Source: Escherichia coli (GTDB lineage Bacteria > Pseudomonadota > Gammaproteobacteria > Enterobacterales > Enterobacteriaceae). From it: a DNA stretch of 64,000 bases. The position numbers were made by a program, and so were the translations under genes. Within the stretch, counting starts at the first letter, position 1. Every line of letters starts with the position of its first letter. The stretch lies in the NCBI RefSeq assembly GCF_029227855.1, contig NZ_CP074356.1; one strand, given 5' to 3'. Positions 1 through 64,000 of the stretch are shown one piece after another. The notes under the pieces were generated by a model. The model saw only the letters and a list, made by a program, of their open reading frames with translations. It did not search any database and was not told the origin of the DNA.

Positions 1-698
1 CTGGTTCGATGATGATTGGTTATGCCGGAATGGGCGTACCAATTGACTACCTGTTAGCGGCATCGCTGATGGCGATCCCTGGCGGTATTTTGTTTGCACG
101 TATTCTTAGCCCGGCAACCGAGCCTTCGCAGGTCACATTTGAAAATCTGTCGTTCAGCGAAACGCCGCCAAAAAGCTTTATCGAAGCAGCGGCGAGCGGT
201 GCGATGACCGGGTTGAAAATCGCCGCTGGTGTGGCGACGGTGGTAATGGCGTTTGTCGCAATTATTGCGCTGATCAACGGTATTATCGGCGGAATTGGCG
301 GCTGGTTTGGTTTTGCCAATGCTTCTCTGGAAAGTATTTTTGGCTATGTGCTGGCACCGCTGGCGTGGATCATGGGCGTGGACTGGAGTGATGCCAACCT
401 TGCGGGTAGCCTGATTGGGCAGAAACTGGCGATTAACGAATTTGTCGCTTACCTGAGTTTCTCCCCATACCTGCAAACGGGCGGCACGCTGGAAGTGAAA
501 ACCGTGGCGATTATCTCCTTTGCGCTTTGTGGTTTTGCTAACTTTGGTTCTATCGGTGTTGTCGTTGGGGCGTTTTCGGCTATTTCGCCAAAACGTGCTC
601 CAGAAATCGCCCAGCTTGGTTTACGGGCGCTGGCAGCAGCAACGCTTTCCAACCTGATGAGCGCGACCATTGCCGGGTTCTTTATTGGTTTAGCTTGA
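1..698 (+). CDS. psuT: Nucleoside transporter (NupC/CNT family), 5'-truncated by window edge; paralogue of nupX
   Basis: ORF 9..698 is open to the window start; C-terminal part closely parallels the 2635..3885 product; position next to yeiL/rihB. Confidence 0.8.
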   Translation, partial: GSMMIGYAGMGVPIDYLLAASLMAIPGGILFARILSPATEPSQVTFENLSFSETPPKSFIEAAASGAMTGLKIAAGVATVVMAFVAIIALINGIIGGIGGWFGFANASLESIFGYVLAPLAWIMGVDWSDANLAGSLIGQKLAINEFVAYLSFSPYLQTGGTLEVKTVAIISFALCGFANFGSIGVVVGAFSAISPKRAPEIAQLGLRALAAATLSNLMSATIAGFFIGLA

Positions 699-765
699 GT
701 TTCATTGCCGGATGTACGCGCTTATTAAGTGTTGCATCCGGCAATCGCGCTATTGCAAATAATTT

Positions 766-1425
766 TTACTGCATCATCCCGGAGAATTTATTCTCCGGGT
801 CCATCTCCAGCGCCAGTCCTGACAACTGCTTTCTGTTTTTAATTAGATACCCTTTCTTGCTTTTAATTAATAAACCGTCGTGAATGAATTGCGCGAGAAC
901 ATATAAAAGATGTCGATAAGAAACGCCTAAATACTCTGCCGCTTGCGTATGCTTTTCGTGATAAAGATCACCTTCCTGCGAGAGTAATATAAATGCTGCC
1001 AGGCGATTCACTAACGGAAATGATTGATTCTGAGTTAAAGAAACAATATTACGGTAATTTTTATGACTTAAGGTGACGCAGAGTTTTCGTAAAAATAGCG
1101 TGTCGTTTAATAACACCGGGCGGTAATGTTTCATAGGGAGCGCAAGGCACCAACACTCTTCAATAGCCTGCACCGCACGCGGTTCATGGTCTTTGTCGAT
1201 TAACTCAATCTCGCCAATAAAACAGGGAGCGGCAAAGAAATCGATCAGCGACACGCGACCATTAGCAAGCGTGGCGTAAAGCCTGGCGCGGCCTCGCGTC
1301 AGGTAAAACAGCCAGGACGGCTGTTGCCCTTCCTGCACAATGTAGTCACGCGCTAAAAAATGAAACAGCCGCGTATCGGCTGAAACATCCGTTGAAAAGC
1401 AATCCTTAAACGCGGATTCACTCAT
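766..1425 (-). CDS. yeiL: Crp/Fnr-family transcriptional regulator YeiL
   Basis: ORF 766..1464; start trimmed to the internal Met of [10 protein letters not shown].. from recalled K-12 N-terminus; C-terminal HTH. Confidence 0.75.
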
Positions 1426-1593
1426 CAATTGCTGCTTAAGATCATTATTGTGGATTTCTTTCACGATGTTTATCCGCTATGAGATTTCTCATATTTAGCA
1501 TACGTACGCTGTTGTTAAGATTCAATCATCGGCCCGGTCGAATTTTCTTTGCTGTAGAAAAAATAACGCAACTGGAAACAGAGGAAATAAACA

Positions 1594-2535
1594 ATGGAAA
1601 AGAGAAAAATTATTCTGGATTGTGATCCGGGTCATGATGATGCTATTGCAATGATGATGGCAGCGAAACATCCGGCAATAGATTTATTAGGCATCACCAT
1701 TGTGGCGGGTAATCAGACGCTTGATAAAACATTAATTAATGGCCTGAATGTTTGCCAGAAACTGGAGATTAATGTTCCGGTTTATGCGGGGATGCCACAG
1801 CCCATTATGCGTCAACAAATCGTTGCCGATAATATTCACGGTGAAACCGGACTTGATGGCCCGGTATTCGGGCCGCTGACCCGCCAGGCAGAAAGCACTC
1901 ATGCGGTGAAATATATCATCGATACCCTGATGGCAAGTGATGGCGATATCACTCTGGTGCCGGTTGGTCCACTTTCAAACATCGCGGTGGCAATGCGTAT
2001 GCAACCCGCGATCCTGCCGAAAATCCGTGAAATTGTGCTGATGGGCGGCGCTTACGGTACTGGCAACTTTACGCCATCCGCCGAGTTCAACATCTTTGCT
2101 GACCCGGAAGCCGCACGCGTGGTGTTCACCTCCGGCGTTCCATTAGTGATGATGGGCCTCGATCTCACCAACCAGACCGTTTGCACCCCGGACGTGATTG
2201 CACGGATGGAAAGGGCAGGCGGCCCCGCCGGAGAGCTGTTCAGCGACATCATGAACTTCACTCTCAAAACGCAGTTCGAAAACTACGGCCTTGCTGGCGG
2301 CCCGGTGCACGACGCCACCTGCATCGGTTATCTGATCAACCCTGATGGCATTAAAACCCAGGATATGTACGTCGAAGTGGACGTCAACAGCGGCCCTTGC
2401 TATGGGCGTACGGTCTGCGACGAACTGGGCGTTCTTGGCAAGCCCGCCAATACCAAAGTCGGCATCACTATTGATACTGACTGGTTCTGGGGATTAGTCG
2501 AAGAGTGCGTGCGCGGCTACATCAAAACCCATTAA
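1594..2535 (+). CDS. rihB: Pyrimidine-specific ribonucleoside hydrolase RihB
   Basis: 313 aa; N-terminal DCDPGHDD nucleoside-hydrolase motif. Confidence 0.9.
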
Positions 2536-2634
2536 GTGTTGATAACAAGCCGGGTCAGTATCGCAAGATGCAGGCCCGGCTATTTCTGATGGGCAGAAAG
2601 CCGTCGCCCAAAATGACATGAAGAGATAATAACT

Positions 2635-3885
2635 ATGGATGTCATGAGAAGTGTTCTGGGAATGGTGGTATTGCTGGCAATTGCGTTTTTGCTGTCAGTA
2701 AACAAGAAGAAGATCAGCCTGCGTACCGTTGGCGCGGCGTTAGTGTTACAGGTCGTGATTGGCGGCATTATGCTTTGGTTACCGCCAGGGCGTTGGGTCG
2801 CTGAAAAAGTCGCTTTTGGCGTGCATAAAGTGATGGCGTACAGCGACGCGGGTAGCGCATTTATCTTTGGTTCTCTGGTCGGACCGAAAATGGACATCTT
2901 ATTTGATGGCGCTGGATTTATCTTTGGTTTCAGGGTATTACCGGCAATTATCTTCGTTACAGCACTGGTGAGTATTCTCTACTACATCGGTGTGATGGGG
3001 ATCTTAATTCGCATTCTCGGCGGTATATTCCAGAAAGCATTGAATATCAGCAAGATTGAGTCATTCGTCGCTGTCACTACCATTTTCCTCGGGCAAAACG
3101 AAATTCCGGCAATCGTCAAACCCTTTATCGATCGTCTGAATCGCAATGAATTATTTACGGCTATTTGTAGTGGCATGGCCTCGATTGCTGGTTCGACAAT
3201 GATTGGTTACGCCGCACTGGGCGTGCCTGTGGAATATCTGCTAGCGGCATCGTTAATGGCGATCCCCGGCGGGATCTTGTTTGCCCGCCTGTTAAGCCCG
3301 GCTACCGAATCTTCGCAGGTTTCCTTTAATAACCTCTCTTTCACCGAAACACCGCCAAAAAGCATTATTGAAGCCGCCGCTACAGGGGCAATGACCGGAC
3401 TGAAAATCGCCGCAGGTGTGGCGACAGTAGTGATGGCATTTGTCGCCATCATTGCGTTAATTAACGGTATTATCGGCGGCGTTGGCGGCTGGTTTGGTTT
3501 TGAACATGCCTCGCTGGAGTCCATTTTAGGTTACCTGCTGGCCCCACTGGCGTGGGTAATGGGTGTTGACTGGACTGATGCGAATCTTGCCGGGAGTTTG
3601 ATTGGACAGAAACTGGCAATAAATGAATTTGTCGCTTATCTCAATTTCTCACCCTATCTGCAAACGGCTGGCACTCTGGATACTAAAACCGTGGCGATTA
3701 TTTCTTTCGCGTTGTGCGGTTTCGCTAACTTTGGTTCTATCGGGGTGGTGGTGGGGGCGTTTTCTGCGGTTGCGCCACACCGTGCGCCGGAAATCGCCCA
3801 GCTTGGTTTACGCGCGCTGGCAGCGGCGACACTTTCTAACCTGATGAGTGCCACCATTGCAGGATTCTTTATTGGCTTAGTGTAG
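2635..3885 (+). CDS. nupX: Nucleoside permease NupX (NupC family)
   Basis: 416 aa polytopic membrane protein; paralogue of the psuT fragment at window start. Confidence 0.85.
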   Translation: MDVMRSVLGMVVLLAIAFLLSVNKKKISLRTVGAALVLQVVIGGIMLWLPPGRWVAEKVAFGVHKVMAYSDAGSAFIFGSLVGPKMDILFDGAGFIFGFRVLPAIIFVTALVSILYYIGVMGILIRILGGIFQKALNISKIESFVAVTTIFLGQNEIPAIVKPFIDRLNRNELFTAICSGMASIAGSTMIGYAALGVPVEYLLAASLMAIPGGILFARLLSPATESSQVSFNNLSFTETPPKSIIEAAATGAMTGLKIAAGVATVVMAFVAIIALINGIIGGVGGWFGFEHASLESILGYLLAPLAWVMGVDWTDANLAGSLIGQKLAINEFVAYLNFSPYLQTAGTLDTKTVAIISFALCGFANFGSIGVVVGAFSAVAPHRAPEIAQLGLRALAAATLSNLMSATIAGFFIGLV

Positions 3886-3897
3886 TGCGCGATTTAT

Positions 3898-3933
3898 GAG
3901 CCGGATAAGACGCGGTCAAGCGTCGAATCCGGC
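3898..3933. repeat. REP-like palindromic element
   Basis: gccggataagacgcg...cgtcgaatccggc imperfect palindrome between convergent nupX and yeiI. Confidence 0.6.
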
Positions 3934-3940
3934 AACATTG

Positions 3941-5029
3941 TTACACCATCGGCACTAATGAAAGCGCGTTATCGGCAGACAGGGTAGGGTTGTTTAAGCT
4001 GCCGCTGGCGCGTGAAATTGCCGCGCAGGCCATCGCAAAATGGGCGCTGTCACGGAAATTGTTTCCCTCCAGAAAGCTATATACCAGGCCCGCCATAAAA
4101 CCATCGTCAGCACCAAAACTGTCTACTGTCGTATGCGCTGGTGCGGTCAGCAAAAATTGTTCTCCATCCTTTTCGCTGCAATAAACAGACTCATCGGGCA
4201 AATAAACAAACAGTTGCTGAACGCCTTGCTGATGCAACGCATTCACTGCGGCATTACGGTCAGCATCGCTGGTGATCGCCTGTCCCCATAAAATTTCCAG
4301 CTCCGGTAAAGTGGGTTTCAGGGTGTGAATATGCGCCAGCCAGTGTTTGATTTTGCCCGCTTTGAATTCTGAAACGGTATCGACAAACACCGGGATTTCA
4401 TCAGCGAGGGTAAAGACCCACTCCAGCGCCTCGGCTGTCAGGTTGCAATCAGCCAGTACCACGCCCGCATGACGAAGTAAATCGCGCGACCCGTTCAGTA
4501 GTTGCGGTGTCAACTGATCCAGCAGATGGGTATCGTTAATCGCCAGCACGGTTTGATCGTCTCGATTGGCAATTGCCAGATACGTCGATGTGCTTTGACC
4601 ATGTAAACGAACGCAGCCGGAGACATTCACGCCGGCGCGGCGCGTTTCTTCCAGGAGCATTTCGCCATAAAAGTCATCGCCAATCACTGAAAGCAAATGG
4701 ACGTCGCGGCCTAACAGCGCCAGATTGTGGGCGATATTGCGTCCAACGCCGCCTGCCGAGCAATGAATTGTACCGGGATGAGAAGCCGCTTGCGGGTAAC
4801 GGATATCCGCCATCCCGCGAATATCCATATTGATTGTCCCCACCACTACGCAGTATTCCTGCTCGGTGAGAATGTAACCTTTGCCTTTAATCCGACCTTT
4901 GCGCATTAAATCCATAATATGCGCCGCAACACGCGAACGGCTGATTTGCAGCATGTCCGCAATTTCGTTCTGCTGAATCAGCGGGTTACGCCGTAAAATT
5001 GCAAGGATCTCCTTCTCCCGGTTGTTCAT
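3941..5029 (-). CDS. yeiI: HTH-domain sugar/nucleoside kinase (PfkB family) YeiI
   Basis: 362 aa; N-terminal HTH followed by ribokinase-like domain. Confidence 0.8.
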   Translation of the reverse strand: MNNREKEILAILRRNPLIQQNEIADMLQISRSRVAAHIMDLMRKGRIKGKGYILTEQEYCVVVGTINMDIRGMADIRYPQAASHPGTIHCSAGGVGRNIAHNLALLGRDVHLLSVIGDDFYGEMLLEETRRAGVNVSGCVRLHGQSTSTYLAIANRDDQTVLAINDTHLLDQLTPQLLNGSRDLLRHAGVVLADCNLTAEALEWVFTLADEIPVFVDTVSEFKAGKIKHWLAHIHTLKPTLPELEILWGQAITSDADRNAAVNALHQQGVQQLFVYLPDESVYCSEKDGEQFLLTAPAHTTVDSFGADDGFMAGLVYSFLEGNNFRDSAHFAMACAAISRASGSLNNPTLSADNALSLVPMV

Positions 5030-5031
5030 CT

Positions 5032-5889
5032 TCAGGCTACCGCTTTTTCAGTTTGTTGCGCTTTCAGCCAGGCGATCTCTTCTGCCCAGATATCCGGGTT
5101 GATGGTTTCAAGGATCAGCGGAATGCCGTCGAAACGGTCGTCCTGCATGATCCAGCGGAACGCATCATGACCGATATTGCCTTCACCGAGGCTATGATGG
5201 CGGTCAACGCGGCTGCCAAAGGTGCTTTTCGCATCGTTAAGGTGCATCCCGCGCAGATACTTAAAGCCGACAATACGGGCAAAATCCGCGAACGTTTTCT
5301 CGCATTCGGCTGGAGTACGCAAATCATACCCGGCAGCAAAAGCATGGCAGGTATCAATGCAGACGCCGACGCGGGATTTATCTTCCACGCCGTCGATAAT
5401 CGCCGCGAGATGTTCGAATTTAAACCCTAAGTTACTGCCCTGACCGGCGGTGTTTTCAATCACCGCTGTCACACCTTGAGTTTTATCCAGCGCAATGTTG
5501 ATGGATTCGGCAATACGCGCAAGGCAATCCTCTTCTGAAATCTGCATCAGATGGCTGCCAGGGTGGAAGTTGAGCAAAGAAAGCCCCAGCTGTTCGCAAC
5601 GCTGCATTTCATCTATAAACGCATCGCGCGATTTTTCCAGAGCTTCAGCGACCGGATGTCCGAGGTTAATCAGATAACTGTCGTGAGGAAGAATTTGCGC
5701 CGATGTGTAGTGATATTTTTCACAGGCGGCTTTGAATTCATCAATGGTTTGCGTCGTGAGCGGTGCGGCACGCCACTGACGTTGGTTTTTGGTGAACAAG
5801 GCAAACGCGGTTGCGTCGATTTCGGCGGCGCGAATTGCGGCATTTGCCAGACCGCCAGCAGCACTAACGTGCGCTCCAATGTATTTCAT
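5032..5889 (-). CDS. nfo: Endonuclease IV (AP endonuclease)
   Basis: 285 aa; xylose-isomerase-like TIM barrel fold with His/Asp/Glu metal ligands. Confidence 0.95.
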
Positions 5890-5962
5890 GCGAGGACTCC
5901 TGTTAAACCCGCTGGAGGAAAACGGTAATGATAGCGGGTTAACAGGAGCAAGATGTAGTGGT

Positions 5963-7012
5963 TTATGCGATGACGCTTTGAATCACATAGTTAATCGCAC
6001 CACCACCAACAATCAGCCAGGCAAACAGTACCAGTGCCATCAGCAGAGGTTTCGCCCCGGCTTTTTTCAGTGCGCTGACGTGAGTGGTCAGACCCAGCGC
6101 CGCCATCGCCATTGCCAGCAGGAAGGTATCCAGCGTTACCAGCATGTTCACCACGCTCTGCGGTAACAGGTGGAACGAGTTAAAGATGGCAACTACGATG
6201 AACAAGATGGCAAACCACGGAATAGTGATTTTGCTTTTCTCGCCGCTGTTCGCCCCAGACAGCTGTTTAACACGCGCCGCCAGCAGGATGAGGAACGGAG
6301 CCAGCATCATCACGCGCAGCATTTTGGAAATAACTGCTGCGTTTTCTGCATCCGGGCTGATGGCATGACCTGCCGCCACCACCTGCGCCACTTCGTGCAC
6401 AGTAGAACCAATGTAGATACCGAAAGTTTCCGGACTAAACCATTGAGACATCAGCGGATATATCGCCGGGTAGAGGAAAATCGCCACGGTCCCGAAGATA
6501 ACAACGGTTGCAACAGCCACGGTTACTTTACTGGCTTCCGCTTTCACTACCGGCTCAGTCGCCAGTACCGCGGCAGCACCACAAATACTGCTACCGGCAC
6601 CGATCAACCAGCTGGTGTGCTTATCCAGACCAAACACTTTCTGCCCCAGGAAGCAAGCCAGCAGGAAGGTACTGGACAGCGTCAACACGTCAATGATGAT
6701 CCCACTGATACCGACATCGGCAATTTGCGAGAACGTCAGACGGAAGCCATAAAGAATGATACCCAGACGTAATAAATATTGCTTGGCAAACAGCACACCA
6801 CCGTCACAGCTTTTCCAGATGTGCGGATAGATGGTGTTGCCTAAAACCATCCCCAACAAGATTGCGAGGGTGAGGGCACTAAACCCGGCACCCGCAACCG
6901 CGGGAATGGAACCACCCCACAGGGCGACCCCGGTGATAACTGCACTCAGGGCTAACCCCGGAATAAAATGCCACAGTGTACGATGTTGTTTCTGTAAGGT
7001 GATATTCGTCAT
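5963..7012 (-). CDS. yeiH: UPF0324 inner membrane protein YeiH
   Basis: 349 aa polytopic membrane protein; divergent from LysR regulator yeiE. Confidence 0.85.
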
Positions 7013-7110
7013 AACCCTCTCCTTTAACCGGGCATAAGGTTACGACTAACTGGTTTAAAAATAAAATTGATTATATATTTATAATTAATCTTTATAAGTG
7101 GTAAGCGACT

Positions 7111-7992
7111 ATGCACATCACCCTCCGGCAGTTGGAAGTTTTTGCAGAAGTATTGAAAAGTGGATCAACCACCCAGGCGTCGGTGATGCTGGCGTTGTCG
7201 CAATCAGCAGTGAGCGCAGCCTTGACCGACCTGGAAGGGCAGCTTGGCGTGCAACTGTTTGATCGCGTGGGGAAAAGACTGGTTGTTAATGAACACGGGC
7301 GGCTGCTCTATCCGCGCGCGTTGGCACTGCTTGAACAGGCGGTTGAAATCGAACAACTGTTTCGCGAAGACAACGGCGCGATTCGTATCTATGCCAGTAG
7401 TACTATCGGTAACTACATTCTGCCTGCAGTTATCGCCCGTTATCGCCATGATTATCCGCAGTTGCCGATTGAACTTAGCGTTGGGAACAGCCAGGACGTG
7501 ATGCAAGCGGTGCTGGATTTCCGCGTTGATATTGGCTTTATTGAAGGACCGTGCCACAGCACTGAAATCATCTCAGAACCGTGGCTGGAAGACGAGCTGG
7601 TGGTTTTCGCCGCGCCGACTTCGCCATTGGCTCGTGGTCCGGTCACCTTAGAACAGCTGGCCGCTGCGCCGTGGATCCTGCGTGAACGCGGCTCCGGCAC
7701 GCGGGAGATTGTCGATTATCTGTTGCTGTCACATTTACCGAAGTTTGAGATGGCGATGGAATTAGGTAACTCCGAGGCAATCAAACATGCGGTGCGTCAT
7801 GGGTTGGGAATTAGTTGCCTGTCGCGACGGGTGATTGAAGATCAATTGCAGGCAGGCACATTAAGTGAAGTTGCGGTCCCTCTGCCGCGCCTGATGCGTA
7901 CGTTGTGGCGTATACATCATCGGCAAAAACACCTTTCCAACGCGCTACGGCGCTTTCTGGACTATTGCGATCCCGCGAATGTACCGCGTTAA
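7111..7992 (+). CDS. yeiE: LysR-type transcriptional regulator YeiE
   Basis: 293 aa; N-terminal LysR HTH. Confidence 0.85.
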
Positions 7993-8196
7993 GTTGCTGT
8001 ACAAGAACATGCTGGTGCTGTGTCGATTTCGTGACGCAGCGCCCTCAGCATGCATTCGCCAGAAAAGAGATTGGCTGCTTTACTTATAATCCCTGGGCGA
8101 TCATGAAGGTGTCTTATAACCGTGTATTTCTGCCGGAAGGATTGCCAATCGTCTGCTACAATCGCGCCTCATTTTTAAGATGGATAGCATTTTTGT

Positions 8197-9666
8197 ATGG
8201 GTTCCGAAACTAAAACTACAGAAGCGCCGGGCTTACGCCGTGAATTAAAGGCGCGTCACCTGACGATGATTGCCATTGGCGGTTCCATCGGTACAGGTCT
8301 TTTTGTTGCCTCTGGCGCAACGATTTCTCAGGCAGGTCCGGGCGGGGCGTTGCTCTCGTATATGTTGATTGGCCTGATGGTTTACTTCCTGATGACCAGT
8401 CTCGGTGAACTGGCTGCATATATGCCGGTTTCCGGTTCGTTTGCCACTTACGGTCAGAACTATGTTGAAGAAGGCTTTGGCTTCGCGCTGGGCTGGAACT
8501 ACTGGTACAACTGGGCGGTAACTATCGCCGTTGACCTGGTTGCAGCTCAGCTGGTCATGAGCTGGTGGTTCCCGGATACACCGGGCTGGATCTGGAGTGC
8601 GCTGTTCCTCGGCGTTATCTTCCTGCTGAACTACATCTCAGTTCGTGGCTTTGGTGAAGCGGAATACTGGTTCTCACTGATCAAAGTCACGACAGTTATT
8701 GTCTTTATCATCGTTGGCGTGCTGATGATTATCGGTATCTTCAAAGGCGCGCAGCCTGCGGGCTGGAGCAACTGGACAATCGGCGAAGCGCCGTTTGCTG
8801 GTGGTTTTGCGGCGATGATCGGCGTAGCTATGATTGTCGGCTTCTCTTTCCAGGGAACCGAGCTGATCGGTATTGCTGCAGGCGAGTCCGAAGATCCGGC
8901 GAAAAACATTCCACGCGCGGTACGTCAGGTGTTCTGGCGAATCCTGTTGTTCTATGTGTTCGCGATCCTGATTATCAGCCTGATTATTCCGTACACCGAT
9001 CCGAGCCTGCTGCGTAACGATGTTAAAGACATCAGCGTCAGTCCGTTCACCCTGGTATTCCAGCACGCGGGTCTGCTCTCTGCGGCGGCGGTGATGAACG
9101 CAGTTATTCTGACGGCGGTGCTGTCAGCGGGTAACTCCGGTATGTATGCGTCTACTCGTATGCTGTACACCCTGGCGTGTGACGGTAAAGCGCCGCGCAT
9201 TTTCGCTAAACTGTCGCGTGGTGGCGTGCCGCGTAATGCGCTGTATGCGACGACGGTGATTGCCGGTCTGTGCTTCCTGACCTCCATGTTTGGCAACCAG
9301 ACGGTATACCTGTGGCTGCTGAACACCTCCGGGATGACGGGCTTTATCGCCTGGCTGGGGATTGCCATTAGCCACTATCGCTTCCGTCGCGGGTACGTAT
9401 TGCAGGGACACGACATTAACGATCTGCCGTACCGTTCAGGTTTCTTCCCACTGGGGCCGATCTTCGCATTCATTCTGTGTCTGATTATCACTTTGGGCCA
9501 GAACTACGAAGCGTTCCTGAAAGATACCATTGACTGGGGCGGCGTAGCGGCAACGTATATTGGTATCCCGCTGTTCCTGATTATTTGGTTCGGCTACAAG
9601 CTGATTAAAGGAACTCACTTCGTACGTTACAGCGAAATGAAGTTCCCGCAGAACGATAAGAAATAA
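8197..9666 (+). CDS. lysP: Lysine-specific permease LysP (APC family)
   Basis: 489 aa, 12-TM amino-acid permease. Confidence 0.9.
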   Translation: MGSETKTTEAPGLRRELKARHLTMIAIGGSIGTGLFVASGATISQAGPGGALLSYMLIGLMVYFLMTSLGELAAYMPVSGSFATYGQNYVEEGFGFALGWNYWYNWAVTIAVDLVAAQLVMSWWFPDTPGWIWSALFLGVIFLLNYISVRGFGEAEYWFSLIKVTTVIVFIIVGVLMIIGIFKGAQPAGWSNWTIGEAPFAGGFAAMIGVAMIVGFSFQGTELIGIAAGESEDPAKNIPRAVRQVFWRILLFYVFAILIISLIIPYTDPSLLRNDVKDISVSPFTLVFQHAGLLSAAAVMNAVILTAVLSAGNSGMYASTRMLYTLACDGKAPRIFAKLSRGGVPRNALYATTVIAGLCFLTSMFGNQTVYLWLLNTSGMTGFIAWLGIAISHYRFRRGYVLQGHDINDLPYRSGFFPLGPIFAFILCLIITLGQNYEAFLKDTIDWGGVAATYIGIPLFLIIWFGYKLIKGTHFVRYSEMKFPQNDKK

Positions 9667-9686
9667 GTTTCCTCCCTTCCTTGCTA

Positions 9687-9712
9687 AGCCCTCTCAACCG
9701 AGAGGGCTTTTT
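9687..9712 (+). terminator. Rho-independent terminator downstream of lysP
   Basis: agccctctc-aacc-gagagggct stem-loop followed by TTTTT. Confidence 0.75.
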
Positions 9713-9760
9713 CAATTCCATTTCCCTGACAAATCATGCGGATATAAAATTTAACATTTG

Positions 9761-9790
9761 GATTGATAATTGTTATCGTTTGCATTATCG
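9761..9790 (+). promoter_or_regulatory. Fur box in cirA promoter region
   Basis: gattgataattgttatcgtttgcattatcg matches GATAATGATAATCATTATC-type iron box upstream of the siderophore receptor gene. Confidence 0.6.
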
Positions 9791-9958
9791 TTACGCCGCA
9801 ATCAAAAAAGGCTGACAAATCAGAGGCTGTTCCGGCTTTCTGGGATGATCACCTGCATACAAATAAGTCCACCGCGATGCTGCCGTACGCAAGGGGACAT
9901 GAAGAAGATGTGAGCGATAACCCATTTTATTTTCGTAGTTACCTCATGGAGATATGGA

Positions 9959-11938
9959 ATGTTTAGGTTGAACCCTTTCGTACGGGTCGGGCTGTGTTTG
10001 TCCGCTATTTCTTGTGCATGGCCTGTGTTAGCGGTCGATGATGATGGCGAAACGATGGTTGTCACTGCATCTTCCGTTGAGCAAAACCTTAAAGATGCAC
10101 CCGCCAGTATCAGCGTCATTACCCAGGAAGACCTGCAGCGAAAACCGGTACAGAATCTGAAGGATGTCCTCAAAGAAGTGCCTGGCGTACAACTGACGAA
10201 CGAAGGGGATAACCGTAAGGGCGTTAGTATTCGTGGTCTGGACAGCAGCTACACCCTGATTCTCGTCGACGGTAAACGCGTTAACTCCCGCAATGCCGTC
10301 TTCCGCCACAATGATTTCGATCTGAACTGGATCCCGGTCGATTCCATCGAACGTATTGAAGTGGTCCGTGGCCCGATGTCGTCGCTGTACGGTTCCGATG
10401 CGCTCGGCGGTGTAGTGAATATCATCACCAAAAAAATCGGTCAGAAATGGTCGGGTACCGTTACCGTCGATACCACCATTCAGGAACATCGCGATCGCGG
10501 TGATACCTATAACGGTCAGTTCTTTACCAGCGGACCATTAATTGACGGCGTGCTGGGAATGAAAGCTTACGGCAGCCTGGCAAAACGTGAAAAGGATGAC
10601 CCGCAAAACTCAACGACCACCGATACCGGAGAAACGCCGCGTATTGAAGGTTTCTCCAGCCGCGACGGCAATGTGGAATTTGCCTGGACACCGAATCAAA
10701 ATCACGATTTTACTGCCGGATACGGTTTCGACCGTCAGGATCGTGATTCCGACTCGCTGGACAAAAACCGCCTGGAACGCCAGAACTACTCCGTCAGCCA
10801 TAATGGTCGTTGGGATTACGGCACCAGCGAACTGAAATACTACGGTGAGAAAGTCGAGAACAAAAACCCTGGCAACAGCAGCCCGATAACTTCCGAAAGC
10901 AATACGGTCGACGGCAAATACACGTTGCCGCTGACGGCGATTAATCAGTTTCTCACGGTTGGCGGTGAATGGCGTCACGACAAACTTAGCGATGCGGTGA
11001 ACCTGACCGGGGGAACCAGCTCCAAAACATCTGCCAGCCAGTACGCGCTATTTGTTGAAGATGAATGGCGGATCTTCGAGCCGCTGGCGCTGACGACCGG
11101 CGTGCGTATGGACGATCACGAAACCTACGGTGAACACTGGAGTCCGCGTGCCTACCTGGTTTATAACGCCACCGACACCGTAACGGTGAAAGGGGGCTGG
11201 GCGACGGCATTTAAAGCACCTTCTCTGTTGCAACTTAGCCCTGACTGGACGAGCAATTCCTGCCGTGGCGCATGTAAGATTGTGGGTAGCCCGGATCTGA
11301 AACCAGAAACCAGCGAAAGTTGGGAACTGGGGCTTTACTACATGGGCGAAGAAGGCTGGCTGGAAGGGGTGGAATCCAGCGTGACCGTTTTCCGTAACGA
11401 TGTGAAAGATCGTATCAGCATCAGCCGTACGTCTGACGTCAACGCTGCACCGGGCTACCAAAACTTTGTTGGTTTTACAGCGAACGGTGTGCCGGTATTT
11501 AGCTACTACAACGTTAACAAAGCTCGTATTCAGGGCGTGGAAACCGAACTGAAAATTCCGTTCAACGATGAATGGAAACTGTCACTCAACTACACCTACA
11601 ACGATGGTCGTGATGTCAGCAACGGCGAAAATAAACCTTTATCCGATCTGCCGTTCCATACCGCTAACGGTACGCTGGACTGGAAACCGCTGGCGCTGGA
11701 AGACTGGTCATTCTATGTTTCTGGTCACTATACCGGGCAGAAACGCGCCGACAGCGCGACGGCTAAAACACCGGGCGGTTATACCATCTGGAATACCGGT
11801 GCGGCCTGGCAGGTGACTAAAGACGTCAAACTGCGCGCAGGCGTGCTGAACCTTGGCGACAAGGATCTCAGTCGTGACGACTACAGCTATAACGAAGACG
11901 GACGTCGTTACTTTATGGCAGTGGATTATCGCTTCTGA
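9959..11938 (+). CDS. cirA: TonB-dependent catecholate siderophore / colicin I receptor CirA
   Basis: 659 aa; signal peptide, TonB box, C-terminal beta-barrel ending in aromatic residue. Confidence 0.9.
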
Positions 11939-11968
11939 CAGGAAGATGCCCGGCGAACCGGGCAGACT

Positions 11969-12838
<870 letters not shown>

Positions 12839-13062
12839 TCATCATACCGTTTATTCAATGTGCTGTGAGTAACTTTCACTTCCGTATTTGCATAACGATG
12901 TTTTAACATCTGCTGATGAAAGGCAGCGGCAATTACAATAATTATCGCTGTGAATACTGGATTATGTGCGCCGCCTCACGCACAATAATCAGGCTGTAAA
13001 TCAGCTTAATAACTTTGCCCCCACGCAGGGCGGAGGCGTCACACCTGCAGGAGAAATCATAA

Positions 13063-13731
13063 ATGCCATCACTCAGTAAAGAAGCGGCCCTGGTTCATGA
13101 AGCGTTAGTTGCGCGAGGACTGGAAACACCGCTGCGCCCGCCCGTGCATGAAATGGATAACGAAACGCGCAAAAGCCTTATTGCTGGTCATATGACCGAA
13201 ATCATGCAGCTGCTGAATCTCGACCTGGCTGATGACAGTTTGATGGAAACGCCGCATCGCATCGCTAAAATGTATGTCGATGAAATTTTCTCCGGTCTGG
13301 ATTACGCCAATTTCCCGAAAATCACCCTCATTGAAAACAAAATGAAGGTCGATGAAATGGTCACCGTGCGCGATATCACCCTGACCAGCACCTGTGAACA
13401 CCATTTTGTTACCATAGATGGCAAAGCGACGGTGGCTTATATCCCGAAAGATTCGGTGATCGGTCTGTCAAAAATTAACCGCATCGTGCAGTTCTTTGCC
13501 CAGCGTCCGCAGGTGCAGGAACGTCTGACCCAGCAAATTCTCATTGCGCTACAAACGCTGCTGGGCACCAATAACGTGGCTGTCTCTATCGACGCGGTGC
13601 ATTACTGCGTGAAAGCGCGTGGCATCCGCGACGCAACCAGTGCCACAACAACGACCTCTCTTGGTGGATTGTTCAAATCCAGTCAGAATACGCGCCACGA
13701 ATTTCTGCGCGCTGTGCGTCATCACAACTGA
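13063..13731 (+). CDS. folE: GTP cyclohydrolase I
   Basis: 222 aa; matches recalled FolE sequence. Confidence 0.95.
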
Positions 13732-13747
13732 TTAAAAGGCAGGAACC

Positions 13748-14905
13748 ATGGAGCGCAACGTCACGCTCGATTTTGTTCGCGGCGTCGCCATTCTGGGGAT
13801 CCTGCTATTAAACATCAGCGCCTTTGGGCTACCAAAGGCGGCTTATCTCAATCCCGCCTGGTACGGCGCTATTACGCCGCAGGATGCATGGACCTGGGCA
13901 TTTCTCGATCTCATCGGCCAGGTGAAATTCCTCACGCTTTTTGCGCTGCTGTTTGGTGCTGGCCTGCAAATGTTGCTGCCCCGTGGCAGACGCTGGATCC
14001 AGTCGCGGTTAACGCTGTTAGTCTTGCTGGGCTTTATTCACGGTTTATTGTTCTGGGACGGCGATATTCTGCTGGCTTACGGGCTGGTGGGCTTAATCTG
14101 CTGGCGGCTGGTGCGCGATGCGCCATCAGTAAAAAGCCTGTTTAATACAGGCGTCATGCTTTATCTGGTGGGGCTTGGCGTTTTGATGTTATTGGGGCTG
14201 ATTTCCGACAGCCAGACCAGCCGCGCCTGGACGCCGGATGCATCGGCTATTTTGTATGAAAAATACTGGAAGCTTCACGGCGGCGTTGAAGCGATCAGTA
14301 ATCGTGCCGACGGTGTTGGCAACAGTTTACTGGCACTGGGCGCACAGTATGGCTGGCAACTGGCAGGGATGATGCTCATTGGTGCGGCGCTGATGCGCAG
14401 CGGCTGGCTGAAAGGGCAGTTCAGCTTACGTCACTATCGTCGTACTGGTTTTGTGCTGGTGGCGATTGGGGTGACCATTAACCTTCCTGCCATCGCCCTG
14501 CAATGGCAGCTGGACTGGGCGTATCGCTGGTGTGCCTTCTTACTTCAAATGCCGCGGGAACTGAGTGCGCCGTTTCAGGCGATTGGCTATGCGTCGCTGT
14601 TTTATGGTTTCTGGCCGCAATTAAGCCGCTTTAAGCTGGTGCTTGCGATCGCCTGCGTCGGACGGATGGCGCTGACCAACTATCTATTGCAAACGCTGAT
14701 TTGTACCACGCTTTTTTACCACCTCGGTTTGTTTATGCATTTTGACCGCCTGGAGCTGCTGGCGTTTGTTATTCCGGTATGGCTGGCGAATATCCTCTTC
14801 TCTGTTATCTGGCTGCGTTACTTCCGCCAGGGGCCGGTGGAATGGCTCTGGCGTCAGTTAACTTTGCGTGCTGCCGGACCGGCAATATCTAAAACATCAA
14901 GATAA
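13748..14905 (+). CDS. yeiB: DUF418-family inner membrane protein YeiB
   Basis: 385 aa polytopic membrane protein immediately downstream of folE. Confidence 0.8.
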   Translation: MERNVTLDFVRGVAILGILLLNISAFGLPKAAYLNPAWYGAITPQDAWTWAFLDLIGQVKFLTLFALLFGAGLQMLLPRGRRWIQSRLTLLVLLGFIHGLLFWDGDILLAYGLVGLICWRLVRDAPSVKSLFNTGVMLYLVGLGVLMLLGLISDSQTSRAWTPDASAILYEKYWKLHGGVEAISNRADGVGNSLLALGAQYGWQLAGMMLIGAALMRSGWLKGQFSLRHYRRTGFVLVAIGVTINLPAIALQWQLDWAYRWCAFLLQMPRELSAPFQAIGYASLFYGFWPQLSRFKLVLAIACVGRMALTNYLLQTLICTTLFYHLGLFMHFDRLELLAFVIPVWLANILFSVIWLRYFRQGPVEWLWRQLTLRAAGPAISKTSR

Positions 14906-15046
14906 CGATCTGGATCACATTCGTTAACAAAACGGCTGTAACCGTTTCCATTGCTGTGACTCGATTCACGAAGTCCTGTATTCAGTGCTGACAAAATAGC
15001 CGCCAGCAAGCAGTCATTTACTGCAATCTCATAACAGGTAGTGAAT

Positions 15047-16087
15047 ATGATCACCATTCGTGATGTAGCGCGTCAGGCTGGCGTCTCTGTGGCAACGGTT
15101 TCCCGAGTGCTCAATAACAGTACGCTGGTCAGTGCCGACACGCGTGAAGCAGTAATGAAAGCCGTTAGTGAGCTGGATTATCGACCAAATGCCAATGCCC
15201 AGGCGCTGGCAACTCAGGTTAGCGACACCATTGGCGTGGTGGTGATGGACGTTTCTGATGCGTTTTTCGGCGCGCTGGTAAAAGCGGTGGATCTGGTCGC
15301 CCAGCAGCATCAGAAATACGTGCTAATCGGCAATAGCTATCATGAAGCGGAAAAAGAGCGTCACGCCATTGAGGTGTTAATTCGCCAGCGTTGTAATGCA
15401 TTGATTGTTCACTCAAAAGCATTGAGTGACGATGAGCTGGCACAATTTATGGATAACATTCCCGGTATGGTATTAATCAACCGCGTTGTGCCGGGGTACG
15501 CCCATCGTTGCGTTTGCCTGGATAATCTCAGCGGTGCCCGAATGGCGACGCGCATGTTGCTGAATAACGGTCATCAACGTATTGGTTATCTTTCTTCCAG
15601 TCACGGCATTGAAGATGACGCCATGCGTAAAGCAGGCTGGATGAGTGCGTTGAAAGAGCAGGATATTATTCCGCCGGAAAGCTGGATTGGCACTGGCACG
15701 CCGGACATGCCGGGTGGTGAGGCGGCGATGGTTGAACTGCTGGGGCGCAATCTACAACTTACCGCTGTATTTGCTTATAACGACAATATGGCCGCTGGCG
15801 CACTGACAGCATTAAAAGATAATGGCATTGCGATTCCGTTACATCTCTCCATCATCGGTTTCGATGATATTCCCATCGCCCGTTACACCGACCCGCAATT
15901 AACGACCGTACGTTATCCCATTGCTTCAATGGCGAAATTAGTCACCGAACTGGCCTTGCAGGGGGCAGCAGGCAATATTGATCCTCGTGCCAGCCACTGT
16001 TTTATGCCGACGTTAGTGCGTCGCCATTCTGTCGCAACACGCCAGAATGCGGCGGCGATCACTAACTCAACAAATCTGGCGATGTAA
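15047..16087 (+). CDS. galS: LacI-family repressor GalS (mgl/gal isorepressor)
   Basis: ORF 15041..16087; start trimmed to [23 protein letters not shown] (LacI HTH). Confidence 0.9.
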
Positions 16088-16098
16088 CCGCTTTCAAT
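16082..16098. promoter_or_regulatory. gal-operator-like sequence (possible GalR/GalS site) upstream of mglB
   Basis: tgtaaccgctttcaat resembles the GTGNAANCGNTTNCAC gal operator; adjacent to the CRP site. Confidence 0.35.
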
Positions 16099-16099
16099 C

Positions 16100-16115
16100 T
16101 GTGAGTGATTTCACA
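16100..16115. promoter_or_regulatory. CRP binding site in galS-mglB intergenic region
   Basis: tgtgagtgatttcaca = TGTGA-N6-TCACA perfect half-sites. Confidence 0.6.
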
Positions 16116-16366
16116 GTATCTTAACAATGTGATAGCTATGATTGCACTGTTTTAACGTTGTAACCCGTATGTAACAGTGAATAATCACTTTCACCGAGGT
16201 AATAGCGTCATAACAACAATTAAAGCCGTTTTCTGGAGCGTTACCGGGCATGGAAGAACGAATTTTAAAAAGTGAGCTTCGGCGTTCAGTAACACTTCAT
16301 TAACTCTACTGCCCCGCCGAGCATTTATCTCAAGCACTACCCTGCATAAGAAAAACCGGAGATACC

Positions 16367-17365
16367 ATGAATAAGAAGGTGTTAACCCTATCTGCTGTGA
16401 TGGCCAGCATGTTATTCGGTGCCGCTGCACACGCTGCTGATACTCGCATTGGTGTAACAATCTATAAGTACGACGATAACTTTATGTCTGTGGTGCGCAA
16501 GGCTATTGAGCAAGATGCGAAAGCCGCGCCAGATGTTCAGCTGCTGATGAATGATTCTCAGAATGACCAGTCCAAGCAGAACGATCAGATCGACGTATTG
16601 CTGGCGAAAGGGGTGAAGGCACTGGCAATCAACCTGGTTGACCCGGCAGCTGCGGGTACGGTGATTGAGAAAGCGCGTGGGCAAAACGTGCCGGTGGTTT
16701 TCTTTAACAAAGAACCGTCTCGTAAGGCGCTGGATAGCTACGACAAAGCCTACTACGTTGGCACTGACTCCAAAGAGTCCGGCATTATTCAGGGCGATTT
16801 GATTGCTAAACACTGGGCGGCGAATCAGGGGTGGGATCTGAACAAAGACGGTCAGATTCAGTTCGTACTGCTGAAAGGTGAGCCGGGCCATCCGGATGCA
16901 GAAGCACGTACCACTTACGTGATTAAAGAATTGAACGACAAAGGCATCAAAACTGAACAGTTACAGTTAGATACCGCTATGTGGGATACCGCTCAGGCGA
17001 AAGATAAGATGGACGCCTGGCTGTCTGGCCCGAACGCCAACAAAATCGAAGTGGTTATCGCCAACAACGATGCGATGGCAATGGGCGCGGTAGAAGCACT
17101 GAAAGCACACAACAAGTCCAGCATTCCGGTGTTTGGCGTCGATGCGCTGCCAGAAGCGCTGGCGCTGGTGAAATCCGGTGCACTGGCGGGCACCGTACTG
17201 AACGATGCTAACAACCAGGCGAAAGCGACCTTTGATTTGGCGAAAAACCTGGCCGATGGCAAAGGTGCGGCTGATGGCACCAACTGGAAAATCGACAACA
17301 AAGTGGTCCGCGTACCTTATGTTGGCGTAGATAAAGACAACCTGGCTGAATTCAGCAAGAAATAA
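16367..17365 (+). CDS. mglB: Periplasmic galactose/glucose-binding protein
   Basis: 332 aa with signal peptide. Confidence 0.95.
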
Positions 17366-17425
17366 GACTGATTGGGCGCAGTCGTTTACTGCGCCCTTAT
17401 TGTATGGCCAACAAGGTAAAATTAT

Positions 17426-18946
17426 ATGGTCAGCTCAACGACTCCGTCTTCCGGGGAATACTTGTTGGAAATGAGCGGTATCAACAAGTCTTTTCCTGGT
17501 GTTAAGGCACTTGATAACGTTAATTTAAAAGTCCGGCCACATTCTATCCATGCATTAATGGGGGAAAACGGCGCAGGAAAATCAACATTATTAAAATGCC
17601 TGTTTGGTATTTATCAAAAAGACTCCGGCACCATTTTATTCCAGGGTAAAGAGATCGATTTCCATTCTGCCAAAGAAGCGCTGGAAAATGGTATTTCGAT
17701 GGTACACCAGGAGTTAAACCTGGTATTACAACGTTCGGTGATGGATAACATGTGGCTGGGGCGATATCCCACCAAAGGCATGTTTGTCGATCAGGACAAA
17801 ATGTACCGCGAAACCAAAGCGATTTTTGATGAACTGGATATTGATATCGATCCGCGTGCGCGCGTCGGCACATTATCCGTTTCGCAAATGCAGATGATCG
17901 AAATCGCCAAAGCGTTTTCCTATAACGCGAAAATTGTGATTATGGATGAACCGACTTCTTCGTTGACCGAAAAAGAGGTCAATCATCTGTTCACTATTAT
18001 TCGTAAATTAAAAGAGCGCGGCTGCGGTATTGTTTATATCTCGCATAAAATGGAAGAAATCTTCCAGTTATGTGATGAAGTTACCGTATTGCGCGACGGT
18101 CAGTGGATCGCTACCGAACCGCTGGCAGGGCTGACGATGGACAAGATCATCGCCATGATGGTTGGGCGTTCTCTTAACCAACGTTTCCCTGACAAAGAAA
18201 ACAAGCCGGGCGAAGTGATCCTCGAAGTGCGTAACCTGACGTCACTGCGCCAGCCGTCGATTCGCGATGTCTCGTTTGATCTGCATAAAGGGGAGATCCT
18301 CGGTATTGCCGGTCTGGTGGGGGCGAAACGTACCGATATTGTTGAGACGTTATTTGGTATTCGCGAGAAATCGGCTGGCACCATTACGTTGCACGGCAAA
18401 AAGATCAATAACCATAATGCCAACGAAGCCATAAACCACGGATTTGCACTGGTAACTGAAGAGCGCCGCTCAACGGGAATTTATGCCTATCTGGATATCG
18501 GTTTTAACTCGTTAATTTCCAATATTCGCAACTACAAAAATAAAGTTGGTTTACTGGATAACTCGCGGATGAAAAGCGATACCCAGTGGGTGATTGATTC
18601 GATGCGGGTAAAAACACCGGGTCATCGGACGCAAATTGGTTCGCTCTCCGGTGGTAATCAGCAAAAGGTGATTATTGGTCGCTGGCTACTAACGCAACCA
18701 GAAATATTAATGCTCGATGAACCGACGCGCGGTATTGATGTCGGGGCGAAGTTTGAGATCTATCAGTTAATTGCCGAACTGGCGAAGAAAGGCAAGGGGA
18801 TTATTATTATCTCCTCCGAAATGCCTGAGTTGTTAGGGATAACAGACCGTATTCTGGTTATGAGCAATGGTCTCGTTTCCGGAATTGTCGATACAAAAAC
18901 AACAACGCAAAACGAAATTCTGCGTCTTGCGTCTTTGCACCTTTAA
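17426..18946 (+). CDS. mglA: Galactose/methyl-galactoside ABC transporter ATPase (tandem ABC domains)
   Basis: 506 aa, two Walker A/ABC signature sets. Confidence 0.95.
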
Positions 18947-18961
18947 GATTAGGGGCTTCCC

Positions 18962-19972
18962 ATGAGTGCGTTAAATAAGAAAAGTTTTCTTACTTACCTG
19001 AAAGAGGGCGGTATTTACGTCGTTCTTTTAGTCTTGCTGGCGATTATTATTTTCCAGGACCCAACATTTTTAAGTCTGTTGAACTTAAGTAATATTCTCA
19101 CCCAGTCATCGGTGCGTATTATTATCGCGCTCGGTGTGGCAGGGTTAATTGTCACCCAGGGGACCGATCTTTCTGCTGGTCGTCAGGTAGGGCTGGCGGC
19201 AGTGGTGGCAGCGACATTATTGCAGTCCATGGATAACGCTAACAAAGTGTTCCCGGAAATGGCGACGATGCCGATTGCGCTGGTTATTCTGATTGTCTGT
19301 GCCATTGGTGCGGTGATCGGTTTGATTAACGGCCTGATTATCGCTTATCTCAACGTGACGCCTTTCATTACCACACTCGGCACGATGATTATCGTCTATG
19401 GTATCAACTCGCTCTATTACGATTTTGTCGGGGCGTCGCCAATTTCTGGTTTTGACAGTGGCTTCTCTACCTTTGCTCAGGGCTTTGTCGCGCTGGGAAG
19501 TTTCCGTCTCTCTTACATCACCTTTTACGCGTTGATTGCGGTGGCGTTCGTCTGGGTGTTGTGGAACAAAACCCGCTTCGGTAAGAACATTTTTGCCATT
19601 GGCGGTAACCCGGAAGCGGCGAAAGTATCTGGTGTCAACGTCGGCCTGAACCTGCTGATGATCTACGCGTTGTCTGGTGTGTTCTATGCCTTCGGCGGGA
19701 TGTTAGAAGCCGGACGTATCGGCTCTGCCACCAACAACCTCGGCTTTATGTATGAGTTGGATGCTATCGCGGCATGTGTGGTGGGTGGTGTATCGTTCAG
19801 CGGTGGTGTAGGGACGGTGATTGGCGTGGTGACCGGGGTGATTATTTTTACCGTCATCAACTATGGCCTGACGTACATCGGCGTAAACCCATACTGGCAG
19901 TACATCATCAAAGGGGCGATTATTATCTTCGCAGTGGCACTGGATTCACTGAAATACGCACGTAAGAAATGA
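18962..19972 (+). CDS. mglC: Galactose/methyl-galactoside ABC transporter permease
   Basis: 336 aa membrane permease. Confidence 0.95.
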   Translation: MSALNKKSFLTYLKEGGIYVVLLVLLAIIIFQDPTFLSLLNLSNILTQSSVRIIIALGVAGLIVTQGTDLSAGRQVGLAAVVAATLLQSMDNANKVFPEMATMPIALVILIVCAIGAVIGLINGLIIAYLNVTPFITTLGTMIIVYGINSLYYDFVGASPISGFDSGFSTFAQGFVALGSFRLSYITFYALIAVAFVWVLWNKTRFGKNIFAIGGNPEAAKVSGVNVGLNLLMIYALSGVFYAFGGMLEAGRIGSATNNLGFMYELDAIAACVVGGVSFSGGVGTVIGVVTGVIIFTVINYGLTYIGVNPYWQYIIKGAIIIFAVALDSLKYARKK

Positions 19973-19984
19973 TGTGAATGTGGG

Positions 19985-20036
19985 TATTGCCGGATGCGCC
20001 GCATCCGGCAATCGGTGCCAAATGCCGGATGCGTCT
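19985..20036. repeat. REP element(s)
   Basis: gccggatgcgccgcatccggc palindrome plus partial second copy between convergent mglC and preA. Confidence 0.7.
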
Positions 20037-20042
20037 CTGATT

Positions 20043-21278
20043 TTACAACGTTACCGGGTGTTCTTTCTCTCCCTTCTTAAACTTCACTTCCCCAAGATCA
20101 ATACAACCCACCGGGCAGACGTGACCGCAAAGCAGACAACCGACGCATTTCTCGGTATTACAATGCGGCGTGCGGGTTTTCTCGCTCCATTCCATCGCCT
20201 GGTGACCGCCGTCGTAACAGGAAATATAACAGCGTCCACAGCCAACACATTTATCGAGATTGATATGGGGATAGACAATATAACTGCGGTCTAAATCTTC
20301 CGCCGGGACAATATTGTTATTCGCCAGACCTACCATCTCCTGCAACGAATCAAATCCCTGATCGGCGAGATAATGCGATAACCCGCTCGCCATATCTTCT
20401 ACGATGCGATAGCCGTACTGCATAATGCCGGTGGTCACCTGTAACGTTGCTGCGCCGAGCAATAAAAACTCCGCCGCATCCTCCCAGGTTTCAATGCCGC
20501 CGATACCGCTGATCGGGAAATCGCGCAGCTCTGGATGGGTACGCATTTGCTGAATGAAGCGCAGGGCGATCGGTTTTACCGCTTTACCGGAATATCCGGA
20601 AATACTCGATTTACCGTTAACGATCGGCATACCGATTTTCTGATTAAGATCGATATTGGTGATGGATTTAACGGTGTTAATCGCCGCAATGCCATCTGCG
20701 CCGCCGCGCTTCGCCGCCAGCGCCACTTCGCACATATCACCGATATTCGGCGTCATCTTCGCCAGCATCGGCAGCGTGGAACCCCGTTTCACTGCCCGAC
20801 AATATTTTTCTACCAGCTCCGGGCTTTGCCCGACATCGCTACCCATCGCATGAGAAGTCATTTGCGGACAGGAGAAATTACACTCGATCATATCCGCGCC
20901 AGCTTCTTGCACCAGGCGCGCCAGCTCCTCCCATTGCTGCTCATTTTCCCCCATGATCGAAGCGATCAATACTTTGTCCGGGTAATCTTCCTTCAGCCGA
21001 CGCAGGGCGGCCAGATTCTCTTCCAACGGATGTTCAGCAATCTGCTCCATATTTTTGAAGCCGATAAAACCGGTATCTTCTTTCACCAGATGATCAAAAC
21101 GCGGCGAGACTTCGTTGGCGATAAAAAAGCCGATCGTTTTAAACACCACGCCGCCCCAACCTGTGTCGTAGGCTTTGGCACACATCTCATAGCAGTTGCC
21201 TACAGGCGAAGAAGAGAGGCAGAACGGATTGGGAAACTTCACGCCGCAAAAAGTAATCGAAAGATCTTTCGTTAACAT
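20043..21278 (-). CDS. preA: NAD-dependent dihydropyrimidine dehydrogenase subunit PreA
   Basis: ORF 20043..21284 trimmed to [10 protein letters not shown]..; C-terminal ferredoxin-type Cys clusters. Confidence 0.9.
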
Positions 21279-22510
21279 GAGCAAGCTCCCTCTAAATAGT
21301 GATGAATCGCCTCGGCGGCTTCTTTCCCGGTTTTCACGGCATAGACCACGGTTTTGTCACCCTCAACAATATCGCCAGCAGCAAAGACTTGCGGATCGCG
21401 GGTCTGGTAATTTTGTGTATTGATGGTGTTACGCTGCGGCTCTAACTCCGCAAAGGCATCCAGTCTGGCATGCTGACCGACGGCGAGAATAATTTTATCT
21501 GCCGTCATCGTCAGTTCGCCCGGTAACCGTACATGCTTAAACGTGACTTTATTGCCTTCCACGGCTACTGGCGTAAATCCATCGATGATCGAAACGCCCA
21601 GCTCCCGGGCGCTGGCAAACTCTTTTTCGCTTGCCGGAAACTCATCTAACTCTTCACGCGCTACGCAAGTTACCGCCTGACAGCCGAGAACTTTCAGCGT
21701 GCTGGCTACGTCCATCGCGACATCACCGCCGCCGATAATTAATGCGCTTTGTGGAATGCTGATATCGCCTTGCGCCTGTCGTGCACGTTGCAAGAAGTCG
21801 ACGGCAATCTCAACGTCGCTATGCTCAAACAGTGGTAGCCCCGAACCGCTCGATAACCCCACAGTGACCAGTACCGCGCGGTTTTCCGCTTTCAGCTGCT
21901 CCAGGGTGAGTGTGTTACCGATTTCGTTATTGCATTTAATGGTCACGCCCATTTTTTCGATACGGGCGATTTCTGCATCCAGTACTGATTGCGGTAACCG
22001 GAATTGCGGAATGCCGTTACGCAACCAGCCACCGGGTTGTGCTTCTTTCTCATAGATCGTGACGTCATAACCCTGGTTTGTCAGTGTCACACTGGCCTGC
22101 AATCCGGCAGGACCCGCGCCAATAATGGCGACTTTGCCGAGCGTTTTAGTACCGGGCTGATAAATTTCCATCCCAGTTTGTTGTTCAAAATCAGTAACAA
22201 AACGCTGTAAGCGACCGATATCAATGGGAGTATCAACACCGGCACGGGTACAACCGCTTTGGCATAATTTCTCCGTCGGGCACACTCTGGCACAAACGGC
22301 ACCGAGGGCATTATTTTCGCGAATTGTCTCGGCAGCGCCTTTAAAATTACGAAAGTAGATTGAGCGAATAAATTTCCCCGGATCGGTCTGTGCCGGGCAA
22401 GCCTGACTACAGGGAGCGTCATGACATAATAAGCAGCGAGAGGCTTCTTTAATCGCCAGTAAAGGCGTAAAAGCCGGAGTGAGTTCATCCAGATAATTTT
22501 GTTGCGGCAT
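21272..22510 (-). CDS. preT: NAD-dependent dihydropyrimidine dehydrogenase subunit PreT
   Basis: 412 aa; Fe-S Cys motifs and GAGPAG nucleotide-binding motif; overlaps preA start. Confidence 0.9.
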
Positions 22511-22602
22511 GTGATCTTCCTTAATGCTATGAGTAATTAAGGCGAACGCTAAATAGATATTGCGTGCTGATATTAAGGCTATGCGCGTGGGGAAATTTAA
22601 AC

Positions 22603-22618
22603 TGTGAAAGGATTCACA
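22603..22618. promoter_or_regulatory. CRP-like site upstream of preT
   Basis: tgtgaaaggattcaca = TGTGA-N6-TCACA, about 95 bp upstream of the preT start. Confidence 0.45.
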
Positions 22619-22703
22619 AATAGCTGCGGTTCAGAATGTTATATCCGCAGCTTATTAAGTGAAGTAATAATTATTCTCAATAATTAACAGAAAAGAGAAA
22701 ATA

Positions 22704-24699
<1,996 letters not shown>

Positions 24700-24758
24700 G
24701 GCGTTGCCTCATAATCATGTAATGGGATAACAGTTTACGAACCCGTTATGGCTTTATA

Positions 24759-24774
24759 TGTGATCTTAATCTCA
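24759..24774 (-). promoter_or_regulatory. cdd promoter CRP site (proximal)
   Basis: minus-strand TGAGATTAAGATCACA upstream of cdd; cdd is a recalled CRP/CytR-regulated promoter. Confidence 0.5.
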
Positions 24775-24808
24775 TTAATTATGCAACGCGTGAAACTTAC
24801 ATCAAAAA

Positions 24809-24824
24809 TGCGCGACGCATCGCA
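24809..24824 (-). promoter_or_regulatory. cdd promoter CRP site (distal)
   Basis: minus-strand TGCGATGCGTCGCGCA palindrome about 50 bp upstream of the proximal site. Confidence 0.45.
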
Positions 24825-24828
24825 AATT

Positions 24829-25955
<1,127 letters not shown>

Positions 25956-26157
25956 TTAATTCGTAAAACGTGCTACCGATCACATTAAGAAATCAGCGCT
26001 TATTTTTTCGCTCCCGGGCATTACGCAATGAGCAGCGAACTCAGGCATACATCAAGCATAGAGAGGGAATGCAGTTTGCAGCAATCCCTCTTTGCAGACC
26101 TTTAATCCGCTGACCATAGGCGCTAACATAGCGCCTCATTTTTTTGCGGGTGATGAT

Positions 26158-27105
26158 ATGCGTGTGTTACTGGCACCGATGGAGGGTGTACTCGACTCTC
26201 TGGTGCGTGAATTGCTGACCGAAGTTAACGACTACGATCTGTGCATCACCGAGTTTGTCCGCGTGGTGGATCAACTGCTGCCGGTAAAAGTCTTTCATCG
26301 CATTTGCCCTGAGCTACAAAACGCCAGCCGGACACCATCCGGTACGCTGGTGCGCGTGCAGTTGTTAGGTCAGTTCCCACAATGGCTGGCAGAGAATGCC
26401 GCCCGTGCGGTCGAGTTAGGTTCCTGGGGCGTGGATCTCAATTGCGGCTGCCCGTCGAAAACGGTTAACGGTAGCGGCGGTGGGGCGACGTTACTCAAAG
26501 ATCCTGAACTCATCTATCAGGGTGCAAAAGCGATGCGTGAAGCTGTACCGGCGCATTTGCCCGTCAGCGTGAAAGTGCGTCTGGGCTGGGACAGCGGTGA
26601 GAAGAAATTTGAAATCGCCGATGCGGTGCAACAGGCTGGCGCTACGGAGCTGGTAGTACATGGGCGGACAAAAGAGCAGGGTTACCGCGCGGAGCATATT
26701 GACTGGCAGGCGATTGGCGAGATTCGCCAGCGGCTGAATATTCCGGTGATTGCCAACGGTGAAATTTGGGACTGGCAGAGCGCGCAACAATGCATGGCGA
26801 TCAGCGGCTGTGACGCAGTGATGATTGGTCGCGGGGCGCTCAATATTCCCAACCTGAGCCGGGTGGTAAAATATAACGAACCGCGAATGCCGTGGCCGGA
26901 GGTGGTTGCTTTGCTGCAAAAATATACCCGTCTGGAAAAGCAGGGCGATACCGGGTTATATCACGTAGCGCGGATTAAACAGTGGTTGAGTTATTTGCGT
27001 AAAGAATACGATGAAGCAACGGAATTATTTCAGCATGTTCGGGTGTTGAATAATTCCCATGATATTGCAAGGGCTATTCAGGCAATTGATATCGAGAAAC
27101 TCTAA
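26158..27105 (+). CDS. dusC: tRNA-dihydrouridine synthase C
   Basis: ORF 26092..27105 trimmed to [11 protein letters not shown].. (Dus family TIM barrel). Confidence 0.9.
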
Positions 27106-27257
27106 GAAACCATAGTGATGTTTTTTGACAATGTGTTAGCTCTTTATCAATAGGCCGCACGGTTGTTTGGTGGCGTCAAAATCGCCGAGGCGTTCCCTGA
27201 AGGCCGGGGCAGCCCACATGGATGTGGGCTGAGGGCGCGTTTTACAGGGATAATGAG

Positions 27258-27268
27258 ATGGACGCTCC
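27258..27268. repeat. Left subterminal inverted repeat of IS element
   Basis: atggacgctcc; reverse complement recurs at 28623..28633 and, imperfectly, over the transposase RBS at 27326..27335. Confidence 0.5.
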
Positions 27269-27336
27269 AGATTTTACGGTATCAAAGTACCAGACTGGAT
27301 CGTTGCAATACGTCCTGAAAAATTAGGAGCGTCCAC

Positions 27337-28362
27337 ATGAAAGTATCAACTCTTGGTATCGACTTGGCAAAGAACGTTTTTCAGCTTCATGGTGTCGATC
27401 ATGAAGGCCATACTATTTTGCGTAAAAAGCTCACCCGGGCTAAGTTTGTTCAGTTTGTGATTCAACTGGAACCTTGTCTGATTGGCATGGAAGCCTGCTC
27501 ATCCAGTCATTATTTTGCGCGATTATTCACCCGCTATGGTCATGAGGTAAAACTCATACCTCCGCAGTATGTGAAGCCTTATGTGAAAACGAACAAGACG
27601 GATGCAGCAGATGCTGAAGCAATCTGCGAAGCGGTAACCCGTCCGAATATGCGTTTTGTTCAGATAAAAACCGAAGAGCAGCAGGCCGTTTTAGCGTTAC
27701 ACACTGAACGGGGAATACTTATCCGTGAGCGGATTGCCTGTGCCAATAGTTTAAGAGCCACACTTGCTGAGTTTGGTATTACGATTGCGGCCGGACAAAA
27801 CCATTTAACCCGTGAGCTGCCAGCCATTCTGGAGGATGGCGAAAATGGTTTATCTCCCTTTGTCAGAACCAGCATCTACAGACAGTCTAAACATATCCGG
27901 GAACTTGAAGAACAAGTTAAACAGGTAGAAGAAGCTCTGGCCTCCTGGTATAGAACGCAGGAAGCCTGCCAGAGAATGGCCAAGATCCCGGGGGTTGGCA
28001 TGCTAACGGCCACTTATGTGGTAGCAGCAGTGGGTAATGCCCGACAATTCAGTACCGCAAAGCAGTTCGCTTCATGGCTGGGGCTGACACCAAAGGAACA
28101 TTCCAGCGGCGGGAAACAGCAACTGGGAGGGATCAGCAAACGTGGAGATGGATATTTCCGATACCTGCTGGTTCACGGCGCACGCGCACTTACCGCCTGG
28201 GTCAACCGAAACGGCGCGGTTGAGGAGAATTCCTGGCTTCAGGGACTCCTTGAGCGGAAGCACTACAATGTAGCTGTTGTCGCCATGGCGGCAAAAACAG
28301 CGAGGATCATGTGGTCAATATTGTCACACAATACTGAATATCAACCTCGGCAGCTCGCCTGA
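27337..28362 (+). CDS. IS110-family transposase/recombinase (DEDD RuvC-like N-domain plus C-terminal Ser domain)
   Basis: 341 aa; N-terminal GIDLAK, GMEACSS, DAADAEAI and C-terminal SSGG...GGISKRGD motifs typical of IS110/IS1111 transposases; resembles IS4321/IS5075 more than IS621. Confidence 0.9.
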   Translation: MKVSTLGIDLAKNVFQLHGVDHEGHTILRKKLTRAKFVQFVIQLEPCLIGMEACSSSHYFARLFTRYGHEVKLIPPQYVKPYVKTNKTDAADAEAICEAVTRPNMRFVQIKTEEQQAVLALHTERGILIRERIACANSLRATLAEFGITIAAGQNHLTRELPAILEDGENGLSPFVRTSIYRQSKHIRELEEQVKQVEEALASWYRTQEACQRMAKIPGVGMLTATYVVAAVGNARQFSTAKQFASWLGLTPKEHSSGGKQQLGGISKRGDGYFRYLLVHGARALTAWVNRNGAVEENSWLQGLLERKHYNVAVVAMAAKTARIMWSILSHNTEYQPRQLA

Positions 28363-28640
28363 CACAAGGTCAGTCAATCTGACGAGGTGCTGAAAAAAAG
28401 TTAACGTCCTGGTAGGTGCAAGTGACTTCAGAAGATGGCAAAACAGGTAAGACCGCAGGCAGGATACACCGAGAGGTAACAAGGGCAAGTTAGCCCGTAG
28501 AGGATGATTGGTACCTGCCTGGCGGATTTCATCATGGTTCGGGATAAAAATCCCATCAGAAACCGGATATATGGCTGCACCTACCCGTTTTATTACATAA
28601 CTGAAGAAAGCATTGCATTCCGGGAGCGTCCATATATGTT
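28363..28640 (+). ncRNA. Candidate IS-encoded guide (bridge/seek) RNA in right-end non-coding region
   Basis: IS1111-group elements encode their guide RNA downstream of the transposase; region has no ORF and several short stems (gtcagtcaatctgac); extent is guessed. Confidence 0.3.
28623..28633. repeat. Right subterminal inverted repeat of IS element
   Basis: ggagcgtccat, reverse complement of 27258..27268. Confidence 0.5.
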
Positions 28641-28863
28641 ACCTCGCGCCCGACCCGGTAGCCGTAAGGGATAAGCCGAGGGCACCGCGCAGCGGCGATT
28701 TTGTTCGCCAGAGCCCGGGGGGGCAGGGGGCGGCGGCGATTGGTCGCCCCCTGCGCGCTCCCTGCGCCAGTGATTATATGAAGCAATGCACATGACAGGA
28801 GCGCAACAGGATGAGAGACTGAAATATTCTCGTTATTTTCGGATCTGATGACATTAATTAATT

Positions 28864-28947
28864 TTAAAATATCATCTTAAATACGCCAGTCACCACCAGT
28901 AGCCCAATCAGGAAAATAATCAATACAGCCCAGAGTATAATTTTCAT
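28864..28947 (-). CDS. yohP: Small membrane protein YohP (27 aa)
   Basis: Minus-strand ORF MKIILWAVLIIFLIGLLVVTGVFKMIF, below the 60-aa cut-off of the ORF track. Confidence 0.7.
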   Translation of the reverse strand: MKIILWAVLIIFLIGLLVVTGVFKMIF

Positions 28948-29170
28948 TGGCGTTCCTTTATTTGTGAGTGCTGAATAAGTATAGGAAAAAACGAAGCCCT
29001 TTGCCGCTATCCATAAACGATTAAGATAAATCGGAAGATATCATTCACTTAGTGTATATTTTTCTGGATATGTCGTTTTATTGCCACTGATGTATTGCCA
29101 CGCGAAACTAAAAAATATATCGCAACACACGGTAATCTCCGCGCACCTTTTCTTACCTGATTATTCCCCC

Positions 29171-30607
29171 ATGAATCGTGATTTTTTTTATCCAGCCATC
29201 GCCTGTTTTCCGCTGTTACTGATGCTGACCGGGTGTGCGCCTATGCATGAAACCCGCCAGGCGTTAAGCCAGCAAACGCCCGCTGCACAAGTTGACACCG
29301 CATTACCCACGGCGCTGAAAAATGGTTGGCCAGACAGCCAATGGTGGCTGGAGTATCACGATAATCAACTCACTTCCTTAATTAATAACGCACTACAGAG
29401 CGCACCGGATATGCAGGTGGCTGAACAGCGCATTCAGCTGGCTGAAGCCCAGGCGAAGGCAATTGCCACTCAGGATGGTCCGCAGATCGACTTTTCTGCG
29501 GATATGGAGCGGCAAAAAATGTCTGCAGAAGGGTTAATGGGGCCGTTTGCTCTGAACGATCCTGCCGCAGGTACGACCGGTCCGTGGTACACCAACGGTA
29601 CTTTTGGCTTAACGGCGGGCTGGCATCTCGATATCTGGGGAAAGAATCGGGCGGAGGTTACTGCTCGCCTGGGTACGGTTAAAGCACGGGCGGCGGAACG
29701 CGAGCAAACCCGCCAATTGCTGGCTGGCAGCGTAGCCCGTCTGTACTGGGAGTGGCAAACCCAGGCGGCGTTAAACACTGTCTTACAGCAAATCGAAAAA
29801 GAGCAGAACACCATTATCGCCACCGATCGCCAGCTATATCAGAACGGGATTACTTCTTCAGTTGAAGGTGTGGAAACCGATATTAATGCCAGCAAAACCC
29901 GGCAGCAGCTCAACGATGTCGCGGGGAAAATGAAAATTATTGAGGCACGGTTAAATGCACTCACAAATCACCAGACAAAGGCATTGAAGCTTAATCCGGT
30001 CGCGTTGCCGAAAGTGGCAAGTCAGCTTCCTGATGAACTGGGGTACTCCTTACTGGCCCGGCGGGCAGATTTGCAGGCGGCGCACTGGTACGTTGAGTCA
30101 TCGTTAAGCACTATTGATGCGGCAAAAGCGGCATTTTATCCTGACATCAACCTGATGGCCTTCCTGCAACAGGATGCGTTGCACTTAAGCGATCTGTTCC
30201 GTCATTCCGCGCAGCAAATGGGCGTTACGGCAGGCCTGACGCTACCCATTTTCGATAGTGGTCGTCTTAACGCCAACCTCGATATCGCAAAAGCCGAAAG
30301 CAACTTGTCTATCGCCAGCTACAACAAAGCGGTGGTTGAAGCGGTGAATGACGTGGCGCGGGCAGCCAGTCAGGTTCAGACACTGGCGGAGAAAAACCAG
30401 CATCAGGCGCAAATTGAGCGCGATGCCTTGCGTGTAGTAGGTCTTGCGCAGGCGCGCTTTAACGCGGGCATCATTGCGGGTTCCCGCGTCAGCGAAGCCA
30501 GAATCCCCGCGCTGCGTGAGCGGGCCAATGGCCTGTTATTGCAAGGGCAGTGGCTGGATGCCTCCATTCAACTCACTGGTGCGTTGGGCGGGGGTTACAA
30601 ACGCTGA
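29171..30607 (+). CDS. mdtQ: Outer membrane efflux lipoprotein (OMF / NodT family) MdtQ, apparently intact
   Basis: ORF 29081..30607 trimmed to MNRDFFYP..; lipobox LTGC; two OEP-type repeats. Confidence 0.75.
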   Translation: MNRDFFYPAIACFPLLLMLTGCAPMHETRQALSQQTPAAQVDTALPTALKNGWPDSQWWLEYHDNQLTSLINNALQSAPDMQVAEQRIQLAEAQAKAIATQDGPQIDFSADMERQKMSAEGLMGPFALNDPAAGTTGPWYTNGTFGLTAGWHLDIWGKNRAEVTARLGTVKARAAEREQTRQLLAGSVARLYWEWQTQAALNTVLQQIEKEQNTIIATDRQLYQNGITSSVEGVETDINASKTRQQLNDVAGKMKIIEARLNALTNHQTKALKLNPVALPKVASQLPDELGYSLLARRADLQAAHWYVESSLSTIDAAKAAFYPDINLMAFLQQDALHLSDLFRHSAQQMGVTAGLTLPIFDSGRLNANLDIAKAESNLSIASYNKAVVEAVNDVARAASQVQTLAEKNQHQAQIERDALRVVGLAQARFNAGIIAGSRVSEARIPALRERANGLLLQGQWLDASIQLTGALGGGYKR

Positions 30608-30659
30608 TGATATGCGCCTTCTATACTTAACGTTTATTCAGCGTTAAGTGGAGAACTCG

Positions 30660-31421
30660 ATGGCACAGGTCGCGATTATTACCGCCTCCGATTCGGGGAT
30701 CGGCAAAGAGTGCGCGTTATTACTGGCGCAGCAGGGGTTTGATATTGGCATTACCTGGCACTCAGATGAATAAGGGGCAAAAGATACCGCGCGTGAGGTA
30801 GTTAGCCACGGCGTACGTGCGGAGATCGTGCAGCTGGATCTCGGCAATCTACCAGAAGGGGCACTGGCGCTGGAGAAACTCATTCAACGGCTGGGGCGTA
30901 TTGATGTGCTGGTGAATAATGCGGGCGCAATGACCAAAGCGCCGTTTCTTGATATGGCTTTCGATGAGTGGCGCAAGATTTTTACCGTTGATGTCGATGG
31001 TGCATTTTTATGCTCGCAAATTGCTGCCCGCCAGATGGTGAAACAAGGGCAGGGTGGTCGCATCATCAACATTACGTCGGTGCATGAACATACGCCGTTG
31101 CCGGATGCCAGCGCCTACACAGCCGCTAAACATGCGCTCGGCGGGTTAACCAAAGCGATGGCGCTGGAGCTGGTCAGGCATAAGATTTTGGTGAATGCGG
31201 TTGCACCTGGGGCGATCGCCACGCCAATGAACGGCATGGATGATGGCGACGTGAAGCCCGGCGCGGAGCCTTCGATTCCCTTGCGGCGTTTTGGCGCAAC
31301 GCATGAGATTGCCAGCCTGGTGGTGTGGCTTTGTTCGGAGGGCGCAAATTACACCACTGGGCAGTCGTTGATAGTGGATGGCGGCTTTATGCTGGCGAAT
31401 CCGCAGTTCAAGCCAGAATAG
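30660..31421 (+). pseudogene. yohF: Short-chain dehydrogenase YohF with in-frame ochre codon at codon 38
   Basis: ATG at 30660, Rossmann SDSGIGK motif, then TAA at 30771..30773; same frame continues as an SDR to 31421. Confidence 0.8.
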
Positions 31422-31459
31422 CGCAGTGAGGTGCGTGGTTATTTCAATGGGTAATATTT

Positions 31460-31545
31460 GGGTAGGCATGATAAGACGCACAAGCGTCGCATCAGGCATG
31501 GTGCACCGGATGTCGGATGCGGCGCGAACGCCTTATCCTAGGCAA
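31460..31545. repeat. Tandem REP elements
   Basis: gcatgataagacgca...gcgtcgcatcaggc and ccggatgtcggatgcggcgcgaacgccttatcc between yohF and yohD. Confidence 0.65.
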
Positions 31546-31550
31546 TGGTT

Positions 31551-32129
31551 TTACGCCTGATTATCCGGCTTTTTCTTCCCGCGCCGTTTCAGCCACCAGC
31601 GCACGCCTACCACCAGAACCACGACCAGAATCAACCAGACCCAGTGCTTCAAATGCTGGTCGAGATTGTGCAACCACGGCGCAATCACCTGACCACCAGC
31701 GTAACCGATAGTGGTAAAAATCAACGCCCAGGCAAATGCGCCAAGGATATTCAGTGGCAGAAAGATTTTCGGCGGCAGCTGGCTGGCACCAATCAGCGTC
31801 GGGCCAATGACCCGAAAGCCATACATAAAGCGCGTACCAATGACAAACAGATACGGATGGCGTTGGATAAGTTTCTGCGCCCGCTCAATTTTATCCTGAT
31901 GTTTCGAGAAACGGCGTAACAGCTTGCCGCCAAACCGCCGCCCGCACAGATAAAGCACCTGGTCGCCAATCATGCCGCCAAGCGCCACAGAAAGTACCAC
32001 CAGCGGGAACTTTAATAGCCCCTGATGTGCCGCAACGCCTCCCAGCAAAGTCACGGTTTCACCTTCCGCCAGGCTACCGATCACCAGCGCGGCATAACCA
32101 TATTGTGAGATGAGTGTATTGAGATCCAT
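31551..32129 (-). CDS. yohD: DedA-family inner membrane protein YohD
   Basis: 192 aa. Confidence 0.85.
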   Translation of the reverse strand: MDLNTLISQYGYAALVIGSLAEGETVTLLGGVAAHQGLLKFPLVVLSVALGGMIGDQVLYLCGRRFGGKLLRRFSKHQDKIERAQKLIQRHPYLFVIGTRFMYGFRVIGPTLIGASQLPPKIFLPLNILGAFAWALIFTTIGYAGGQVIAPWLHNLDQHLKHWVWLILVVVLVVGVRWWLKRRGKKKPDNQA

Positions 32130-32298
32130 AGGCCAGTCTGTCTCCCTTTAGTTGCCTGTAAGCATACACCCTGTGAATAGTTCACGCTGACAAAGGACAT
32201 ACATCAGACGCTGCAAATTACATGAGCGAACAAAAAATAATCACAAGCTGACTTATACTTGAACTGTCAGGTTCATGAACTCACAACAAGGGGGCGGT

Positions 32299-32886
32299 AT
32301 GAGCCATGTCTGGGGACTGTTTTCCCATCCCGATCGTGAAATGCAGGTGATTAATCGTGAAAACGAAACGATTTCTCATCACTACACCCACCACGTTTTG
32401 CTGATGGCGGCGATTCCGGTGATTTGCGCCTTCATTGGCACTACACAGATTGGCTGGAATTTTGGCGATGGCACTATTCTGAAGTTATCCTGGTTTACCG
32501 GACTGGCGCTGGCTGTCTTGTTTTACGGCGTTATGCTGGCTGGGGTCGCGGTGATGGGGCGGGTCATCTGGTGGATGGCGCGCAATTACCCACAGCGTCC
32601 GTCACTTGCGCACTGCATGGTCTTCGCGGGCTACGTTGCAACTCCGCTGTTTTTAAGCGGTCTGGTGGCGCTTTATCCGCTGGTCTGGTTGTGTGCGCTG
32701 GTCGGCACGGTGGCGCTGTTTTACACCGGCTACCTGCTTTATCTCGGTATTCCGAGCTTCCTGAATATCAACAAAGAGGAAGGCCTTAGCTTCTCCAGTT
32801 CGACGCTGGCGATAGGCGTGCTGGTGCTGGAAGTGCTGCTCGCCCTTACCGTTATACTATGGGGTTACGGTTATCGTTTGTTCTAG
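32299..32886 (+). CDS. yohC: Yip1-family inner membrane protein YohC
   Basis: ORF 32275..32886 trimmed to MSHVWGLFSHPD.. Confidence 0.8.
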   Translation: MSHVWGLFSHPDREMQVINRENETISHHYTHHVLLMAAIPVICAFIGTTQIGWNFGDGTILKLSWFTGLALAVLFYGVMLAGVAVMGRVIWWMARNYPQRPSLAHCMVFAGYVATPLFLSGLVALYPLVWLCALVGTVALFYTGYLLYLGIPSFLNINKEEGLSFSSSTLAIGVLVLEVLLALTVILWGYGYRLF

Positions 32887-33059
32887 AAAGTTCTTTTGTG
32901 TTGCATTGCTGGCGTAAATGTCAGCAATGCAGCATTTCCTCACGATTCTCCTTTGACGATCGCACTTTTTGCTCGTTATGATGGCGTCGCTAGCCTCAGT
33001 AAATCCTTACTCCGGCGGTGCGCAACCCGTGCGCGTGAACCACTATCTGAATGCTCATC

Positions 33060-33992
33060 ATGCCGAAATTTCGAGTTTCTTTATTTAGCCTGGCCCTGAT
33101 GCTGGCTGTGCCTTTGGCACCGCAGGCCGTTGCGAAAACGGCAGCCGCTACCACCGCTTCACAGCCGGAAATTGCCTCCGGTAGCGCGATGATTGTTGAT
33201 CTGAATACCAACAAAGTGATCTATTCGAACCACCCGGATCTGGTGCGTCCGATTGCGTCTATCAGCAAATTAATGACCGCGATGGTCGTGCTGGATGCGC
33301 GACTGCCGCTGGATGAAAAACTAAAAGTGGATATCAGCCAGACGCCGGAGATGAAAGGGGTCTATTCGCGCGTACGACTGAACAGCGAAATCAGCCGTAA
33401 AGATATGCTGTTGTTGGCGCTGATGTCTTCAGAAAACCGCGCGGCGGCAAGCCTTGCGCACCATTATCCCGGTGGTTACAAAGCCTTTATTAAGGCGATG
33501 AATGCGAAAGCGAAATCGCTCGGAATGAACAACACGCGCTTTGTTGAACCGACCGGATTGTCGGTGCATAACGTTTCAACCGCCCGTGACTTAACCAAAC
33601 TGCTCATTGCCAGCAAACAATATCCGTTGATCGGGCAGTTAAGTACTACCCGGGAAGATATGGCAACCTTCTCTAACCCGACGTATACGCTGCCATTCCG
33701 CAATACTAACCATCTGGTGTATCGCGATAACTGGAATATTCAGTTAACCAAAACCGGCTTTACCAATGCGGCGGGCCATTGTCTGGTGATGCGTACGGTT
33801 ATCAATAATAAACCGGTGGCGCTGGTAGTGATGGACGCGTTTGGCAAATATACCCATTTTGCCGATGCCAGCCGCCTGCGTACCTGGATTGAAACCGGTA
33901 AAGTGATGCCTGTTCCGGCAGCAGCGTTGAGCTATAAAAAACAAAAAGCCGCCCAGATGGCGGCGGCGGGGCAGACGGCACAGAACGATTAA
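33060..33992 (+). CDS. pbpG: D-alanyl-D-alanine endopeptidase PBP7
   Basis: ORF 33051..33992 trimmed to MPKFRVSLF..; SxxK (SISK) and SEN motifs. Confidence 0.9.
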
Positions 33993-34030
33993 ATGAATGA
34001 CGGATGGCGATACTCTGCCATCCGTAATTT

Positions 34031-35746
34031 TTACTCCACTTCCTGCCAGTTTTTCCGCTTACTGGTTTTACCGATCCCCGGATTCATGCTGTTGGTCGGA
34101 TCGTTCTCGCGATAAAACTTCTGCAACGTCTCCGGTGCTTTATACAAATGACCGACGTTATGCTCGGCAGGGTACTGCGCGCCGCGCTGCTGTAGCAGTT
34201 CCAGCATCTGTTCTTTCAACGCATGCACATCCACGCCTTTTTTAACGATGTAATCCTGATGGAAGACATAGCACATAAAATGGCCGTAATAGAGCTTGTG
34301 CACCAGCTGGCTGTCGATGTCCGGCGGTAAATGCTCATACCACTCGGTGTCGTTACGCCGCAGAGCGATATCCAGTGCCAGAATGTCTTCGACTTCATCG
34401 GAATGCACCGCCTGATAACGAATTGCTGCGCCCGCAGCGGCGAAACGGTGTAAAAACGCTTTGCTACCTTCCTCCGGCGTACAGACAAAGAAATCGCCTT
34501 CGGCCTGTTTGAAATAATCCACCAGCCACGATTTGGCTTCACCGACGCCATCGCCCGCCATTTTTAACAGCAGATGATGCTCGTATTTATCGCGCCAGTT
34601 TTTCATGCGCGGCGGTAAATGGCTGGGGAACAGGTGACCGAATTTTTGCATCGCACGGTCGGTAAAATGCGGACGGAAGAATTTCACTTTCTCCAGCATC
34701 GCATCGGTGCGCCCCTTGAGATTAAAGAAGAACGGCATCTTGTCGGTGCCTAACTTATCAATCATCAGGAAGGTGTCTTTGCCGTATTTTTCCGCAATAT
34801 CGTAGATATCCCGGTGCATATATTCCCCGGCAACCGGCAGATTTTCGAAATTAGCCAGAATATGACGGCGGATTTCGGTCAGCACTTCCGGCTGGTTGGT
34901 ACCGATATAAAACACCTGCTGATTTTTTTCCGCTTCGAAGGTATCAAGACGTACCGCAAAGACGGCCAGCTTCCCGGCGCAACCAGAAGATTCAAATAAC
35001 CGATCCGGATCGGCGTTATAACGTGCGGGCGTGTCGGCTTCAATATCACGAACGCGGTGGACATAGTCATAATCGTGGGCGTGACGACCATCGTGACGCA
35101 CATCGTCATCTTTGATGCGATCGTCATCCAGCTTGCTAAGGATCTGCTCCGGCGTTTCGCCGAGCTCAATCCCCAGATGGTTCACCAGCGTCAGCTTGCC
35201 ATCTTCATTTATACGCGCGAATAACGACATTTCGGTATACGCCGGGCCACGTTGCACCAGTGAACCACCAGAGTTATTACAGATACCGCCGATAACCGAT
35301 GCGCCTATACACGATGATCCAATCACCGAGTGCGGTTCGCGTCCCAGCGGTTTGAGGGCTTTTTCCAGCGAATAGAGCGTGGTGCCCGGATAGGCCAGCA
35401 CCTGTTCGCCCTTGCCAAGAACGTGCAGCTTGTCGAGACGCAGGGTGCTGATGATCACGATATCGCGATCATAGTCGTTACCGTTTGGCGTCGAGCCTTC
35501 GGTCAGACCTGTATTGGCAGCCTGCATCAGAATAATTTTGTCGGCGGTGACGCAGGCTTTCAGCACCCGCCACAATTCCAGTAGTGAGCCAGGGAAAACG
35601 ACAGCCAGTGCGTCGCCCTGACCAGAACGGAAGCCCTTGCGATAGCGGGCCGTTTTTGCGGGATCGGTGAGCAGGTGTGAAGAACCCACCAGTCGGGCAA
35701 GTTCATTCAAAAAGGCTTTATTATCAGTTGTTGTCATGGAAGACAT
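34031..35746 (-). CDS. dld: FAD-dependent D-lactate dehydrogenase
   Basis: ORF 34031..35779 trimmed to MSSMTTTDNK.. (571 aa). Confidence 0.95.
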   Translation of the reverse strand: MSSMTTTDNKAFLNELARLVGSSHLLTDPAKTARYRKGFRSGQGDALAVVFPGSLLELWRVLKACVTADKIILMQAANTGLTEGSTPNGNDYDRDIVIISTLRLDKLHVLGKGEQVLAYPGTTLYSLEKALKPLGREPHSVIGSSCIGASVIGGICNNSGGSLVQRGPAYTEMSLFARINEDGKLTLVNHLGIELGETPEQILSKLDDDRIKDDDVRHDGRHAHDYDYVHRVRDIEADTPARYNADPDRLFESSGCAGKLAVFAVRLDTFEAEKNQQVFYIGTNQPEVLTEIRRHILANFENLPVAGEYMHRDIYDIAEKYGKDTFLMIDKLGTDKMPFFFNLKGRTDAMLEKVKFFRPHFTDRAMQKFGHLFPSHLPPRMKNWRDKYEHHLLLKMAGDGVGEAKSWLVDYFKQAEGDFFVCTPEEGSKAFLHRFAAAGAAIRYQAVHSDEVEDILALDIALRRNDTEWYEHLPPDIDSQLVHKLYYGHFMCYVFHQDYIVKKGVDVHALKEQMLELLQQRGAQYPAEHNVGHLYKAPETLQKFYRENDPTNSMNPGIGKTSKRKNWQEVE

Positions 35747-35941
35747 TTTCCACTCCTTGTGGTGGCGAAAAAATATCACAAACTAGAATAGCGCCTTGTA
35801 TGACAATTCAGCGAGTGAATATTTTGAAAATTCAGACAATAAACTGAGCATTCTTTTTCTCTCTCCATCATGCTTATGGCAAACTACGGTTTTTGCACCA
35901 TTTTCGCTGCCTCGTCGGGCAACAGAGGAAGAAAAATCCAT

Positions 35942-38239
35942 ATGAAATGGCTATGTTCAGTAGGAATCGCGGTGAGTCTGGCCCTGCAGCCAGCACTGGC
36001 GGATGATTTATTCGGCAACCATCCATTAACGCCCGAAGCGCGGGATGCGTTCGTCACCGAACTGCTTAAGAAAATGACAGTTGATGAGAAAATTGGTCAG
36101 CTGCGCTTAATCAGCGTCGGCCCGGATAATCCGAAAGAGGCGATCCGCGAGATGATCAAAGACGGGCAGGTTGGGGCGATTTTCAACACCGTAACCCGTC
36201 AGGATATCCGCGCCATGCAGGATCAGGTGATGGAATTAAGCCGCCTGAAAATTCCTCTTTTCTTTGCTTACGACGTGCTGCACGGTCAGCGCACGGTGTT
36301 CCCGATTAGCCTCGGTCTGGCCTCGTCTTTTAACCTCAATGCGGTGAAAACAGTCGGGCGTGTCTCTGCTTATGAAGCGGCAGATGATGGCCTGAATATG
36401 ACCTGGGCACCGATGGTCGATGTCTCGCGCGATCCGCGCTGGGGACGTGCTTCCGAAGGTTTTGGCGAAGATACGTATCTCACCTCAATAATGGGTAAAA
36501 CCATGGTGGAAGCGATGCAGGGTAAAAGCCCGGCAGATCGCTACTCGGTGATGACCAGCGTCAAACACTTTGCCGCTTACGGCGCGGTAGAAGGCGGTAA
36601 AGAGTACAACACCGTCGATATGAGTCCGCAGCGCCTGTTTAATGATTATATGCCGCCGTACAAAGCGGGGCTGGACGCAGGCAGCGGCGCGGTGATGGTG
36701 GCGCTGAACTCGCTGAACGGCACGCCAGCCACCTCCGATTCATGGCTGCTGAAAGATGTTCTGCGCGACCAGTGGGGCTTTAAAGGCATCACCGTTTCCG
36801 ATCACGGCGCAATCAAAGAGCTGATTAAACATGGCACGGCGGCAGACCCGGAAGATGCGGTGCGCGTGGCGCTGAAATCCGGCATCAACATGAGTATGAG
36901 CGACGAGTACTACTCGAAGTATCTGCCTGGGTTGATCAAGTCTGGCAAAGTGACCATGGCAGAGCTGGATGACGCTGCCCGTCATGTACTGAACGTTAAA
37001 TATGATATGGGGTTGTTTAACGACCCGTACAGCCATCTCGGTCCGAAAGAGTCTGACCCGGTGGATACCAATGCCGAAAGCCGCCTGCACCGCAAAGAAG
37101 CGCGTGAAGTGGCACGCGAAAGCCTGGTGTTGCTGAAAAACCGTCTCGAAACGTTACCGCTGAAAAAATCAGCCACCATTGCGGTGGTTGGGCCACTGGC
37201 GGACAGCAAACGTGACGTGATGGGAAGCTGGTCCGCAGCCGGTGTTGCCGATCAATCCGTGACCGTACTGACCGGGATTAAAAATGCCGTCGGTGAAAAC
37301 GGTAAAGTGCTGTACGCCAAAGGGGCGAACGTCACCAGTGACAAAGGCATTATCGATTTCCTGAATCAGTATGAAGAGGCGGTCAAAGTCGATCCGCGTT
37401 CGCCGCAAGAGATGATTGATGAAGCGGTGCAAACCGCGAAACAATCTGATGTGGTGGTGGCTGTGGTCGGTGAAGCTCAGGGGATGGCGCACGAGGCTTC
37501 CAGCCGTACCGATATTACTATTCCGCAAAGCCAACGTGACTTGATTGCGGCGCTGAAAGCCACCGGTAAACCGCTGGTGCTGGTGCTGATGAACGGGCGT
37601 CCGCTGGCGCTGGTGAAAGAAGATCAGCAGGCTGATGCGATTCTGGAAACCTGGTTTGCGGGGACTGAAGGCGGTAATGCAATTGCCGATGTGTTGTTTG
37701 GTGATTACAACCCGTCCGGCAAGCTACCGATGTCCTTCCCGCGTTCTGTCGGGCAGATCCCTGTGTACTACAGCCATCTGAATACCGGGCGTCCGTATAA
37801 TGCCGACAAGCCGAACAAATACACGTCGCGTTATTTTGATGAAGCTAACGGGGCGCTTTATCCGTTCGGCTATGGTCTGAGCTATACCACTTTCACCGTC
37901 TCTGATGTGAAACTTTCTGCGCCGACCATGAAGCGTGACGGCAAAGTGACCGCCAGCGTGCAGGTGACGAACACCGGTAAGCGCGAAGGGGCGACGGTAG
38001 TGCAGATGTACTTGCAGGATGTGACGGCTTCCATGAGTCGTCCGGTGAAGCAGCTGAAAGGCTTTGAGAAAATCACCCTGAAACCGGGCGAAACTCAGAC
38101 CGTCAGCTTCCCGATTGATATTGAGGCGCTGAAGTTCTGGAATCAACAGATGAAATATGACGCCGAGCCTGGCAAGTTCAATGTCTTTATCGGCACTGAT
38201 TCCGCACGCGTTAAGAAAGGCGAGTTTGAGTTGCTGTAA
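35942..38239 (+). CDS. bglX: Periplasmic beta-glucosidase (GH3)
   Basis: ORF 35870..38239 trimmed to MKWLCSVGIAVSLALQPALA signal peptide (765 aa). Confidence 0.95.
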   Translation: MKWLCSVGIAVSLALQPALADDLFGNHPLTPEARDAFVTELLKKMTVDEKIGQLRLISVGPDNPKEAIREMIKDGQVGAIFNTVTRQDIRAMQDQVMELSRLKIPLFFAYDVLHGQRTVFPISLGLASSFNLNAVKTVGRVSAYEAADDGLNMTWAPMVDVSRDPRWGRASEGFGEDTYLTSIMGKTMVEAMQGKSPADRYSVMTSVKHFAAYGAVEGGKEYNTVDMSPQRLFNDYMPPYKAGLDAGSGAVMVALNSLNGTPATSDSWLLKDVLRDQWGFKGITVSDHGAIKELIKHGTAADPEDAVRVALKSGINMSMSDEYYSKYLPGLIKSGKVTMAELDDAARHVLNVKYDMGLFNDPYSHLGPKESDPVDTNAESRLHRKEAREVARESLVLLKNRLETLPLKKSATIAVVGPLADSKRDVMGSWSAAGVADQSVTVLTGIKNAVGENGKVLYAKGANVTSDKGIIDFLNQYEEAVKVDPRSPQEMIDEAVQTAKQSDVVVAVVGEAQGMAHEASSRTDITIPQSQRDLIAALKATGKPLVLVLMNGRPLALVKEDQQADAILETWFAGTEGGNAIADVLFGDYNPSGKLPMSFPRSVGQIPVYYSHLNTGRPYNADKPNKYTSRYFDEANGALYPFGYGLSYTTFTVSDVKLSAPTMKRDGKVTASVQVTNTGKREGATVVQMYLQDVTASMSRPVKQLKGFEKITLKPGETQTVSFPIDIEALKFWNQQMKYDAEPGKFNVFIGTDSARVKKGEFELL

Positions 38240-38248
38240 TGCTTTAGT

Positions 38249-38274
38249 AAGGGCGCGACGTTTGCGCCCTTTGC
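38249..38274 (+). terminator. Rho-independent terminator downstream of bglX
   Basis: aagggcgc-gacgttt-gcgccctt stem-loop plus T-run. Confidence 0.7.
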
Positions 38275-38313
38275 CTGATGTTCATATCTTAACTTGCTGA
38301 ATTTTCGCCCTTT

Positions 38314-38350
38314 GTAGGCCGGATAAGGCGCTCGCGCCGCATCCGGCAGG
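38314..38350. repeat. REP element
   Basis: gtaggccggataaggcgctcgcgccgcatccggcagg. Confidence 0.75.
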
Positions 38351-38490
38351 AAACGCCGGACCGAATATGCCTCTTAAGTATTTATCTGATTCTGCAACTG
38401 AATCCTTCCGCTCAGGCTAACCCCGCCATTATCAACTATGCTTTTCTCTTAATTCGCTGAAAACAACAGTAAAAGAATGAGGAAAGCATC

Positions 38491-39408
38491 ATGCCACTCT
38501 CAAAGGTCTGGGCAGGTTCACTGGTTCTGATGGCAGCCGTGAGCCTGCCGCTACAGGCGGCTTCCCCCGTTAAGGTCGGTTCAAAAATCGATACCGAAGG
38601 CGCGCTGCTCGGCAATATCATTTTGCAGGTGCTGGAAAGTCACGGTGTTCCTACGGTAAATAAAGTGCAACTGGGAACGACTCCCGTGGTGCGCGGGGCG
38701 ATTACTTCCGGTGAACTGGATATCTATCCGGAATATACCGGCAATGGCGCGTTTTTCTTTAAAGATGAAAACGATGCGGCATGGAAAAATGCCGGGCAGG
38801 GCTACGAGAAAGTCAAAAAGCTCGATGCAGAGCAAAACAAGTTAATCTGGCTGACGCCCGCACCTGCGAATAACACCTGGACCATCGCCGTGCGTCAGGA
38901 TGTGGCAGAGAAAAACAAACTCACTTCGCTTGCTGACCTGAGTCGTTATCTGAAAGAGGGCGGCACCTTCAAACTGGCTGCCTCAGCAGAGTTTATCGAA
39001 CGCGCCGATGCGTTACCCGCGTTTGAAAAAGCCTATGGCTTTAAGCTCGGTCAGGATCAGTTGCTGTCACTGGCTGGTGGCGACACGGCGGTGACGATCA
39101 AAGCCGCTGCCCAGCAAACCTCTGGCGTTAATGCGGCGATGGCTTACGGCACTGACGGCCCGGTCGCGGCGCTGGGGCTGCAAACCTTAAGCGATCCGCA
39201 AGGCGTGCAACCTATCTACGCGCCTGCACCAGTGGTGCGTGAGTCGGTGTTGAAAGAGTATCCACAAATGGCACAGTGGTTACAGCCAGTCTTCGCCAGC
39301 CTCGATGAAAAAACATTGCAGCAACTGAATGCCAGCATTGCTGTGGAAGGACTGGATGCCAAAAAAGTGGCTGCCGACTACCTGAAACAAAAAGGGTGGA
39401 CGAAGTAA
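38491..39408 (+). CDS. osmF: Glycine betaine/osmoprotectant-binding periplasmic protein
   Basis: 305 aa with signal peptide; first gene of osmF-yehYXW ABC operon. Confidence 0.9.
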   Translation: MPLSKVWAGSLVLMAAVSLPLQAASPVKVGSKIDTEGALLGNIILQVLESHGVPTVNKVQLGTTPVVRGAITSGELDIYPEYTGNGAFFFKDENDAAWKNAGQGYEKVKKLDAEQNKLIWLTPAPANNTWTIAVRQDVAEKNKLTSLADLSRYLKEGGTFKLAASAEFIERADALPAFEKAYGFKLGQDQLLSLAGGDTAVTIKAAAQQTSGVNAAMAYGTDGPVAALGLQTLSDPQGVQPIYAPAPVVRESVLKEYPQMAQWLQPVFASLDEKTLQQLNASIAVEGLDAKKVAADYLKQKGWTK

Positions 39409-39414
39409 TTTCCC

Positions 39415-40572
39415 GTGACTTATCTACGTATTAATCCTGTTCTGGCGCTGCTGCTGTTGCTGACGGCAATCGCAGCGGCGCTGCCGTTTATCAGTTACGC
39501 GCCTAATCGTTTAGTTTCGGGTGAGGGGCGTCATCTCTGGCAGCTGTGGCCGCAAACGATCTGGATGCTGGTGGGCGTTGGTTGCGCCTGGATGACAGCC
39601 TGTTTTATTCCCGCTAAAAAAGGCAGCATTTTTGCACTCATTCTGGCGCAATTCGTCTTCGTATTGCTGGTGTGGGGAGCAGGAAAGGCGGCGACACAAC
39701 TGGCACAAAATGGCAGTGCGCTGGCGCGTACCAGCCTCGGCAGTGGTTTCTGGCTGGCTGCGGCGCTGGCATTGCTGGCCTGTAGCGATGCCATCCGCCG
39801 AATCTCCACGCATCCGCTGTGGCGCTGGTTGTTGCATATGCAGATTGCCATCATTCCGCTGTGGTTACTGTACTCCGGCACGCTTAACGATCTCTCGCTA
39901 ATGAAAGAATACGCCAACCGTCAGGATGTGTTTGACGACGCGCTGGCACAACATCTGACGTTGCTGTTTGGTGCGGTGCTGCCTGCGTTAGTGATTGGTG
40001 TGCCGTTGGGCATCTGGTGCTACTTTTCCACCGCGCGGCAGGGGGCGATTTTTTCGCTACTCAATGTCATTCAGACCGTGCCTTCGGTGGCGCTCTTTGG
40101 CCTGTTGATTGCGCCGCTTGCCGCGCTGGTTACGGCCTTTCCGTGGCTGGGTAAGCTCGGCATAGCAGGAACCGGAATGACACCCGCACTGATTGCGCTG
40201 GTGCTCTATGCCTTGCTGCCGCTGGTGCGCGGCGTGGTAGTCGGCTTGAACCAGATCCCGCGCGATGTGCTGGAGAGCGCCAGAGCGATGGGCATGAGCG
40301 GGGCGCAGCGATTCCTGCATGTTCAGTTACCGCTGGCGTTACCGGTATTTCTGCGTAGCCTGCGGGTGGTGATGGTGCAAACCGTCGGCATGGCGGTGAT
40401 TGCGGCGTTAATCGGCGCAGGCGGTTTTGGTGCGCTGGTTTTCCAGGGGCTGCTAAGCAGTGCCATTGATTTAGTGTTGCTGGGGGTGATCCCGGTAATT
40501 GTTCTGGCGGTGCTGATCGATGCGCTGTTCGATTTGCTTATCGCACTGCTGAAGGTGAAACGTAATGATTGA
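39415..40572 (+). CDS. yehY: Osmoprotectant ABC transporter permease
   Basis: 385 aa membrane permease. Confidence 0.9.
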
Positions 40573-41491
40573 ATTTAGCCATGTCAGCAAACTGTTCGGC
40601 GCACAAAAAGCCGTTAACGATCTCAATCTCAATTTTCAGGAAGGGAGTTTTTCGGTGCTGATTGGTACATCAGGCTCCGGCAAATCCACCACCCTGAAAA
40701 TGATCAACCGCCTGGTGGAGCATGACAGCGGCGTGATCCGCTTTGCCGGAGAAGAAATTCGCTCGCTGCCAGTACTGGAGTTGCGCCGCCGGATGGGCTA
40801 CGCCATTCAATCTATTGGCCTGTTCCCCCACTGGAGCGTGGCGCAAAACATCGCTACCGTGCCGCAATTACAAAAATGGTCGCGGGCGCGGATTGACGAT
40901 CGTATCGACGAATTAATGGCGCTACTGGGGCTGGAGCCAAATTTGCGTGAGCGTTATCCGCATCAGCTTTCTGGCGGTCAGCAGCAACGTGTGGGAGTGG
41001 CGCGCGCACTGGCTGCCGATCCGCAAGTCTTACTGATGGATGAACCTTTTGGCGCACTGGACCCGGTAACGCGCGGCGCGTTGCAACAAGAGATGACGCG
41101 CATTCACCGTTTGCTGGGGCGCACTATTGTGCTGGTCACTCATGATATTGATGAGGCGCTACGGCTGGCAGAACATCTGGTATTGATGGATCACGGTGAA
41201 GTGGTGCAGCAGGGCAATCCGCTGACGATGCTGACTCGTCCGGCGAATGATTTTGTCCGCCAGTTTTTTGGGCATAGTGAACTGGGTGTCCGCCTGCTTT
41301 CGTTACGTAGCGTGGCGGATTACGTGCGTCGCGAAGAACGGGCAGAAGGTGAGGCGCTGGCAGAAGAGATGACGCTACGCGATGCGCTCTCCCTGTTTGT
41401 CGCGCGGAGATGTGAAGTGCTGCCGGTGGTGAACACGCAGGGCGAGCCTTGCGGCACGCTGCATTTTCAGGATCTGCTGGTGGAGGCGTAA
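40565..41491 (+). CDS. yehX: Osmoprotectant ABC transporter ATP-binding protein
   Basis: 308 aa; Walker [18 protein letters not shown] signature. Confidence 0.9.
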
Positions 41492-41495
41492 GCGT

Positions 41496-42227
41496 ATGAA
41501 GATGTTGCGCGATCCGCTGTTCTGGCTCATTGCTCTGTTTGTGGCGCTGATTTTCTGGCTGCCTTACAGCCAGCCGCTGTTTGCCGCCTTGTTCCCACAA
41601 CTGCCACGACCCGTTTATCAGCAAGAAAGTTTTGCAGTTCTGGCACTGGCTCATTTCTGGCTGGTGGGAATTTCGAGTTTGTTTGCGGTGATCATTGGTA
41701 CTGGTGCCGGAATTGCTGTCACTCGCCCTTGGGGCGCGGAATTTCGCCCACTGGTGGAAACTATTGCCGCCGTTGGACAGACTTTTCCGCCCGTCGCGGT
41801 GCTGGCGATTGCCGTTCCGGTGATCGGCTTTGGTCTGCAACCCGCGATTATCGCCTTGATCCTTTACGGCGTGCTGCCCGTCCTGCAGGCAACACTTGCC
41901 GGGCTGGGAGCGATTGATGCCAGCGTGACAGAAGTTGCGAAAGGTATGGGAATGAGCCGTGGTCAGCGACTGCGTAAGGTCGAGCTACCGCTGGCGGCTC
42001 CGGTGATTCTGGCGGGCGTGCGAACTTCGGTGATTATCAACATTGGTACGGCGACGATCGCCTCAACGGTAGGGGCCAGCACGCTGGGTACGCCGATCAT
42101 CATCGGGCTTAGCGGATTTAATACCGCGTATGTGATCCAGGGGGCGTTACTGGTGGCACTGGCGGCGATCATTGCAGACCGCCTGTTTGAAAGGCTGGTG
42201 CAGGCGCTTAGCCAGCACGCAAAATAA
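41496..42227 (+). CDS. yehW: Osmoprotectant ABC transporter permease
   Basis: 243 aa. Confidence 0.9.
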
Positions 42228-42316
42228 AGGTATAACCTGCGAGCATGACGCCACCAATTCCGCCTAACGCCATAAACAGGAACAGGGCGATGACCCCAAT
42301 TTTAGCTATGCGCATA
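42209..42316 (-). CDS. yohO: Small membrane protein YohO (35 aa)
   Basis: Minus-strand [38 protein letters not shown], convergent with and overlapping the 3' end of yehW; below ORF-track cut-off. Confidence 0.6.
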
Positions 42317-42374
42317 ATGCACTCCTTATGTTAACGAAAGGATTGTACAGTAAAGCGCATTTGTTAACGAATCA

Positions 42375-43106
42375 TTAAATGCCGAGTGGGAAAATATCAT
42401 GGCCTTGTTCCTGCCAACTGGTAAGTTGCTGCTGTTGGGCAGAGGTTCGATTTTCACCGCACCACACCAGCAATGTACGGCCTTCGAACAGTTCAGGGCG
42501 TAGTTGATTGAGCGAGTGGGCGAGGACATCAATGCGCCATCCTTGTTGACTGGCAATCCAGCCCTCCAGCCACAGACGGGTGGTATCGTGAATATTCCAG
42601 CCAACCACCAGCGCATCTTTACCCTGTTTTTTACGTGCCGAAGCCAGACAAATGGCGATGTAGTTGATCAGTACGCCGTCGAGGATCGCCAGCAGCGCCT
42701 GGAGAGTCGGTTGTTGGCACTGAAGTCGTCGGCGCAGAGGAATAAACAGATGCGTGGTGAGTGTCTGGGCGGGGTAATCCTGACCGCGCTCTTTGATCCA
42801 CGTTCGCAGGCTATGCAGATTGCCGCTTTGCAGGTAAGTCAGTAATGTTTCTTGCTGATCGCGCCAGCCGTTCTGCACATCAACATTTTCATTACTGAGC
42901 AGCATTTTAACTTTGCTGACCTGCACGCCGTTGTCGATCCAGCGTTTGATCTCGCGGATCCGGTCAATATCGGCATCGTTGAACAGCCGATGGCCGCCGT
43001 CTGTCCGTTGCGGTTTCAGCAATCCGTAACGCCTCTGACACGCGCGTAACGTGACAGGGTTAATATCACAAAGCAACGCCACTTCACCAATTGTGTAAAG
43101 CGCCAT
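42375..43106 (-). CDS. mlrA: MerR-family regulator MlrA (curli/csgD activator)
   Basis: 243 aa; N-terminal MerR HTH. Confidence 0.9.
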   Translation of the reverse strand: MALYTIGEVALLCDINPVTLRACQRRYGLLKPQRTDGGHRLFNDADIDRIREIKRWIDNGVQVSKVKMLLSNENVDVQNGWRDQQETLLTYLQSGNLHSLRTWIKERGQDYPAQTLTTHLFIPLRRRLQCQQPTLQALLAILDGVLINYIAICLASARKKQGKDALVVGWNIHDTTRLWLEGWIASQQGWRIDVLAHSLNQLRPELFEGRTLLVWCGENRTSAQQQQLTSWQEQGHDIFPLGI

Positions 43107-43327
43107 CGTCTCACCCTTGCTCGCGAGGTCCCGGTTTAACTTTAGACGCAGTTTTGCGAACCAGGTAGTTTTGCCCGTTTTTTGTGCATCTATAGGGTGA
43201 TTTTATTTTTGCCAGGCGATTTTGAGTGATCGTACTCACGAATTCTCATTTTTCTGCAAGAGTTCAAAGAAAGTTAAACGCAGGCAATGTATGTTACGCG
43301 TTTTAAAGGGAAGTGTGGTTTGCGGGT

Positions 43328-45013
43328 ATGTACGATTTTAATCTGGTGTTGCTGCTGCTTCAGCAGATGTGCGTTTTTTTAGTCATTGCGTGGTTAATGA
43401 GTAAAACCCCATTATTCATACCGTTAATGCAGGTCACGGTTCGTCTGCCGCATAAATTTCTCTGCTACATCGTCTTTTCCATCTTCTGCATCATGGGCAC
43501 CTGGTTTGGGTTGCACATTGACGATTCTATTGCCAATACCCGTGCGATAGGCGCGGTAATGGGCGGCTTGCTCGGCGGTCCGGTCGTCGGTGGGCTGGTT
43601 GGTCTGACCGGCGGGTTACATCGATATTCGATGGGGGGCATGACCGCGCTAAGTTGCATGATCTCGACCATCGTTGAAGGATTGCTCGGCGGCCTGGTAC
43701 ACAGCATCCTGATCCGTCGCGGGCGCACTGATAAAGTCTTTAACCCCATTACCGCCGGTGCCGTCACGTTCGTCGCTGAAATGGTGCAAATGTTGATCAT
43801 CCTGGCGATCGCCCGACCTTATGAAGATGCGGTGCGTCTGGTGAGTAATATTGCTGCGCCAATGATGGTTACCAATACCGTCGGCGCGGCGCTGTTTATG
43901 CGTATATTGCTCGATAAACGCGCGATGTTTGAAAAATACACTTCGGCTTTTTCTGCCACTGCGCTAAAAGTGGCTGCCTCGACGGAAGGCATTTTGCGCC
44001 AGGGGTTTAACGAAGTGAACAGCATGAAAGTGGCACAGGTGCTGTATCAGGAGCTGGATATTGGTGCAGTCGCGATTACCGATCGAGAGAAATTGCTGGC
44101 TTTTACCGGAATTGGTGACGATCACCATTTACCCGGCAAACCGATTTCTTCGACTTACACCTTAAAAGCGATTGAAACCGGTGAAGTGGTCTACGCTGAT
44201 GGCAACGAAGTACCTTATCGTTGCTCTTTGCATCCGCAATGCAAACTGGGGTCGACGCTGGTAATTCCGTTGCGTGGTGAAAATCAGCGGGTGATGGGCA
44301 CCATCAAATTGTATGAAGCCAAAAACCGTTTATTCAGTTCAATCAACCGCACGCTGGGCGAGGGGATTGCGCAACTGCTTTCGGCGCAGATCCTCGCCGG
44401 GCAATATGAGCGGCAAAAAGCGATGCTCACCCAGTCAGAGATCAAACTGCTTCACGCCCAGGTGAACCCCCATTTTTTGTTTAATGCGCTTAACACCATT
44501 AAAGCGGTGATCCGTCGCGACAGCGAACAGGCCAGCCAGCTGGTCCAGTATCTTTCCACTTTTTTCCGCAAAAACTTAAAGCGGCCTTCGGAGTTTGTTA
44601 CTCTCGCCGACGAAATTGAACATGTGAACGCTTATCTGCAAATTGAAAAGGCGCGCTTCCAGTCGCGGTTGCAGGTCAACATTGCTATTCCGCAAGAATT
44701 ATCCCAGCAGCAATTGCCCGCGTTTACCCTGCAACCGATAGTGGAAAACGCCATTAAACATGGGACATCACAACTGCTGGATACAGGGCGAGTGGCGATC
44801 AGCGCCCGACGTGAGGGGCAACATTTGATGCTGGAGATCGAAGACAATGCCGGTTTGTATCAACCGGTAACCAATGCCAGTGGGCTGGGGATGAATCTGG
44901 TGGATAAGCGTTTACGTGAACGGTTTGGCGATGACTATGGGATAAGCGTCGCCTGTGAGCCTGATTGTTACACCCGAATAACGTTACGACTACCATGGAG
45001 GGACGAGGCATGA
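43328..45013 (+). CDS. btsS: LytS-type sensor histidine kinase BtsS
   Basis: ORF 43313..45013 trimmed to [10 protein letters not shown]..; 5TM-LytS, GAF and His-kinase domains. Confidence 0.9.
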
Positions 45014-45729
45014 TTAAAGTCTTAATTGTCGATGATGAACCGCTTGCACGGGAGAACCTGCGCGTATTTTTGCAGGAGCAGAGCGATATTGAAATCGTTG
45101 GTGAGTGTTCAAACGCCGTGGAAGGGATCGGCGCGGTGCATAAACTGCGCCCGGATGTGCTGTTTCTCGATATCCAGATGCCGCGCATCAGTGGTCTTGA
45201 AATGGTGGGGATGCTCGACCCGGAACATCGTCCGTATATTGTTTTTCTCACCGCGTTTGATGAATACGCCATTAAAGCCTTTGAAGAACATGCCTTTGAT
45301 TATCTGCTGAAGCCAATTGATGAAGCGCGACTGGAGAAAACGCTGGCGCGATTGCGTCTGGAGCGCAGCAAGCAGGATGTTTCGCTGTTACCGGAAAATC
45401 AACAGGCGCTGAAATTTATCCCTTGTACGGGGCATAGTCGGATTTATTTGCTGCAAATGAAAGATGTAGCATTTGTCAGCAGTCGGATGAGCGGTGTCTA
45501 CGTTACCAGTCACGAAGGGAAAGAGGGCTTTACCGAACTGACATTACGTACCCTGGAGAGTCGTACACCACTACTACGCTGCCATCGTCAGTATCTGGTT
45601 AACCTCGCGCATTTACAGGAGATTCGTCTGGAAGATAACGGCCAGGCCGAGTTGATTTTGCGTAATGGCTTAACCGTGCCGGTCAGCCGCCGTTATCTGA
45701 AAAGCTTAAAAGAGGCGATTGGCCTGTAA
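45010..45729 (+). CDS. btsR: LytTR-family response regulator BtsR
   Basis: Start [16 protein letters not shown]; 4-bp ATGA overlap with btsS stop. Confidence 0.9.
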
Positions 45730-45775
45730 AAGACTGCTAGAATGGCTTTTTGCCTCATCAACACCTGAAGGCCTC

Positions 45776-46246
45776 ATGCTAAGTAACGATATTCTGCGCA
45801 GCGTGCGCTACATTTTGAAAGCCAATAATAATGACCTGGTGCGTATTCTGGCGCTGGGTAATGTCGAAGCCACCGCGGAACAGATCGCCGTCTGGCTACG
45901 TAAAGAAGACGAAGAGGGTTTTCAGCGTTGTCCGGACATTGTTTTGTCGTCATTCCTCAATGGCCTGATTTATGAAAAACGCGGCAAGGATGAGTCTGCT
46001 CCGGCACTGGAGCCGGAACGTCGCATTAATAACAACATCGTGCTGAAAAAATTACGCATCGCGTTTTCGCTGAAAACCGATGATATTCTGGCGATCCTTA
46101 CCGAACAGCAGTTCCGCGTTTCGATGCCGGAAATTACAGCGATGATGCGCGCACCGGATCATAAAAACTTCCGCGAATGCGGCGATCAATTTTTACGTTA
46201 TTTTCTGCGTGGACTGGCAGCGCGCCAGCATGTGAAGAAAAGCTAA
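45776..46246 (+). CDS. yehS: DUF1456 protein YehS
   Basis: ORF 45719..46246 trimmed to MLSNDILRSV.. Confidence 0.75.
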   Translation: MLSNDILRSVRYILKANNNDLVRILALGNVEATAEQIAVWLRKEDEEGFQRCPDIVLSSFLNGLIYEKRGKDESAPALEPERRINNNIVLKKLRIAFSLKTDDILAILTEQQFRVSMPEITAMMRAPDHKNFRECGDQFLRYFLRGLAARQHVKKS

Positions 46247-46287
46247 GACGGGTATGGCGGCCATGCAAAAACATGGCCGCCGACAGA

Positions 46288-46749
46288 TTATTTCACTTCT
46301 TTAAAACCAGCGGCTTTCATCACCAGTTCCATTTGCGCCATAGTGATACCTTTTTTGGCATCTTCAGCAGAAACGTTGATTCCTGAAATACCCTGCAGGG
46401 CTTTGAAATCCACTTTTTCCATATCGATAGTCACGTTTTCCTGCGCGTAAGTATCGGTATAGGTTAATTTTTCTTCAACACCCGCGATGTTTTTGTATTT
46501 GGCGCTTAACGGCTCAAGTGTCTTGGCAGCGTCTTCTTTGGTGGTTGCACCAATGGAGGCAAATTGAATTTTGGTTTCAGAAGATTGCTTAAGCACCTTG
46601 TCACCTTTGTAGACATAGGTAATGGCAATTTCAGTACCGTTCAGATTGGCGCTGAATTTTTTCGATTCTTCTTTGTCACCGCAGCCAGCAAGAGAGAAAA
46701 CCAGAACAGATGCAACAACGAGGGAAAACAGCTTATTGAAAGCCTTCAT
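46288..46749 (-). CDS. yehR: DUF1307 lipoprotein YehR
   Basis: ORF trimmed to MKAFNKLFSL..; lipobox LAGC. Confidence 0.8.
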   Translation of the reverse strand: MKAFNKLFSLVVASVLVFSLAGCGDKEESKKFSANLNGTEIAITYVYKGDKVLKQSSETKIQFASIGATTKEDAAKTLEPLSAKYKNIAGVEEKLTYTDTYAQENVTIDMEKVDFKALQGISGINVSAEDAKKGITMAQMELVMKAAGFKEVK

Positions 46750-46873
46750 GTAAAACTCCATTTTATTTAATCAAGAAACTGGTGACTCTCACCAGGAGCT
46801 ATATAGGATATGCCTAACACCGTGACGTGAGCAGTCCGGAACTGGAGTGGAACTCTTAGTAAAAAGCACTATT

Positions 46874-48874
46874 TCATCCTTGTTGCTGAAGCATGGGGAA
46901 TAATTGTTCGCAAATCAAAACACCGTTATTCATTGCTTCTACCCGTGCCTCGCTTTCTGTATTACGAAATTGTGCCAACACATGTGCCAGCCGATAAAAA
47001 CCGACCGCGGTGAGGTCATTCGCCAGCAACTCTGCCTGACCAATAGCACTCTGTTCCTGATAGCGCCAGCCGTTATGGAGCAGTTGAATAAGTAACGCCT
47101 GGCAGCGCATCAGCAACTGATGAGCGGTAGACGGCACAGGCAAAACGCTGGCAGAAGGTAGCGGTGCCACAGGCGCAGTTTCTGCGTCCAGCGCCCAGGC
47201 GCGGGTTTTTGTCATCATCACCCGTGGTTCCAGTGTCAATTGCCCCTCTACAAAGCTGACAAAGCCAGAAACCAGACTCACGGGGTCGTCTGTTTGTTGC
47301 AAAAGCGCCGCCATGCGTTCAACGGCAAAAGGAGAACAGGCAGATGCGGGAAGGGATAACGTCAGCAGATTATCTTCACCTTCGCCGCTGATTACCTGCG
47401 CATCCAGCGTCTGGCGGCTGCTATCCCAACCGAGTGAAATACACTCAGCGACTGGCAGAATAAATAAGTTATCCACCTGATTAAGAGGCCGTATGCAGGC
47501 GGGGGGACGCTGGCGTAAATATTCCCGCAAAGCCACAATGCCCGGCTGGCGCAATGGCGCGCTCAACATTTGCCAGGCATCAGGCGACAGCGGCACAACG
47601 CTGCTTAAGCGGTTGCGGGTAGCTAACAGCAGCTCGCCATCGGCACTGCGTTTTGCTGCTTGTGAAACAATTTGCCCGCCCGCCAGTGCGCCAGCCTGAA
47701 AACTAAACAGCCGACGCGTAGCTGCCGGTGAGTTTTCCTGTTCACTTCGCGGCCAACTGCGCGAAAGGTGCAAAATACTGCCGGTGTCGGGATCGGTAAA
47801 CCAGATGCGTAAACCATAATGCTCAATATCCTGCCAGCAACGCATACCTAAAGACACCAGCCGCAGATGATCAAGCTTTGCTTCTCCGGCAATGCCAGAG
47901 CCAACGACCGTGCGCCACGGCACAGGAGGAACTTCACCAACACTGTCGCGCCGGGTCATCTCTTGCGCGCAATTTAATCGACTGTTTAATGCCGCAAGCT
48001 GACGTAAGCATTCTCCGGCATGATAGTGGCTGGCGCGGGCGTGGAAGGCATCAACGCTGGCGCGCAGTTGCCGTAGCGATTCACTCACCCAGCGCCAGTT
48101 GCAGCGTTCCGCCGCTTGCTGCGCGCGGCTGAAAGCAGCCTCGTAATGAATAAGCGGCTGGCTGATGCCGCCAAGCCATAACGCCTGGCTTAATTGCTGA
48201 ACATATTGACGACACGCGTCCCCCTCATCGTTGGCAAACGGATCGTCAGATGATGTGACGTGTTCGCTGCGCATCTGCCAGATTAAATGAGTAAATTCCG
48301 CTTGCTGCGCTTTGGCCTGGACAAAGGCCTGTACTGCCAGTACGACATGTTCGCAAAGTGTTCCTTCAATACAATCACAGCGAGCGAAACGAATGCTGCT
48401 GCGGGAATAAAAACGTACATCGCTCATCGGTAAGCGGGCAGAGGGAATTTCGCCCGGCGTACAGAACAACTCAATGGTGATGCCTTTAGCGACCAGTGCC
48501 TGTGCGCGTTTGCGGGTGGCATCGGGCAGGGTAGCCAGTTCTTCCAGCCAGATTGCCGGATCCCACTCTTCTTCTTTTTCCGTAGTCTGGGTGGTGGCGC
48601 AAAGTCGCTGATAACTTAAAACCAGCATCACGCGATGGCGGCACATGCCGCTGGCCCCGCAGCTGCACTGAGCCTCTTTCAGTGCCTGACCGTTCGCCAG
48701 CTGGGTACGGACACCGTCACTGAAGGTGGCGATTAAAGCGCCGTTCTCATGGCTGATTTCCGGGACGTTGCCATTTTCCAGTTCTTTAAGGCTGCGCTTA
48801 ACAAAACCGGCATTGCTTAACGCCGTCAAAGCTTGTGGTGTCAGTTCTAATAATTCCGGCCGTAGTGAATTCAT
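46874..48874 (-). CDS. yehQ: SWIM zinc-finger protein YehQ
   Basis: 666-aa ORF; CxC...CxH SWIM-like motifs; start overlaps yehP stop (ATGA). Confidence 0.8.
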   Translation of the reverse strand: MNSLRPELLELTPQALTALSNAGFVKRSLKELENGNVPEISHENGALIATFSDGVRTQLANGQALKEAQCSCGASGMCRHRVMLVLSYQRLCATTQTTEKEEEWDPAIWLEELATLPDATRKRAQALVAKGITIELFCTPGEIPSARLPMSDVRFYSRSSIRFARCDCIEGTLCEHVVLAVQAFVQAKAQQAEFTHLIWQMRSEHVTSSDDPFANDEGDACRQYVQQLSQALWLGGISQPLIHYEAAFSRAQQAAERCNWRWVSESLRQLRASVDAFHARASHYHAGECLRQLAALNSRLNCAQEMTRRDSVGEVPPVPWRTVVGSGIAGEAKLDHLRLVSLGMRCWQDIEHYGLRIWFTDPDTGSILHLSRSWPRSEQENSPAATRRLFSFQAGALAGGQIVSQAAKRSADGELLLATRNRLSSVVPLSPDAWQMLSAPLRQPGIVALREYLRQRPPACIRPLNQVDNLFILPVAECISLGWDSSRQTLDAQVISGEGEDNLLTLSLPASACSPFAVERMAALLQQTDDPVSLVSGFVSFVEGQLTLEPRVMMTKTRAWALDAETAPVAPLPSASVLPVPSTAHQLLMRCQALLIQLLHNGWRYQEQSAIGQAELLANDLTAVGFYRLAHVLAQFRNTESEARVEAMNNGVLICEQLFPMLQQQG

Positions 48875-50007
48875 GACTGAAGATTCTCCGCAAGCCAGGT
48901 CGCCAGTTCGCCCGGCGTCATGGCGGCTATTTGTGCACCGACATTAACCAGTGCCTGGGCCATATCGCGGTCATAGCAAGGTGTTGCGGTGCTATCGAGC
49001 GCCGCCAGTCCCAGCACTTTGACGCCGCTCTGGACACACTTTTTCACCTGATGCGTCAGCAATGATGATGAACCCCCTTCATAGAAATCGCTCACGAGGA
49101 TAATGACGCTTTTCGCTGGTTGTTCAATAAGTTGCCGACCATACTCCACGGCACTGGCGATATTGGTCCCGCCGCCCAGTTGTACTTTCATTAATAACTC
49201 TACTGGATCAGCAACGTCTGCCGTGAGATCAACGACGCTGGTGTCAAACGCCACCAGATGGGTACGAATGCCGGGTAACTGCCATAAACAGGCCGCCATC
49301 ACCGCAGAGTGGATCACCGAATCGACCATCGATCCGCTTTGATCAACCAGTAAGACCAGTTGCCATTGTTCGCTTTGGCGTTTAATGCGGCTGTTAAAGC
49401 GGGGGGATTCGATATACAACTTGTCGTGTTGCGGGTGCCAGTGTTGCAGGTTGGCGCGCAGAGTACTTTTGAAATCAAAGTTTCGCGCCAGTGGAATAAA
49501 TGAGCGGCGACGGCGATCGCGGACACCAGAAAAAGCCTGACGAACTTCCTTTGCCAGTCGCGCCATAATTTCTTCAACTACCTGGCGCACTATCCGGCGG
49601 GCGGCAGCCAGCACTTCGGGATTCATCAGATGTTTGGTGTGCAAAACGGCGCGTAACAGGCTTTCAGAAGGCTGCATACGTTCCAGCACGTCGAGATTCG
49701 TCAGCACATCTTCAATGCCGTAGCGCAGTACGGCATCGCTTTCCAGCCGCTCGATCACCTGTTGCGGAAACAGCGTGTGAATACTGTTGATCCACTCAGG
49801 GGTGGTGAGATTTGAGCCACCTAATCCACCAGAGCGTTCACCACGCTGGAGCCGTTCAGGATCGCGCCCATACAGCCACTCCAGCGCGTGGTCTATCTGC
49901 CGGGCGTTGTCATCCAGCCCACAAAGGGTCGTTTCTGCCGCTTCGCCAAGAATTAATCGCCAGCGTTGTAGCTCACGGGTGGTCAGAAGATCGTTCAGTT
50001 CAGACAT
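48871..50007 (-). CDS. yehP: von Willebrand factor A (VWA) domain protein YehP
   Basis: ORF 48871..50235 trimmed to MSELNDLL.. (378 aa); DxSGS MIDAS-like motif (VDQSGSM). Confidence 0.85.
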   Translation of the reverse strand: MSELNDLLTTRELQRWRLILGEAAETTLCGLDDNARQIDHALEWLYGRDPERLQRGERSGGLGGSNLTTPEWINSIHTLFPQQVIERLESDAVLRYGIEDVLTNLDVLERMQPSESLLRAVLHTKHLMNPEVLAAARRIVRQVVEEIMARLAKEVRQAFSGVRDRRRRSFIPLARNFDFKSTLRANLQHWHPQHDKLYIESPRFNSRIKRQSEQWQLVLLVDQSGSMVDSVIHSAVMAACLWQLPGIRTHLVAFDTSVVDLTADVADPVELLMKVQLGGGTNIASAVEYGRQLIEQPAKSVIILVSDFYEGGSSSLLTHQVKKCVQSGVKVLGLAALDSTATPCYDRDMAQALVNVGAQIAAMTPGELATWLAENLQS

Positions 50008-52231
50008 GGAAAACTCCCCAGTGTTGCAGCGATGCCAGTGCCTGCTGTTCGAGTTGTTGATGATGTGCAATGGCTTGTGGTGGACAATGCAACGGCATTT
50101 GCAGCGCTGAAACGGGAAGCTGTGCGAGCTGGTAATGCTCAAGCACCTGATGCGCCAGCGTCCCGCGTTCTCGTGGTGGTAGCCAGGCCATCGCTGCGCG
50201 TAAATCGGGCAGGGCGTTAATAAAATCGTCGTCACTCAGTTGATTTAAATGACTACTGAAACCGGCGATAAATGCCGGCTGACAGGCCAGTTGATGGCGG
50301 GCCAGCGCCAGCATCGTCAGCGCCGCTTCGGCACTGGCGTTGGGATGTTCCAGACGCATTAGTGCGCCAAGAGCCGCGCTGCGATCCAGCGCCGGGGCAT
50401 GAATCGCCTGACTGCGGCGCTCCAGTAAGGCTACCGCCGCAGAAAGCGAAACGCCGGGTAAATTAACGCCGCTATGTAGATCGCGCAGGATATGGCAAAG
50501 CGCCTGCCAGCTATGCAGGTGAGCGTGAAACTCCTTTTCCTCCGGTCTGCCGTTGGATTCACACAGCCAGAGTGTGCGATCGATAGCCGCGCATAACGTC
50601 GTCTGTAATATCTGCGCGCCTTGCATACCGCTAATTTCATCCAGCCGCCATAAGGCGTATAGCACTTCCAGCGCCTGGCCCATTTCGGCAAACTGATTTT
50701 CCTGGGCGATTAATAATGTAAGTTGCTCCAGTAATTGTTGACTGAAGGACGCCAGACCCGCTAACGCCGCCTGGCTAAGACATGTGGTGATACTGCCGAT
50801 TCCACCCGCGTCCAGCATATCGGCTTCTAATTTATTGCGTGCGGCTTCCTGGAGTGTGGCACCAAAGCAGGCGGCCTCAATCAATGCCGCATGCTGGCTA
50901 AGCGGGCGGGTTAATTTCCAGCGTTCTTCACCGTTGCCTGCAAGTGTCAGTGTGCTTCCCTGCTGGCGTACAATCCCTGGGATCTCCAGTATTACCAGCC
51001 GATGTAACACCTGACTTTGCGCCAGTCCATCGGGGGTAAAGCGATTTAAGGTAAGCTCTGCCGGAAGAGAGATTGTGGTACGTTCCAGTTCGCAGGTGAC
51101 ATCTTTTGGCAGAGGCGGCTGTGGCGTAGAGGGGGCAAGTTTACCGAATCCGCCACCCGCTAATGTGTCTATCAACGTTAGCAGAATCGGATCGGTATCG
51201 GGATGAATAACGCCGCGATAGCTCCACGGCAACGGCGCGTTCAAGGCTTCTTTAATCAGCGAGCCTGCTATGGCATCCAGCCAGTCAGTGCGTAACGGTA
51301 GTGTATGACCGCGCAACTGTGCCAGCGCCATCGCATGCAGATGAGCGGCAGCCATATCAGCGGTAGAAGCGGGCAATTTGTGCTGGCGCAAACGGGTAAG
51401 GATAGTTTTTAGCAGTTGTTCACCGGCCTGCTGTAGGCCCCACTGCCAGCACCAGTTTTGCCAGACCGGGGCAGGCATACCAGAAAGGTATCCTGCCAGC
51501 ACATCAAGGCGCTTTTCACTGTAGGGGGTGAGATAACAACCTGTAACGGCATCTGCCAGCTAGGGCAATTCCGGCGTGTTAATTTCCTGCGTGTATTCGC
51601 GCCACATCTTTGCCAGTGCCGGAGCATGCCAGCCGCCGCAGACGACTAACACGTCGCCATTGTTTTGCTGCATCGCCCATCCAATCCAGCGGGCCATAAA
51701 GGCTTCGCGCTGACGATTGAGGGCATCTCCGGGGGAATCGCCCCGCAGTTGTGCAAAATAGTGCGCCAGCGCAGAGGGTAATGCAGTTTGCTGGCTTTCA
51801 TCTTCGAACAAGTGATCCCACAGGGTGTCGCTGTTATCCATGCGGGTGGCACGCAGCAGTAAGGTCTGGCTGTCATCTTGCGTATCGGGTGATTCGTCTT
51901 CTTCTTCACTCTGCGCCCAGCAAGGCAAATCGATGAAGTAAGTTTGTGCCTGAATACGACGTGCGGCTTGTAGCGCCTGCCACTCCGGCGAAAATTCAGC
52001 AAATGGCGTCCAGGCACCACGCCCGGGGGCTGCACCGTCCTGATACTGGCAATAACTGTAAATAGCTACCGGAAGCTGGTGGGCTAAAAACAGTTCGTCT
52101 ACCCGGTCATTAAAATCAGCCGGGCCTTCAATCAACACGTATCGTGGCCGCTGGCTTTCGATTAACGATTTCACCAGCCGGGCGCAGGCCGGACTATGAT
52201 GCCGGATGCCGACAATTAACGGCTCGCTCAT
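50000..52231 (-). pseudogene. yehM: YehM, interrupted by a single in-frame amber codon
   Basis: ORFs 51560..52399 and 50000..51502 are in the same frame, separated only by TAG at 51560..51562; start MSEPLIVGIRHH at 52231 with GAGGAAAG RBS. Confidence 0.7.
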
Positions 52232-52241
52232 GCATCTTTCC

Positions 52242-53319
52242 TCACGGCAGGCGGTGGCGGGCTTGATAATAAGCCTGCCAGTGAGCTTCTTTATGTGTGG
52301 CGACACGCTGTTCGAAGTAACGGCGCAGACGCGCGCGATCTTCTTCGTTATCTTTAACGATGGTTCCGGCAATACAGTCCACCAGATCGGCTGGCTCACC
52401 TGCGCGATTCGCTAAAAACCAGGCGCGGACGCCCACTGCGTGGGCCACGTTCACGGCTTCAGCGGTGGATATAATTGCCGTCAGAGTATCCATTGACGTT
52501 TTCTTTTCGCCGTTGGCACGCAGATCGCGGAAGGTGCGGACCAGTAACTCCAGTACCGCGTCAGGCACTTTATGCGGAATACCGCTATGGGCCAGCAAAC
52601 GCGCCGAAGCACTGGCGACCAGTTCCAGCTCCTGGGCGAAATCCATAATCGGAAAGACGGTTTCAAAATCGAAGCGACGCTTTAGCGCGGCACTCATCTC
52701 ATTGACGCCGCGATCGCGGGTATTGGCAGTGGCAATAATATTAAAGCCTTCCCGCGCATAGAGCTGACTGGCTTCACCGGTGAGTTCCGGCACCGTCATC
52801 ACCCTGTCAGAAAGCATACCTAACAGACAGTCTTGTACTTCCAGCGGTGTACGCGTTATCTCTTCAAAACGGACGATTTTGCCGTCGCGCATTCCCTGGT
52901 AAAGCGGGGCAGGGACCAGTGCTTCCGTAGACGGACCATGGTTGATAAGCAGGGCGTAGTTCCATTTGATCTTCAGTAGTAGATGCGCCGCCCTGGATGG
53001 TTAACCCGGCATCGCCGCTAATAGCGGTTGCCAGTAATTCAGACAGGAGAGATTTTGCGGTGCCCGGTTCCCCCACCAACATCAAACCGCGCCCGGTGGC
53101 AAGAGTGACTAACATACGTTCGACAGCGGAGGGACTAATCACCACTTTACGGCTAATATTTTGCGCGCTATCGCCAAGGATAAAAGCACGGGCCGCAGGC
53201 AAACTTAACTGCCAACCGGGCGGGCAAGGTGCGTTATCATTTTGTTTTAATTTTGCCAGTTCATCGGCGTATAACACAGCAGCAGGCGGACGCTGCAGAT
53301 GATTATTCTGCGGTGACAT
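52242..53319 (-). pseudogene. yehL: MoxR-type AAA+ ATPase YehL, frameshifted
   Basis: Walker A GEPGTAKS lies in ORF 52864..53385; continuation ([26 protein letters not shown]) is in another frame from about 52965; total span 1078 nt is not a multiple of 3. Confidence 0.7.
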
Positions 53320-53431
53320 ATATTCATCCCTGAAATGTATTAATGAAATAAACGATATTTTACGCGCAATAAATGTTTGGCGCATTAGTTGTTTGAGCGA
53401 AAAATATCTGGAAAGCAGATCACAGTAAATA

Positions 53432-53466
53432 AAAAAACCTGCTGGTGAGGCAGGTTCTTTTATTTA
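53432..53466. terminator. Bidirectional rho-independent terminator
   Basis: aaaaaaa-cctgc-tggtgag-gcagg-ttctttt; A-run and T-run flank the stem, so it works in both orientations. Confidence 0.6.
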
Positions 53467-53513
53467 CTATTTTCAGGCCCAACACCGCAGCCTGTGCAAC
53501 ATCGTGTTCCAAC
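53432..53513 (-). ncRNA. Candidate antisense antitoxin sRNA (OrzO-like)
   Basis: Minus-strand -35 TTGCAA (53548..53543) and -10 TATAAT (53525..53520) put the start near 53513; first 18 nt are complementary to 53662..53679 in the toxin 5' UTR at 17/18; ends at terminator 53432..53466 (about 81 nt). Confidence 0.4.
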
Positions 53514-53519
53514 GAACGA

Positions 53520-53570
53520 ATTATAACCATCGGTGGACCCCGTTGCAATTAAGATAATGAGATTTATAAT
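53520..53570. promoter_or_regulatory. Divergent sigma70 promoter pair sharing a palindromic -35 TTGCAA
   Basis: Plus strand: TTGCAA (53543..53548), 16-bp spacer, TATAAT (53565..53570). Minus strand: the same TTGCAA, 17-bp spacer, TATAAT (53525..53520). Confidence 0.55.
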
Positions 53571-53751
53571 CCAGACGGTTGGGACGTTGCGCCGGATCGG
53601 ACCAATTTTAAGTCCTGGCTACCGGACGGGTGGTGCTGCAGGTGGTGCCCTGATCCGGAGTGCAACATCGTGGTCCAACATACGTAAACCAGTATCGACA
53701 GGCAGTGTAAGGGTAAGGTGCTGGTGTTGCGCTCCTTAATAAGGAGAGCGG

Positions 53752-53841
53752 ATGGACACGCTGACACAAAAGTTAACCGTGCTCATTGCCGTACTGGAGC
53801 TATTAGTGGCTCTGTTACGGTTGATTGATTTGTTGAAGTAA
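53752..53841 (+). CDS. zorO: Type I toxin-like small hydrophobic peptide (ZorO-like, 29 aa)
   Basis: AAGGAG RBS at 53741..53746 then MDTLTQKLTVLIAVLELLVALLRLIDLLK; single amphipathic helix like TisB/DinQ-type toxins; not recalled at this position in K-12. Confidence 0.6.
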   Translation: MDTLTQKLTVLIAVLELLVALLRLIDLLK

Positions 53842-53863
53842 TGGGCAAATTGAAACGCATCTA

Positions 53864-53887
53864 AGGGGGAATACCGTTTCCCCCTTT
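53864..53887. terminator. Stem-loop between convergent zorO-like ORF and yehK
   Basis: aggggga-ataccgtt-tccccct followed by tttaataaagctattttt. Confidence 0.5.
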
Positions 53888-53894
53888 AATAAAG

Positions 53895-54215
53895 CTATTT
53901 TTCTATTTCTTGGTTGAATATATTCTGTAGTTCGCGATTAAAAATGGCTATTACCGTTTCTGGTGATTCGCCCCGTAATTTTCGCTCATCAATAAACTCA
54001 TCTCTTATATAAATCAACGCATCATTTATTAGCGGGTCGACATCCTCTCGATCACGTTGATGAAATGTTGGATGTAGCCGGAATCGCTCCAGTCGGTAGA
54101 CGGAACCTGTAAATAATTCAGAGCATTTATGGATCTCAAGTCTGAAGGAAAACGGATCTTCAGGTACAGGGACCTCATAATCGTAAATAGCAACCAGCTC
54201 TTTTTGCACGATCAT
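53895..54215 (-). CDS. yehK: Uncharacterised protein YehK
   Basis: 106-aa ORF downstream of yehI. Confidence 0.65.
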   Translation of the reverse strand: MIVQKELVAIYDYEVPVPEDPFSFRLEIHKCSELFTGSVYRLERFRLHPTFHQRDREDVDPLINDALIYIRDEFIDERKLRGESPETVIAIFNRELQNIFNQEIEK

Positions 54216-54275
54216 CGCTTTTCCCGGTGGCAGGTCGTGTTAATAACGGGCAGTCGCATCACTGCCCGCTGTGTT

Positions 54276-57200
54276 TTAATGGAAAATGACGTCGGGTGCG
54301 CTTAACGCTTCACTCAAATCAAACACATCAAGTTCGGCAAAAGTGACAGATTTATTGTCACGGTATACATGAAGAGAACGGAAGCTCATTAGCGCTTTGC
54401 TATCAACATTGTAGTGGTTAAAACCGGATGAAAACTTAAGGACCAGCCGGTACTCGCCCAGGTCATAGACAAATGCATTCTCATAGCCTGACTCCCAGCC
54501 TTTGTATCGCATTCCCATAAGTTGCCCAACGGTAGCAGATTTACCTTCCCAGCGATTCAAACTATTACTGGCTGACTCGTCAGGCGTGAGCAGTACTGTG
54601 CGCCGTGCCAATTGGCGAAAAGGCGGCATAATTTCGTAATCGGCAAAAAGCTGTGCAAACTCACTGCGCATTTCTGCTGCCATTTCTAACGGGTGGGCAA
54701 TGCCAATCAGAGCATCGGCAGGCAGGTCAATTGGCTCATCTTGCTCATTGCAGAACTCCCCCTCAGCGGCCACACGAAAGGCGTTGAGTAAACGACGCGG
54801 TTCATTTGCCGGATAAACACCCCATATTAATCGCTGAGTAACCAGACGGGTAAAGGGATGATTAACAAACAGAGAATGAAAATCTGCCAGCGACCAGCGT
54901 CGGGTGGTGCGCAGGGCAGTTTCAAGACGCGGGAGCAGGTTTTTGCTCACCTGAGTGGCATCTTTTTTTAGCCCTTTTAGTCGGGCCAGTGCCTCGGGTG
55001 CTTTCAGTTGATCGTCATCGGCGCGCAACCGGGGAACGCTTTTCTGGCGAACGTTTTGCTGATCAAAGATAACCGGGTTAAGGTTTTCATCGAAGCGAAC
55101 GGTAAATTGCCGTGGACCAAAATCAAAAATCAACGCCTGCGGATCATCAAGACCCAGTGTTGGGACTAATCTGTCCGCTAACTGTTCCTGGCTTAGCCCT
55201 CGATTTTCTGCGACCACCTGAAGAAATTCCGCCGCGTTATCACGTAAGGGGCGGGATTTCGCCCGTTGCGATATATGATGCAGCTGTATCAGTGCCATAT
55301 CATTATTCATCTGAGTAAGTATGTTCAGGCCGCTGACGGCACGGGCAGATTTGCCTTCCTGTGGCCAGGCAAGGATCTGTGTCGTCAGATCCCGTGCCGT
55401 GCTTTCGTCGCCAAAGAGACTTAACGCCAGAAATGCCCAGTTGTCTTTTGCGGGAGCACCAGCTTGTTGCCACGCGGTGAAAAGATCCCAGGCAAAAGCT
55501 GCCAGCGTTTGCGGCTGGCAGAAAGTTTTCAGTTGTTCCAGTCCGCTATAAACGTCCGCCCTGGGTAAAGCGCAGCATTTCGCCGATAATTTCCAGTGCG
55601 TCATCGGTAACAGGCTGATTATTCGTGATAAGGCGCGGCCTGGACCACATTGCCGGCTGCCAGAAATCAGGGGCTTTTGGAATGCGTGTCGGGTAAATCT
55701 CTATTGGACTCTGTTTAAGTAAATGCTCCAGGGCAGGCCATACATCTGTACGCTGCCAGCGGTTTGCCGCGGTTTGCAGCAATTCACCATGTCCCTGTTC
55801 GTAAAGTAAACGTAGGGCAAGTAATGCAGCTTCGCTATTATCGCTGGATTTGGTGAAGACAAGAGGGATAAGTGCAGTAGCCGTATGTTCCGGCCATTGT
55901 AAAATCCACTGGCGAGCCAGATCACGCTGCGCCGCGAAACGTCGCCAGACGCGGGCAACGGGCAGGGCCAGTTCTGTTGCGCCAAAATTTAAAATTAACG
56001 GAAATGTTTCTTTTGGACGATATGAAAAAGCCAACAGCAGACCTGGTAGAGCATCCAATCCGAAGATACTGAGAAAATAGTCCTCACCCGCTAACAGATG
56101 CTTTTTCTCATTGATACGTAGCCAGAAAGTCAAAGCCATCTCACGCGGCAACTGTGCCAATAAATACAGGTTCCAGATACTCTTTTCCCGACGATAGCGT
56201 GAGTAGCTGTCATTTTCCCATATGTTAATTAACACTTCTACGTGACCGCTGCGAAGCGCCTGTTCTGCTAATTGTGCTTCCGGGGAGTTCCAGCCATTCA
56301 GGATCTCTTCAACCCGCCCCTGGTAGTAATGCCACTGAACAATGAGTGAATTGCGTGCAGCATCCAGTTTTCCGGGGAGTATATAATTCAGAAACAGCCA
56401 TACATCATCTCCAAAACCCAGCTCCTGTAGTACAACTCGTCCACTTTTATGTTCCATGCGTTCCGAAAGAGATTCCGTGCTGAAATAACGGGCAGACTCA
56501 GTGGCGGCAAGCCTCTCTCGTTCGCCTGGTTGCCAGTAAACTTGCGGCGTTAATTCGAACGGTGCCAAATCAAGACGTGGAACTGTCATTTTTTTCTTAC
56601 TACGCCACGGTGGTGAAACGAGGATTTCAGGCATTTGGCTGTTATCGGTGCTATCAATAACCGTTTTAGGCGGTGCCGATAAATAACTATTCAGCACTGA
56701 CCGGGCTTGAGTACTTAACCACGGCATCACCTCTTCTGCCAGTTGTGGCTGCGATGCCATCAGCGTTTGTAACAGCGTACGCCAGTATTCATCACGTGCT
56801 TTTTGCTGTGCAGGCAGCTTTTTGTCTTCGATGATTGGATAACCAGGGCGCGTAGGTGGTTCTTTTAGCGCCAGCAGTTCTGCCAGTGCGGCAAGCGTCG
56901 CATGGGGGAAATTTTTACTGTATTTAGCTACACGTTGCAGGCTGGGTTTGTTTTTATCAGCAACTAACAGCAGGGTGCGGATGACCTGCGGATGGTTAAT
57001 TTGTACCAGCAGACTGCCGCAATCTTCTTTATGGGCATACATTGCCAGGCGTGGAACGGCTGCCAGTCCTTGTTCGCGCAAAAGGGCAGCGCAGGCCGCG
57101 TAGCCGAAGTGGTTTTCATGCGACATGTAGCTGGCTTCCCGATCGCTAAATATATCCTGGCTCCAGTAGCGTTCGAGTTTTCTCACCGCTCTGGGGTCAA

Positions 57201-57906
57201 TAGCAACAACTTTTAACCACTCCTTAGAATGAAAATGAGTCCACGGGCATTCAAGGCTTACCAACTCATTGGCGATTTCTGGTTTTTCCGGGAGGATCAG
57301 AGCAATAAAAGGGCGGCGAACTTTGGTTATTCCTGGCAGTGCGGCAATGAGTTTGTCGGCGCAACGCTGCCAGCTGCTTTCCTCTGCCAGAGAGAGATGC
57401 TTACGCAGTCGGAGATCGAATTCGTTATAGGTTTCTGATCGATAACCATAGCCATAATCCTCGTTCTGATACTGCAATGTCACTAGCAGAGGATCACTTT
57501 CATAACATCGTGTAATAAACTGGCGTGCAATCACCACCTCAGTCGCATATTCCAGTCCCTCTTGTTGGACGATTTCGTCGAGCAACTGTTGGCTATCATT
57601 TTGCGCGATACAGGCTAGCGCCGCCATTGTCCGGGCCGGAACTGAGGGTTTGTGTTCGCCAATCAAGTTGATGGCCTGCGTAATGGCCGACTGCCACTCC
57701 AGTGAAAAATTTTCATAACGCCAGACAATGTTTTTTTTCTTCTCAGCTTTTTGTAGCAATTCATCACCCAGTGTCTGGATGAGGCTTTCAGTGATAACAG
57801 GCACCGGTTCGCCCGGCCAACTGCGATGGCTGAGCGGCGTTTTGCCTTTTTTATATTTCAGTTCCACTTGGGCGTTATCCGCCAGCCACGGTAATTCCTT
57901 GTCCAT
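54276..57906 (-). pseudogene. yehI: YehI (DUF4132 family giant protein), frameshifted
   Basis: ORF 55546..57906 (786 aa) and ORF 54276..55604 (442 aa) overlap in different frames; together they align end-to-end with the intact neighbouring paralogue. Confidence 0.65.
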
Positions 57907-57915
57907 GCTCTTTCC

Positions 57916-60900
57916 TTATTCAAACAGGGCTTCAATATCGTTAATGAGTTCGCTGGCGGTGATGTCGTCGAGCACGGAGAACTGCGCTTCCTGAGTTGAA
58001 TTACTCCCCCAGCCATAGCTTTCCGCTTTGCCTTCCCATAGCCACAGCTTGCTTAAGACCTGCTCAGCGCTAAGATCGGCTGGTGACATACCCACCGCAA
58101 AACCTTCGTCGATTTCCATGATTAACGACCAGCGACCGAGAGGTTTGATCATCCATCCGATCCAGCCTCCATCCTGTGGTTCGCCCTTTATCCAGCCTTT
58201 ATTTGCCAGCCCCATGACCCGGCCGCTCGGGCATTTTCTGCCTGCCCAGCGGGTCAGTTCGCTGGCGTTGCGCTCGGCTTCTGTCAGGGCGTAACTGTTA
58301 CGTTCAAGCTGACGGAACGGTGGTAGCAGTTCGTAGTCGGCAAAAAGCTGACCAAAGGCGACAGCATCCGTCGGTGATATTTCCAGAACGTGAGGAATGC
58401 CAACAGAGATATCGCCTTCCTGCAAGGTGAAAAGATCATCGTCAGCGGTGCTGTAGCTGTTATCTTCCGCCACCCTAAAGCACGCCTGTAGCTGGTTTTC
58501 GGCGCTATAAACGCCCCAAATCAGACGGCGGGTTAAGTGACGAACCAGCGGATGCTCAACCAGGAAGAGCTGAAAGTTTTCCGGCGACCAGCGGCGGCGC
58601 AGGCACATGGCGGATTCCAGCCTTGCTACCTGCTGGGCGGCGACGGTACGCGCATCTTTTTTCAGCAATTTGTAGCGGTTAACAGCATCGTTTGCCTGTG
58701 ATTCATCATCGCTTTTATTGGGTTTAGGTAAGTCTTTCAGGCGGCTGCCGGAAACATCGCGCACAAACGGTTTTAAGGTTTCATCAAAGCTGACGGTGAA
58801 CTGCCGTGGGCCAAAATCCAGCAGCAGCGAACCGTTATCATCCAGACCGAGAGCCGGTGCTAACCGATCTTCAAGCTCCGCTACCGTCAGTTCGCGACTT
58901 TCGGCAATGTCGGCAATTTTCTCTTTCGCCCGCTCCTGTAATGCTTTGAATTTCAGTTTCTGGGCAATGCCGTTAAGCTGCATCAGGGCGATATCACTAC
59001 TGATAGCGGCGAGGATATCCAGCCCGACGGTGGCGCGTTTATGCTGGGATTCACCAGGCCAGGCGCGTATTAATGGCGTCAGTTTGCGGGCGGTGTTATC
59101 GTTACCGAGAACGCCTAACGCAGTGAACGCCCAACTCTCTTTCGACGGCGCGCCAGCGGTCTGCCAGGCGGTAAACAGATCCCAGGCAAATTCAGCCAGT
59201 GAGTCGGCGGTACAGGCATCTTTCACCTGCAATAATCCCGGATACAGCGCCTCCTCCTGATGGAAGCGGAGCATTTCACCGAGGTGCTGGAGTGCGCTAT
59301 CGGGCAGTGATTGGGCATTTGCTTTTAATACCGGGCGGGTCCAGATCGATGGCTGATAAAAGGCCGGAAGAGTGGGGATTTTTGTCGGGTGATTATCTAA
59401 GGGATCGAGCGCAAGCATAGCGTTCACCGCATTTGTTACTTCCGGCTGGTTATAACGCCGGGCGATTTCTTGCAGTAATGGTTGATGACCGTTTTCGGTA
59501 AGCATACGCAATGCAGCGCGGGCGTTATCCTGTGCTTCACCGGCTTTGCCGAGCGCCGCAGACAGCAGGCCGGTAATGGCGTGTTCCGGGTATTTCAGCA
59601 GCCAGGTGCGGGCGTCTTGTCGTAGGGTTTTGAGTTTGTTGAAGGCGCGGGCGACGGCAGGTGCCAGCTCACTCGCTGCGAAGTAATTCGTTATGGGCAA
59701 GGCTTCCTGTGGATAGCGTGCAAGTGAGTTTACTAACCCAGGTAATCCTTTGAGTCCAAAATGTAACATGGCGTATTCGGTATCGGTATGCGGAGATAGA
59801 GTAAGGGCATTCCATGCTCTTACTGCTTTCTCCAGCGGCAATGTTGTCAAAATCCCCAAATGCCAATAATGCCCGGTAGGTGAATGAAACACCTTAAATT
59901 CACTTATTAAAGTTGAATAATCTTCATTTAGCCATGCCTCAACTACCGCTTCGGGAGCTTTAATATATGTACCAGCGATCCGTCGTTGAAAACCCATCCT
60001 TGCCAACAGATTGGCAGTACTTTCTTCATGACTAACCGTGATGTGTTTTGAATACCAGATATATTTCGCCAAAAGTTGATTACTGATTTCTTCTGTCAGA
60101 TAACTGATTGGCTCAATACCTAATGGTGCTAAATCAAGCACTGGAATCGGCGATTTTTTCTTTTTCGAAAGCCATGGTGGGGAGACTACTATGGCCGGCA
60201 GTAGATCGGCGCTGGCATGGTTTGAGGGCTGTGTCAGTTGTTGCTGGCATGATTTCAGCACTGCAACTGCGGGTGTCGAAAGCCAGGGAATGACCTGTTC
60301 TGCTAGTGTCGGTTGCGAGATAAGCATCGTCATTAGCATAATGCGCCAACTATTCTCTTCTTTTTGCACTAGAAGTTCCGCCAGTGCTGCCAGTGCTGCG
60401 TGTGGGAACGCAGCGCAGGCTTTCGTCATTCGATCGTGACAGCGTTTAGTATGCCCTGCTACACGTATAAGCAGTGTTAATGCGAACGGATGATTGATAT
60501 GACGCAACACATCGGCGCAGTAGTCACTTGCGACATAGGGAGCAAATCGGGGCAGGGCCGCAACACCTTGCTCCTGTAATACGGTGGCTGACCATATCGC
60601 ACCACAATAGTAATCATCAAAAATGGCATATGGCTCGTGATATTTTTCTAATGAGGCAAGAATGTGCTCATCAGTCGCCACTATTTTTAGCCACTCCAGC
60701 GAGGGTAATTTCTTTTGCCCCAGTAGACGCTGGGCAATTTCATGTGCAATTTCTGGTTTTTCGGGCAATAACAAAGCAATTAATGGTTGCCGCCATTCTG
60801 GAATATGTGGAACTGCGGCAATAAGTTTTTGTGCACATTTTTGCCAGAGAGACTCTTCCGCCAGTGATAAATGTTTACGTAGGCGTAATTCAAAGCTGGA

Positions 60901-61710
60901 ATATTGCTGCAAATAATCAGGTGAAATGCCAGACGACAGGAAAACAATATTATTGTTGACATAATCCCATTCAATAGATATTTGTTGAAGATGTATTATT
61001 ACATCAGTAGCATATTCCAGACCGCCTTCCTGAATAATCTGATCCATAACATCCGCACGCTCTTTATATCTCGTGCAGTGCAGTTCAAGTGCCGCGAGTA
61101 CAGCCATTACCGGTGATGGTAATTTTGTCGTTTTCGGGCTGTTAATCAGATCGATCGCCTGAGCGATGAAGTTTTGCCACTCTAAAGTACAGGCGCTGAA
61201 GTCAAATGTAGCTGTTTTGTTATCCCGTTGCGACACGCCACAGGCTAAGCGACGTAACTGGGTTAATTTATCTACAGGTGTAACAGGATCTCCGGGAAAG
61301 CGGCGATGGCTTAAGGTGGTGGGTACGACTTCAAGCGGAAAAACGACAGCAATATCTTTTGCCAGCCACGGTAAAATAACGTCTGTATTTTTGTCAGCCA
61401 CGTAGAATTCTGGTGTAACTGAGGGCTGTTCCTGAATGATGGTAGAAAAGTCAGATAATTCGAGAGATTTCGTTACCGTTCGAGTATGTTTCGATGTAGC
61501 ATTCTCCGCATGTTCCACATACCCCTTTTTCGTTTTCTCCGCAATCAGCTTGAGTTCCGCTTTTTCCGCCGCCGCAGCATCTGCAAAGCTTTTTACCTGA
61601 CTTTGCCCGTTGGTGCCGACTTTGCCCCAACTGATATTCAGTTCGTTTCCCTGCTGCTCCACCGCCCAGAATTTATGTGATTTTTCGTCCTGATAAATAT
61701 AGGTTTTCAT
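57916..61710 (-). CDS. molR: MolR-like giant protein: N-terminal WGR domain plus DUF4132-type body, intact 1264 aa
   Basis: N-terminus MKTYIYQDEKSHKFWAVEQQGNELNISWGKVG..KKGY is a WGR domain; body paralogous to yehI and to the upstream ORF; conserved C-terminus ITASELINDIEALFE. Confidence 0.65.
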   Translation of the reverse strand: MKTYIYQDEKSHKFWAVEQQGNELNISWGKVGTNGQSQVKSFADAAAAEKAELKLIAEKTKKGYVEHAENATSKHTRTVTKSLELSDFSTIIQEQPSVTPEFYVADKNTDVILPWLAKDIAVVFPLEVVPTTLSHRRFPGDPVTPVDKLTQLRRLACGVSQRDNKTATFDFSACTLEWQNFIAQAIDLINSPKTTKLPSPVMAVLAALELHCTRYKERADVMDQIIQEGGLEYATDVIIHLQQISIEWDYVNNNIVFLSSGISPDYLQQYSSFELRLRKHLSLAEESLWQKCAQKLIAAVPHIPEWRQPLIALLLPEKPEIAHEIAQRLLGQKKLPSLEWLKIVATDEHILASLEKYHEPYAIFDDYYCGAIWSATVLQEQGVAALPRFAPYVASDYCADVLRHINHPFALTLLIRVAGHTKRCHDRMTKACAAFPHAALAALAELLVQKEENSWRIMLMTMLISQPTLAEQVIPWLSTPAVAVLKSCQQQLTQPSNHASADLLPAIVVSPPWLSKKKKSPIPVLDLAPLGIEPISYLTEEISNQLLAKYIWYSKHITVSHEESTANLLARMGFQRRIAGTYIKAPEAVVEAWLNEDYSTLISEFKVFHSPTGHYWHLGILTTLPLEKAVRAWNALTLSPHTDTEYAMLHFGLKGLPGLVNSLARYPQEALPITNYFAASELAPAVARAFNKLKTLRQDARTWLLKYPEHAITGLLSAALGKAGEAQDNARAALRMLTENGHQPLLQEIARRYNQPEVTNAVNAMLALDPLDNHPTKIPTLPAFYQPSIWTRPVLKANAQSLPDSALQHLGEMLRFHQEEALYPGLLQVKDACTADSLAEFAWDLFTAWQTAGAPSKESWAFTALGVLGNDNTARKLTPLIRAWPGESQHKRATVGLDILAAISSDIALMQLNGIAQKLKFKALQERAKEKIADIAESRELTVAELEDRLAPALGLDDNGSLLLDFGPRQFTVSFDETLKPFVRDVSGSRLKDLPKPNKSDDESQANDAVNRYKLLKKDARTVAAQQVARLESAMCLRRRWSPENFQLFLVEHPLVRHLTRRLIWGVYSAENQLQACFRVAEDNSYSTADDDLFTLQEGDISVGIPHVLEISPTDAVAFGQLFADYELLPPFRQLERNSYALTEAERNASELTRWAGRKCPSGRVMGLANKGWIKGEPQDGGWIGWMIKPLGRWSLIMEIDEGFAVGMSPADLSAEQVLSKLWLWEGKAESYGWGSNSTQEAQFSVLDDITASELINDIEALFE

Positions 61711-61722
61711 TGCAAAGTCCTT

Positions 61723-64000
61723 TTAATCAAAAAGTGATTCGATGTCGTTAATGAGTTCGCTGGCGGTGATGGCATCAAGCGCGGAGAACGTGAGCGAGGG
61801 CTGTGTACTGTAGCGTTCCCCTGGTGAAGTGATTTTTACGCTTTCAACAGGTAGCAGGTCGCTATACCCCGTTTCGCCATAAATTAATGAAAAATGTTCT
61901 GTTTCAAGTTCGAGAGCGCCATAAGGGGTAGATTTGCGCATCGCATAGACGCTGCCGCTTTCTTCCAGACGTTGCCAGCCTCGACGTTCCAGCCCGACAA
62001 TGCGCCCGGCCTGGCAAAGACGTCCTTGCCAGCGTATCAATTCATGGGTATCACGTTCATTATCAGTAAGGTGGTAATAACCACGATCGAGTTGGCGAAA
62101 GGGAGGAAGCTTTTCGTAATCAGCATAAATTTGCCCAAATGCAGTGGCGGATTCAGGAGATATTTCCAGCACATGCGGTATACCGATGTTTCCTGCTGGC
62201 AGCGTGAATAACTCATCCTGCGCATCGCTGTAAGTGCTGTCTTCTGCGACCCGGAAGCAGGCGATCAGCGTGTTTTCCTCAGTATATACCCCCCATAACA
62301 CCCGTCGGGTTAAGTGACGTACCAGCGGATGCTCCACCAGAAACAGGCGGAACTGCTCTGCCGTCCAGCGTCTGCGCTGGCACATATCCTGCTCCAGACG
62401 ATCAATCTGCTGGCTGGCAATGGCGTGCACATCTTTCTTCAATTGTTTGAAGAGGTTAACGGAGTCAGTTGCCAGTGTTTGATCATCGCTCTGATTTGGT
62501 TTGGGTAAATCTTTCAGGACTTTGCCGTTTGCATCGTGCACTACAGGTTTTAAGGTTTCGTCAAAACCAACGGTGAATTGACGTGGGCCGAAATCCAGTA
62601 TCAGCGAGCCACTGTTATCAAGCCCTAAATCTGGAGCCAGGCGGTCTTCCAGTTCAGCCATAGTCAGCCCACGGTTTTCAGCAACTATGTTGATTTTCTC
62701 GCGGGCATGTTCCTGTAATGCTTTGAATTTAATTTTTCGCGCGATGCCATTAAGCAGCATTAGCGCAACATCGCTGCCAATATCAGCTAATACATCCAGC
62801 CCGTAAACCGCGCGTTTATGCTGGGATTCACCCGGCCAGGCACGGATAAGCGGGGTTAATTTACGTGCGGTGTCGTCATTGCCTAAAATCCCAAGCGAAG
62901 TAAATGCCCAGTTTTCTTTTGCGGGTGCGCCAGCTTCTGTCCATGCCGTGTAGAGATCCCAGCCAAAGTCAGCCAGTGATTCGTGGGTGAAGGTCTCTTT
63001 GATGGTCGCCAGCCCAGCGTAGGAGGTAATGTCGCGTGGAAAGCTCAACATTGTGCCCAGGTGGCGCATAGCGTCATCTGGCAGAGGCAGGTTGTTACTT
63101 TTAAGCCGTGGTCTGCGCCATAAGGTGAACTGATAAAAGCCGGGCAGTGGGGCGATTTTAGCGGGATATTCTTCCAGCGGATCGCTATCGAACAATGTTG
63201 CCAGCGCAGCTAAAACATCAGGTTGGTTGTATCTCCGGCCGATTTCTTCAATCGTTTCTCGCTGGTTTAATTTCACTAGCAGGCGGAATGCCTGGCGGGC
63301 ATATTCCCGATTTTGGCACGGTTTGCCCAGCGCCAAAGGCAGTAGCCCGGCGGCGGCATGGCGCGGGTTATTTGCCAGCCAATTAATGGCATCCTTGTAA
63401 GCCATTTTTTTCTGTAACCGCTGCGCCATTGGTAAGGCTAGTTCACTGGCCCCAATAAAGAGGGTGAATATCCACAGTCGTTGATGATCTCGTTGCAAGC
63501 AGGTCATAAACGCAGGAATGGCCGTACTACCAAAAACTGCCAGAATCTCTTTCTCACCTGAATATCGCTCCTCAATGATTATTTGGTTGAGAAATGAAAT
63601 CGCCTGTTGTCCCGGTAAGTAACAAAGCGCAGATAGATTCCAGCTTTTGTTGGCATTGTTGTGATATTTCGCAAACTCAGCTTTTAGTGCTGGAAAATCA
63701 AAGCGCAACAAGGCATCAACAGCGCTTTGCGGTATATATTTTTTTTCATGTAAGTCATCTTCGCAATGCAGCCATTCATTAAAACCTAATTGCCAAAGGA
63801 TTTGTTGTTCTGGTGTAAAAGGAATGAAAGATGTCTCCCAGCTTTCTTTTTCAATTAGTGGCAGGTCGGTAAATAAGGTTTGCTGTGATGACTGATATTG
63901 CGCGATTTCACTGAATCTGGATATGTCAGTATGACTGATTAACTCTGTAATTCCTGGCGTGATGTCAGTGACTGCAGGGATGGGAAGCACCGGTAAATCA
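61723..64000 (-). CDS. Third YehI/MolR-family paralogue, 5' end beyond window
   Basis: Frame stays open to the window edge; 755+ aa paralogous to the 57916..61710 product; C-terminus ITASELINDIESLFD. Confidence 0.7.
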   Translation of the reverse strand, partial: DLPVLPIPAVTDITPGITELISHTDISRFSEIAQYQSSQQTLFTDLPLIEKESWETSFIPFTPEQQILWQLGFNEWLHCEDDLHEKKYIPQSAVDALLRFDFPALKAEFAKYHNNANKSWNLSALCYLPGQQAISFLNQIIIEERYSGEKEILAVFGSTAIPAFMTCLQRDHQRLWIFTLFIGASELALPMAQRLQKKMAYKDAINWLANNPRHAAAGLLPLALGKPCQNREYARQAFRLLVKLNQRETIEEIGRRYNQPDVLAALATLFDSDPLEEYPAKIAPLPGFYQFTLWRRPRLKSNNLPLPDDAMRHLGTMLSFPRDITSYAGLATIKETFTHESLADFGWDLYTAWTEAGAPAKENWAFTSLGILGNDDTARKLTPLIRAWPGESQHKRAVYGLDVLADIGSDVALMLLNGIARKIKFKALQEHAREKINIVAENRGLTMAELEDRLAPDLGLDNSGSLILDFGPRQFTVGFDETLKPVVHDANGKVLKDLPKPNQSDDQTLATDSVNLFKQLKKDVHAIASQQIDRLEQDMCQRRRWTAEQFRLFLVEHPLVRHLTRRVLWGVYTEENTLIACFRVAEDSTYSDAQDELFTLPAGNIGIPHVLEISPESATAFGQIYADYEKLPPFRQLDRGYYHLTDNERDTHELIRWQGRLCQAGRIVGLERRGWQRLEESGSVYAMRKSTPYGALELETEHFSLIYGETGYSDLLPVESVKITSPGERYSTQPSLTFSALDAITASELINDIESLFD

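What the first reader, a model, noticed from the sequence alone, without database searches (positions are those of the whole stretch)
28640..28790. GC-rich structured segment immediately right of the IS
About 150 bp of roughly 70 percent GC sits in otherwise AT-rich intergenic DNA. It contains a perfect 10-bp GC stem (gcagggggcg at 28723..28732 and cgccccctgc at 28745..28754, 12-nt loop), direct repeats of gcggcgatt, and no ORF or T-run. It could be the true right end of the element, part of its guide RNA, or a host repeat that served as the insertion target.
Basis: seen in the sequence. Interest (0 to 1): 0.45.

Follow-up and report, generated by a model that had tools for sequence, protein, structure and literature searches.

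The report
Host RNA-like repeat split by ISEc81
The GC-rich stretch is not part of the insertion sequence: it is the right half of a conserved, highly structured E. coli repeat that the RNA-guided element ISEc81 recognises and cuts in two, so the case is mostly explained, although what the repeat itself does is still unknown.

Summary
In detail: 68% GC, the 10-bp stem and the GCGGCGATT repeats sit at the stated coordinates. The segment is host DNA. It is in 5425 of 5426 complete E. coli genomes, whereas the IS is in 179. It lies 98% identical at the uninterrupted dusC-yohP site of K-12.

The IS is ISEc81 (IS1111 type), window 27252-28635. It sits inside a roughly 230-nt host element whose left half is 27157-27251. 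The same IS, in the same orientation and at the same ...ACAGGGAT|GTTACCTC... junction, occupies paralogous copies at ybaP-copA and yegH-asmA.

The host element is a dispersed repeat of Enterobacteriaceae. Its fold is strongly supported by covariation: 52 pairs, 98.6% paired, 27 pairs with double changes. It contains two GGA-loop hairpins and resembles Rfam TwoAYGGAY, but scores 30.9 bits against a threshold of 43.

The IS's own non-coding region holds a 9-nt exact complement, GAGGUAACA, to the target across the junction. That explains the site choice.

The element's function is inferred only: probably an RNA, possibly CsrA-binding. This is a new member of known kinds, of moderate interest.

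The parts
26158..27105 (+). dusC coding sequence. This is context: the host element starts about 50 nt after its stop codon, on the same strand.
   Evidence: RefSeq annotation of the identical locus L002, transferred by offset; ORF list.
27157..27251 (+). 5' half of the host structured repeat. It holds the 5' strands of the outer helices, hairpin 1 (CAGCCCACA-UGGA-UGUGGGCUG, 27210-27231) and the 5' arm of hairpin 2 (GGGCGCG 27233-27239, loop start ACAGGGAT 27244-27251).
   Evidence: Contiguous with the 3' half in the empty site L001. nhmmer profile positions 18-105. Covariation in helices 1-6.
27250..27251 (.). AT dinucleotide shared by target and IS. It is repeated at 28636-28637, so the crossover point cannot be placed more finely than these 2 nt.
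   Evidence: The blastn alignments of the empty site against the window overlap by exactly AT. The junctions are identical at three loci.
27252..28635 (+). ISEc81, 1384 bp, of the IS1111 group of the IS110 family. Equivalently 27250-28633, because of the shared AT.
   Evidence: Absent from the empty site. Copies at 99% identity or more are the best hit in 175 E. coli records. The transposase is 337/341 identical to the ISfinder ISEc81 protein listed in supplement 6 of PMC11187229.
27258..27268 (+). Left subterminal inverted repeat, ATGGACGCTCC.
   Evidence: 11-nt perfect reverse complement of 28623-28633.
27337..28362 (+). Transposase gene, 341 aa.
   Evidence: NCBIfam NF033542 'IS110 family RNA-guided transposase', 357.6 bits against a cut-off of 140.
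28363..28622 (+). 3' non-coding region of the IS, the candidate seekRNA region. The predicted internal loop has GAGGUAACA (28473-28481) on its 5' side, a small hairpin GGGCAAGUUAGCCC (28483-28496), and UAGAGGAUG (28498-28506) on its 3' side.
   Evidence: The 9-nt exact complement to target top strand TGTTACCTC spans the junction. Fold. The architecture matches the one described for IS1111-type seekRNAs in PMC11187229. The second guide is only an imperfect match: 5 contiguous nucleotides, or 8 of 11 with a bulge.
28623..28633 (+). Right subterminal inverted repeat, GGAGCGTCCAT.
28636..28768 (+). 3' half of the host structured repeat, which is the finding itself. It holds:
- the 3' arm of hairpin 2 (GTTACCTCGCGCCC, 28638-28651);
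- the conserved AAGGGAUAAG box (28667-28676);
- a small hairpin (about 28685-28696);
- the 3' strand of the outer stem (GCGATTTTG..CGCC, 28696-28709);
- the tail GCGCTCCCTGCGCC.
   Evidence: 98% identical to the empty K-12 site. Present in 5425 of 5426 genomes. Helices 1-5 and 10-13 are supported by covariation.
28798..28807 (+). GGAGCGCAAC box, conserved about 35-40 nt 3' of the terminal hairpin in E. coli, Klebsiella and Enterobacter copies. It may mark the true 3' limit of the repeat.
   Evidence: Alignments. Its role is unexplained.
28864..28947 (-). yohP, a small membrane protein gene that converges on the element. Context only.

Best explanation
The segment is the 3' half of a host-encoded, roughly 230-nt, GC-rich structured repeat. 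ISEc81 has inserted into that repeat and split it.

Shown:
- The repeat is a dispersed family of Enterobacteriaceae, with one to several copies per E. coli genome and more in Klebsiella, Citrobacter and Enterobacter.
- Its fold is an outer multi-helix stem enclosing two hairpins whose loops carry GGA (CAUGGAUG and CAGGGAUG). These are followed by a small hairpin and a long terminal hairpin with a conserved GGCGAUUG-type loop.
One of the two GCGGCGATT copies is the 3' strand of the outer stem. The other is the terminal loop.
- ISEc81 is always inserted between ...UUACAGGGAU and GUUACCUC..., in the loop of hairpin 2, in one orientation and without a target duplication.
- Its 3' non-coding region carries an exact 9-nt complement to the target across the junction.

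Inferred:
- ISEc81 finds this site by RNA-guided recognition, as shown experimentally for other IS1111-type elements.
- The dispersed repeat gives it several equivalent, probably harmless landing sites.
- The host repeat probably acts as an RNA transcribed in the dusC direction. My estimate is about 0.6.
- Its two GGA hairpins may bind CsrA. My estimate is about 0.3. Hairpin 2 matches the SELEX consensus ruACArGGAugu at 11 of 12 positions and hairpin 1 at 9 of 12, and they lie 28 nt apart.
- The insertion destroys hairpin 2 and the outer stem, so it should inactivate this copy.
For: Host origin:
- Empty-site comparison.
- Segment in 5425 of 5426 genomes against the IS in 179.

Target specificity:
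- Identical junctions and orientation at dusC-yohP, ybaP-copA and yegH-asmA.
- The junction is present in 173 of the 175 genomes that hold a full-length IS.
- The flanks differ between loci in the way the resident copies differ, so they are not carried along by the IS.

Structure:
- RNAalifold on 69 copies gives 52 pairs, 27 of them with compensatory double changes.
- 98.6% of cells are paired, against 40-49% when the partners are slid. 0 of 500 shuffles reach the observed covariation.
- The K-12 copy has an MFE of -129.9 kcal/mol, z = -5.5.

Strand:
- 166 G-U cells against 25 A-C cells. Alignment fold -53.0 against -46.2. MFE -129.9 against -114.3.

Relation to TwoAYGGAY:
- Full-length Rfam match at 30.9 bits, E = 0.006, for E. 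coli.
- 42.7 bits for a Citrobacter copy, and 80-88 bits for classical copies in a Lachnospiraceae MAG caught by the same search pattern.

GGA loops:
- They are kept in 23 copies found by nhmmer that were not selected by my search pattern.

IS identity and guide:
-.
- The mechanism for relatives is in PMC11187229.

CsrA:
- The idea for TwoAYGGAY was published in PMC4333381.
- The consensus sequence is quoted in PMC5694010.
Against: - No transcript evidence could be obtained. No promoter-like or terminator-like site flanks the element.
- At ybaP-copA the element is not downstream of a co-oriented gene, so read-through cannot explain expression there.
- The one E. coli CsrA dataset I could read (its CLIP columns included) marks dusC 'No' in four columns whose headers I did not see and 'NS' overall. 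The table is organised by gene and may not cover the downstream region.
- E. coli copies fall below the Rfam gathering score, and loop 2 is AGGGAU, not AYGGAY.
- Only one of the two expected seekRNA guides is a clean match.
- Frequent head-to-head pairs of copies in other genera and near-identical copies within genomes also fit a DNA-level mobile repeat.
- Most loci in the alignment were retrieved with a pattern that fixes the loop sequences. Invariance of those columns in alignment A1 is therefore by construction.
Confidence: 0.85

Rival explanations
1. The segment belongs to the IS, either as its true right end or as part of its guide RNA, and travels with it.
For: It abuts the IS. IS1111-type elements do carry a structured non-coding region at their right end.
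Against: - It is present without the IS at the same locus in K-12 and in 5425 of 5426 genomes against 179 with the IS.
- The right flank at yegH-asmA is the diverged resident subfamily, not the dusC-type sequence.
- The subterminal inverted repeat ends at 28633.
Confidence: 0.01
2. The host repeat works at the DNA level, as a MITE- or REPIN-like mobile repeat. Its hairpins form in single-stranded DNA and are recognised by a transposase or other DNA enzyme. Any RNA would be incidental.
For: - It is dispersed and its copy number varies.
- Copies within one genome are nearly identical: seven in Enterobacter sp. ENT03, with a 640-bp unit.
- 29 neighbouring pairs lie head-to-head.
- Presence varies at given loci, for example ybaP-copA, and the K-12 yegH-asmA copy is a half copy.
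- Other IS1111-type elements target foldable DNA repeats such as REP and attC.
Against: - There is a strong excess of G-U over A-C pairs on one strand, including a G-U pair kept in 67 of 69 copies. This fits RNA better, although one specific DNA strand would also tolerate G-T.
- No target-site duplication or terminal inverted repeat was seen at the one replaced site I examined.
- No associated transposase was identified.
- It resembles an Rfam motif that its discoverers judged probably RNA.

This rival concerns the function of the repeat. It is compatible with the main conclusion about the segment.
Confidence: 0.25
3. The GC hairpin is simply the transcription terminator shared by the convergent genes dusC and yohP.
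For: It lies between two convergent genes and is a very stable hairpin.
Against: - There is no T-run on either strand, and no terminator-like site is called at the empty or the filled locus.
- The same hairpin, with covarying stems and a conserved loop, occurs in dozens of unrelated intergenic contexts as part of a larger fold.
Confidence: 0.07
4. It is a chance GC-rich patch with a fortuitous palindrome.
For: The 151 nt alone fold no better than shuffled sequence (z = -0.99).
Confidence: 0.01

Closest known systems
TwoAYGGAY RNA motif (Rfam RF01731; Weinberg et al. 2010, PMC2864571)
   Same: - Two adjacent hairpins with GGA-centred loops (CAUGGAUG, CAGGGAUG), enclosed by a longer outer stem.
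- The Rfam alignment is full-length for the E. coli and Citrobacter copies.
- Both occur in several copies per genome.
- The original paper lists gamma-Proteobacteria among the taxa.
- The CsrA-binding proposal for the loops (PMC4333381) applies at least as well here.
   Different: - E. coli copies score 30.9 bits and the best enterobacterial copy tested scores 42.7, both under the 43-bit gathering score. Classical clostridial copies score 80-88.
- Loop 2 is AGGGAU or AGGGAC in most copies, not AYGGAY.
- About 80 nt of extra 3' structure, namely the small hairpin and the long terminal hairpin that make up most of the finding, lie outside the Rfam model.
- The composition is much more GC-rich.
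IS1111-type insertion sequences with a seekRNA (ISEc11, ISKpn4, ISPa11; Siddiquee et al. 2024, PMC11187229). IS621 and its bridge RNA is the IS110-type analogue.
   Same: - The transposase is 341 aa, matches the IS110-family RNA-guided transposase model, and falls in the 330-350 aa size range.
- It has subterminal inverted repeats and a long non-coding region downstream of tnp.
- Insertion is orientation-specific, has no target duplication, and lands in a foldable repeated host sequence. ISPa11 goes into REP and ISKpn4 into attC.
- A short NCR segment is complementary to the target top strand, sits in an internal loop, and lies 5' of a second candidate guide.
   Different: - The target sequence (TTACAGGGAT|GTTACCTC) differs from those described: ISEc11 recognises GTGAAAATACTG.
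- The target here is a 230-nt structured, TwoAYGGAY-like repeat, not a REP or an attC.
- The second, bottom-strand guide is imperfect.
- No experiment exists for ISEc81 in the papers I could search.
REP/BIME and ERIC intergenic repeats of enterobacteria
   Same: They are dispersed, intergenic and palindromic, often occur in inverted pairs, vary in copy number between strains, and are used as landing sites by IS110-family elements. The statement that IS621 inserts into REP is from my own knowledge.
   Different: - There is no sequence similarity. A real BIME sits at the K-12 ybaQ-copA site and looks quite different.
- This unit is far longer than REP and has a multi-helix fold with conserved loops, not a simple stem-loop.
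CsrB/CsrC-type CsrA-sequestering RNAs
   Same: GGA motifs are presented in hairpin loops that match the SELEX consensus, spaced so that one CsrA dimer could bridge them. The spacing rule is from my own knowledge.
   Different: - There are only two or three GGA sites per unit, against about 9-22 in CsrC and CsrB.
- It is not a single dedicated gene, has no known BarA/UvrY control, and no binding data.
- The resemblance is a lead, not a test.

Membership tests
TwoAYGGAY RNA (Rfam RF01731) | Covariance-model score at or above the curated gathering threshold of 43 bits | tested here: not met
   E. coli K-12 copy 30.9 bits, E = 0.006. Citrobacter youngae copy 42.7 bits. Classical Lachnospiraceae copies 80-88 bits.
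TwoAYGGAY RNA (Rfam RF01731) | Two neighbouring hairpins, each with an AYGGAY terminal loop | tested here: inconclusive
   Both hairpins are present and covary (helices 6 and 7-9). Loop 1 is AUGGAU, which fits. Loop 2 is AGGGAU or AGGGAC in most copies (R where Y is expected) and AUGGAC in some. GGA is kept throughout.
TwoAYGGAY RNA (Rfam RF01731) | Outer stem enclosing the two hairpins | tested here: met
   Helices 1-5 have 23 pairs, 9 of them with double changes, and 98-100% of cells are paired. Their sequence does not match the Rfam consensus well: many 'v' marks appear.
IS1111 group of the IS110 family | DEDD-type IS110-family transposase of about 330-350 aa | tested here: met
   NF033542, 357.6 bits against a cut-off of 140, 341 aa. 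The size range is taken from PMC11187229. The catalytic residues were not checked individually.
IS1111 group of the IS110 family | Subterminal inverted repeats and a long non-coding region downstream of tnp | tested here: met
   11-bp perfect repeats at 27258-27268 and 28623-28633. A 273-nt non-coding stretch follows the stop codon, against 85 nt before the start.
IS1111 group of the IS110 family | Site- and orientation-specific insertion without target duplication | tested here: met
   Three loci show the same junction and orientation, with only a shared AT. The junction is present in 173 of 175 genomes.
IS1111 group of the IS110 family | NCR-derived seekRNA with one segment matching the top strand and one the bottom strand of the target, overlapping at the insertion point | tested here: inconclusive
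   The top-strand guide GAGGUAACA is exact, 9 of 9, and spans the junction. About 0.02 junction-spanning matches are expected by chance (my own estimate). The bottom-strand candidate UAGAGGAUG lies on the opposite side of the same predicted loop and is imperfect. The existence of the RNA was not testable.
IS1111 group of the IS110 family | Circular intermediate with a junction promoter | not testable with these tools
   This needs PCR or sequencing of circles.
ISEc81 (ISfinder entry) | Near-identity to the reference transposase | tested here: met
   337 of 341 residues are identical to the ISEc81 protein in supplement 6 of PMC11187229. The reference DNA and its recorded ends were not available.
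CsrA-binding RNA | GGA in hairpin loops matching ruACArGGAugu, with two sites within bridging distance | tested here: met
   UUACAGGGAUGU matches 11 of 12 and CCACAUGGAUGU 9 of 12. They are 28 nt apart and both lie in predicted, covarying hairpin loops. The consensus is quoted in PMC5694010.
CsrA-binding RNA | Demonstrated binding of CsrA | not testable with these tools
   The only dataset I consulted marks dusC 'No' in four columns whose headers I did not see and 'NS' overall. The table is organised by gene and may not cover the downstream element.
REP/BIME | REP consensus sequence | tested here: not met
   The element shows no similarity to the BIME sequence at the K-12 ybaQ-copA site. No Rfam or other match was found.

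The most novel reading that the evidence does not exclude
The enterobacterial repeat may be an unrecognised, extended branch of the orphan TwoAYGGAY class. In this reading it is a mobile, multi-copy structured RNA whose GGA hairpins titrate or recruit CsrA. ISEc81 has evolved a guide RNA against its most conserved loop. IS insertion would then both exploit the repeat as a safe harbour and act as a natural knock-out of individual copies. E. coli K-12, with a single intact copy downstream of dusC, would become a tractable system for finding out what TwoAYGGAY RNAs do.
Probability: 0.2. Interest if true: 0.6.

Novelty: new member of a known kind. Interest (0 to 1): 0.38.

Why it matters
For the scan, the finding is resolved. 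The segment is host DNA, and the IS boundary can be set at 28635.

Three further points are worth recording:
- ISEc81 now has a defined target and a candidate guide segment, which adds a natural example to the programmable seekRNA/bridge-RNA recombinases.
- The target is not a REP. It is a long, covariation-supported structured repeat related to an RNA motif whose function has been unknown since 2010.
- That repeat has one intact copy in E. coli K-12 and natural IS-disrupted alleles in about 3% of sequenced strains. This makes its function, including the published CsrA hypothesis, directly testable by simple genetics.

Tried and rejected
- **Rfam on the interrupted window.** It gave only chance-level hits, AgvB at 22.9 bits and mir-611. 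The TwoAYGGAY match appeared only on the uninterrupted locus.
- **Phage collection.** No match to the element.
- **'Plasmid' matches.** Most are mislabelled chromosomes or chromosome fragments. They were useful only as a source of Klebsiella and Citrobacter copies.
- **BoxC.** Rejected: it is a purine-rich triplex motif.
- **RSA repeat.** I could not check it, because no text is held. I set it aside only because, from memory, K-12 has six RSA copies, whereas K-12 has one intact and one half copy of this element.
- **ISEc11 as the identity of the IS.** Rejected: it has a different target and its protein is 339 aa.
- **Promoter and terminator scans.** Nothing above the shuffle expectation.
- **Exact-match search for a second, bottom-strand guide.** No clean hit. 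CGUUUUAU at 28586-28593 matches the left flank 7-14 nt from the junction, but it lies outside the predicted guide loop.
- **Literature on dusC-yohP and on ISEc81.** Nothing relevant.
- **Comparing the ybaP-copA alleles.** This was meant to define the ends of the repeat. It showed a cassette replacement (ybaQ plus BIMEs against the element) with no target duplication, so the ends remain approximate.

Full report
**Observation**

- gcagggggcg is at 28723-28732 and cgccccctgc at 28745-28754, with a 12-nt loop.
- gcggcgatt is at 28692-28700 and 28733-28741.
- GC is 0.68 over 28640-28790, peaking at 0.73. The DNA to the right is 0.37.
- No T-run or terminator-like site is present.

Three corrections apply.
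- Mechanical ORFs do cross the segment.
- The 95 nt to the left of the IS are also GC-rich (0.62).
- The 151 nt alone fold no better than shuffles (z = -0.99). The hairpin's significance rests on comparative evidence, not on energy.

**Host or IS?**

A megablast of the 151 nt finds it in 5425 of 5426 complete E. coli genomes, with a median of two places per genome. The IS is in only 179 genomes.

In a K-12 derivative (L001) the segment lies between dusC and yohP with no IS. Aligning that empty site to the window gives two blocks, 98-99% identical, that abut and overlap by the dinucleotide AT. The sequence reads ...GTTTTACAGGGAT | IS | ATGTTACCTCGCGCCC.... The IS is therefore 27252-28635, 1384 bp, and the crossover point is ambiguous by the shared AT.

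**What the IS is**

- The 341-aa protein matches NCBIfam 'IS110 family RNA-guided transposase' at 357.6 bits against a cut-off of 140.
- It is 337/341 identical to the ISfinder ISEc81 transposase listed in a supplement of Siddiquee et al. 2024.
- The element has 11-bp perfect subterminal inverted repeats, at 27258-27268 and 28623-28633.
- Its long non-coding region lies downstream of tnp.
- It makes no target duplication.

These are the features that paper gives for the IS1111 type.

**Target specificity**

Seven further ISEc81 copies that I fetched lie at two other loci, ybaP-copA and yegH-asmA. In every case the flanks read ...TTTTACAGGGAT | IS | ATGTTACCTCGCGCCC, in the same orientation.

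The flanks are paralogues of the dusC-yohP sequence, not copies of it. The yegH-asmA copy has a different 3' half with a compensated terminal stem. A query spanning the right IS end and the segment is fully matched in 173 of the 175 genomes that hold a full-length IS. The segment is therefore the right half of the IS's preferred target.

**The host element**

Joining the two flanks gives a roughly 230-nt element. A relaxed BLAST finds it in Klebsiella and Citrobacter. It gives up to 10 places in one E. coli chromosome and 13 in one K. pneumoniae chromosome; both records are labelled as plasmids.

A pattern scan of one genome per species returned 85 stretches. Almost all are in Enterobacteriaceae: Escherichia, Citrobacter, Klebsiella, Enterobacter, Pseudescherichia, Pseudocitrobacter, Kluyvera, Raoultella, Leclercia and Silvania.

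I aligned 69 distinct copies as alignment A1. RNAalifold predicts 52 pairs in 13 helices, 27 of them with compensatory double changes. On that structure:
- 98.6% of cells are paired, against 40-49% when the partners are slid by 1-3 columns;
- 457 cells carry double changes, against at most 75 in the slid controls;
- 0 of 500 shuffles reach the observed covariation.

Across copies it reads GCAGGGGGCGGC, GCCAGGGTGGT, TGTAAAGGGCGT, TGTTAAGGGTAC, GCAGGGGGAGGA and others, each with its exact partner, around a conserved GGCGAUUG-like loop. It pairs with CAAAATCGCC to the left of the IS, and it covaries: Klebsiella has AACATCGC/GCGATGTT and Citrobacter has AAAATTG/CAATTTT. The other 'repeat' is the terminal loop.

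**Strand**

The strand that runs with dusC and the transposase gene is favoured.
- 166 G-U cells against 25 A-C cells.
- Alignment fold energy -53.0 against -46.2.
- Single-sequence MFE -129.9 (z = -5.5) against -114.3 (z = -4.9).

This points to a single-strand-specific function, most simply an RNA.

**Relation to known RNAs**

On the uninterrupted locus, Rfam gives a full-length match to TwoAYGGAY (RF01731) at 30.9 bits, E = 0.006, below the 43-bit gathering score. A Citrobacter copy reaches 42.7 bits. Three classical copies in a Lachnospiraceae MAG, caught by the same search pattern, reach 80-88 bits. No other family matches.

The two hairpin loops are CAUGGAUG and CAGGGAUG. ISEc81 inserts inside the second one.

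My search pattern fixed those loops, so I re-searched all fetched loci with an nhmmer profile. That found 23 further copies lacking the pattern and spanning both hairpins. They still carry GGA in both loops: CAGGGAUG, CAUGGACG, CAAGGAAG, CACGGACG and others.

TwoAYGGAY was judged 'probably RNA' and of unknown function by its discoverers, with gamma-Proteobacteria among its taxa. Gardner and Eldai proposed that its loops are CsrA-binding sites. Here hairpin 2 (UUACAGGGAUGU) matches the SELEX consensus ruACArGGAugu at 11 of 12 positions and hairpin 1 at 9 of 12, and they lie 28 nt apart.

I could find no binding evidence. The CsrA data table I could read marks dusC 'No' in four columns whose headers I did not see and 'NS' overall.

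**How the IS finds the site**

In the ISEc81 non-coding region, GAGGUAACA (28473-28481) is an exact complement of the target top strand TGTTACCTC, which spans the junction. I estimate about 0.02 such junction-spanning matches by chance.

In the predicted fold it forms the 5' side of an internal loop. That loop is closed by a small hairpin (28483-28496), and its 3' side is GUAGAGGAUGA. This 3' side resembles the top strand TACAGGGATG only imperfectly: 5 contiguous nucleotides, or 8 of 11 with a bulge.

The order, with the top-strand guide 5' of the bottom-strand guide and the two matches overlapping at the insertion point, is the one reported for ISEc11, ISKpn4 and ISPa11. Those elements also insert at a fixed position in foldable repeats. 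I regard RNA-guided targeting as well supported by analogy plus one clean guide match. The second guide is unproven.

**Consequence of the insertion**

The insertion separates the two arms of hairpin 2. It splits the best CsrA-like site between U and G. It also puts the partners of the outer helices 1.4 kb apart. This copy of the element should therefore be non-functional.

**Rivals**

- An IS origin and a chance origin are excluded.
- A plain terminator is unlikely. There is no T-run, and the hairpin recurs in many contexts as part of a larger fold.
- A DNA-level mobile repeat remains a serious alternative for the function of the element. Copies within a genome are nearly identical. The Enterobacter sp. 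ENT03 unit is about 640 bp and includes an inverted second module. 29 neighbouring pairs are head-to-head. Loci are polymorphic for the element.

**Verdict**

The finding is ordinary in kind. An RNA-guided IS sits in its repeated host target, and the 'odd' GC-rich DNA is half of that target.

The modest novelty lies in three things: the identity of the target (an extended, sub-threshold relative of an orphan RNA motif), a defined target and candidate guide for ISEc81, and the fact that K-12 carries a single intact copy in which the motif's function can be tested.

Noticed in passing
L013-L097, e.g. L056 1017-1256 (-) next to 1316-1575 (+): Copies of the repeat often come in head-to-head inverted pairs: 29 '-+' neighbours within 600 nt, and 33 of 80 loci hold two or more copies. 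The partner is usually a third subfamily (GGTCCGGCTGAAAATCGATGAGGCG...) with loops CAGGGAUG and CAUGGACG.
   Followed up: partly
L037-L043 (Enterobacter sp. ENT03); L043 6603-7258 (-): Seven nearly identical copies of a roughly 640-bp unit. The extra upstream part contains an inverted, diverged two-GGA-hairpin module. Rfam gives it a local TwoAYGGAY match of 30.4 bits on the opposite strand.
   Followed up: partly
window 28798-28807, and equivalent positions in L003, L012, L064-L067 and L037-L043: A GGAGCGCAA(C) box is conserved about 35-40 nt 3' of the terminal hairpin across genera. In the dusC copy it is followed by AGGAUGA, an 8 of 12 match to the CsrA consensus. Its role is unknown, and the repeat may extend this far.
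   Followed up: no
L099 12983-13120 (K-12 yegH-asmA): K-12 keeps only the 3' half of the yegH-asmA copy. The 5' half, with both GGA hairpins, was lost by a deletion between the short repeats ACCCAAT and ACCCGAT. K-12 therefore has one intact copy, at dusC-yohP.
   Followed up: yes
L098 5537-6330 against L003 981-1200 and 2585-2795: At ybaP-copA, K-12 carries ybaQ (a HigA-family antitoxin) plus BIMEs where strain SCU-172 carries the repeat. At yegH-asmA some strains have a relE pseudogene and an HTH gene directly after the repeat. Toxin-antitoxin remnants and the repeat share or alternate at these sites.
   Followed up: partly
L084 4299-4462 (-), 9047-9210 (-), 9327-9490 (+): There are three classical TwoAYGGAY copies (80-88 bits) within 14 kb of a Lachnospiraceae MAG contig, on both strands. 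The classical motif is therefore also multi-copy and locally clustered.
   Followed up: no
window 28781-28841 (-): A weak Rfam match to AgvB (22.9 bits against a gathering score of 56, E = 0.04-0.2) lies between the repeat and the yohP stop codon. It is most likely chance, though the stretch could hold the yohP terminator.
   Followed up: no
window 29172-30607 (+); L001 3032-4467: mdtQ is annotated as intact (not flagged as a pseudogene) in JNEC-KY178, whose sequence matches the window 100% over both the 151-nt segment and the 1384-bp IS, but is annotated as frameshifted in the K-12 derivative.
   Followed up: no
window 28744: This strain has T where most E. coli have C in the 3' arm of the terminal hairpin. 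That turns a G-C pair into G-U and makes the perfect stem look 10 bp long instead of 12-14.
   Followed up: yes

Follow-up and report, generated by a model that had tools for sequence, protein, structure and literature searches.

yohP and yohO, two known small membrane-protein genes, in a 64-kb window of the Escherichia coli chromosome

YohP is an actively studied model of small-membrane-protein insertion and of stress physiology. The protein is made in stationary phase and under starvation (PMC12719787, PMC12542507), is recognised post-translationally by the SRP and inserted via SecYEG or YidC, adopts a mostly N-out/C-in topology and dimerises through Gly15 (PMC7549839). When abundant, YohP partly dissipates the membrane potential, which leads to the stringent and phage-shock responses, and the depolarisation also condenses the nucleoid and puts the cell into a metabolically quiet state (PMC12719787, PMC12542507). 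The Salmonella counterpart, STnc1330/yohP, is a small ORF orthologous to it; it has a sigma-S-type promoter and is expressed in stationary phase, and its dependence on RpoS has been demonstrated (PMC5437024). For E. coli yohP the same dependence is predicted from its -10 box. Translation is documented for YohP and for YohO: tagged YohP has been detected in E. coli (PMC12719787) and in Salmonella (PMC5437024), and YohO has been seen both by top-down mass spectrometry (PMC12529367) and by ribosome profiling (bioRxiv 10.1101/2020.05.05.079178).

Two small genes below the ORF cut-off

The DNA analysed here, a single window of 64,000 nucleotides, is E. coli chromosome and shows 7 differences over its 64 kb from strain JNEC-KY178, in which RefSeq annotates both yohP and yohO. 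The first-pass annotation, made with an ORF list that stopped at 60 aa, had proposed two small membrane-protein genes of these names below the cut-off and had pointed to the K-12 annotations for comparison. That comparison supports both the names and the reading: the two window ORFs are identical, nucleotide by nucleotide, to K-12 b4679 (yohP) and b4542 (yohO), and their products score above the curated cut-offs of the corresponding NCBIfam equivalog models. The hydrophobic character ascribed to them is also borne out (GRAVY 2.47 for YohP and 1.58 for YohO).

Very short reading frames are abundant in this DNA: the window holds 750 that start with ATG and encode 15-59 aa. When these were filtered for a GRAVY of at least 1.5 and an anti-Shine-Dalgarno (SD) duplex of -5 kcal/mol or lower, only yohP and yohO were left, and the RefSeq annotation of the window holds no CDS shorter than 60 aa besides these two. 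The whole is best explained, with a probability of about 0.95, by yohP and yohO being genuine, annotated genes that encode single-pass inner-membrane proteins. The result is correct but ordinary, both genes being already known, conserved and annotated.

yohO and its overlap with yehW

The yohO CDS (42208..42315, minus strand, 35 aa) was placed by its translation, the RefSeq CDS, its identity to K-12 b4542 and the family model NF010225. The first-pass annotation had the gene, the strand and the length right; the interval that it gave, 42209..42316, is displaced by +1, so that it misses the frame and runs into an internal stop codon. YohO matches the NF010225 equivalog over residues 1-35 of 35 with 80.1 bits (cut-off 57). 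Our local Pfam scan of YohO returned no match to a YohO family, and PF27791 (UPF0387_membrane) is found only as a precomputed assignment on homologues, including a Salmonella protein in the same 90% cluster as the YohO of the window. Searches of PDB sequences with YohP and YohO found no relatives. Compared with the K-12 protein (b4542; UPF0387), the DNA, the protein, the position after mlrA and the 20-bp overlap with yehW are all the same, and no difference was found.

An SD sequence, AAGGAG, lies 6 nt before the ATG (42322..42327, minus strand); its duplex of -8.8 kcal/mol ranks 4th among the 750 short ORFs. Further upstream, 28 nt after the mlrA stop codon, is a putative -10 box of its own, TACAAT (42342..42347, minus strand). 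Both signals are conserved, as AaGGAg and TAtAaT, in a set of 87 distinct upstream sequences that spans many Enterobacterales genera, the -10 box irrespective of which gene lies upstream. We had considered a tight operon with mlrA as the main link of yohO and rejected it, since the -10 box is kept where mlrA is absent. The promoters proposed here for yohO and yohP were placed from conservation only, because a simple sigma-70 consensus scan of the minus strand found none for either gene; a terminator scan of the same strand likewise gave nothing useful for the two.

With its 35 aa, YohO falls within the family length of 34-37 aa, and it carries at residues 18-28 the core GGIGGVML(A/V)GY, whose invariance in our sample was imposed by the search pattern. 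The AlphaFold2 model of the protein (mean pLDDT 86.5) has helices at residues 3-18 and 20-34, consistent with one long predicted transmembrane helix that would be kinked at the GGIGG core. The small-residue face G18-G22-A26 may pack against another helix, either that of a second YohO or one of a larger membrane protein.

yehW (41496..42227, plus strand, from the ORF list and RefSeq) is the last gene of the osmF-yehYXW operon, which encodes a glycine betaine ABC transporter. As the first-pass annotation had noticed, yohO and yehW overlap convergently at their 3' ends; ORF and RefSeq coordinates set the overlap at 20 bp (42208..42227). Of the 74 loci that have yehW as the neighbour of yohO, 73 retain such an overlap, of 17-26 bp; it is thus a feature of Enterobacteriaceae at large, while the gene upstream of yohO varies between mlrA, btsS, metG and a gene for a TonB-dependent receptor. 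This retention of the convergent overlap in all but one of the loci where the two genes adjoin is the only mildly new point of the analysis.

Pectobacteriaceae and Erwinia retain yohO in the absence of yehW beside it. The loci inspected there, ten in all, come from Dickeya, Brenneria, Lonsdalea, Affinibrenneria and Erwinia, and in them yohO sits mostly beside bglX or an idi-like gene.

The kept overlap raises the possibility that yohO is tied functionally to YehZYXW (OsmF-YehYXW), in either of two ways: YohO could regulate the transporter or serve it as a small accessory subunit, in the manner of KdpF with KdpABC and AcrZ with AcrB, or transcription of yohO, running antisense into the 3' end of yehW, could hold back the yeh operon, so that expression of either gene would shut out the other, as in an excludon. 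The persistence of the overlap while the upstream gene changes would fit such a tie, as would the finding that neither strand has a terminator-like site between yohO and yehW, and the pair is one entry among the convergent excludons listed from E. coli RNA-seq (PMC12288877). YohO also resembles KdpF, AcrZ, MgtS and CydX in being, by prediction, a single transmembrane helix of less than 50 aa, and its gene adjoins a transporter operon; unlike theirs, however, yohO is convergent to the operon and not co-transcribed with it. Moreover, 19 yohO loci have no adjacent yehW, and all ten of those inspected still carry yohO. The overlap by itself locks the two genes together physically, since a breakpoint between them damages one or the other, so the kept adjacency needs no functional link. 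We regard a role of YohO, or of yohO transcription, in the YehZYXW system as unlikely.

yohP, its signals and the neighbouring insertion sequence

The yohP CDS (28864..28947, minus strand, 27 aa) lies exactly where the first-pass annotation had put it, as shown by its translation and by the RefSeq CDS WP_000691708.1, and its assignment is further supported by identity to K-12 b4679 and by the family models. The product, MKIILWAVLIIFLIGLLVVTGVFKMIF followed by the stop codon, is a hydrophobic helix flanked by K2 and K24 and carrying G15, and it matches the NCBIfam equivalog NF011345 over residues 1-27 of 27 with 67.3 bits (cut-off 58) and Pfam PF25659 with 50.6 bits (cut-off 27). An SD sequence, AAGGA, is found 6 nt before the ATG (28954..28958, minus strand; duplex -5.6 kcal/mol), and a putative -10 region of sigma-S type, CTATACT with a C at -13, at 28978..28984 on the same strand. 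In 56 distinct upstream sequences the A.G core of the SD is conserved, and CTAnACT, the box shared with Salmonella STnc1330/yohP, is conserved to at least 90%. No significant structure emerged when the mRNA region of yohP was folded (z = -1.64). yohP is a monocistronic gene between the divergent mdtQ and the convergent dusC, with the putative sigma-S-type -10 region and the SD in front of it.

The window gene equals K-12 yohP in DNA, protein, position between mdtQ and dusC, SD and -10 region. The two loci differ in that mdtQ is an intact ORF in the window and a pseudogene in K-12, and in that the window carries an IS110-family insertion sequence (27252..28635, plus strand) downstream of yohP. 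Its breakpoints, taken from the K-12 alignment, have a 2-bp AT ambiguity; its transposase ORF (27337..28362, plus strand) matches Pfam DEDD_Tnp_IS110 and Transposase_20 and is named 'IS110 family RNA-guided transposase' by RefSeq. The alignment sets the distance from the end of the element to the yohP stop codon at 228 bp, close to the 'about 225 bp' of the first-pass annotation. Similarity stops 2 nt past the yohP stop codon in about 2000 E. coli genomes, so the 3' flank of the gene is naturally variable. The idea that the element disturbs yohP was rejected on account of this variability and of its position, 228 bp beyond the stop codon, and the element is most likely without effect on the gene.

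The physiology of YohP invites comparison with type I toxins. Like TisB and HokB, it is a small hydrophobic protein whose production lowers the membrane potential (PMC12542507); the comparison is drawn by the YohP authors themselves, who report a drop in membrane potential, a condensed nucleoid and less protein synthesis when YohP is produced (PMC12719787, PMC12542507). Could yohP then encode the toxic, depolarising half of a type I toxin-antitoxin-like module? Unlike that of TisB and HokB, its effect is reported to be sublethal, and loss of yohP lowers survival under stress (PMC12719787). Around yohP (26900..29300) Rfam detects no antisense-RNA family: at E<=1 the scan returned just two sub-threshold chance matches, a scan that an undescribed RNA would escape. 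Type I toxins typically show a patchy, multi-copy distribution, while yohP belongs to the conserved core genes, as one chromosomal copy that keeps its place; of 5426 complete E. coli genomes, 5423 have the yohP region. On this evidence a toxin module is very improbable.

Coding-type conservation of yohP and yohO

Relatives of the two genes were gathered by degenerate DNA-pattern scans and exact-cluster look-up, and those of YohO also by a representative search. The ORF is 27 aa long in 114 of the 122 metagenome matches to yohP, and 34-37 aa long in 91 of the 93 genome matches to yohO, which come from many Enterobacterales genera. The surroundings of yohP are conserved as well: in 80 of 99 loci the upstream neighbour is mdtQ, and in 58 of 70 the downstream one is dusC. 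Outside the search patterns the substitutions are mostly synonymous. For yohP, codons 2-14 were chosen because they lie outside the pattern, which itself imposes the invariance of the C-terminal half of YohP, and they gave a pS of 0.60 and a pN of 0.058; for yohO the comparison was limited to codons 2-17, leaving out those fixed by the pattern. The resulting pN/pS ratios, 0.10 for yohP and 0.56 for yohO, the latter the lowest among the six frames, are rough because pS is near saturation.

The notion that yohP and yohO are chance open frames, or that the yohP transcript is a non-coding sRNA, draws on their very small size among the 750 short ORFs that arise in the window by chance alone and on the Salmonella counterpart having first been catalogued as a presumed non-coding sRNA, STnc1330 (PMC5437024), but it is refuted in substance by purifying selection confined to the annotated frame, ORF lengths conserved across species, strong SD sites on both genes and the published detection of both proteins. 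An absence of translation signal and of conservation, which the first-pass annotation had named as what would speak against the two genes, is thus the opposite of what was found.

That a 60-aa ORF cut-off conceals known small genes is a well-recognised limitation, and in this respect the result matters little. The comparative data on YohO, namely its GGIGG core, its own conserved promoter and the pattern of overlap with, or absence of, yehW, may help its functional study.

Identity of yohP and yohO

The first-pass annotation had proposed two minus-strand genes for small membrane proteins, both below the 60-aa ORF cut-off. To place them we used the RefSeq annotation of strain JNEC-KY178 (NZ_AP045174.1), which matches both sub-regions at 100% and differs from the window at only 7 positions over its full length, so that its annotation can be transferred directly to window coordinates. 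The interval proposed for yohP, 28864..28947 (-), was exact: it translates as MKIILWAVLIIFLIGLLVVTGVFKMIF followed by a stop, and RefSeq annotates it as a CDS for 'small membrane protein YohP'. The yohO gene also stood (RefSeq CDS 'protein YohO'), but the interval 42209..42316 proposed for it is out of frame and contains a stop; the true ORF, 35 aa plus stop, lies one base away at 42208..42315. Both genes are annotated at the same places in K-12 MG1655 (b4679 and b4542), and every nucleotide of each is identical to its K-12 counterpart. The window contains no other CDS shorter than 60 aa in the RefSeq annotation, and the list of two is therefore complete.

Family models gave the same identities. 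YohP exceeded the cut-offs of two models, NCBIfam NF011345 (67.3 bits; cut-off 58) and Pfam PF25659 (50.6 bits; cut-off 27), and YohO that of NCBIfam NF010225 (80.1 bits; cut-off 57); PF27791 (UPF0387_membrane) is assigned to YohO homologues by precomputed annotation, and the source names recorded in the protein collection are consistent with both identities. Each of the two regions occurs in 5423 of the 5426 complete E. coli genomes searched. In a chance test covering all ATG-started ORFs of 15-59 aa in the six frames of the window (750 candidates), only yohP and yohO combined a GRAVY of at least 1.5 with a predicted anti-Shine-Dalgarno duplex at least as stable as -5 kcal/mol; yohP ranked first in hydrophobicity and yohO fourth in Shine-Dalgarno strength. 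K-12 identity, family models and the conservation described below thus support the names and the reading as two small membrane-protein genes. Apart from the one-base slip in yohO the observation is correct; it holds nothing novel, because both genes were already known and annotated.

Conservation of yohP and the neighbouring IS element

A degenerate DNA pattern for GLLVVTGVFKMIF matched more than 120 metagenome contigs; of 122 matches, 114 have an ORF of exactly 27 aa. Codons 2-14 are left free by the pattern; there, column entropy was 0.38, 0.08 and 0.86 bits at the three codon positions, and pooled Nei-Gojobori proportions gave a pS of 0.60 and a pN of 0.058 (ratio 0.10), far below the ratio in the other five frames. 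One metagenome contig (L185) carries two matches, about 970 bp apart. Among loci with enough flank, 80 of 99 have mdtQ as the divergent upstream neighbour, and 58 of 70 have dusC as the convergent downstream one. When 56 distinct upstream regions were aligned, the box CTAnACT, followed by the Shine-Dalgarno sequence, showed no less than 90% conservation. Its form in the window, CTATACT (28984..28978), would represent an extended -10 typical of sigma-S promoters, in agreement with findings in Salmonella, where the orthologue, originally catalogued as the sRNA STnc1330, depends on RpoS (PMC5437024).

The window carries an intact mdtQ ORF (29171..30607) for a 478-aa outer-membrane efflux protein (Pfam OEP), whereas in K-12 mdtQ is a pseudogene; intact alleles have been noted in other strains (PMC12719787). 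An in-frame stop is read at codon 38 of yohF (30660..31421), marked as a pseudogene in RefSeq, and yehM, yehL and yehI (about 50000..57906) are marked as internal-stop or frameshifted in JNEC-KY178; these lesions may be genuine or may stem from assembly errors.

Aligned with K-12, the spacer between dusC and yohP contains 1384 extra bp (27252..28635), and a 2-bp AT is found at each junction. This IS110-family element encodes a 341-aa protein with DEDD_Tnp_IS110 and Transposase_20 domains, labelled 'RNA-guided transposase' in RefSeq, and has only 85 bp of non-coding DNA on the 5' side of the transposase ORF and 273 bp on the 3' side. Among 5426 complete E. coli genomes, 179 carry the element, with 1-4 copies apiece; in 94 of the 179 it is at this exact site. 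A gap of 228 bp separates its right end from the yohP stop codon, in line with the first estimate of about 225 bp, and the element lies outside the coding region. Moreover, the 3' flank of yohP (28800..28862) exists in at least two forms within E. coli, since in about 2000 complete genomes (e.g. ST131, O103:H2) similarity to the window begins only at 28862, 2 nt past the stop. Because the element is outside the coding region and this flank is naturally variable, the IS is unlikely to affect yohP.

Predicted promoter and genomic context of yohO

A phmmer search of the whole library with YohO yielded no more than 17 cluster representatives, among them several frameshifted assembly artefacts. A DNA pattern for GGIGGVML[AV]GY, applied to a set of species-representative genomes, found 93 loci, in genera including Escherichia, Salmonella, Citrobacter, Kosakonia, Cedecea, Buttiauxella, Atlantibacter, Franconibacter, Siccibacter, Shimwellia, Mangrovibacter, Erwinia, Dickeya, Brenneria, Lonsdalea and Sodalis. 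Of these loci, 91 have an ORF of 34-37 aa in which the motif begins at the same codon. Over codons 2-17, which lie outside the pattern, the entropies at the three codon positions were 1.15, 0.59 and 1.53 bits and pN/pS was 0.56, the lowest among the six frames, with pS near saturation. One locus (L065, CACSKA010000001.1), labelled Chryseobacterium sp. 18061, has an enterobacterial-type yohO whose protein is identical to that of Citrobacter sp. 18056; this assembly is probably mislabelled or contaminated.

Three elements are common to 87 distinct yohO upstream sequences: a TAtAaT box, TAACA and AAGGAG, present in the window as TACAAT (42347..42342), TTAACA (42334..42329) and AAGGAG (42327..42322). 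As the box is kept also at loci with a gene other than mlrA upstream, yohO is predicted to have its own promoter. The mlrA stop lies 59 bp upstream of the yohO start, and read-through from mlrA may reach yohO as well. Two TTAACA copies, each within GTTAACA (42362..42367 and 42329..42334), flank the -10 box at a spacing of 33 bp, and each reaches at least 60% conservation in the upstream regions of Enterobacteriaceae; the pair could be an operator for some regulator, or a 5'-UTR element.

The convergent overlap of yohO with the 3' end of yehW (41496..42227, +), described in the first-pass annotation, measures 20 bp. It raises the possibility that yohO is functionally coupled to the YehZYXW transporter, which we consider improbable. 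Of the 74 loci with an adjacent yehW-like permease gene, 73 retain an overlap of 17-26 bp, which measures exactly 20 bp in 49, while the upstream gene varies between mlrA, btsS, metG and a TonB-dependent receptor gene. A scan of the window found no terminator-like site between the two genes on either strand, and the pair is listed among the convergent excludons of an RNA-seq survey (PMC12288877). However, an overlap by itself makes two genes hard to separate, and 19 loci were found without an adjacent yehW-like gene. The ten of these inspected (Dickeya, Brenneria, Lonsdalea, Affinibrenneria and Erwinia) all keep yohO, which in Pectobacteriaceae adjoins bglX or an idi-like gene and has no intervening yeh operon; the Erwinia loci also lack an adjacent yehW.

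Properties of the YohO and YohP proteins

YohO has been seen by top-down mass spectrometry (PMC12529367) and by ribosome profiling (bioRxiv 10.1101/2020.05.05.079178). Our literature search found no functional study of it, and a PDB sequence search no solved structure of a relative. An AlphaFold2 model built with 30 homologues (mean pLDDT 86.5) contains helices at 3-18 and 20-34, and YohO is thus modelled as a single membrane-spanning helix broken at Gly19. Three positions outside the search pattern hardly vary: residue 5, which is K or R, Ala16 and Ile31. G18, G22 and A26 occupy positions i, i+4 and i+8 and form a small-residue face. Such faces mediate helix-helix packing, and because of this one YohO may pack against another transmembrane helix, through which, we infer, it would act.

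YohP is an integral inner-membrane protein, for the most part N-out/C-in, that forms SDS-resistant dimers requiring Gly15, is recognised post-translationally by SRP and inserts via SecYEG or YidC (PMC7549839). Levels of native SPA-tagged YohP go up when cells are in stationary phase, grow in minimal medium or are limited for oxygen (PMC12719787). Two reports (PMC12719787; PMC12542507) describe YohP production as lowering membrane potential and membrane fluidity, raising cardiolipin, inducing the stringent and phage-shock responses, condensing the nucleoid, and interfering with magainin-2 oligomerisation. Because the YohP encoded here is identical to the protein studied, these published properties should transfer to it.

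Follow-up and report, generated by a model that had tools for sequence, protein, structure and literature searches.

The gene examined here, mdtQ (formerly yohG), which encodes a lipoprotein of the outer-membrane-factor (OMF) type, occupies positions 29171..30607 on the plus strand of the window, the whole 64,000-nucleotide stretch of Escherichia coli DNA that was analysed (contig NZ_CP074356.1). Its reading frame opens with an ATG at 29171, closes with a TGA at 30605-30607 and comprises 478 codons plus the stop, with zero internal stops in either the open reading frame list or the raw sequence, and the ORF, the family model NF008524, Pfam and RefSeq all support an intact coding sequence. The longest mechanical ORF over the gene begins at a TTG at 29081, while RefSeq in E. 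coli JNEC-KY178 begins the gene at the ATG of 29171, as does the NF008524 model. We found that the 2.7 kb mdtQ region is 100% identical to that of JNEC-KY178, a Japanese clinical isolate in which RefSeq also annotates an intact mdtQ, with all other genomes at or below 99.5%. The encoded protein scores 1018.3 bits against NCBIfam NF008524, the MdtQ equivalog model (cutoff 650), with residues 1-478 aligned on model positions 1-478 of 478, and for a 478-codon ORF such a match to a curated equivalog model is far above chance. MdtQ also passes TIGR01845, the NodT subfamily (TC 1.B.17; 271.9 bits, cutoff 210.05), and matches Pfam OEP (PF02321) at 104 bits in two stretches that represent two tandem repeats. 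Membership of the TolC family (TIGR01844) is failed by a wide interval (53.2 bits, cutoff 225), as is that of the MdtP family (NF007390; 351.7 bits, cutoff 597), and since this latter score lies below the MdtP cutoff, and mdtQ has neither an adaptor nor a FUSC gene next to it, we consider MdtQ a paralogue of MdtP and not an MdtP equivalog. The ORF, TIGR01845 and the two OEP repeats thus agree with the first-pass annotation of this DNA, which had described an uninterrupted 478-aa NodT/OMF-family lipoprotein with the lipobox LTGC.

The protein begins with MNRDFFYPAIACFPLLLMLTGC and is predicted to carry a lipoprotein signal peptide over amino acids 1-22 (29171..29236, plus strand), which we read from the sequence and from the alignment of orthologues. 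The lipobox L19-T20-G21-C22 is encoded at 29225-29236, with Cys22 at 29234-29236, and is preceded by R3 in the n-region and the hydrophobic core PAIACFPLLLML, with Ala at the +2 position. Both the lipobox and the sorting call are rule-based readings, in which cleavage would fall between MNRDFFYPAIACFPLLLMLTG and C-A, and in which the non-Asp residue at +2 fits sorting to the outer membrane. The lipobox Cys is kept in 9/9 aligned sequences and the APMH motif after it is invariant, whereas the orthologues have A, T or S at lipobox position -2. Compared with the E. coli MdtQ proteins of O157:H7 (Q8X659 / WP_001078131.1) and TUM14771 (WP_001078043.1) the window protein has 98-99% amino acid identity with 3-8 differences, all of them allelic; length, lipobox Cys, locus and neighbours are alike. 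Its two N-terminal differences from most E. coli, S5F and (at position -2 of the lipobox) A20T, are both common to TUM14771. The accession of the TUM14771 protein is an old one and is in wide use. At N262, R397 and I434 the window protein differs from that of TUM14771, with each of these residues occurring in other strains, and no residue of the window MdtQ was private among the 8-9 sequences compared. A defective start or signal peptide had been named beforehand as the kind of hidden damage that would undo the reading of an intact gene, and we looked for it and found none: K-12 has the same ATG and the same 90 nt 5' of it, Phe5 and Thr20 are shared with TUM14771, position -2 is naturally variable and nothing is private, and we therefore reject a cryptic lesion at either site.

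The genes within 8 kb of mdtQ are preA, preT, yeiS, sanA, cdd, yohK, yohJ, dusC, the transposase of an IS110-family element, yohP, mdtQ, yohF, yohD, yohC, pbpG, dld, bglX, osmF and yehY, the last two being part of a glycine betaine ABC transporter. By annotation, the 8 kb to each side of mdtQ contain no efflux pump or periplasmic adaptor gene, which bears out the earlier observation that mdtQ has neither beside it. The gene sits at the orthologous place between yohP/dusC and yohF/yohD in K-12, O157:H7, other E. coli, Salmonella and Citrobacter. In fact the order dusC-(yohP)-mdtQ-(yohF)-yohD-yohC-pbpG-dld-bglX is common to K-12, Salmonella and Citrobacter, with yohF missing from the Citrobacter locus and no pump gene present in either Salmonella or Citrobacter, and this shared order argues that the stand-alone mdtQ predates the split of these genera. 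Moreover, a 60%-identical MdtQ homologue on a short metagenomic contig has an SDR gene directly downstream. The downstream neighbour in the window, yohF (30660..31421, plus strand), begins 52 bp after mdtQ and encodes an SDR-family oxidoreductase, here a pseudogene: codon 38 is GAA (Glu) in K-12 and TAA in the window (30771-30773), and RefSeq records an ‘internal stop’, in keeping with the first-pass description of yohF as the inactivated gene of the pair. The 90-nt context of this stop has an exact match in 1/5426 genomes, that of JNEC-KY178, which marks the mutation as private and recent, and because yohF lies downstream of mdtQ its loss cannot affect mdtQ.

On the upstream side the divergent gene yohP, which encodes a small membrane protein (28864..28947, minus strand, RefSeq annotation), leaves a 223-bp spacer that should contain the mdtQ promoter, a promoter described as being without experimental confirmation (PMC11762307). 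Our promoter and terminator scan near mdtQ gave 2 promoter-like matches where 2.4 were expected from shuffled sequences, and none rose above expectation; likewise no Shine-Dalgarno-like motif was found within 40 nt of the mdtQ start in E. coli, Salmonella or Citrobacter, and an Rfam scan of 27000-31500 matched zero families. As the Shine-Dalgarno-like motif is also absent from Salmonella and Citrobacter, this is a property of mdtQ and not of the window strain, and together with the lack of a promoter above background it suggests that expression of mdtQ may be low or conditional. Evidence of expression comes from relatives: YohG was detected in an outer-membrane and exoprotein proteome study of Klebsiella pneumoniae ST258 (PMC4404324), and yohG of Salmonella Enteritidis went up by 1.6 log2 under hypochlorite (PMC9065344). 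Further upstream, an IS110-family insertion sequence (27252..28635, plus strand; transposase ORF 27337-28362) is inserted between dusC and yohP, with breakpoints placed by BLAST against the K-12 and TUM14771 intergenic regions. Some 535 bp separate the element from the mdtQ start; it is not part of the gene, is present in 179/5426 genomes and is the sole structural difference from K-12 in the upstream region. The yohF stop codon and this insertion are the only strain-specific features of the locus, and they are strain markers.

In K-12 MG1655 the locus and its neighbours are alike, with the differences that K-12 has an intact yohF, has no upstream IS110-family element and has lost one base from mdtQ. 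The K-12 gene (b2139) is an annotated pseudogene of 1436 bp, as the first-pass annotation had it, and was at one time annotated as two ORFs; an intact K-12 copy, which would have refuted that annotation, is thus not what was found. Pairwise alignment with MG1655, the check that had been proposed, located the lesion in a homopolymer at codons K50-N51, which is A5 in the window (29318..29322, plus strand) and A4 in K-12; the K-12 copy is thus broken by a 1-bp deletion in the A-run that shifts the frame at codons 50-51, after which it reads ...TALKMVGQTANGGWSITIINSLP and stops 20 codons later. When the missing A is restored, the K-12 product differs from window MdtQ at 8/478 residues. The 1-bp deletion behind the K-12 pseudogene is a derived change that, judging by the genomes listed, does not extend beyond the laboratory lineage of K-12.

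A homopolymer is a classic site of sequencing error, and the difference between the intact and broken genes could on that account be put down to a sequencing or assembly artefact (A5 read as A4 or the reverse). The distribution of the two alleles is nevertheless consistent by strain: a 90-nt probe with the A5 context has exact matches in 3046/5411 E. coli genomes and the equivalent K-12 probe with A4 in 355/5411, the A4 genomes among the matches listed are apparently all K-12 or laboratory derivatives (60/60; for example MG1655, DH5alpha, C600, J53, DH1, NCM3722 and AG100), and the pseudogene is annotated in the curated MG1655 reference. With each allele recurring in so many independent assemblies we regard an artefact as effectively refuted. 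A different objection is that mdtQ, although intact in sequence, is a silent or decaying relic that is rarely or never expressed, has no working pump and is heading for loss. The absence of a Shine-Dalgarno-like motif and of a promoter above background would fit this, as would a published description of MdtQ function as not elucidated (PMC11762307) and the several independent inactivating lesions seen in E. coli and also in Salmonella Typhi and Paratyphi A. In a sample of 60 genomes drawn at regular intervals from the ranked matches of the whole-gene search, strain A8 lacks one base near the 3' end, a deletion that lengthens the coding sequence to 491 aa, and in strain STEC379 the 5' 864 bp of the gene are missing beside an IS1; strain 99COLEC has an independent 73-bp deletion, and some isolates of Typhi and Paratyphi A carry independent yohG truncations (PMC9241588). 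That inactivations recur in K-12, 99COLEC, STEC379 and some Typhi and Paratyphi A isolates indicates that loss of mdtQ is tolerated. Against a relic, however, the mdtQ match spans exactly 1437 bp in 54/60 of the sampled genomes, with a 1436-bp span in 4/60 that are all K-12 or laboratory strains, and RefSeq annotates an intact 478-aa MdtQ in TUM14771, O157:H7 PV15-279, RS571 and DETEC-S589. Intact orthologues of 478-479 aa, encoded alone there as well, are found in E. albertii (94% identity), Salmonella (81%) and Citrobacter (~80%), so that the intact frame is ancestral, and in the latter two genera length and synteny are kept at 80-81% amino acid identity. Distinct E. coli lineages give pairwise dN/dS values of 0.065-0.134 (a value of 0.23 was obtained against the near-identical TUM14771, a pair that differs at only seven sites), and values of about 0.07-0.13 indicate that mdtQ is under purifying selection. 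Adding the identification of the protein in Klebsiella and the induction of its transcript in Salmonella, we think it improbable that mdtQ is a relic; sporadic lesions in some strains and expression in relatives fit a gene that is of use under certain conditions and whose loss carries no penalty in some niches.

Taking these comparisons together, the feature in the window is very probably an ordinary allele of functional length of a core E. coli gene, and the original finding is correct but ordinary. The significance that had been implied for an intact orphan mdtQ does not hold up, for intactness is both the usual and the ancestral state, and the orphan position is common to at least Salmonella and Citrobacter; the usual intactness of the gene and its shared orphan position have already been stated (PMC11762307). 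That mdtQ is broken in K-12 and intact elsewhere is likewise already known, and the contrast concerns K-12 and not the window strain.

How an outer-membrane component encoded by itself might act can be framed by analogy with its family. After Lol-dependent sorting MdtQ would be expected to form a trimer that builds a TolC-like beta-barrel and alpha-barrel exit duct, and this duct would engage the periplasmic adaptor of a pump in the inner membrane whose genes lie elsewhere in the genome, as is the case with tolC. TolC has known partner pumps, and is a non-lipoprotein of another OMF subfamily (TIGR01844) whose BLASTP score to MdtQ is ~22 bits, essentially no similarity. The closest E. coli paralogue is instead MdtP (35% identity, 265-270 bits), the outer component of the FUSC/ArAE-type tripartite pump ytcA-mdtNOP; both proteins are NodT-subfamily lipoproteins, with MdtP encoded together with its adaptor and pump and MdtQ encoded alone. 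Among solved structures the nearest is VceC of Vibrio cholerae (PDB 1yc9), the OMF of the MFS-type VceCAB system, at 137 bits (E = 7.5e-39 over MdtQ residues 51-477), ahead of OprM at 83 and CusC at 78; here too VceC is encoded with its pump whereas MdtQ is not, and the similarity between the two is distant. Against the family models MdtQ scores 352 bits for MdtP, 122 for AdeK, 94 for CusC and 53 for TolC.

We also surveyed the neighbourhoods of the closest full-length, non-orthologous relatives of MdtQ in a 50%-identity representative library, in which identity falls from 60% to 41% or less. Eight neighbourhoods and a ninth (P0132) were collected and seven were informative, the contigs of P0126 and P0132 being too short to show a pump context. 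A FUSC-family pump gene lies directly upstream in five (P0125, P0127, P0128, P0129 and P0130), of which three show a full operon of YtcA, AaeA-type adaptor, FUSC and OMF, and the remaining two (P0131 and P0136) have MFS pumps as flanking neighbours, to which P0131 adds an EmrA-type adaptor. An RND pump was found beside close MdtQ relatives in 0/7 informative neighbourhoods. The FUSC-linked homologues are however nearer to MdtP (40-54%) than to MdtQ (35-39%), both by BLASTP and in a neighbour-joining tree, which weakens them as direct evidence for the MdtQ partner, and their neighbourhoods therefore provide a sister-group argument only. In the same tree, which is unbootstrapped, MdtQ groups with its 60% relative in a separate clade whose sister is that of MdtP, with the MFS-linked P0131 and P0136 placed near MdtQ, and the MdtQ clade is orphan in every context visible. 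From these analogies we would tentatively suggest that MdtQ may serve a non-RND pump of the FUSC/ArAE or MFS type with an AaeA- or EmrA-type adaptor. MdtQ could on the other hand be a back-up duct for RND pumps (AcrAB, AcrEF, MdtABC and others) that substitutes for TolC and is no partner of FUSC or MFS pumps at all. Promiscuity is a general trait of the OMF family, all four E. coli OMFs are classed as RND partners in some papers (PMC5615136), and MdtQ matches the RND-linked OprM, CusC, OprN and AdeK at E values of ~1e-20 to 1e-35, yet the MdtP and VceC scores (352 and 137 bits) stand far above those of any RND-linked OMF, and none of the seven informative neighbourhoods holds an RND pump, so that an RND back-up role seems to us very improbable.

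If the partner of MdtQ is indeed a non-RND pump, then the pump operons of E. coli that have no OMF gene of their own are the obvious candidates. Three FUSC-type operons are present in K-12, ytcA-mdtNOP with an OMF gene, and aaeXAB and ydhIJK without one, and AaeXAB functions in the efflux of aromatic carboxylates. It is conceivable, if rather unlikely, that the intact MdtQ is the missing exit duct for AaeXAB and/or YdhIJK. In a major review the outer-membrane partner of AaeAB is given as ‘?’ (PMC8277102), and in the literature we searched no link of MdtQ to any pump was reported. AaeAB-dependent phenotypes do occur in MG1655, in which mdtQ is broken (PMC11481567), and since AaeAB works in that background MdtQ cannot be a strict requirement of this pump.

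The K-12 contrast has been documented before, both in the EcoGene and RefSeq pseudogene annotation and in PMC11762307, and has little consequence for the window. Its bearing is on how the gene can be studied: K-12 is a natural mdtQ mutant, and K-12 genetics thus cannot reveal the role of MdtQ. The background in which to seek its partner or substrates is either a wild strain whose mdtQ is intact or a K-12 strain in which the missing A has been restored. Were MdtQ to serve AaeXAB or YdhIJK, such a link would have stayed hidden because nearly all efflux genetics has used K-12, with its frameshift at codon 50 of mdtQ, and wild E. coli would possess a complete tripartite exporter of aromatic acids or xenobiotics that K-12 does without.

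Taken outside K-12, mdtQ carries several independent lesions that are distinct from that of K-12. In strain A8 (locus L021, 1501-2976), a 1-bp deletion close to the 3' end yields a 491-aa CDS with no pseudogene flag, 99COLEC (locus L005, 2396-3759) has an internal 73-bp deletion at gene positions 173-245, and in STEC379 (locus L022, 3248-4573) the 5' 864 bp are deleted in association with IS1.

At its 5' end the window's copy of mdtQ has a T8 homopolymer (window 29182-29189, codons 4-7), which arose through the S5F substitution (TCC to TTT) in the window's lineage and is potentially slippage-prone. Most E. coli are without this tract, as K-12 and O157 have TTCCTTTT at this site. Directly 5' of the ATG we observe a pyrimidine-rich tract, which reads TTATTCCCCC-ATG in E. 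coli, CACCTCC-ATG in Salmonella and TATCTCC-ATG in Citrobacter; no Shine-Dalgarno-like motif was found upstream of the start codon, either in window 29131-29170 or upstream of position 6001 in the Salmonella (L008) and Citrobacter (L010) loci.

Further upstream, the dusC-yohP intergenic region, where a 2024 paper located a TRIP1c repeat, is occupied by an IS110-family element of 1384 bp (window 27252-28635) that begins 146 bp after the dusC stop codon. It encodes a 341-aa transposase annotated as 'RNA-guided transposase' (window 27337-28362) and directed towards yohP and mdtQ, and its non-coding ends are unequal, with 273 bp at the 3' end versus 85 bp at the 5' end. An Rfam search of window 27000-31500 returned zero families for the region of the element. 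K-12 and TUM14771, the closest relative, both lack the element, which is found in 179 of 5426 genomes, with three copies in JNEC-KY178.

On the other side of dusC, we observed that in O157:H7 (L004 1-591), Salmonella (L008 1-4495) and Citrobacter (L010 1-3874) the immediate upstream neighbour of this gene is a 3-hydroxybenzoate/gentisate catabolic cluster, in the place taken by yohJK in the window and in K-12. In Salmonella and Citrobacter the cluster comprises genes for an MFS transporter, an FAA hydrolase, a GST-type isomerase and a 3-hydroxybenzoate 6-monooxygenase, with a cupin dioxygenase gene in addition in Salmonella; the portion of the O157:H7 cluster in view covers the monooxygenase gene only. 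This arrangement puts an aromatic-acid catabolic island about 1.5 kb or less from mdtQ in some lineages.

Downstream, yohF is interrupted at codon 38 by a GAA to TAA nonsense mutation (window 30771-30773) that is private to the window's strain: its 90-nt context has an exact match in just one of 5426 complete E. coli genomes. All other strains inspected have an uninterrupted yohF. A passage in PMC11762307, citing Sulavik et al. 2001, reports hypersusceptibility of mdtQ/yohG null mutants to puromycin, acriflavine and tetraphenylarsonium. Should the strain of Sulavik et al. 2001 have been K-12, mdtQ of the parent was already frameshifted at codon 50, and the null phenotype would then need another explanation, for example polarity on yohF.

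Follow-up and report, generated by a model that had tools for sequence, protein, structure and literature searches.

A single G-to-T change has probably turned yohF into a young pseudogene in one Escherichia coli lineage

In the stretch of 64,000 nucleotides of E. coli DNA that was analysed in this study, to which we refer as the window, the gene yohF most likely constitutes a young pseudogene that became fixed in its lineage and that originates from one G>T transversion, converting GAA (Glu38) into TAA with concomitant loss of function. We assign a probability of about 0.93 to this reading, which is based on the comparison of the gene with intact and interrupted alleles from other assemblies.

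Results

Reading frame and identity of yohF

The gene is placed between mdtQ and yohD, in the same order as found in K-12, ST131, E2865 and strain 104. The features of the locus are listed below with their coordinates in the window and their strand.

30660..31421, plus strand: yohF, predicted pseudogene, 253 codons followed by its normal TAG stop, with a single interruption
30771..30773, plus strand: premature ochre codon TAA of yohF (codon 38), with T at 30771 instead of the G of GAA (Glu38)
30660..30773, plus strand: N-terminal remnant open reading frame of yohF, 37 residues and stop, containing the T[GA]xxxGxG cofactor-binding motif at residues 8-15
30828..31421, plus strand: C-terminal remnant open reading frame of yohF, GTG start, 197 codons, containing NNAG (86-89), Ser140 and Tyr153-x3-Lys157 and lacking the glycine-rich loop
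31412, plus strand: private single-nucleotide difference of yohF, G for C, changing AAC (Asn251) to AAG (Lys251)
29171..30607, plus strand: mdtQ, intact, 52 bp upstream of yohF, as judged from the annotation of the identical sequence in strain JNEC-KY178 and from the list of open reading frames
31551..32129, minus strand: yohD, downstream of yohF and convergent with it

Translation of the region 30660-31424 yields MAQVAIITASDSGIGKECALLLAQQGFDIGITWHSDE in front of the TAA at codon 38. Direct reading bears out a preliminary description of the locus, which had placed the start of yohF at the ATG at 30660 and had noted a SDSGIGK motif, located within the TASDSGIG region of residues 8-15, and a TAA at 30771..30773 as codon 38. 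Direct reading and translation similarly recover the unbroken frame of the short-chain dehydrogenase/reductase (SDR) type that had been proposed to continue past codon 38 to 31421, where it terminates with the TAG at 31419-31421. In the mechanical list of open reading frames, the gene is accordingly split into a short N-terminal frame ending at 30773 and a frame of 197 codons extending from the GTG at 30828 to 31421.

With Glu placed at codon 38, the encoded protein reaches 482.9 bits with the NCBIfam equivalog NF009384 (classical SDR), whose curated cut-off is 264, with residues 1-253 being covered by the model. It is also matched along its full length by the Pfam models adh_short and adh_short_C2 and is near-identical to the E. 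coli protein deposited as 'Uncharacterized oxidoreductase YohF' (PDB 6OZ7). All signature residues of an SDR are encoded, including TASDSGIG (8-15), Ser140 and YTAAK (153-157). Score, motifs and gene position thus all place the gene in the YohF family, with the TAA at codon 38 depriving it of an uninterrupted frame for the whole protein. Judged from these features of the sequence, the yohF of the window is a pseudogene of this family and no functional member, and the TAA genuinely interrupts an actual gene, as opposed to a chance open reading frame. Papers mentioning yohF ascribe to it a predicted function only, either as acetoin dehydrogenase/diacetyl reductase or as 'putative oxidoreductase' (PMC3781023, PMC4079197, PMC10509014, PMC4447067).

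The neighbouring mdtQ (29171-30607, plus strand) is intact in the window with 478 codons, whereas it is annotated as a pseudogene in K-12 MG1655.

Distribution of the codon 38 allele

The preliminary description had given GAA (Glu) as codon 38 of K-12 and had thus proposed a one-base G-to-T nonsense change, to be checked by alignment with other E. coli alleles. The yohF of K-12 MG1655 does carry GAA at this codon, which defines the change in the window as a G>T transversion at 30771, and the same GAA is present in roughly 5,400 further complete genomes of E. coli. K-12 YohF (b2137; PDB 6OZ7) is encoded by the same gene, likewise located between mdtQ and yohD, and the protein is identical except for four codons. 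It contains Glu38 within an uninterrupted frame, and Ser196, Asp201 and Asn251 at positions where the window encodes Gly, Gly and Lys. At the nucleotide level, both genes differ in 26 bases, which besides the stop account for three amino-acid changes (Ser196Gly, Asp201Gly and Asn251Lys). The region containing the TAA shows an end-to-end alignment with intact orthologues, and near relatives carry a sense codon at the equivalent position, as is characteristic of a nonsense pseudogene.

The exact 61-mer surrounding the TAA is shared by only one of 5,426 complete E. coli genomes. Within the same set, the 961-base region around yohF finds no perfect match, its best match with a single mismatch being JNEC-KY178, a clinical isolate from Japan, for which a literature search retrieved no paper. 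The whole window of 64,000 bases is collinear with this genome, without gaps and with seven single-nucleotide differences, and T is found at 30771 in both. The JNEC-KY178 gene (NZ_AP045174.1, AC0J0T_RS08425), labelled by PGAP/RefSeq as pseudo with 'internal stop', shares with the window the TAA at codon 38, the haplotype and the flanks, including an upstream insertion of the IS110 family, but has C at 31412 (Asn251), where the window has G (Lys251).

In a collection of 15 billion proteins, the exact 37-residue N-terminal product is found on 82 contigs, a count that overstates the true carriers of the E38* allele, since among ten contigs that were retrieved, seven contain a genuine TAA whereas in the other three (L013, L015 and L016) the gene has kept the G and is cut by the contig end. 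Across 3-6 kb, four of the seven (L008, L009, L011 and L014) show no or almost no difference from the window. L008 stems from a metagenome assembly, and the other three originate from separate sequencing runs. The presence of the same TAA in independent assemblies of one lineage indicates that the stop was inherited and is no error of this particular assembly.

The same stop on three haplotypes

The remaining three contigs with TAA are found outside the lineage of the window. L010 and L012 carry a haplotype B and L007 a haplotype C, which differ from haplotype A of the window at about 24-35 sites within yohF. For both B and C, an intact counterpart with 761/762 identity exists in many complete genomes, the single difference being G>T at nucleotide 112 (G112T). 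As haplotypes A, B and C each otherwise match an intact allele, the same nonsense change is present on three backgrounds.

Two processes could have led to this distribution, recurrent mutation on the one hand and, on the other, a TAA that arose once and was spread to other haplotypes by homologous recombination over short tracts. Latter would be feasible, since no difference separates A, B and C from 30735 to 30826, so that a tract of at most 92-155 bp could carry just this one base. We nevertheless consider such gene conversion unlikely, as it would require several very short tracts, each moving exactly one variant, and as other stops in yohF, which are also found on multiple backgrounds, are more simply explained by independent mutation. 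From the alleles at hand, the data appear to fit both recurrent mutation and short-tract recombination, with recurrent mutation offering the simpler account.

Other early stops in yohF

For the remaining peptide to be long enough for gene calling, a stop has to be located at about codon 31 or later, and in this range of the first 40 codons of yohF, the stop-capable codons are 33, 35, 37 and 38. All four were found as single-stop alleles, each on at least two haplotype backgrounds, with W33* occurring in TAG and TGA forms on at least five and S35* (TAA) and E37* (TAA) on two each. Although located at codons other than 38, these alleles, and equally the yohF fragments of Shigella flexneri, resemble the window in their single early nonsense change and in the same remnant open reading frame of 197 codons. 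W33* is far more widespread than E38*, as illustrated by its 32-residue product, which is found on 600 contigs compared to 82. Among 5,426 complete genomes, the E38* allele is present in one and one W33* haplotype in three. Since each of the null alleles is rare and contains only one lesion, none of them has persisted for long. In a carrier of S35* (L027:12-1448, GCA_902844405.1), mdtQ is also split (open reading frames of 267 and 207 residues), so that in this strain neither mdtQ nor yohF has remained intact.

As a control, we have used the neighbouring genes yohD and yohC, where peptides of lengths that would result from a one-step stop are found on 24-99 contigs, with two of eight tested lengths being absent from the collection, whereas lengths that are unreachable by a one-step stop are found on 3-5 contigs. 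The E38* count of 82 is inside the range of this control, which counts contigs rather than independent events and judges stops by peptide length. An unusual load of null alleles in yohF is not supported by these counts, and a hotspot that is specific for codon 38 is ruled out by the finding that all four stop-capable codons (33, 35, 37 and 38) are affected on multiple backgrounds. In its simplest reading, the recurrence of stops in yohF would reflect an enormous sample in which mutation has reached saturation and null alleles are tolerated but short-lived.

The identical G112T change on three haplotypes, which are each otherwise equal to a common intact allele, together with the presence of W33*, S35* and E37* as single-stop alleles on two or more backgrounds each, could also be taken as a sign of adaptive loss, where the same G>T with at least three origins and the other early stops would reflect selection for inactivation in some host or clinical niche. 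If true, yohF would be a case of antagonistic pleiotropy. We regard such adaptation as very improbable in light of several observations: every detectable stop-capable codon is affected, as predicted by saturation and not by a hotspot, peptides of nonsense length are similarly frequent in yohD and yohC (24-99 compared to 82 contigs), null alleles are rare among complete genomes (one and three of 5,426) and intact alleles are under purifying selection. The latter is deduced from pairs of intact alleles, which show 16-28 differences in synonymous codons compared to 2-6 in nonsynonymous ones, this excess of synonymous differences implying that yohF is normally subject to purifying selection.

Predicted consequence for the protein

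Translation of the interrupted gene would stop after residue 37 and produce a peptide consisting only of strand β1, the glycine-rich cofactor loop, helix αA and strand β2. The cofactor loop TASDSGIG (8-15) is encoded upstream of the stop, and NNAG (86-89), Ser140 and Tyr153-x3-Lys157 downstream of it. Ser140, Tyr153 and Lys157 would thus be translatable only via reinitiation at the GTG at 30828, whose product, devoid of the cofactor loop and of both strands at the centre of the Rossmann sheet, should be inactive. The 197-residue remnant matches the Pfam SDR models only from model positions 50-56 onwards, which identifies it as lacking the loop and the first Rossmann strands. As far as can be predicted, neither of the two pieces should be active, and the activity of YohF would be lost from the cell. 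A polar effect of the stop is not expected, since no gene follows yohF in its transcription unit and the next gene, yohD, is convergent. No sigma-70-like site was found within 30400-31700, which rules out a new promoter generated by the G>T change, and no tRNA gene is contained in the 64-kb window, which rules out a nearby suppressor tRNA. The cell presumably tolerates the loss because of the dispensability of YohF, an SDR with an only predicted function as acetoin/diacetyl reductase. Its dispensability in K-12 we take to be established by genome-wide knockout collections.

The downstream frame is wholly intact, the GTG at 30828 is preceded by a GGAG 3 nt upstream, and the 197-residue open reading frame is predicted by gene callers in sister assemblies. 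These features could suggest that function is kept, either because the UAA is read through or suppressed, because two fragments act in place of the whole protein, or because reinitiation yields a product of 197 residues that works without an intact N-terminus. We hold this for highly improbable. No programmed recoding route for UAA is known in E. coli. A recoded gene would be expected to conserve its stop in orthologues, whereas the stop described here is missing in more than 99.9% of genomes, with the 61-mer found in one of 5,426 and intact siblings existing for every haplotype that carries it. Suppression is further disfavoured by the absence of tRNA genes within the window, and the 197-residue fragment is devoid of the T[GA]xxxGxG loop and of the first approximately 56 residues of the Rossmann fold. 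Finally, the intactness of the downstream frame is accounted for by the youth of the mutation.

Age of the inactivation and a private change at codon 251

Except for the T, the yohF of the lineage is base for base the intact allele of ST131, and the genes flanking yohF differ from ST131 by 1-2%. The identity to an intact allele and the lack of any further lesion in the lineage characterize the inactivation as recent. In the window, the gene contains one additional change at 31412, a position at which C (AAC, Asn251) is found in JNEC-KY178, all other members of the lineage and every further genome that was examined. G at this position is absent from the complete genomes, and products with Lys251 are absent from the collection of 15 billion proteins. 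By this comparison, Asn251Lys is a derived change of the window that arose after the stop. It would fit neutral drift in a dead gene, or possibly an error at 31412. The location of one of the seven single-nucleotide differences between the window and JNEC-KY178 inside the 762 bp of yohF is not statistically remarkable. Two others of the seven are found in mlrA (minus strand, window position 43038), which encodes a curli regulator and where codon 23 is TGT (Cys) here compared to TGG (Trp) in JNEC-KY178, and in yeiS (minus strand, 22789), where codon 52 is GGA (Gly) compared to GAA (Glu).

That the TAA itself would be a sequencing or assembly error in a genome with a true GAA, for which one could invoke that the allele is shared by only one of 5,426 complete genomes and that the same gene carries a private difference at 31412, can be dismissed as practically excluded, since the same T is common to five independently generated assemblies of the lineage (JNEC-KY178, L008, L009, L011 and L014) and a substitution error would not repeat at one base across separate runs.

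Other features of the window

An IS110-type element of about 1.39 kb is located at 27251-28637, with an open reading frame on the plus strand (27337-28362, 341 residues) that is annotated by PGAP as 'IS110 family RNA-guided transposase'. Its site is the repeat-rich spacer between dusC and yohP, parts of which match other strains in inverted orientation. The element is present in JNEC-KY178 and at the contig end of L008, and it is absent from K-12, ST131, E2865 and strain 104.

In the yeh cluster (50000-57906, minus strand), three neighbouring genes are disrupted, which are all intact in the ST131 strain SK1144. With yehM, yehL and yehI from this one cluster and yohF, the 64 kb contain four pseudogenes that are specific to the lineage. 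These genes and two RNA features are listed below.

50000-51502 and 51560-52399, minus strand: open reading frames of yehM, internal stop
52242-52892 and 52864-53385, minus strand: open reading frames of yehL, frameshift
54276-55604 and 55546-57906, minus strand: open reading frames of yehI, frameshift
53431-53506, minus strand: OrzO-P antitoxin RNA, Rfam 101 bits, above the gathering score, between yehL and yehK
32975-33055, plus strand: Peptidase-S11 leader motif, Rfam 73 bits, above the gathering score, just upstream of pbpG

Discussion

As judged by the alleles compared in our study, the loss of yohF in the window is that of an ordinary nonsense pseudogene, of which the identical allele has already been annotated in RefSeq. 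With the very large collections of genomes now available, finding an identical nonsense mutation on several haplotypes is to be expected and would on its own be no evidence of selection. The E38* allele marks one sparsely sampled lineage of E. coli, from which it would remove an enzyme of only predicted role, and it provides a clean, verified example of what appears to be a young pseudogene generated by a single hit.

Follow-up and report, generated by a model that had tools for sequence, protein, structure and literature searches.

MoxR AAA+/VWA partner systems include RavA-ViaA, CbbQ-CbbO, NorQ-NorD and GvpN. The yeh cluster of Escherichia coli resembles these systems in that YehL is an AAA_5/MoxR-like protein and the VWA_CoxE protein YehP is encoded two genes downstream, whereas the other yeh partners, YehM, YehQ and the DUF4132/WGR proteins, have no characterized function or substrate. 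In the genome analyzed here, Pfam AAA_5 matched the YehL fragments and VWA_CoxE/VWA_2 matched YehP within one cluster, and YehL also showed weak matches to GvpN and midasin AAA. No experiment showing chaperone or remodelling activity on a client was found. No solved relatives were found for YehM (DUF5682), YehQ (SWIM) or the DUF4132/WGR proteins, and no PADLOC-DB v2 family matched YehL, YehM, YehP, YehQ, YehI, YehK or WGR-DUF4132 at E-values up to 0.01. The module comprises yehL (MoxR-type AAA+), yehM (DUF5682), yehP (VWA), yehQ (SWIM) and yehK together with the DUF4132 paralogues, yehI among them, and at least yehL and yehM are repressed by H-NS.

Gene decay in this neighborhood can be compared with three descriptions. 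In K-12, yehH/molR, a DUF4132 paralogue in the yeh cluster, and mdtQ are small-lesion pseudogenes with routine RefSeq annotation; here, mdtQ and the yehH equivalent are intact, and yohF, yehM, yehL and yehI are broken instead. As Kuo and Ochman reportedly described in PLoS Genetics in 2010, bacterial pseudogenes are mostly young, strain-specific and finally deleted. The present locus follows such dynamics, with a yohF ochre codon and a yehI frameshift at the tip level in few isolates and further decay added to older lesions, but two of its lesions cross lineages via a recombination tract and not by vertical descent alone. In Shigella sonnei lineages 2 and 3, yehM, yehL and zorO are deleted (PMC12795559). 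The same module is lost here; however, S. sonnei, a host-restricted pathogen whose genome is widely decayed, lost it through a ~7-kb deletion, whereas point and small-indel lesions on a low background load were found in our genome.

The window, which is the whole analyzed stretch of 64,000 nucleotides (contig NZ_CP074356.1), was 100% identical to E. coli JNEC-KY178 (NZ_AP045174.1, 1755715-1819714). Lesions were mapped at the base level by gene-wise alignment to K-12 and M217. The initial annotation had reported yohF, yehM, yehL and yehI as broken among about 50 whole neighbors. The alignments confirmed all four genes, each of which retained full-length similarity to an intact orthologue with a stop or frameshift, and the RefSeq/PGAP pseudogene flags already in place matched their coordinates. 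The remaining ~49 CDS of the window carried no pseudogene flag. Three of the four broken genes lie in the yeh cluster, as had been stated, and yohF is separate (Table 1). Each gene had been described as broken by a single small event, which did not hold for yehM, where a 48-bp in-frame deletion forms a second lesion. This deletion and a private yohF substitution at 31412 had been overlooked.

Table 1. Positions of the analyzed features in the window.
Feature	Position	Strand	Description	Basis
yohF	30660-31421	+	Pseudogene, SDR-family oxidoreductase	PGAP internal stop
yehQ (SWIM)	46874-48874	-	Intact ORF, lineage-native side of junction	RefSeq; Pfam SWIM
yehP (VWA)	48871-50007	-	Intact ORF, lineage-native side of junction	RefSeq; Pfam VWA_CoxE
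yehM	50000-52231	-	Pseudogene (DUF5682), chimeric	PGAP internal stop
yehL	52242-53319	-	Pseudogene (MoxR-like AAA+ ATPase, AAA_5)	PGAP frameshifted
zorO-orzO	53431-53841	OrzO RNA 53431-53506 (-); ZorO ORF 53752-53841 (+)	Type I toxin-antitoxin pair, yehK-yehL spacer	
yehK	53895-54215	-	Intact, protein identical to that of the M217-type clone (WP_000636924.1)	
yehI	54276-57906	-	Pseudogene (DUF4132)	PGAP frameshifted
WGR+DUF4132 paralogue	57916-61710	-	Intact ORF	
Third DUF4132 paralogue	From 61723 past window end	-	Intact ORF	
Recombination tract	51154-64000		Continues ~1.46 kb past window, ~14.3 kb total	SNP-density profiles

In yehM, codon 224 was changed from TCG to the amber codon TAG (51560-51562; plus-strand G>T at 51561), and 48 bp were deleted after 50304 between the 9-bp direct repeats GCGCCAGCA. 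The 11-bp deletion in yehL (junction 52964/52965; K-12: GATCAAA[TCAAGTATGGC]TGGAAC) parts the Walker A motif from the rest of the ATPase and leaves ORFs of 151 aa and 216 aa. A 2-bp deletion shortened a plus-strand A5 run of yehI to A3, now at 55550-55552 (T5 to T3 on the gene strand), and yields 786-aa and 442-aa ORFs. In yohF, G>T at 30771 relative to K-12 changed codon 38 from GAA to the ochre codon TAA (30771-30773), and the second substitution at 31412, private to JNEC-KY178, results in N251K. The five lesions are ordinary spontaneous events: both nonsense mutations are G:C>T:A transversions, the yehI deletion is a slippage within a 5-base run, the 48-bp yehM deletion lies between 9-bp repeats, and yehL lost 11 bp. 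None of them is a 1-bp homopolymer slip.

Exact probes separated the lesions by distribution among 5,426 complete genomes. The yehM amber 61-mer was present in 214 and the yehL junction 60-mer in 215, whereas the yohF ochre 61-mer, the yehI deletion probe and the full yehM 48-bp junction probe each matched this genome only. The same annotation of the amber codon and the 11-bp deletion was found in M217 and in four more carriers originating from three continents; all five have an identical 1078-bp yehL pseudogene and intact yehI, yehP and yehQ. Fragments of yehL were found on at least 1000 contigs. The exact yehI products were each found on about 7 contigs (7-8), the 786-aa product in Logan only and the 442-aa product in NCBI and Logan. 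At the base level, the yehI deletion was confirmed in Logan contigs L004-L006 and L013, and sibling L012 aligned gap-free. The 48-bp junction was also present in L004, and a sibling isolate carries a 492-aa YehM fragment corresponding to this deletion. The yohF ochre codon was present in L008-L011 and absent from sibling L007; the sibling without it has every yeh lesion.

The yehM and yehL lesions lie within a tract that was 99.96% identical to the M217-type clone, with 5 SNPs and the yehI 2-bp deletion as its differences, and its flanks differed from this clone at 1-5% of sites. Inside the tract (51154 to ~65460), 0-2 SNPs per 500 bp were counted; outside it, the counts rose to 4-28 per 500 bp on its left side and to as many as 12 per 250 bp on its right. 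The tract is bounded on both sides by an abrupt change in divergence and is nearly identical within, the pattern of a mosaic segment. The left junction lies inside yehM at 51153/51154: the 5' part (51154-52231), with the amber codon, comes from the tract common to the M217-type clone, and the 3' part (50000-51153), with the 48-bp deletion, is lineage-native. The YehQ and YehP protein accessions also differ from those of the clone. No junction at 51154 appeared between M217 and K-12, the junctions being visible only in the JNEC-KY178 lineage.

The tract haplotype was found only in the M217-type clone and the JNEC-KY178 lineage, and reverse transfer is therefore possible. No close relative without the tract was found for this lineage or for the clone side, nor was a version of the tract haplotype free of the amber codon and the 11-bp deletion. 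The background genome had no close relative among the complete genomes, where the best identity reached 98.7% over window positions 1-25000 and 99.2% over a core region in another part of the genome. We infer that the JNEC-KY178 lineage was most probably the recipient and that the genes it imported were dead before the transfer.

The lesions form a nested series in time. The amber codon and the 11-bp deletion are shared, the yehI 2-bp and yehM 48-bp deletions are restricted to this lineage among complete genomes, and the yohF ochre codon is the youngest, a very recent knock-out unrelated to yeh decay. In the order of events, the yehM amber codon and the yehL deletion arose in the haplotype of a now globally spread clone. 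Homologous recombination, with one crossover inside yehM, then most probably placed this 14.3-kb haplotype in the JNEC-KY178 lineage, which later gained the yehI slippage and the repeat-mediated yehM deletion. An independent G>T nonsense mutation finally killed yohF in a sub-branch of the lineage. The yohF dN/dS was 0.04, and the gene is therefore normally well constrained; its loss is a young strain-level null of a kind common at bacterial tree tips. The four lesions are real mutations of different ages, and there is a good probability that they result from two unrelated processes: recurrent loss of the yeh module and an independent yohF null. Three textbook processes, namely stepwise module erosion following a first hit, recombinational spread of dead alleles and a tip-level null, meet within 27 kb, with a crossover inside a pseudogene (yehM) during the spread of dead alleles between lineages. 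The overall result is ordinary biology and unsurprising to specialists.

Loss of the yeh cluster was not confined to this lineage. Twelve other genomes, a small set, were sampled at even spacing, and in 8 of the 12 the cluster was independently damaged by different lesions: frameshifts, stop codons, one deletion associated with IS1 and one internal deletion. Three of the eight share one common yehK frameshift, two of these three having identical YehQ, YehP, YehM and YehI, and the frameshifts of ZH177, also among the eight, could be sequencing error. Strain 2017.02.04CC had an IS1 truncation in the cluster, and strain P276M matched over less than 1% of the query. The long-term dN/dS of the yeh genes was 0.05-0.18, compared with 0.00-0.10 in their neighbors; these values are well below 1, and the genes are therefore usually kept and still form a real functional system. 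The cluster was also highly polymorphic, with 4-6% divergence between haplotypes.

Relaxed selection on this region in this lineage had been proposed in the initial annotation. A weak hold on the yeh module agrees with this proposal, but it is too narrow as a lineage-specific effect, since the amber codon and the yehL deletion lie in a tract common to a widespread clone and other strains are eroded too. It is also not region-wide, since the housekeeping genes that separate yohF from the yeh cluster are unbroken and under strong constraint and the yohF lesion is separate and absent from one sibling. The yeh module is probably a conditionally useful system that is lost again and again in E. coli lineages, and its remaining parts would drift after the death of one part. 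Weak or intermittent selection would cause this loss, although the same data are also compatible with selection for loss, and the death of one component would relax selection on the other yeh genes. This "domino" decay is visible in part only, with yehP, yehQ, yehK and two DUF4132 genes intact here and in the clone; these genes may retain a function of their own. The combination of long-term purifying selection and frequent loss in the yehLMPQ/DUF4132 cluster offers a hint for finding the conditions where this H-NS-repressed system matters.

The best-surviving alternative, which we nevertheless regard as unlikely, is that yeh loss was adaptive: inactive alleles would have been favored through costly or toxic expression, or plasmid or phage interference, and the dead haplotype would have risen with a clinical clone and then been captured as beneficial. 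This haplotype does occur in a large, globally distributed clone and passed whole, in one direction or the other, between it and a second human clinical lineage. Loss of yeh recurs by many routes, and divergence of the degree seen between yeh haplotypes is frequent at conflict-related loci. However, the same lesion shows no parallel recurrence, the frequency of the dead haplotype is equally well explained by hitch-hiking with a successful clone, and the tract also brings intact genes, so that the target could be something other than the dead alleles. The long-term dN/dS far under 1, with genes usually kept, and the lack of any match between a yeh protein and the known and candidate defence families of PADLOC also argue against adaptive loss. 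Slightly more doubtful still is the specific proposal that the dead yehL/yehM haplotype was advantageous, swept with the clinical clone and was captured through homologous recombination by an unrelated clinical lineage, in which yehI was later inactivated too. If true, the yeh MoxR/VWA/SWIM/DUF4132 cluster would be a conflict or stress system that is costly to keep, and selection in human-associated E. coli would repeatedly favor its loss.

The background of this genome was assessed from five 50-kb samples elsewhere (~253 CDS). A frameshift or internal stop in an otherwise complete gene was found in 1 of ~253 background CDS and in 4 of 53 here. The chance of at least four in 53 genes was ~6e-5 at the background rate and 0.017 at its upper 95% bound, assuming independent events; the four lesions are not independent, two being inherited together and three lying in one gene cluster. 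The excess of broken genes in the window is real. Most pseudogene flags in the background samples were old IS, Rhs or prophage remnants. It is very improbable that the whole lineage is a decaying genome or a mutator, like host-restricted Shigella-like lineages, and that this region merely samples general decay. Both nonsense mutations are G:C>T:A, a class raised by defects in oxidative-damage repair, and IS110 and IS200 copies lie near the region. Against this stand the low background rate, the absence of point-lesion pseudogenes in the 50 kb right of the window and the distance of only 0-8 SNPs between sibling isolates per 4-21 kb compared; moreover, of the two transversions, that behind the yehM amber codon originated in another lineage's haplotype.

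Even less credit is due to the reading that the genes still work as split subunits or are rescued by programmed frameshifting, stop-codon read-through or a suppressor tRNA. Gene callers do predict proteins from the fragments, whose ORFs are long, and the 48-bp deletion keeps the yehM frame. However, the ATPase of YehL is cut between its Walker A motif and the remaining AAA+ domain, and a restart product after the yohF stop would lose the N-terminal nucleotide-binding motif. Lesions also pile up, yehM and yohF having two each, and all 5 tract SNPs between JNEC-KY178 and M217 alter an amino acid, which fits drift and not maintained function.

Assembly or sequencing error, such as long-read indels or substitutions, had been the other explanation offered and has practically no probability left: although yehI has its lesion in a short homopolymer, the yehI and yohF lesions are unique among complete genomes and the yohF 31412 change is present in one assembly alone, all five lesions (the 48-bp deletion included) were identical in independent read-derived assemblies from at least four accession series (Logan contigs of SRR14933781/85/87, SRR18105866, SRR24058701 and DRR794474) and in ENA assembly GCA_946060445.1, so that sister isolates show each lesion with base-level identity, and two of the lesions occur in 214-215 complete genomes. 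The proposed homopolymer check pointed to yehI alone, as a loss of two bases in a run of five; errors do not typically take the form of this event, of the 11-bp and 48-bp deletions or of the two transversions, and frameshifts are almost absent from the rest of the assembly. The error reading is refuted for the four reported lesions and the assembly is sound; the lesions are biological, and the region needs no sequence correction. The single-base change at 31412 was seen in the JNEC-KY178 assembly only.

The ZorO toxin has a size of 29 aa (PMC6669753). The spacer between yehK and yehL contains an OrzO RNA (Rfam RF02083, 101 bits; gathering score 60) with an adjoining ZorO ORF of 29 aa, which together form a zorO-orzO pair that is absent from the RefSeq annotation. 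In addition, the WGR+DUF4132 gene has gained D872N and D760N since the split from a sibling isolate.

The four genes that the initial annotation described as broken (yohF, yehM, yehL and yehI) were exactly those flagged as pseudogenes by RefSeq, with matching coordinates. The neighbouring genes were intact as described, with no further CDS flagged in the window. Window segments 1-25000 and 30000-50000 both matched the chromosome of JNEC-KY178, a clinical isolate of human origin from Japan, at 100% identity, which puts the window at 1755715-1819714 of NZ_AP045174.1. The lesions were placed by alignment to K-12 MG1655 and to M217, a member of a clone that carries the same yehM amber codon and yehL deletion.

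Coordinates of the pseudogenes, their lesions and other features in the window
Feature	Position	Strand	Description
IS110-family transposase gene	27337-28362		between dusC and yohP; no annotated IS there in K-12
mdtQ	29171-30607		intact, 478 aa; pseudogene in K-12
yohF pseudogene	30660-31421	+	RefSeq 'internal stop'
yohF lesion	30771		codon 38 GAA>TAA (G>T)
Peptidase-S11 cis-regulatory RNA motif	32975-33055		upstream of pbpG; Rfam RF03039, 72.8 bits
yehM pseudogene	50000-52231	-	RefSeq 'internal stop'
yehM lesion	51561		codon 224 TCG>TAG (plus-strand G>T)
yehL pseudogene	52242-53319	-	RefSeq 'frameshifted'
yehL lesion	junction 52964/52965		11-bp deletion
zorO-orzO type I toxin-antitoxin pair	53431-53841		yehK-yehL spacer; absent from the RefSeq annotation
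OrzO RNA	53431-53506	-	Rfam RF02083, 101 bits
ZorO ORF	53752-53841	+	intact, 29 aa (MDTLTQKLTVLIAVLELLVALLRLIDLLK)
yehI pseudogene	54276-57906	-	RefSeq 'frameshifted'
yehI lesion	55550-55552		2-bp deletion in 5-base run (A5>A3, plus strand)

None of the lesions was a 1-bp homopolymer indel. Homopolymer error was rejected as an explanation on the base-level alignment. Two further changes had been overlooked. yehM carries a 48-bp in-frame deletion after 50304, between 9-bp direct repeats, so the description of each gene as broken by a single small event does not apply to yehM. In yohF, a C>G substitution at 31412 (N251K) was private to the JNEC-KY178 assembly, with C in K-12 and in all sibling isolates of the lineage, including DDBJ run DRR794474. 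This change is either a post-inactivation mutation or a single-base assembly error.

JNEC-KY178 and M217 were compared across the right part of the window. From 51154 to the window end and 1.46 kb beyond (about 14.3 kb), they differed by five SNPs and the yehI 2-bp deletion (99.96% identity). Directly left of 51153, 39 SNPs were found in 1.25 kb, and divergence was 1-5% further left; right of about 65460, divergence from M217 resumed. The left crossover (51153/51154) lies inside the yehM pseudogene. Outside the tract, no complete genome was a close relative; identity peaked at 98.7% for both window 1-25000 and window 30000-50000, and at 99.2% for a core region lying 1.7 Mb away. In a three-way SNP profile, M217 had no discontinuity against K-12 at 51154. 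The simplest reading of these alignments is that the rare JNEC-KY178 lineage imported the 14.3-kb segment from the abundant clone, in which case the yehM amber and the yehL deletion would have arrived already broken. Transfer in the reverse direction is possible, because the tract haplotype was found in these two groups only. Whichever the direction, yehM is a chimera of a 5' part with the shared amber and a lineage-native 3' part with the private 48-bp deletion.

Each lesion was placed at the centre of a short exact probe, and the probes were run against 5,426 complete E. coli genomes. The yehM amber was detected in 214 genomes and the yehL deletion junction in 215. The yehI 2-bp deletion, the yohF ochre and the yehM 48-bp deletion junction were each detected in one genome, JNEC-KY178. 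Many matches of at least 99% to the 48-bp deletion probe were rejected as carriers, because they covered only one side of the junction; one hit, in 2017.02.04CC, was full-length but was an unrelated yehM truncated by IS1. We inspected M217 (Myanmar) and four other carriers, drawn at even spacing from the 215 (Czech Republic, two; Tanzania; Brazil). All five had the same two annotated pseudogenes, yehM and yehL, and nothing else. yehI, yehK, yehP and yehQ were intact in all five, and YehP, YehQ and YehK were protein-identical among them. Therefore, these carriers represent a tight, globally spread clone.

In the sibling ENA assembly GCA_946060445.1, every yeh lesion was present, yohF was intact (253 aa, G at 30771), and the M217 base was retained at three tract positions. 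Together with the probe distribution, these states give a relative order of events. The yehM amber and the yehL 11-bp deletion, in either order, came first, followed by the yehI 2-bp and yehM 48-bp deletions, then the yohF ochre, and finally the private yohF change at 31412.

Some 19 kb separate yohF from the yeh cluster, a stretch that contains about 16 intact, well-constrained genes, and the dN/dS of yohF itself was 0.04. The ochre removes everything past the N-terminal nucleotide-binding motif and was confined to a sub-branch of the already rare JNEC-KY178 lineage. The best interpretation of this ochre is a young null mutation, unconnected with the yeh lesions.

To survey the cluster in other strains, twelve genomes were taken at regular intervals from the ranked list of all matches to the segment from yehQ to WGR-DUF4132. 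At least one annotated cluster lesion was present in 8 of the 12. The cluster was intact in JNEC-KY171, NT1F25, FDAARGOS_1285 and PS1Phumofeces1. Frameshifts in yehM and yehI were found in ZH177, a yehQ frameshift with a DUF4132 stop in SD134209, and a yehI stop in EC-TO75. A26, 884 and 327_BP0021 carried a yehK frameshift, with a truncated DUF4132 also in 327_BP0021. This frameshift looks like one shared event; YehQ, YehP, YehM and YehI were identical between 884 and 327_BP0021. WS4437A-1 had a DUF4132 stop and an internal deletion reaching from yehM to the neighbouring DUF4132 gene, with loss of yehL and yehK, and Ec42 had an IS1-associated loss of yehLMPQ and a yehI frameshift. In addition, yehH/molR is a pseudogene in K-12, and less than 1% of the cluster query was matched in P276M. 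Deletion of yehM, yehL and zorO has been described in Shigella sonnei lineages 2 and 3 (PMC12795559). The cluster (46874-61710) was also unusually polymorphic, most genomes being 90-95% identical to this haplotype and about 98% in flanking core genes.

The dN/dS values against K-12 were 0.05 for yehL, 0.065 for yehP, 0.08 for yehK, 0.10 for yehM, 0.12 for yehQ and 0.18 for yehI, and 0.00-0.10 for fourteen intact flanking genes. These low values indicate that purifying selection acted on the yeh proteins through most of their history, somewhat more weakly on yehI, yehQ and yehM, and that the breaks are recent. All five tract SNPs against M217 alter an amino acid, three of them in yehI, which is dead, and the other two in its WGR-DUF4132 neighbour, which is still intact, a suggestive fit, at five SNPs, to weak or intermittent selection. 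The relaxed selection in this lineage proposed in the initial annotation was right in direction but has to be restated: the weakly held unit is the yeh module, and damage to it occurs in many other strains of E. coli. Two of the lesions are not lineage-specific, being common to another clone via the recombination tract, and the weakly held unit does not extend to yohF, which is unrelated to the yeh lesions.

Adaptive loss of the yeh module would agree with the frequency of the dead haplotype and with its crossing between lineages. However, hitch-hiking and drift account for the same facts, and we therefore consider adaptive loss improbable. Read-through or split subunits are unlikely to keep the genes functional; the lesion positions argue against it, and lesions are still accumulating.

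A mutator background or decay of the genome as a whole is also unlikely, since sibling isolates were near-identical and the background sample was clean. This sample comprised five 50-kb pieces around the JNEC-KY178 chromosome (about 253 CDS) and contained 13 pseudogene flags. Twelve of them mark incomplete remnants of IS, Rhs, prophage or other genes, and only one, a 142-bp hypothetical, is a frameshifted gene that is complete in other respects. Under this background rate, at least four such genes among the 53 in the window have a probability of about 6e-5, or 0.017 when the upper 95% bound is used; even with that bound, the probability of three broken genes among the seven yeh genes is 2e-4. 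This is a real excess, although it is concentrated in a single gene cluster and does not consist of independent events. The broken genes are ordinary bacterial genome biology, visible already in the RefSeq annotation.

Exact look-ups of the truncated protein products were made in a collection holding some 15 billion predicted proteins. The YehI 786-aa fragment was found in 7 contigs (Logan read-based assemblies only), the YehI 442-aa fragment in 7 contigs (NCBI and Logan), and the YehL and YehM fragments in at least 1000 contigs. The predicted YohF 197-aa C-terminal fragment had no exact match in the collection because the siblings' product differs at residue 251, and the predicted YehM 500-aa C-terminal fragment had none because the gene caller took another start, giving 492 aa. 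The YohF and YehM lesions were confirmed in siblings through look-ups of neighbouring genes instead. Retrieved contigs (SRR14933781, SRR14933785, SRR14933787, SRR18105866, SRR24058701, DRR794474 and GCA_946060445.1) were 99.93-100% identical to the window and gap-free. Those spanning the sites reproduced the lesions base for base, except yohF in GCA_946060445.1. With these independent assemblies and a background nearly free of frameshifts, the assembly errors offered as the other explanation in the initial annotation are excluded.

YehL is an AAA_5/MoxR-like ATPase that weakly matches GvpN and the AAA modules of midasin, YehP a VWA_CoxE protein and YehM a DUF5682 protein; YehQ had a faint SWIM match. 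YehI and its two paralogues belong to the DUF4132 proteins, and an N-terminal WGR domain is present in two of them. NCBIfam gave sub-threshold weak matches only for YehL and YehP and none for YehM, YehQ or YehI. In the PDB sequence search, YehL matched only the generic AAA module of midasin, and YehM, YehI and YehQ had no relative. No yeh protein matched PADLOC defence models, and literature on yehL/M/P/Q, DUF4132, DUF5682 and MoxR/vWA/SWIM held incidental mentions only. By likeness to other MoxR-VWA pairs, for which YehL and YehP supply the two proteins here, the module probably works as an ATP-driven system for remodelling or assembly. YehL is interrupted by the 11-bp deletion just past its Walker A motif, so ATPase activity should be lost.

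yehQ (46874-48874) encodes 666 aa here and in most sampled strains and 614 aa in K-12, so the K-12 reference appears truncated. The three tandem DUF4132 paralogues (57916-64000 plus yehI) are yehI, one encoding a 1264-aa WGR+DUF4132 protein and a third running off the window. At the 5' end of the second (about 60900-61700), some 15-25% of sites differ from K-12 yehH, far above the rest of the cluster; this paralogue gained D872N and D760N after the split from the sibling.

The zorO-orzO pair lies inside the recombination tract, and the yehK-yehL spacer is about 306 bp in K-12, 575 bp here and about 1180 bp in other strains. pphC is annotated as frameshifted in M217 (43877-44639 of its sequence, L020) and is intact in JNEC-KY178, which illustrates the background scatter of strain-specific pseudogenes. 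The mdtQ allele is specific to the JNEC-KY178 lineage and served as the handle for finding siblings.

Follow-up and report, generated by a model that had tools for sequence, protein, structure and literature searches.

Does the interval between yehL and yehK in the 64-kb stretch of Escherichia coli DNA analysed here (the window, for short) hold a zorO/orzO-like type I toxin-antitoxin module, as the original prediction proposed, and, if it does, which toxin and which antitoxin specificity does it carry? We think it very probable that positions 53433-53887 of the window are a single intact copy of zor/orz, which has the zorP/orzP type of pairing and encodes the ZorO peptide. The zor/orz system is an established one that has been described in detail, and the copy in the window shows no departure from the literature. 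In a covariance-model scan, the OrzO-P family (Rfam RF02083) was found only once in the whole window, at 53431-53506 on the minus strand, with a score of 101.3 bits (E 3e-17, gathering score 60) and with the model matched end to end. According to the list of open reading frames and the annotation of related genomes, the locus is flanked by yehL, which is frameshifted, and by yehK. This placement agrees with the position published by Fozo et al. (2010, PMC2887945), who located zor/orz between yehI and yehL, at the z3289/z3290 site. The proposed module thus stands, as the Rfam match, the peptide, the position, and the layout are all as published; leader length, mRNA size, pairing site, and divergent arrangement agree with what has been described for zorO/orzO.

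The toxin gene is an ORF of 29 codons on the plus strand (53752..53841) that begins with ATG and has the strong ribosome binding site that had been predicted for it, AAGGAG at 53741-53746, 5 nt before the start codon. Its product, MDTLTQKLTVLIAVLELLVALLRLIDLLK, is identical at 29 of 29 residues to ZorO, the sequence of which is printed in section 4.3 of PMC6669753. The peptide had been described as a single amphipathic helix; the helix is retained, but with a GRAVY of 1.40 and with three positive and three negative charges, it would more aptly be called a hydrophobic transmembrane helix that contains charged residues. Given a transcription start at 53578, the leader would be 174 nt long, which equals the published length of the zor 5′ UTR (PMC5397157). 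From distances that match those of published transcripts and from the predicted fold, we place the toxin mRNA, some 310 nt long, at 53578..53887 on the plus strand; it is composed of this leader, the ORF, and a 3′ hairpin. Extended to 53887, the mRNA measures 310 nt, or 282 nt once the 5′-most 28 nt of the leader (53578..53605, plus strand) are taken away; these nucleotides, mapped by position from PMC5397157, are lost through processing in the characterised system, whose transcripts have reported lengths of about 310 and 280 nt (PMC3919570). The 3′ hairpin or terminator, AAGGGGGAA-UACCGU-UUCCCCCUU (53863..53886, plus strand), is predicted from the fold, lies where a transcript of the published length (about 310 nt) would end, and is oriented towards the convergent end of yehK, at 53895.

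The structure predicted for this mRNA is also consistent with what is known of the leader. The predicted fold of the 310 nt has an energy of -115.6 kcal/mol (z = -3.4), and it is more stable than those of shuffled sequences. In both the minimum free energy and the centroid folds, nucleotides 1-27 of the mRNA pair with approximately +62 to +102, including GUUGG (1-5) with CCAAC (98-102). These nucleotides would thus cover the antitoxin site and the EAP region, which extends from +73 to +102 (53650..53679, plus strand, with coordinates transferred from PMC5397157 and PMC11264685) and contains a standby-like GGAGTG at 53657-53662. The Shine-Dalgarno sequence, in turn, is predicted to be sequestered in a hairpin at 53730..53750 on the plus strand (CGCUCCUUAAUAAGGAGAGCG). 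[quoted passage not shown]

The antitoxin gene, of the OrzP type, lies on the minus strand at 53433..53513 and would give an sRNA of 81 nt with the 5′ end GUUGGAACACGAUGUUGCAC, as judged from the Rfam match, the published architecture, and the alignment with O157. Its start at 53513 was inferred from the published architecture and from its distance of 7 nt past the -10 element, and the span from 53513 to 53433 bears out the predicted size of about 81 nt. The sRNA begins with GUUGGAACACGAUGUUGC, its V1 triplet (+9 to +11) is ACG, and it shares its first 22 nt with orzP of K-12 and of O157; in the body of the sRNA, two substitutions, at positions 27 and 34, set it apart from EDL933-type orzP. 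An intrinsic terminator hairpin, AACCUGCCUCACCAGCAGGUU followed by a U-run (53436..53456, minus strand), was identified from the structure line of the Rfam alignment, a terminator scan, and the fold, and an A-run on its opposite side makes it symmetric. The earlier proposal of a bidirectional terminator is true of this shape, and the Rfam alignment and the fold show its use by the minus-strand sRNA, although the terminator scan lists the hairpin on the plus strand alone. The fold of the sRNA by itself is unremarkable (z = -1.3). Weak Rfam matches to the Thr leader, to the Trp leader, and to OrzO-P on the plus strand (53351-53461) were discarded, being far under their gathering scores and driven by the terminator hairpin.

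A consensus scan of 53300-53950 found exactly two promoter-like sites, each with a score of 10/12. The zor promoter (53543..53570, plus strand) has the -35 hexamer TTGCAA at 53543-53548, a 16-bp spacer, and the -10 hexamer TATAAT at 53565-53570, while the orz promoter (53520..53548, minus strand) has TTGCAA at 53548-53543, a 17-bp spacer, and TATAAT at 53525-53520. Both had been foreseen in the original prediction, in which a promoter about 174 nt upstream of the toxin ORF was proposed to share its palindromic -35 hexamer (53543-53548) with a minus-strand TATAAT. Such sites are no commoner here than chance would allow, with 2 found and 1.4 expected in shuffles, and given that the counts from the promoter and terminator scans do not exceed those in shuffled sequences, we did not use them alone as evidence. 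The weight of the promoters comes instead from their position and conservation; among zor/orz loci, the reported conservation of their hexamers is 99% or higher (PMC11264685 Table 3). As the same palindromic -35 belongs to both promoters, their joint occupancy by two RNA polymerase holoenzymes seems unlikely, and one could imagine a putative either/or switch between toxin and antitoxin initiation at the level of transcription, atop the known control at the RNA level, an idea that we regard as doubtful. When the main zor/orz papers were searched by terms, none proved to discuss mutual exclusion through the common -35, which may be implicit in their figures.

The connection between the two RNAs is provided by a direct repeat. 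The predicted repeat of 18 nt with one difference was recovered at 53496-53513 and 53662-53679, with 17 of 18 bases identical, when only 0.01 chance matches would be expected in the whole window and two were present in 0 of 100 shuffles. The repeat reaches 20 nt (53494-53513 and 53660-53679), still with the one difference. [quoted passage not shown] The predicted cognate duplex has a 6(1)13 arrangement, that is, 19 bp with a single A·G mismatch at +7 of the sRNA, and an energy of -34.0 kcal/mol. Pairing by 18 nt of the 5′ end, combined with a divergent arrangement of the genes, has been described for this system (PMC3919570, PMC5397157), and repression has been found to require at least 15 continuous paired nucleotides, or at least 17 discontinuous ones with one internal mismatch (PMC3919570; PMC11264685). 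Furthermore, an engineered OrzO with 6(1)11 pairing gave full repression (PMC3919570). The 6(1)13 pairing predicted in the window lies within these experimentally defined limits. The mismatch at +7 (53507 in the window, facing 53673 in the leader) is kept in all P-type and Q-like cognate pairs that we recovered, including that of copy 1 of O157:H7, whereas the O-type cognate pair has a G·U at +13 instead. Among the P, O, and Q-like types, the 5′ end of the sRNA and the site in the leader vary together, with duplex energies of -31 to -34 kcal/mol for cognate and -16 to -27.5 kcal/mol for non-cognate combinations. Such co-variation is what one would expect if the interaction of the two RNAs were under selection and the copies were insulated from each other.

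The specificity of the antitoxin is where the name zorO/orzO and the sequence of the window part ways. Wen et al. (2014, PMC3919570) showed that the V1 triplet sets specificity, being GAA in OrzO and ACG in OrzP, and ZorP differs from ZorO by T3S (PMC11264685). Our comparison sequence was the two-copy locus of one O157:H7 strain, in which the V1 triplets as published, together with T3S and the stated equality of orzP in MG1655 and EDL933, served to assign the O and P copies. The copy proximal to yehL has ACG at V1 and a peptide beginning with MDS, corresponding to ZorP, while the copy proximal to yehK has GAA and a peptide beginning with MDT, corresponding to ZorO. Over the whole module, the window is 97.1% identical to zorP/orzP and 89.0% identical to zorO/orzO of O157. 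Its V1 is ACG and not the GAA of orzO, and its highest identity is to EDL933-type zorP/orzP; these two properties make it a P-type module despite its ZorO peptide. The name zorO/orzO is thus correct as far as the toxin peptide is concerned, but not for the specificity of the antitoxin.

One could still argue that the locus is a zorO/orzO pair proper, with O-type antitoxin specificity, since the peptide is that of ZorO, having T3 at the position of S3 in EDL933 ZorP, and both the coding sequence (89/90, versus 87/90 for the zorP copy) and the 3′ UTR (45/46 versus 43/46) are marginally nearer to zorO of O157. We give this reading practically no chance, and at the level of sequence it is already refuted. 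Apart from V1, the sRNA is identical to orzP at 79 of 81 positions and to orzO at 64 of 81, the promoter region agrees with the P copy at 61 of 64 positions and with the O copy at 45 of 64, and the duplex of a P-type sRNA with an O-type leader reaches just -18.9 kcal/mol, which goes along with the reported inability of OrzP to repress zorO (PMC3919570). The peptide itself tells little about specificity, because ZorO is the commonest one, making up 72.5% of all zor ORFs whatever the type of the locus (PMC11264685). The same resemblances might instead suggest a chimera, generated by unequal crossing-over between tandem zorP/orzP and zorO/orzO copies, in which orzP and the zorP leader became joined to the coding sequence and 3′ part of zorO. 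This would account for a 5′ part that is P-like and for a coding sequence, 3′ UTR, and downstream flank that are slightly nearer to the yehK-proximal O copy of O157, and tandem copies are frequent enough, with some 1800 extra places among 3397 genomes. However, the 3′ half differs by a mere 1-3 nt, and a P-type sRNA and leader together with the T3 ZorO peptide are found both in S1-SRB-02-B, a strain with two copies, where they form copy 1, and in a number of unrelated strains that have one copy. The same allele is carried by M217, ST131, ATCC 25922, and HS4, and over 53320-53900 M217 and strain 167 are 100% identical to the window. As the combination is so widespread, no chimera is needed, and we dropped this very improbable explanation; it is rather S3 and the other changes in copy 1 of O157 that look derived and specific to that lineage. 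For this common allele, the name of the peptide (ZorO) and the specificity of the antitoxin (OrzP type) are in conflict, which could mislead the choice of the cognate antitoxin.

A different kind of doubt concerns whether the P-type copy, although it looks intact, is a physiologically silent relic, possibly still transcribed into both RNAs yet never yielding toxin at a relevant level. A single chromosomal copy of zorO-orzO has no growth phenotype in MG1655, and native ZorO is detectable only from a multicopy plasmid (PMC9860968); in addition, the toxin half is gone from one third of E. coli genomes, and in the window two neighbouring genes, yehL and yehM, are pseudogenes. Against this, the promoters, the ribosome binding site, the length of the ORF, and the potential for pairing are more than 99% conserved over 2439 loci (PMC11264685), and the sRNA co-varies with its target site. 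This conservation and co-variation point to selection on a regulated pair, and we consider a silent relic quite unlikely.

If the P-type copy in the window works as the literature would suggest, two divergent sigma-70 promoters with one palindromic -35 would produce the 81-nt sRNA from the minus strand and the toxin mRNA of about 310 nt from the plus strand. The full-length mRNA would be poorly translated because its first 28 nt or so fold on the EAP region and because the Shine-Dalgarno sequence is held in a hairpin. Loss of the 28 nt from the 5′ end would expose the EAP region and promote translation, probably by offering a standby site for the ribosome. By pairing through its 5′ end with the EAP region on the 3′ side of the latter (53660-53679), the sRNA would block translation and lead to decay of the mRNA that depends on RNase III, and the peptide of 29 residues, if made, would insert into the inner membrane, causing depolarization and depletion of ATP. 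Our own observations and computations cover which elements are present and that each is intact, how the sRNA pairs with the leader, and how the RNAs are predicted to fold, while the toxic effect, its relief by the sRNA, the need for RNase III, the processing step, and the influence of the EAP region are taken from published experiments on zorO-orzO of EDL933, and we infer by analogy that the P-type copy in the window behaves in the same way. For zorO-orzO, it has been reported that the toxin is toxic on overproduction, that the cognate sRNA rescues the cells, and that this depends on RNase III (PMC3919570); Hfq independence, localization in the inner membrane, depolarization, and loss of ATP have also been described (PMC3919570, PMC6669753, PMC9860968). 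Overproduction of z3290 (ZorP) has been tested as well (PMC2887945), and in the literature we found no direct demonstration of repression of zorP by OrzP, the mechanistic experiments having all been done with zorO-orzO.

The characterised pair, zorO-orzO of EDL933 (z3289/sRNA-1), has the same 29-residue toxin, the same 174-nt leader with its Shine-Dalgarno hairpin and its EAP region with GGAGTG, the same promoter hexamers, and a divergent 81-nt sRNA that likewise pairs by its 5′ end. It differs from the window in its V1 triplet and in pairing through 18 contiguous nucleotides (one of them in a G·U pair) instead of the 6(1)13 arrangement, and the O and P types are not expected to cross-react. 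The closest relatives, zorP-orzP of EDL933 (z3290/sRNA-2) and OrzPmg of MG1655, resemble the window in their site by yehL, the 5′ end of the sRNA, the ACG at V1, and the promoters, and zorP-orzP of O157 also has the same leader target site and A·G mismatch. EDL933 ZorP has S3 where the peptide of the window has T3, and the O157 pair stands in tandem with zorO/orzO, while the locus in the window is single-copy. The peptides and RNAs of tisB-istR1 and shoB-ohsC are not known to be related in sequence to those of zor/orz; tisB is controlled by LexA, and for zor no LexA control is known. [quoted passage not shown] In dinQ-agrB and in plasmid dinQ-like leaders, only part of the zor leader is similar, and the toxin ORF and the antitoxin differ. 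For instance, 53605-53717 of the zor leader (about 113 nt) is 74% identical to positions 913-1027 of the 38-kb Salmonella plasmid NZ_CP039600.1, and it has been reported that plasmid dinQ-like toxin ORFs have zor-like sequence upstream (PMC11264685). Apart from this partial leader match, our search of plasmids returned mislabelled chromosomes or very large replicons.

The original prediction had also tied ZorO-OrzO to pathogenic E. coli, a restriction that does not hold. Among 5426 complete E. coli genomes, 5232 match the orz region of the locus and 3397 carry the toxin half, at 5238 places. The derived numbers of genomes that keep the orz half alone and of those with neither half are about 1835 and about 194, respectively. 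These proportions are close to the published ones, namely 25% of genomes with one copy, 42% with two copies, around 30% with orz only, and 3% with none (PMC11264685). K-12, from which the locus had been said to be absent, belongs to the orz-only class: the toxin is indeed missing, but orzP and the two promoters are still present in the spacer between yehL and yehK (L002 2500-2810), along with some 35 nt of leader, after which the yehK flank follows. The orphan sRNA of K-12 is expressed and has been named OrzPmg (PMC11264685). The locus, its copy-number variants, the O, P, and Q types, and the orphan antitoxin of K-12 are already in the literature (Fozo 2010; Wen 2014, 2017; mSystems 2024 survey). 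Nevertheless, all nine RefSeq E. coli records that we inspected lack an annotation for the zor ORF and for the orz sRNA, and an NCBIfam scan of the peptide matched no family. The lack of an NCBIfam model explains the missing annotation and is not evidence against the identity of the peptide. Automated annotation consequently misses a toxin gene present in around 63% of complete E. coli genomes. In several of the nine records, yehK is frameshifted or has been swapped for a different small hypothetical gene.

Several other features of the window were noted around the locus. Compared with its K-12 counterpart, the yehL gene (52232-53320, minus strand) lacks 11 bp (nt 355-366 of yehL), with the lesion near 52964, and is split into ORFs at 52864-53385 and 52242-52892; in the closest genome, M217, it is annotated as 'frameshifted'. 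Next to it, yehM (about 49950-52231, minus strand) has an apparent in-frame stop at 51560-51562, which leaves two ORFs in one frame (51560-52399 and 50000-51502), in agreement with the 'internal stop' note in M217. Given the frameshift and the stop, both neighbours downstream of the toxin-antitoxin locus appear to be pseudogenes in this lineage. Farther away, the Rfam Peptidase-S11 RNA motif (RF03039) matches 32975-33055 on the plus strand with 72.8 bits (gathering score 34.8), and going by the gene order of K-12, this is probably the leader of pbpG. Finally, an inverted repeat of 16 nt (53354-53369/53393-53408, 88% complementary, with a 23-nt loop) lies between the start codon of yehL and the orz terminator, and the tandem-repeat unit of strains with two copies seems to start just within it, near 53400 (AAAAATATCTGG).
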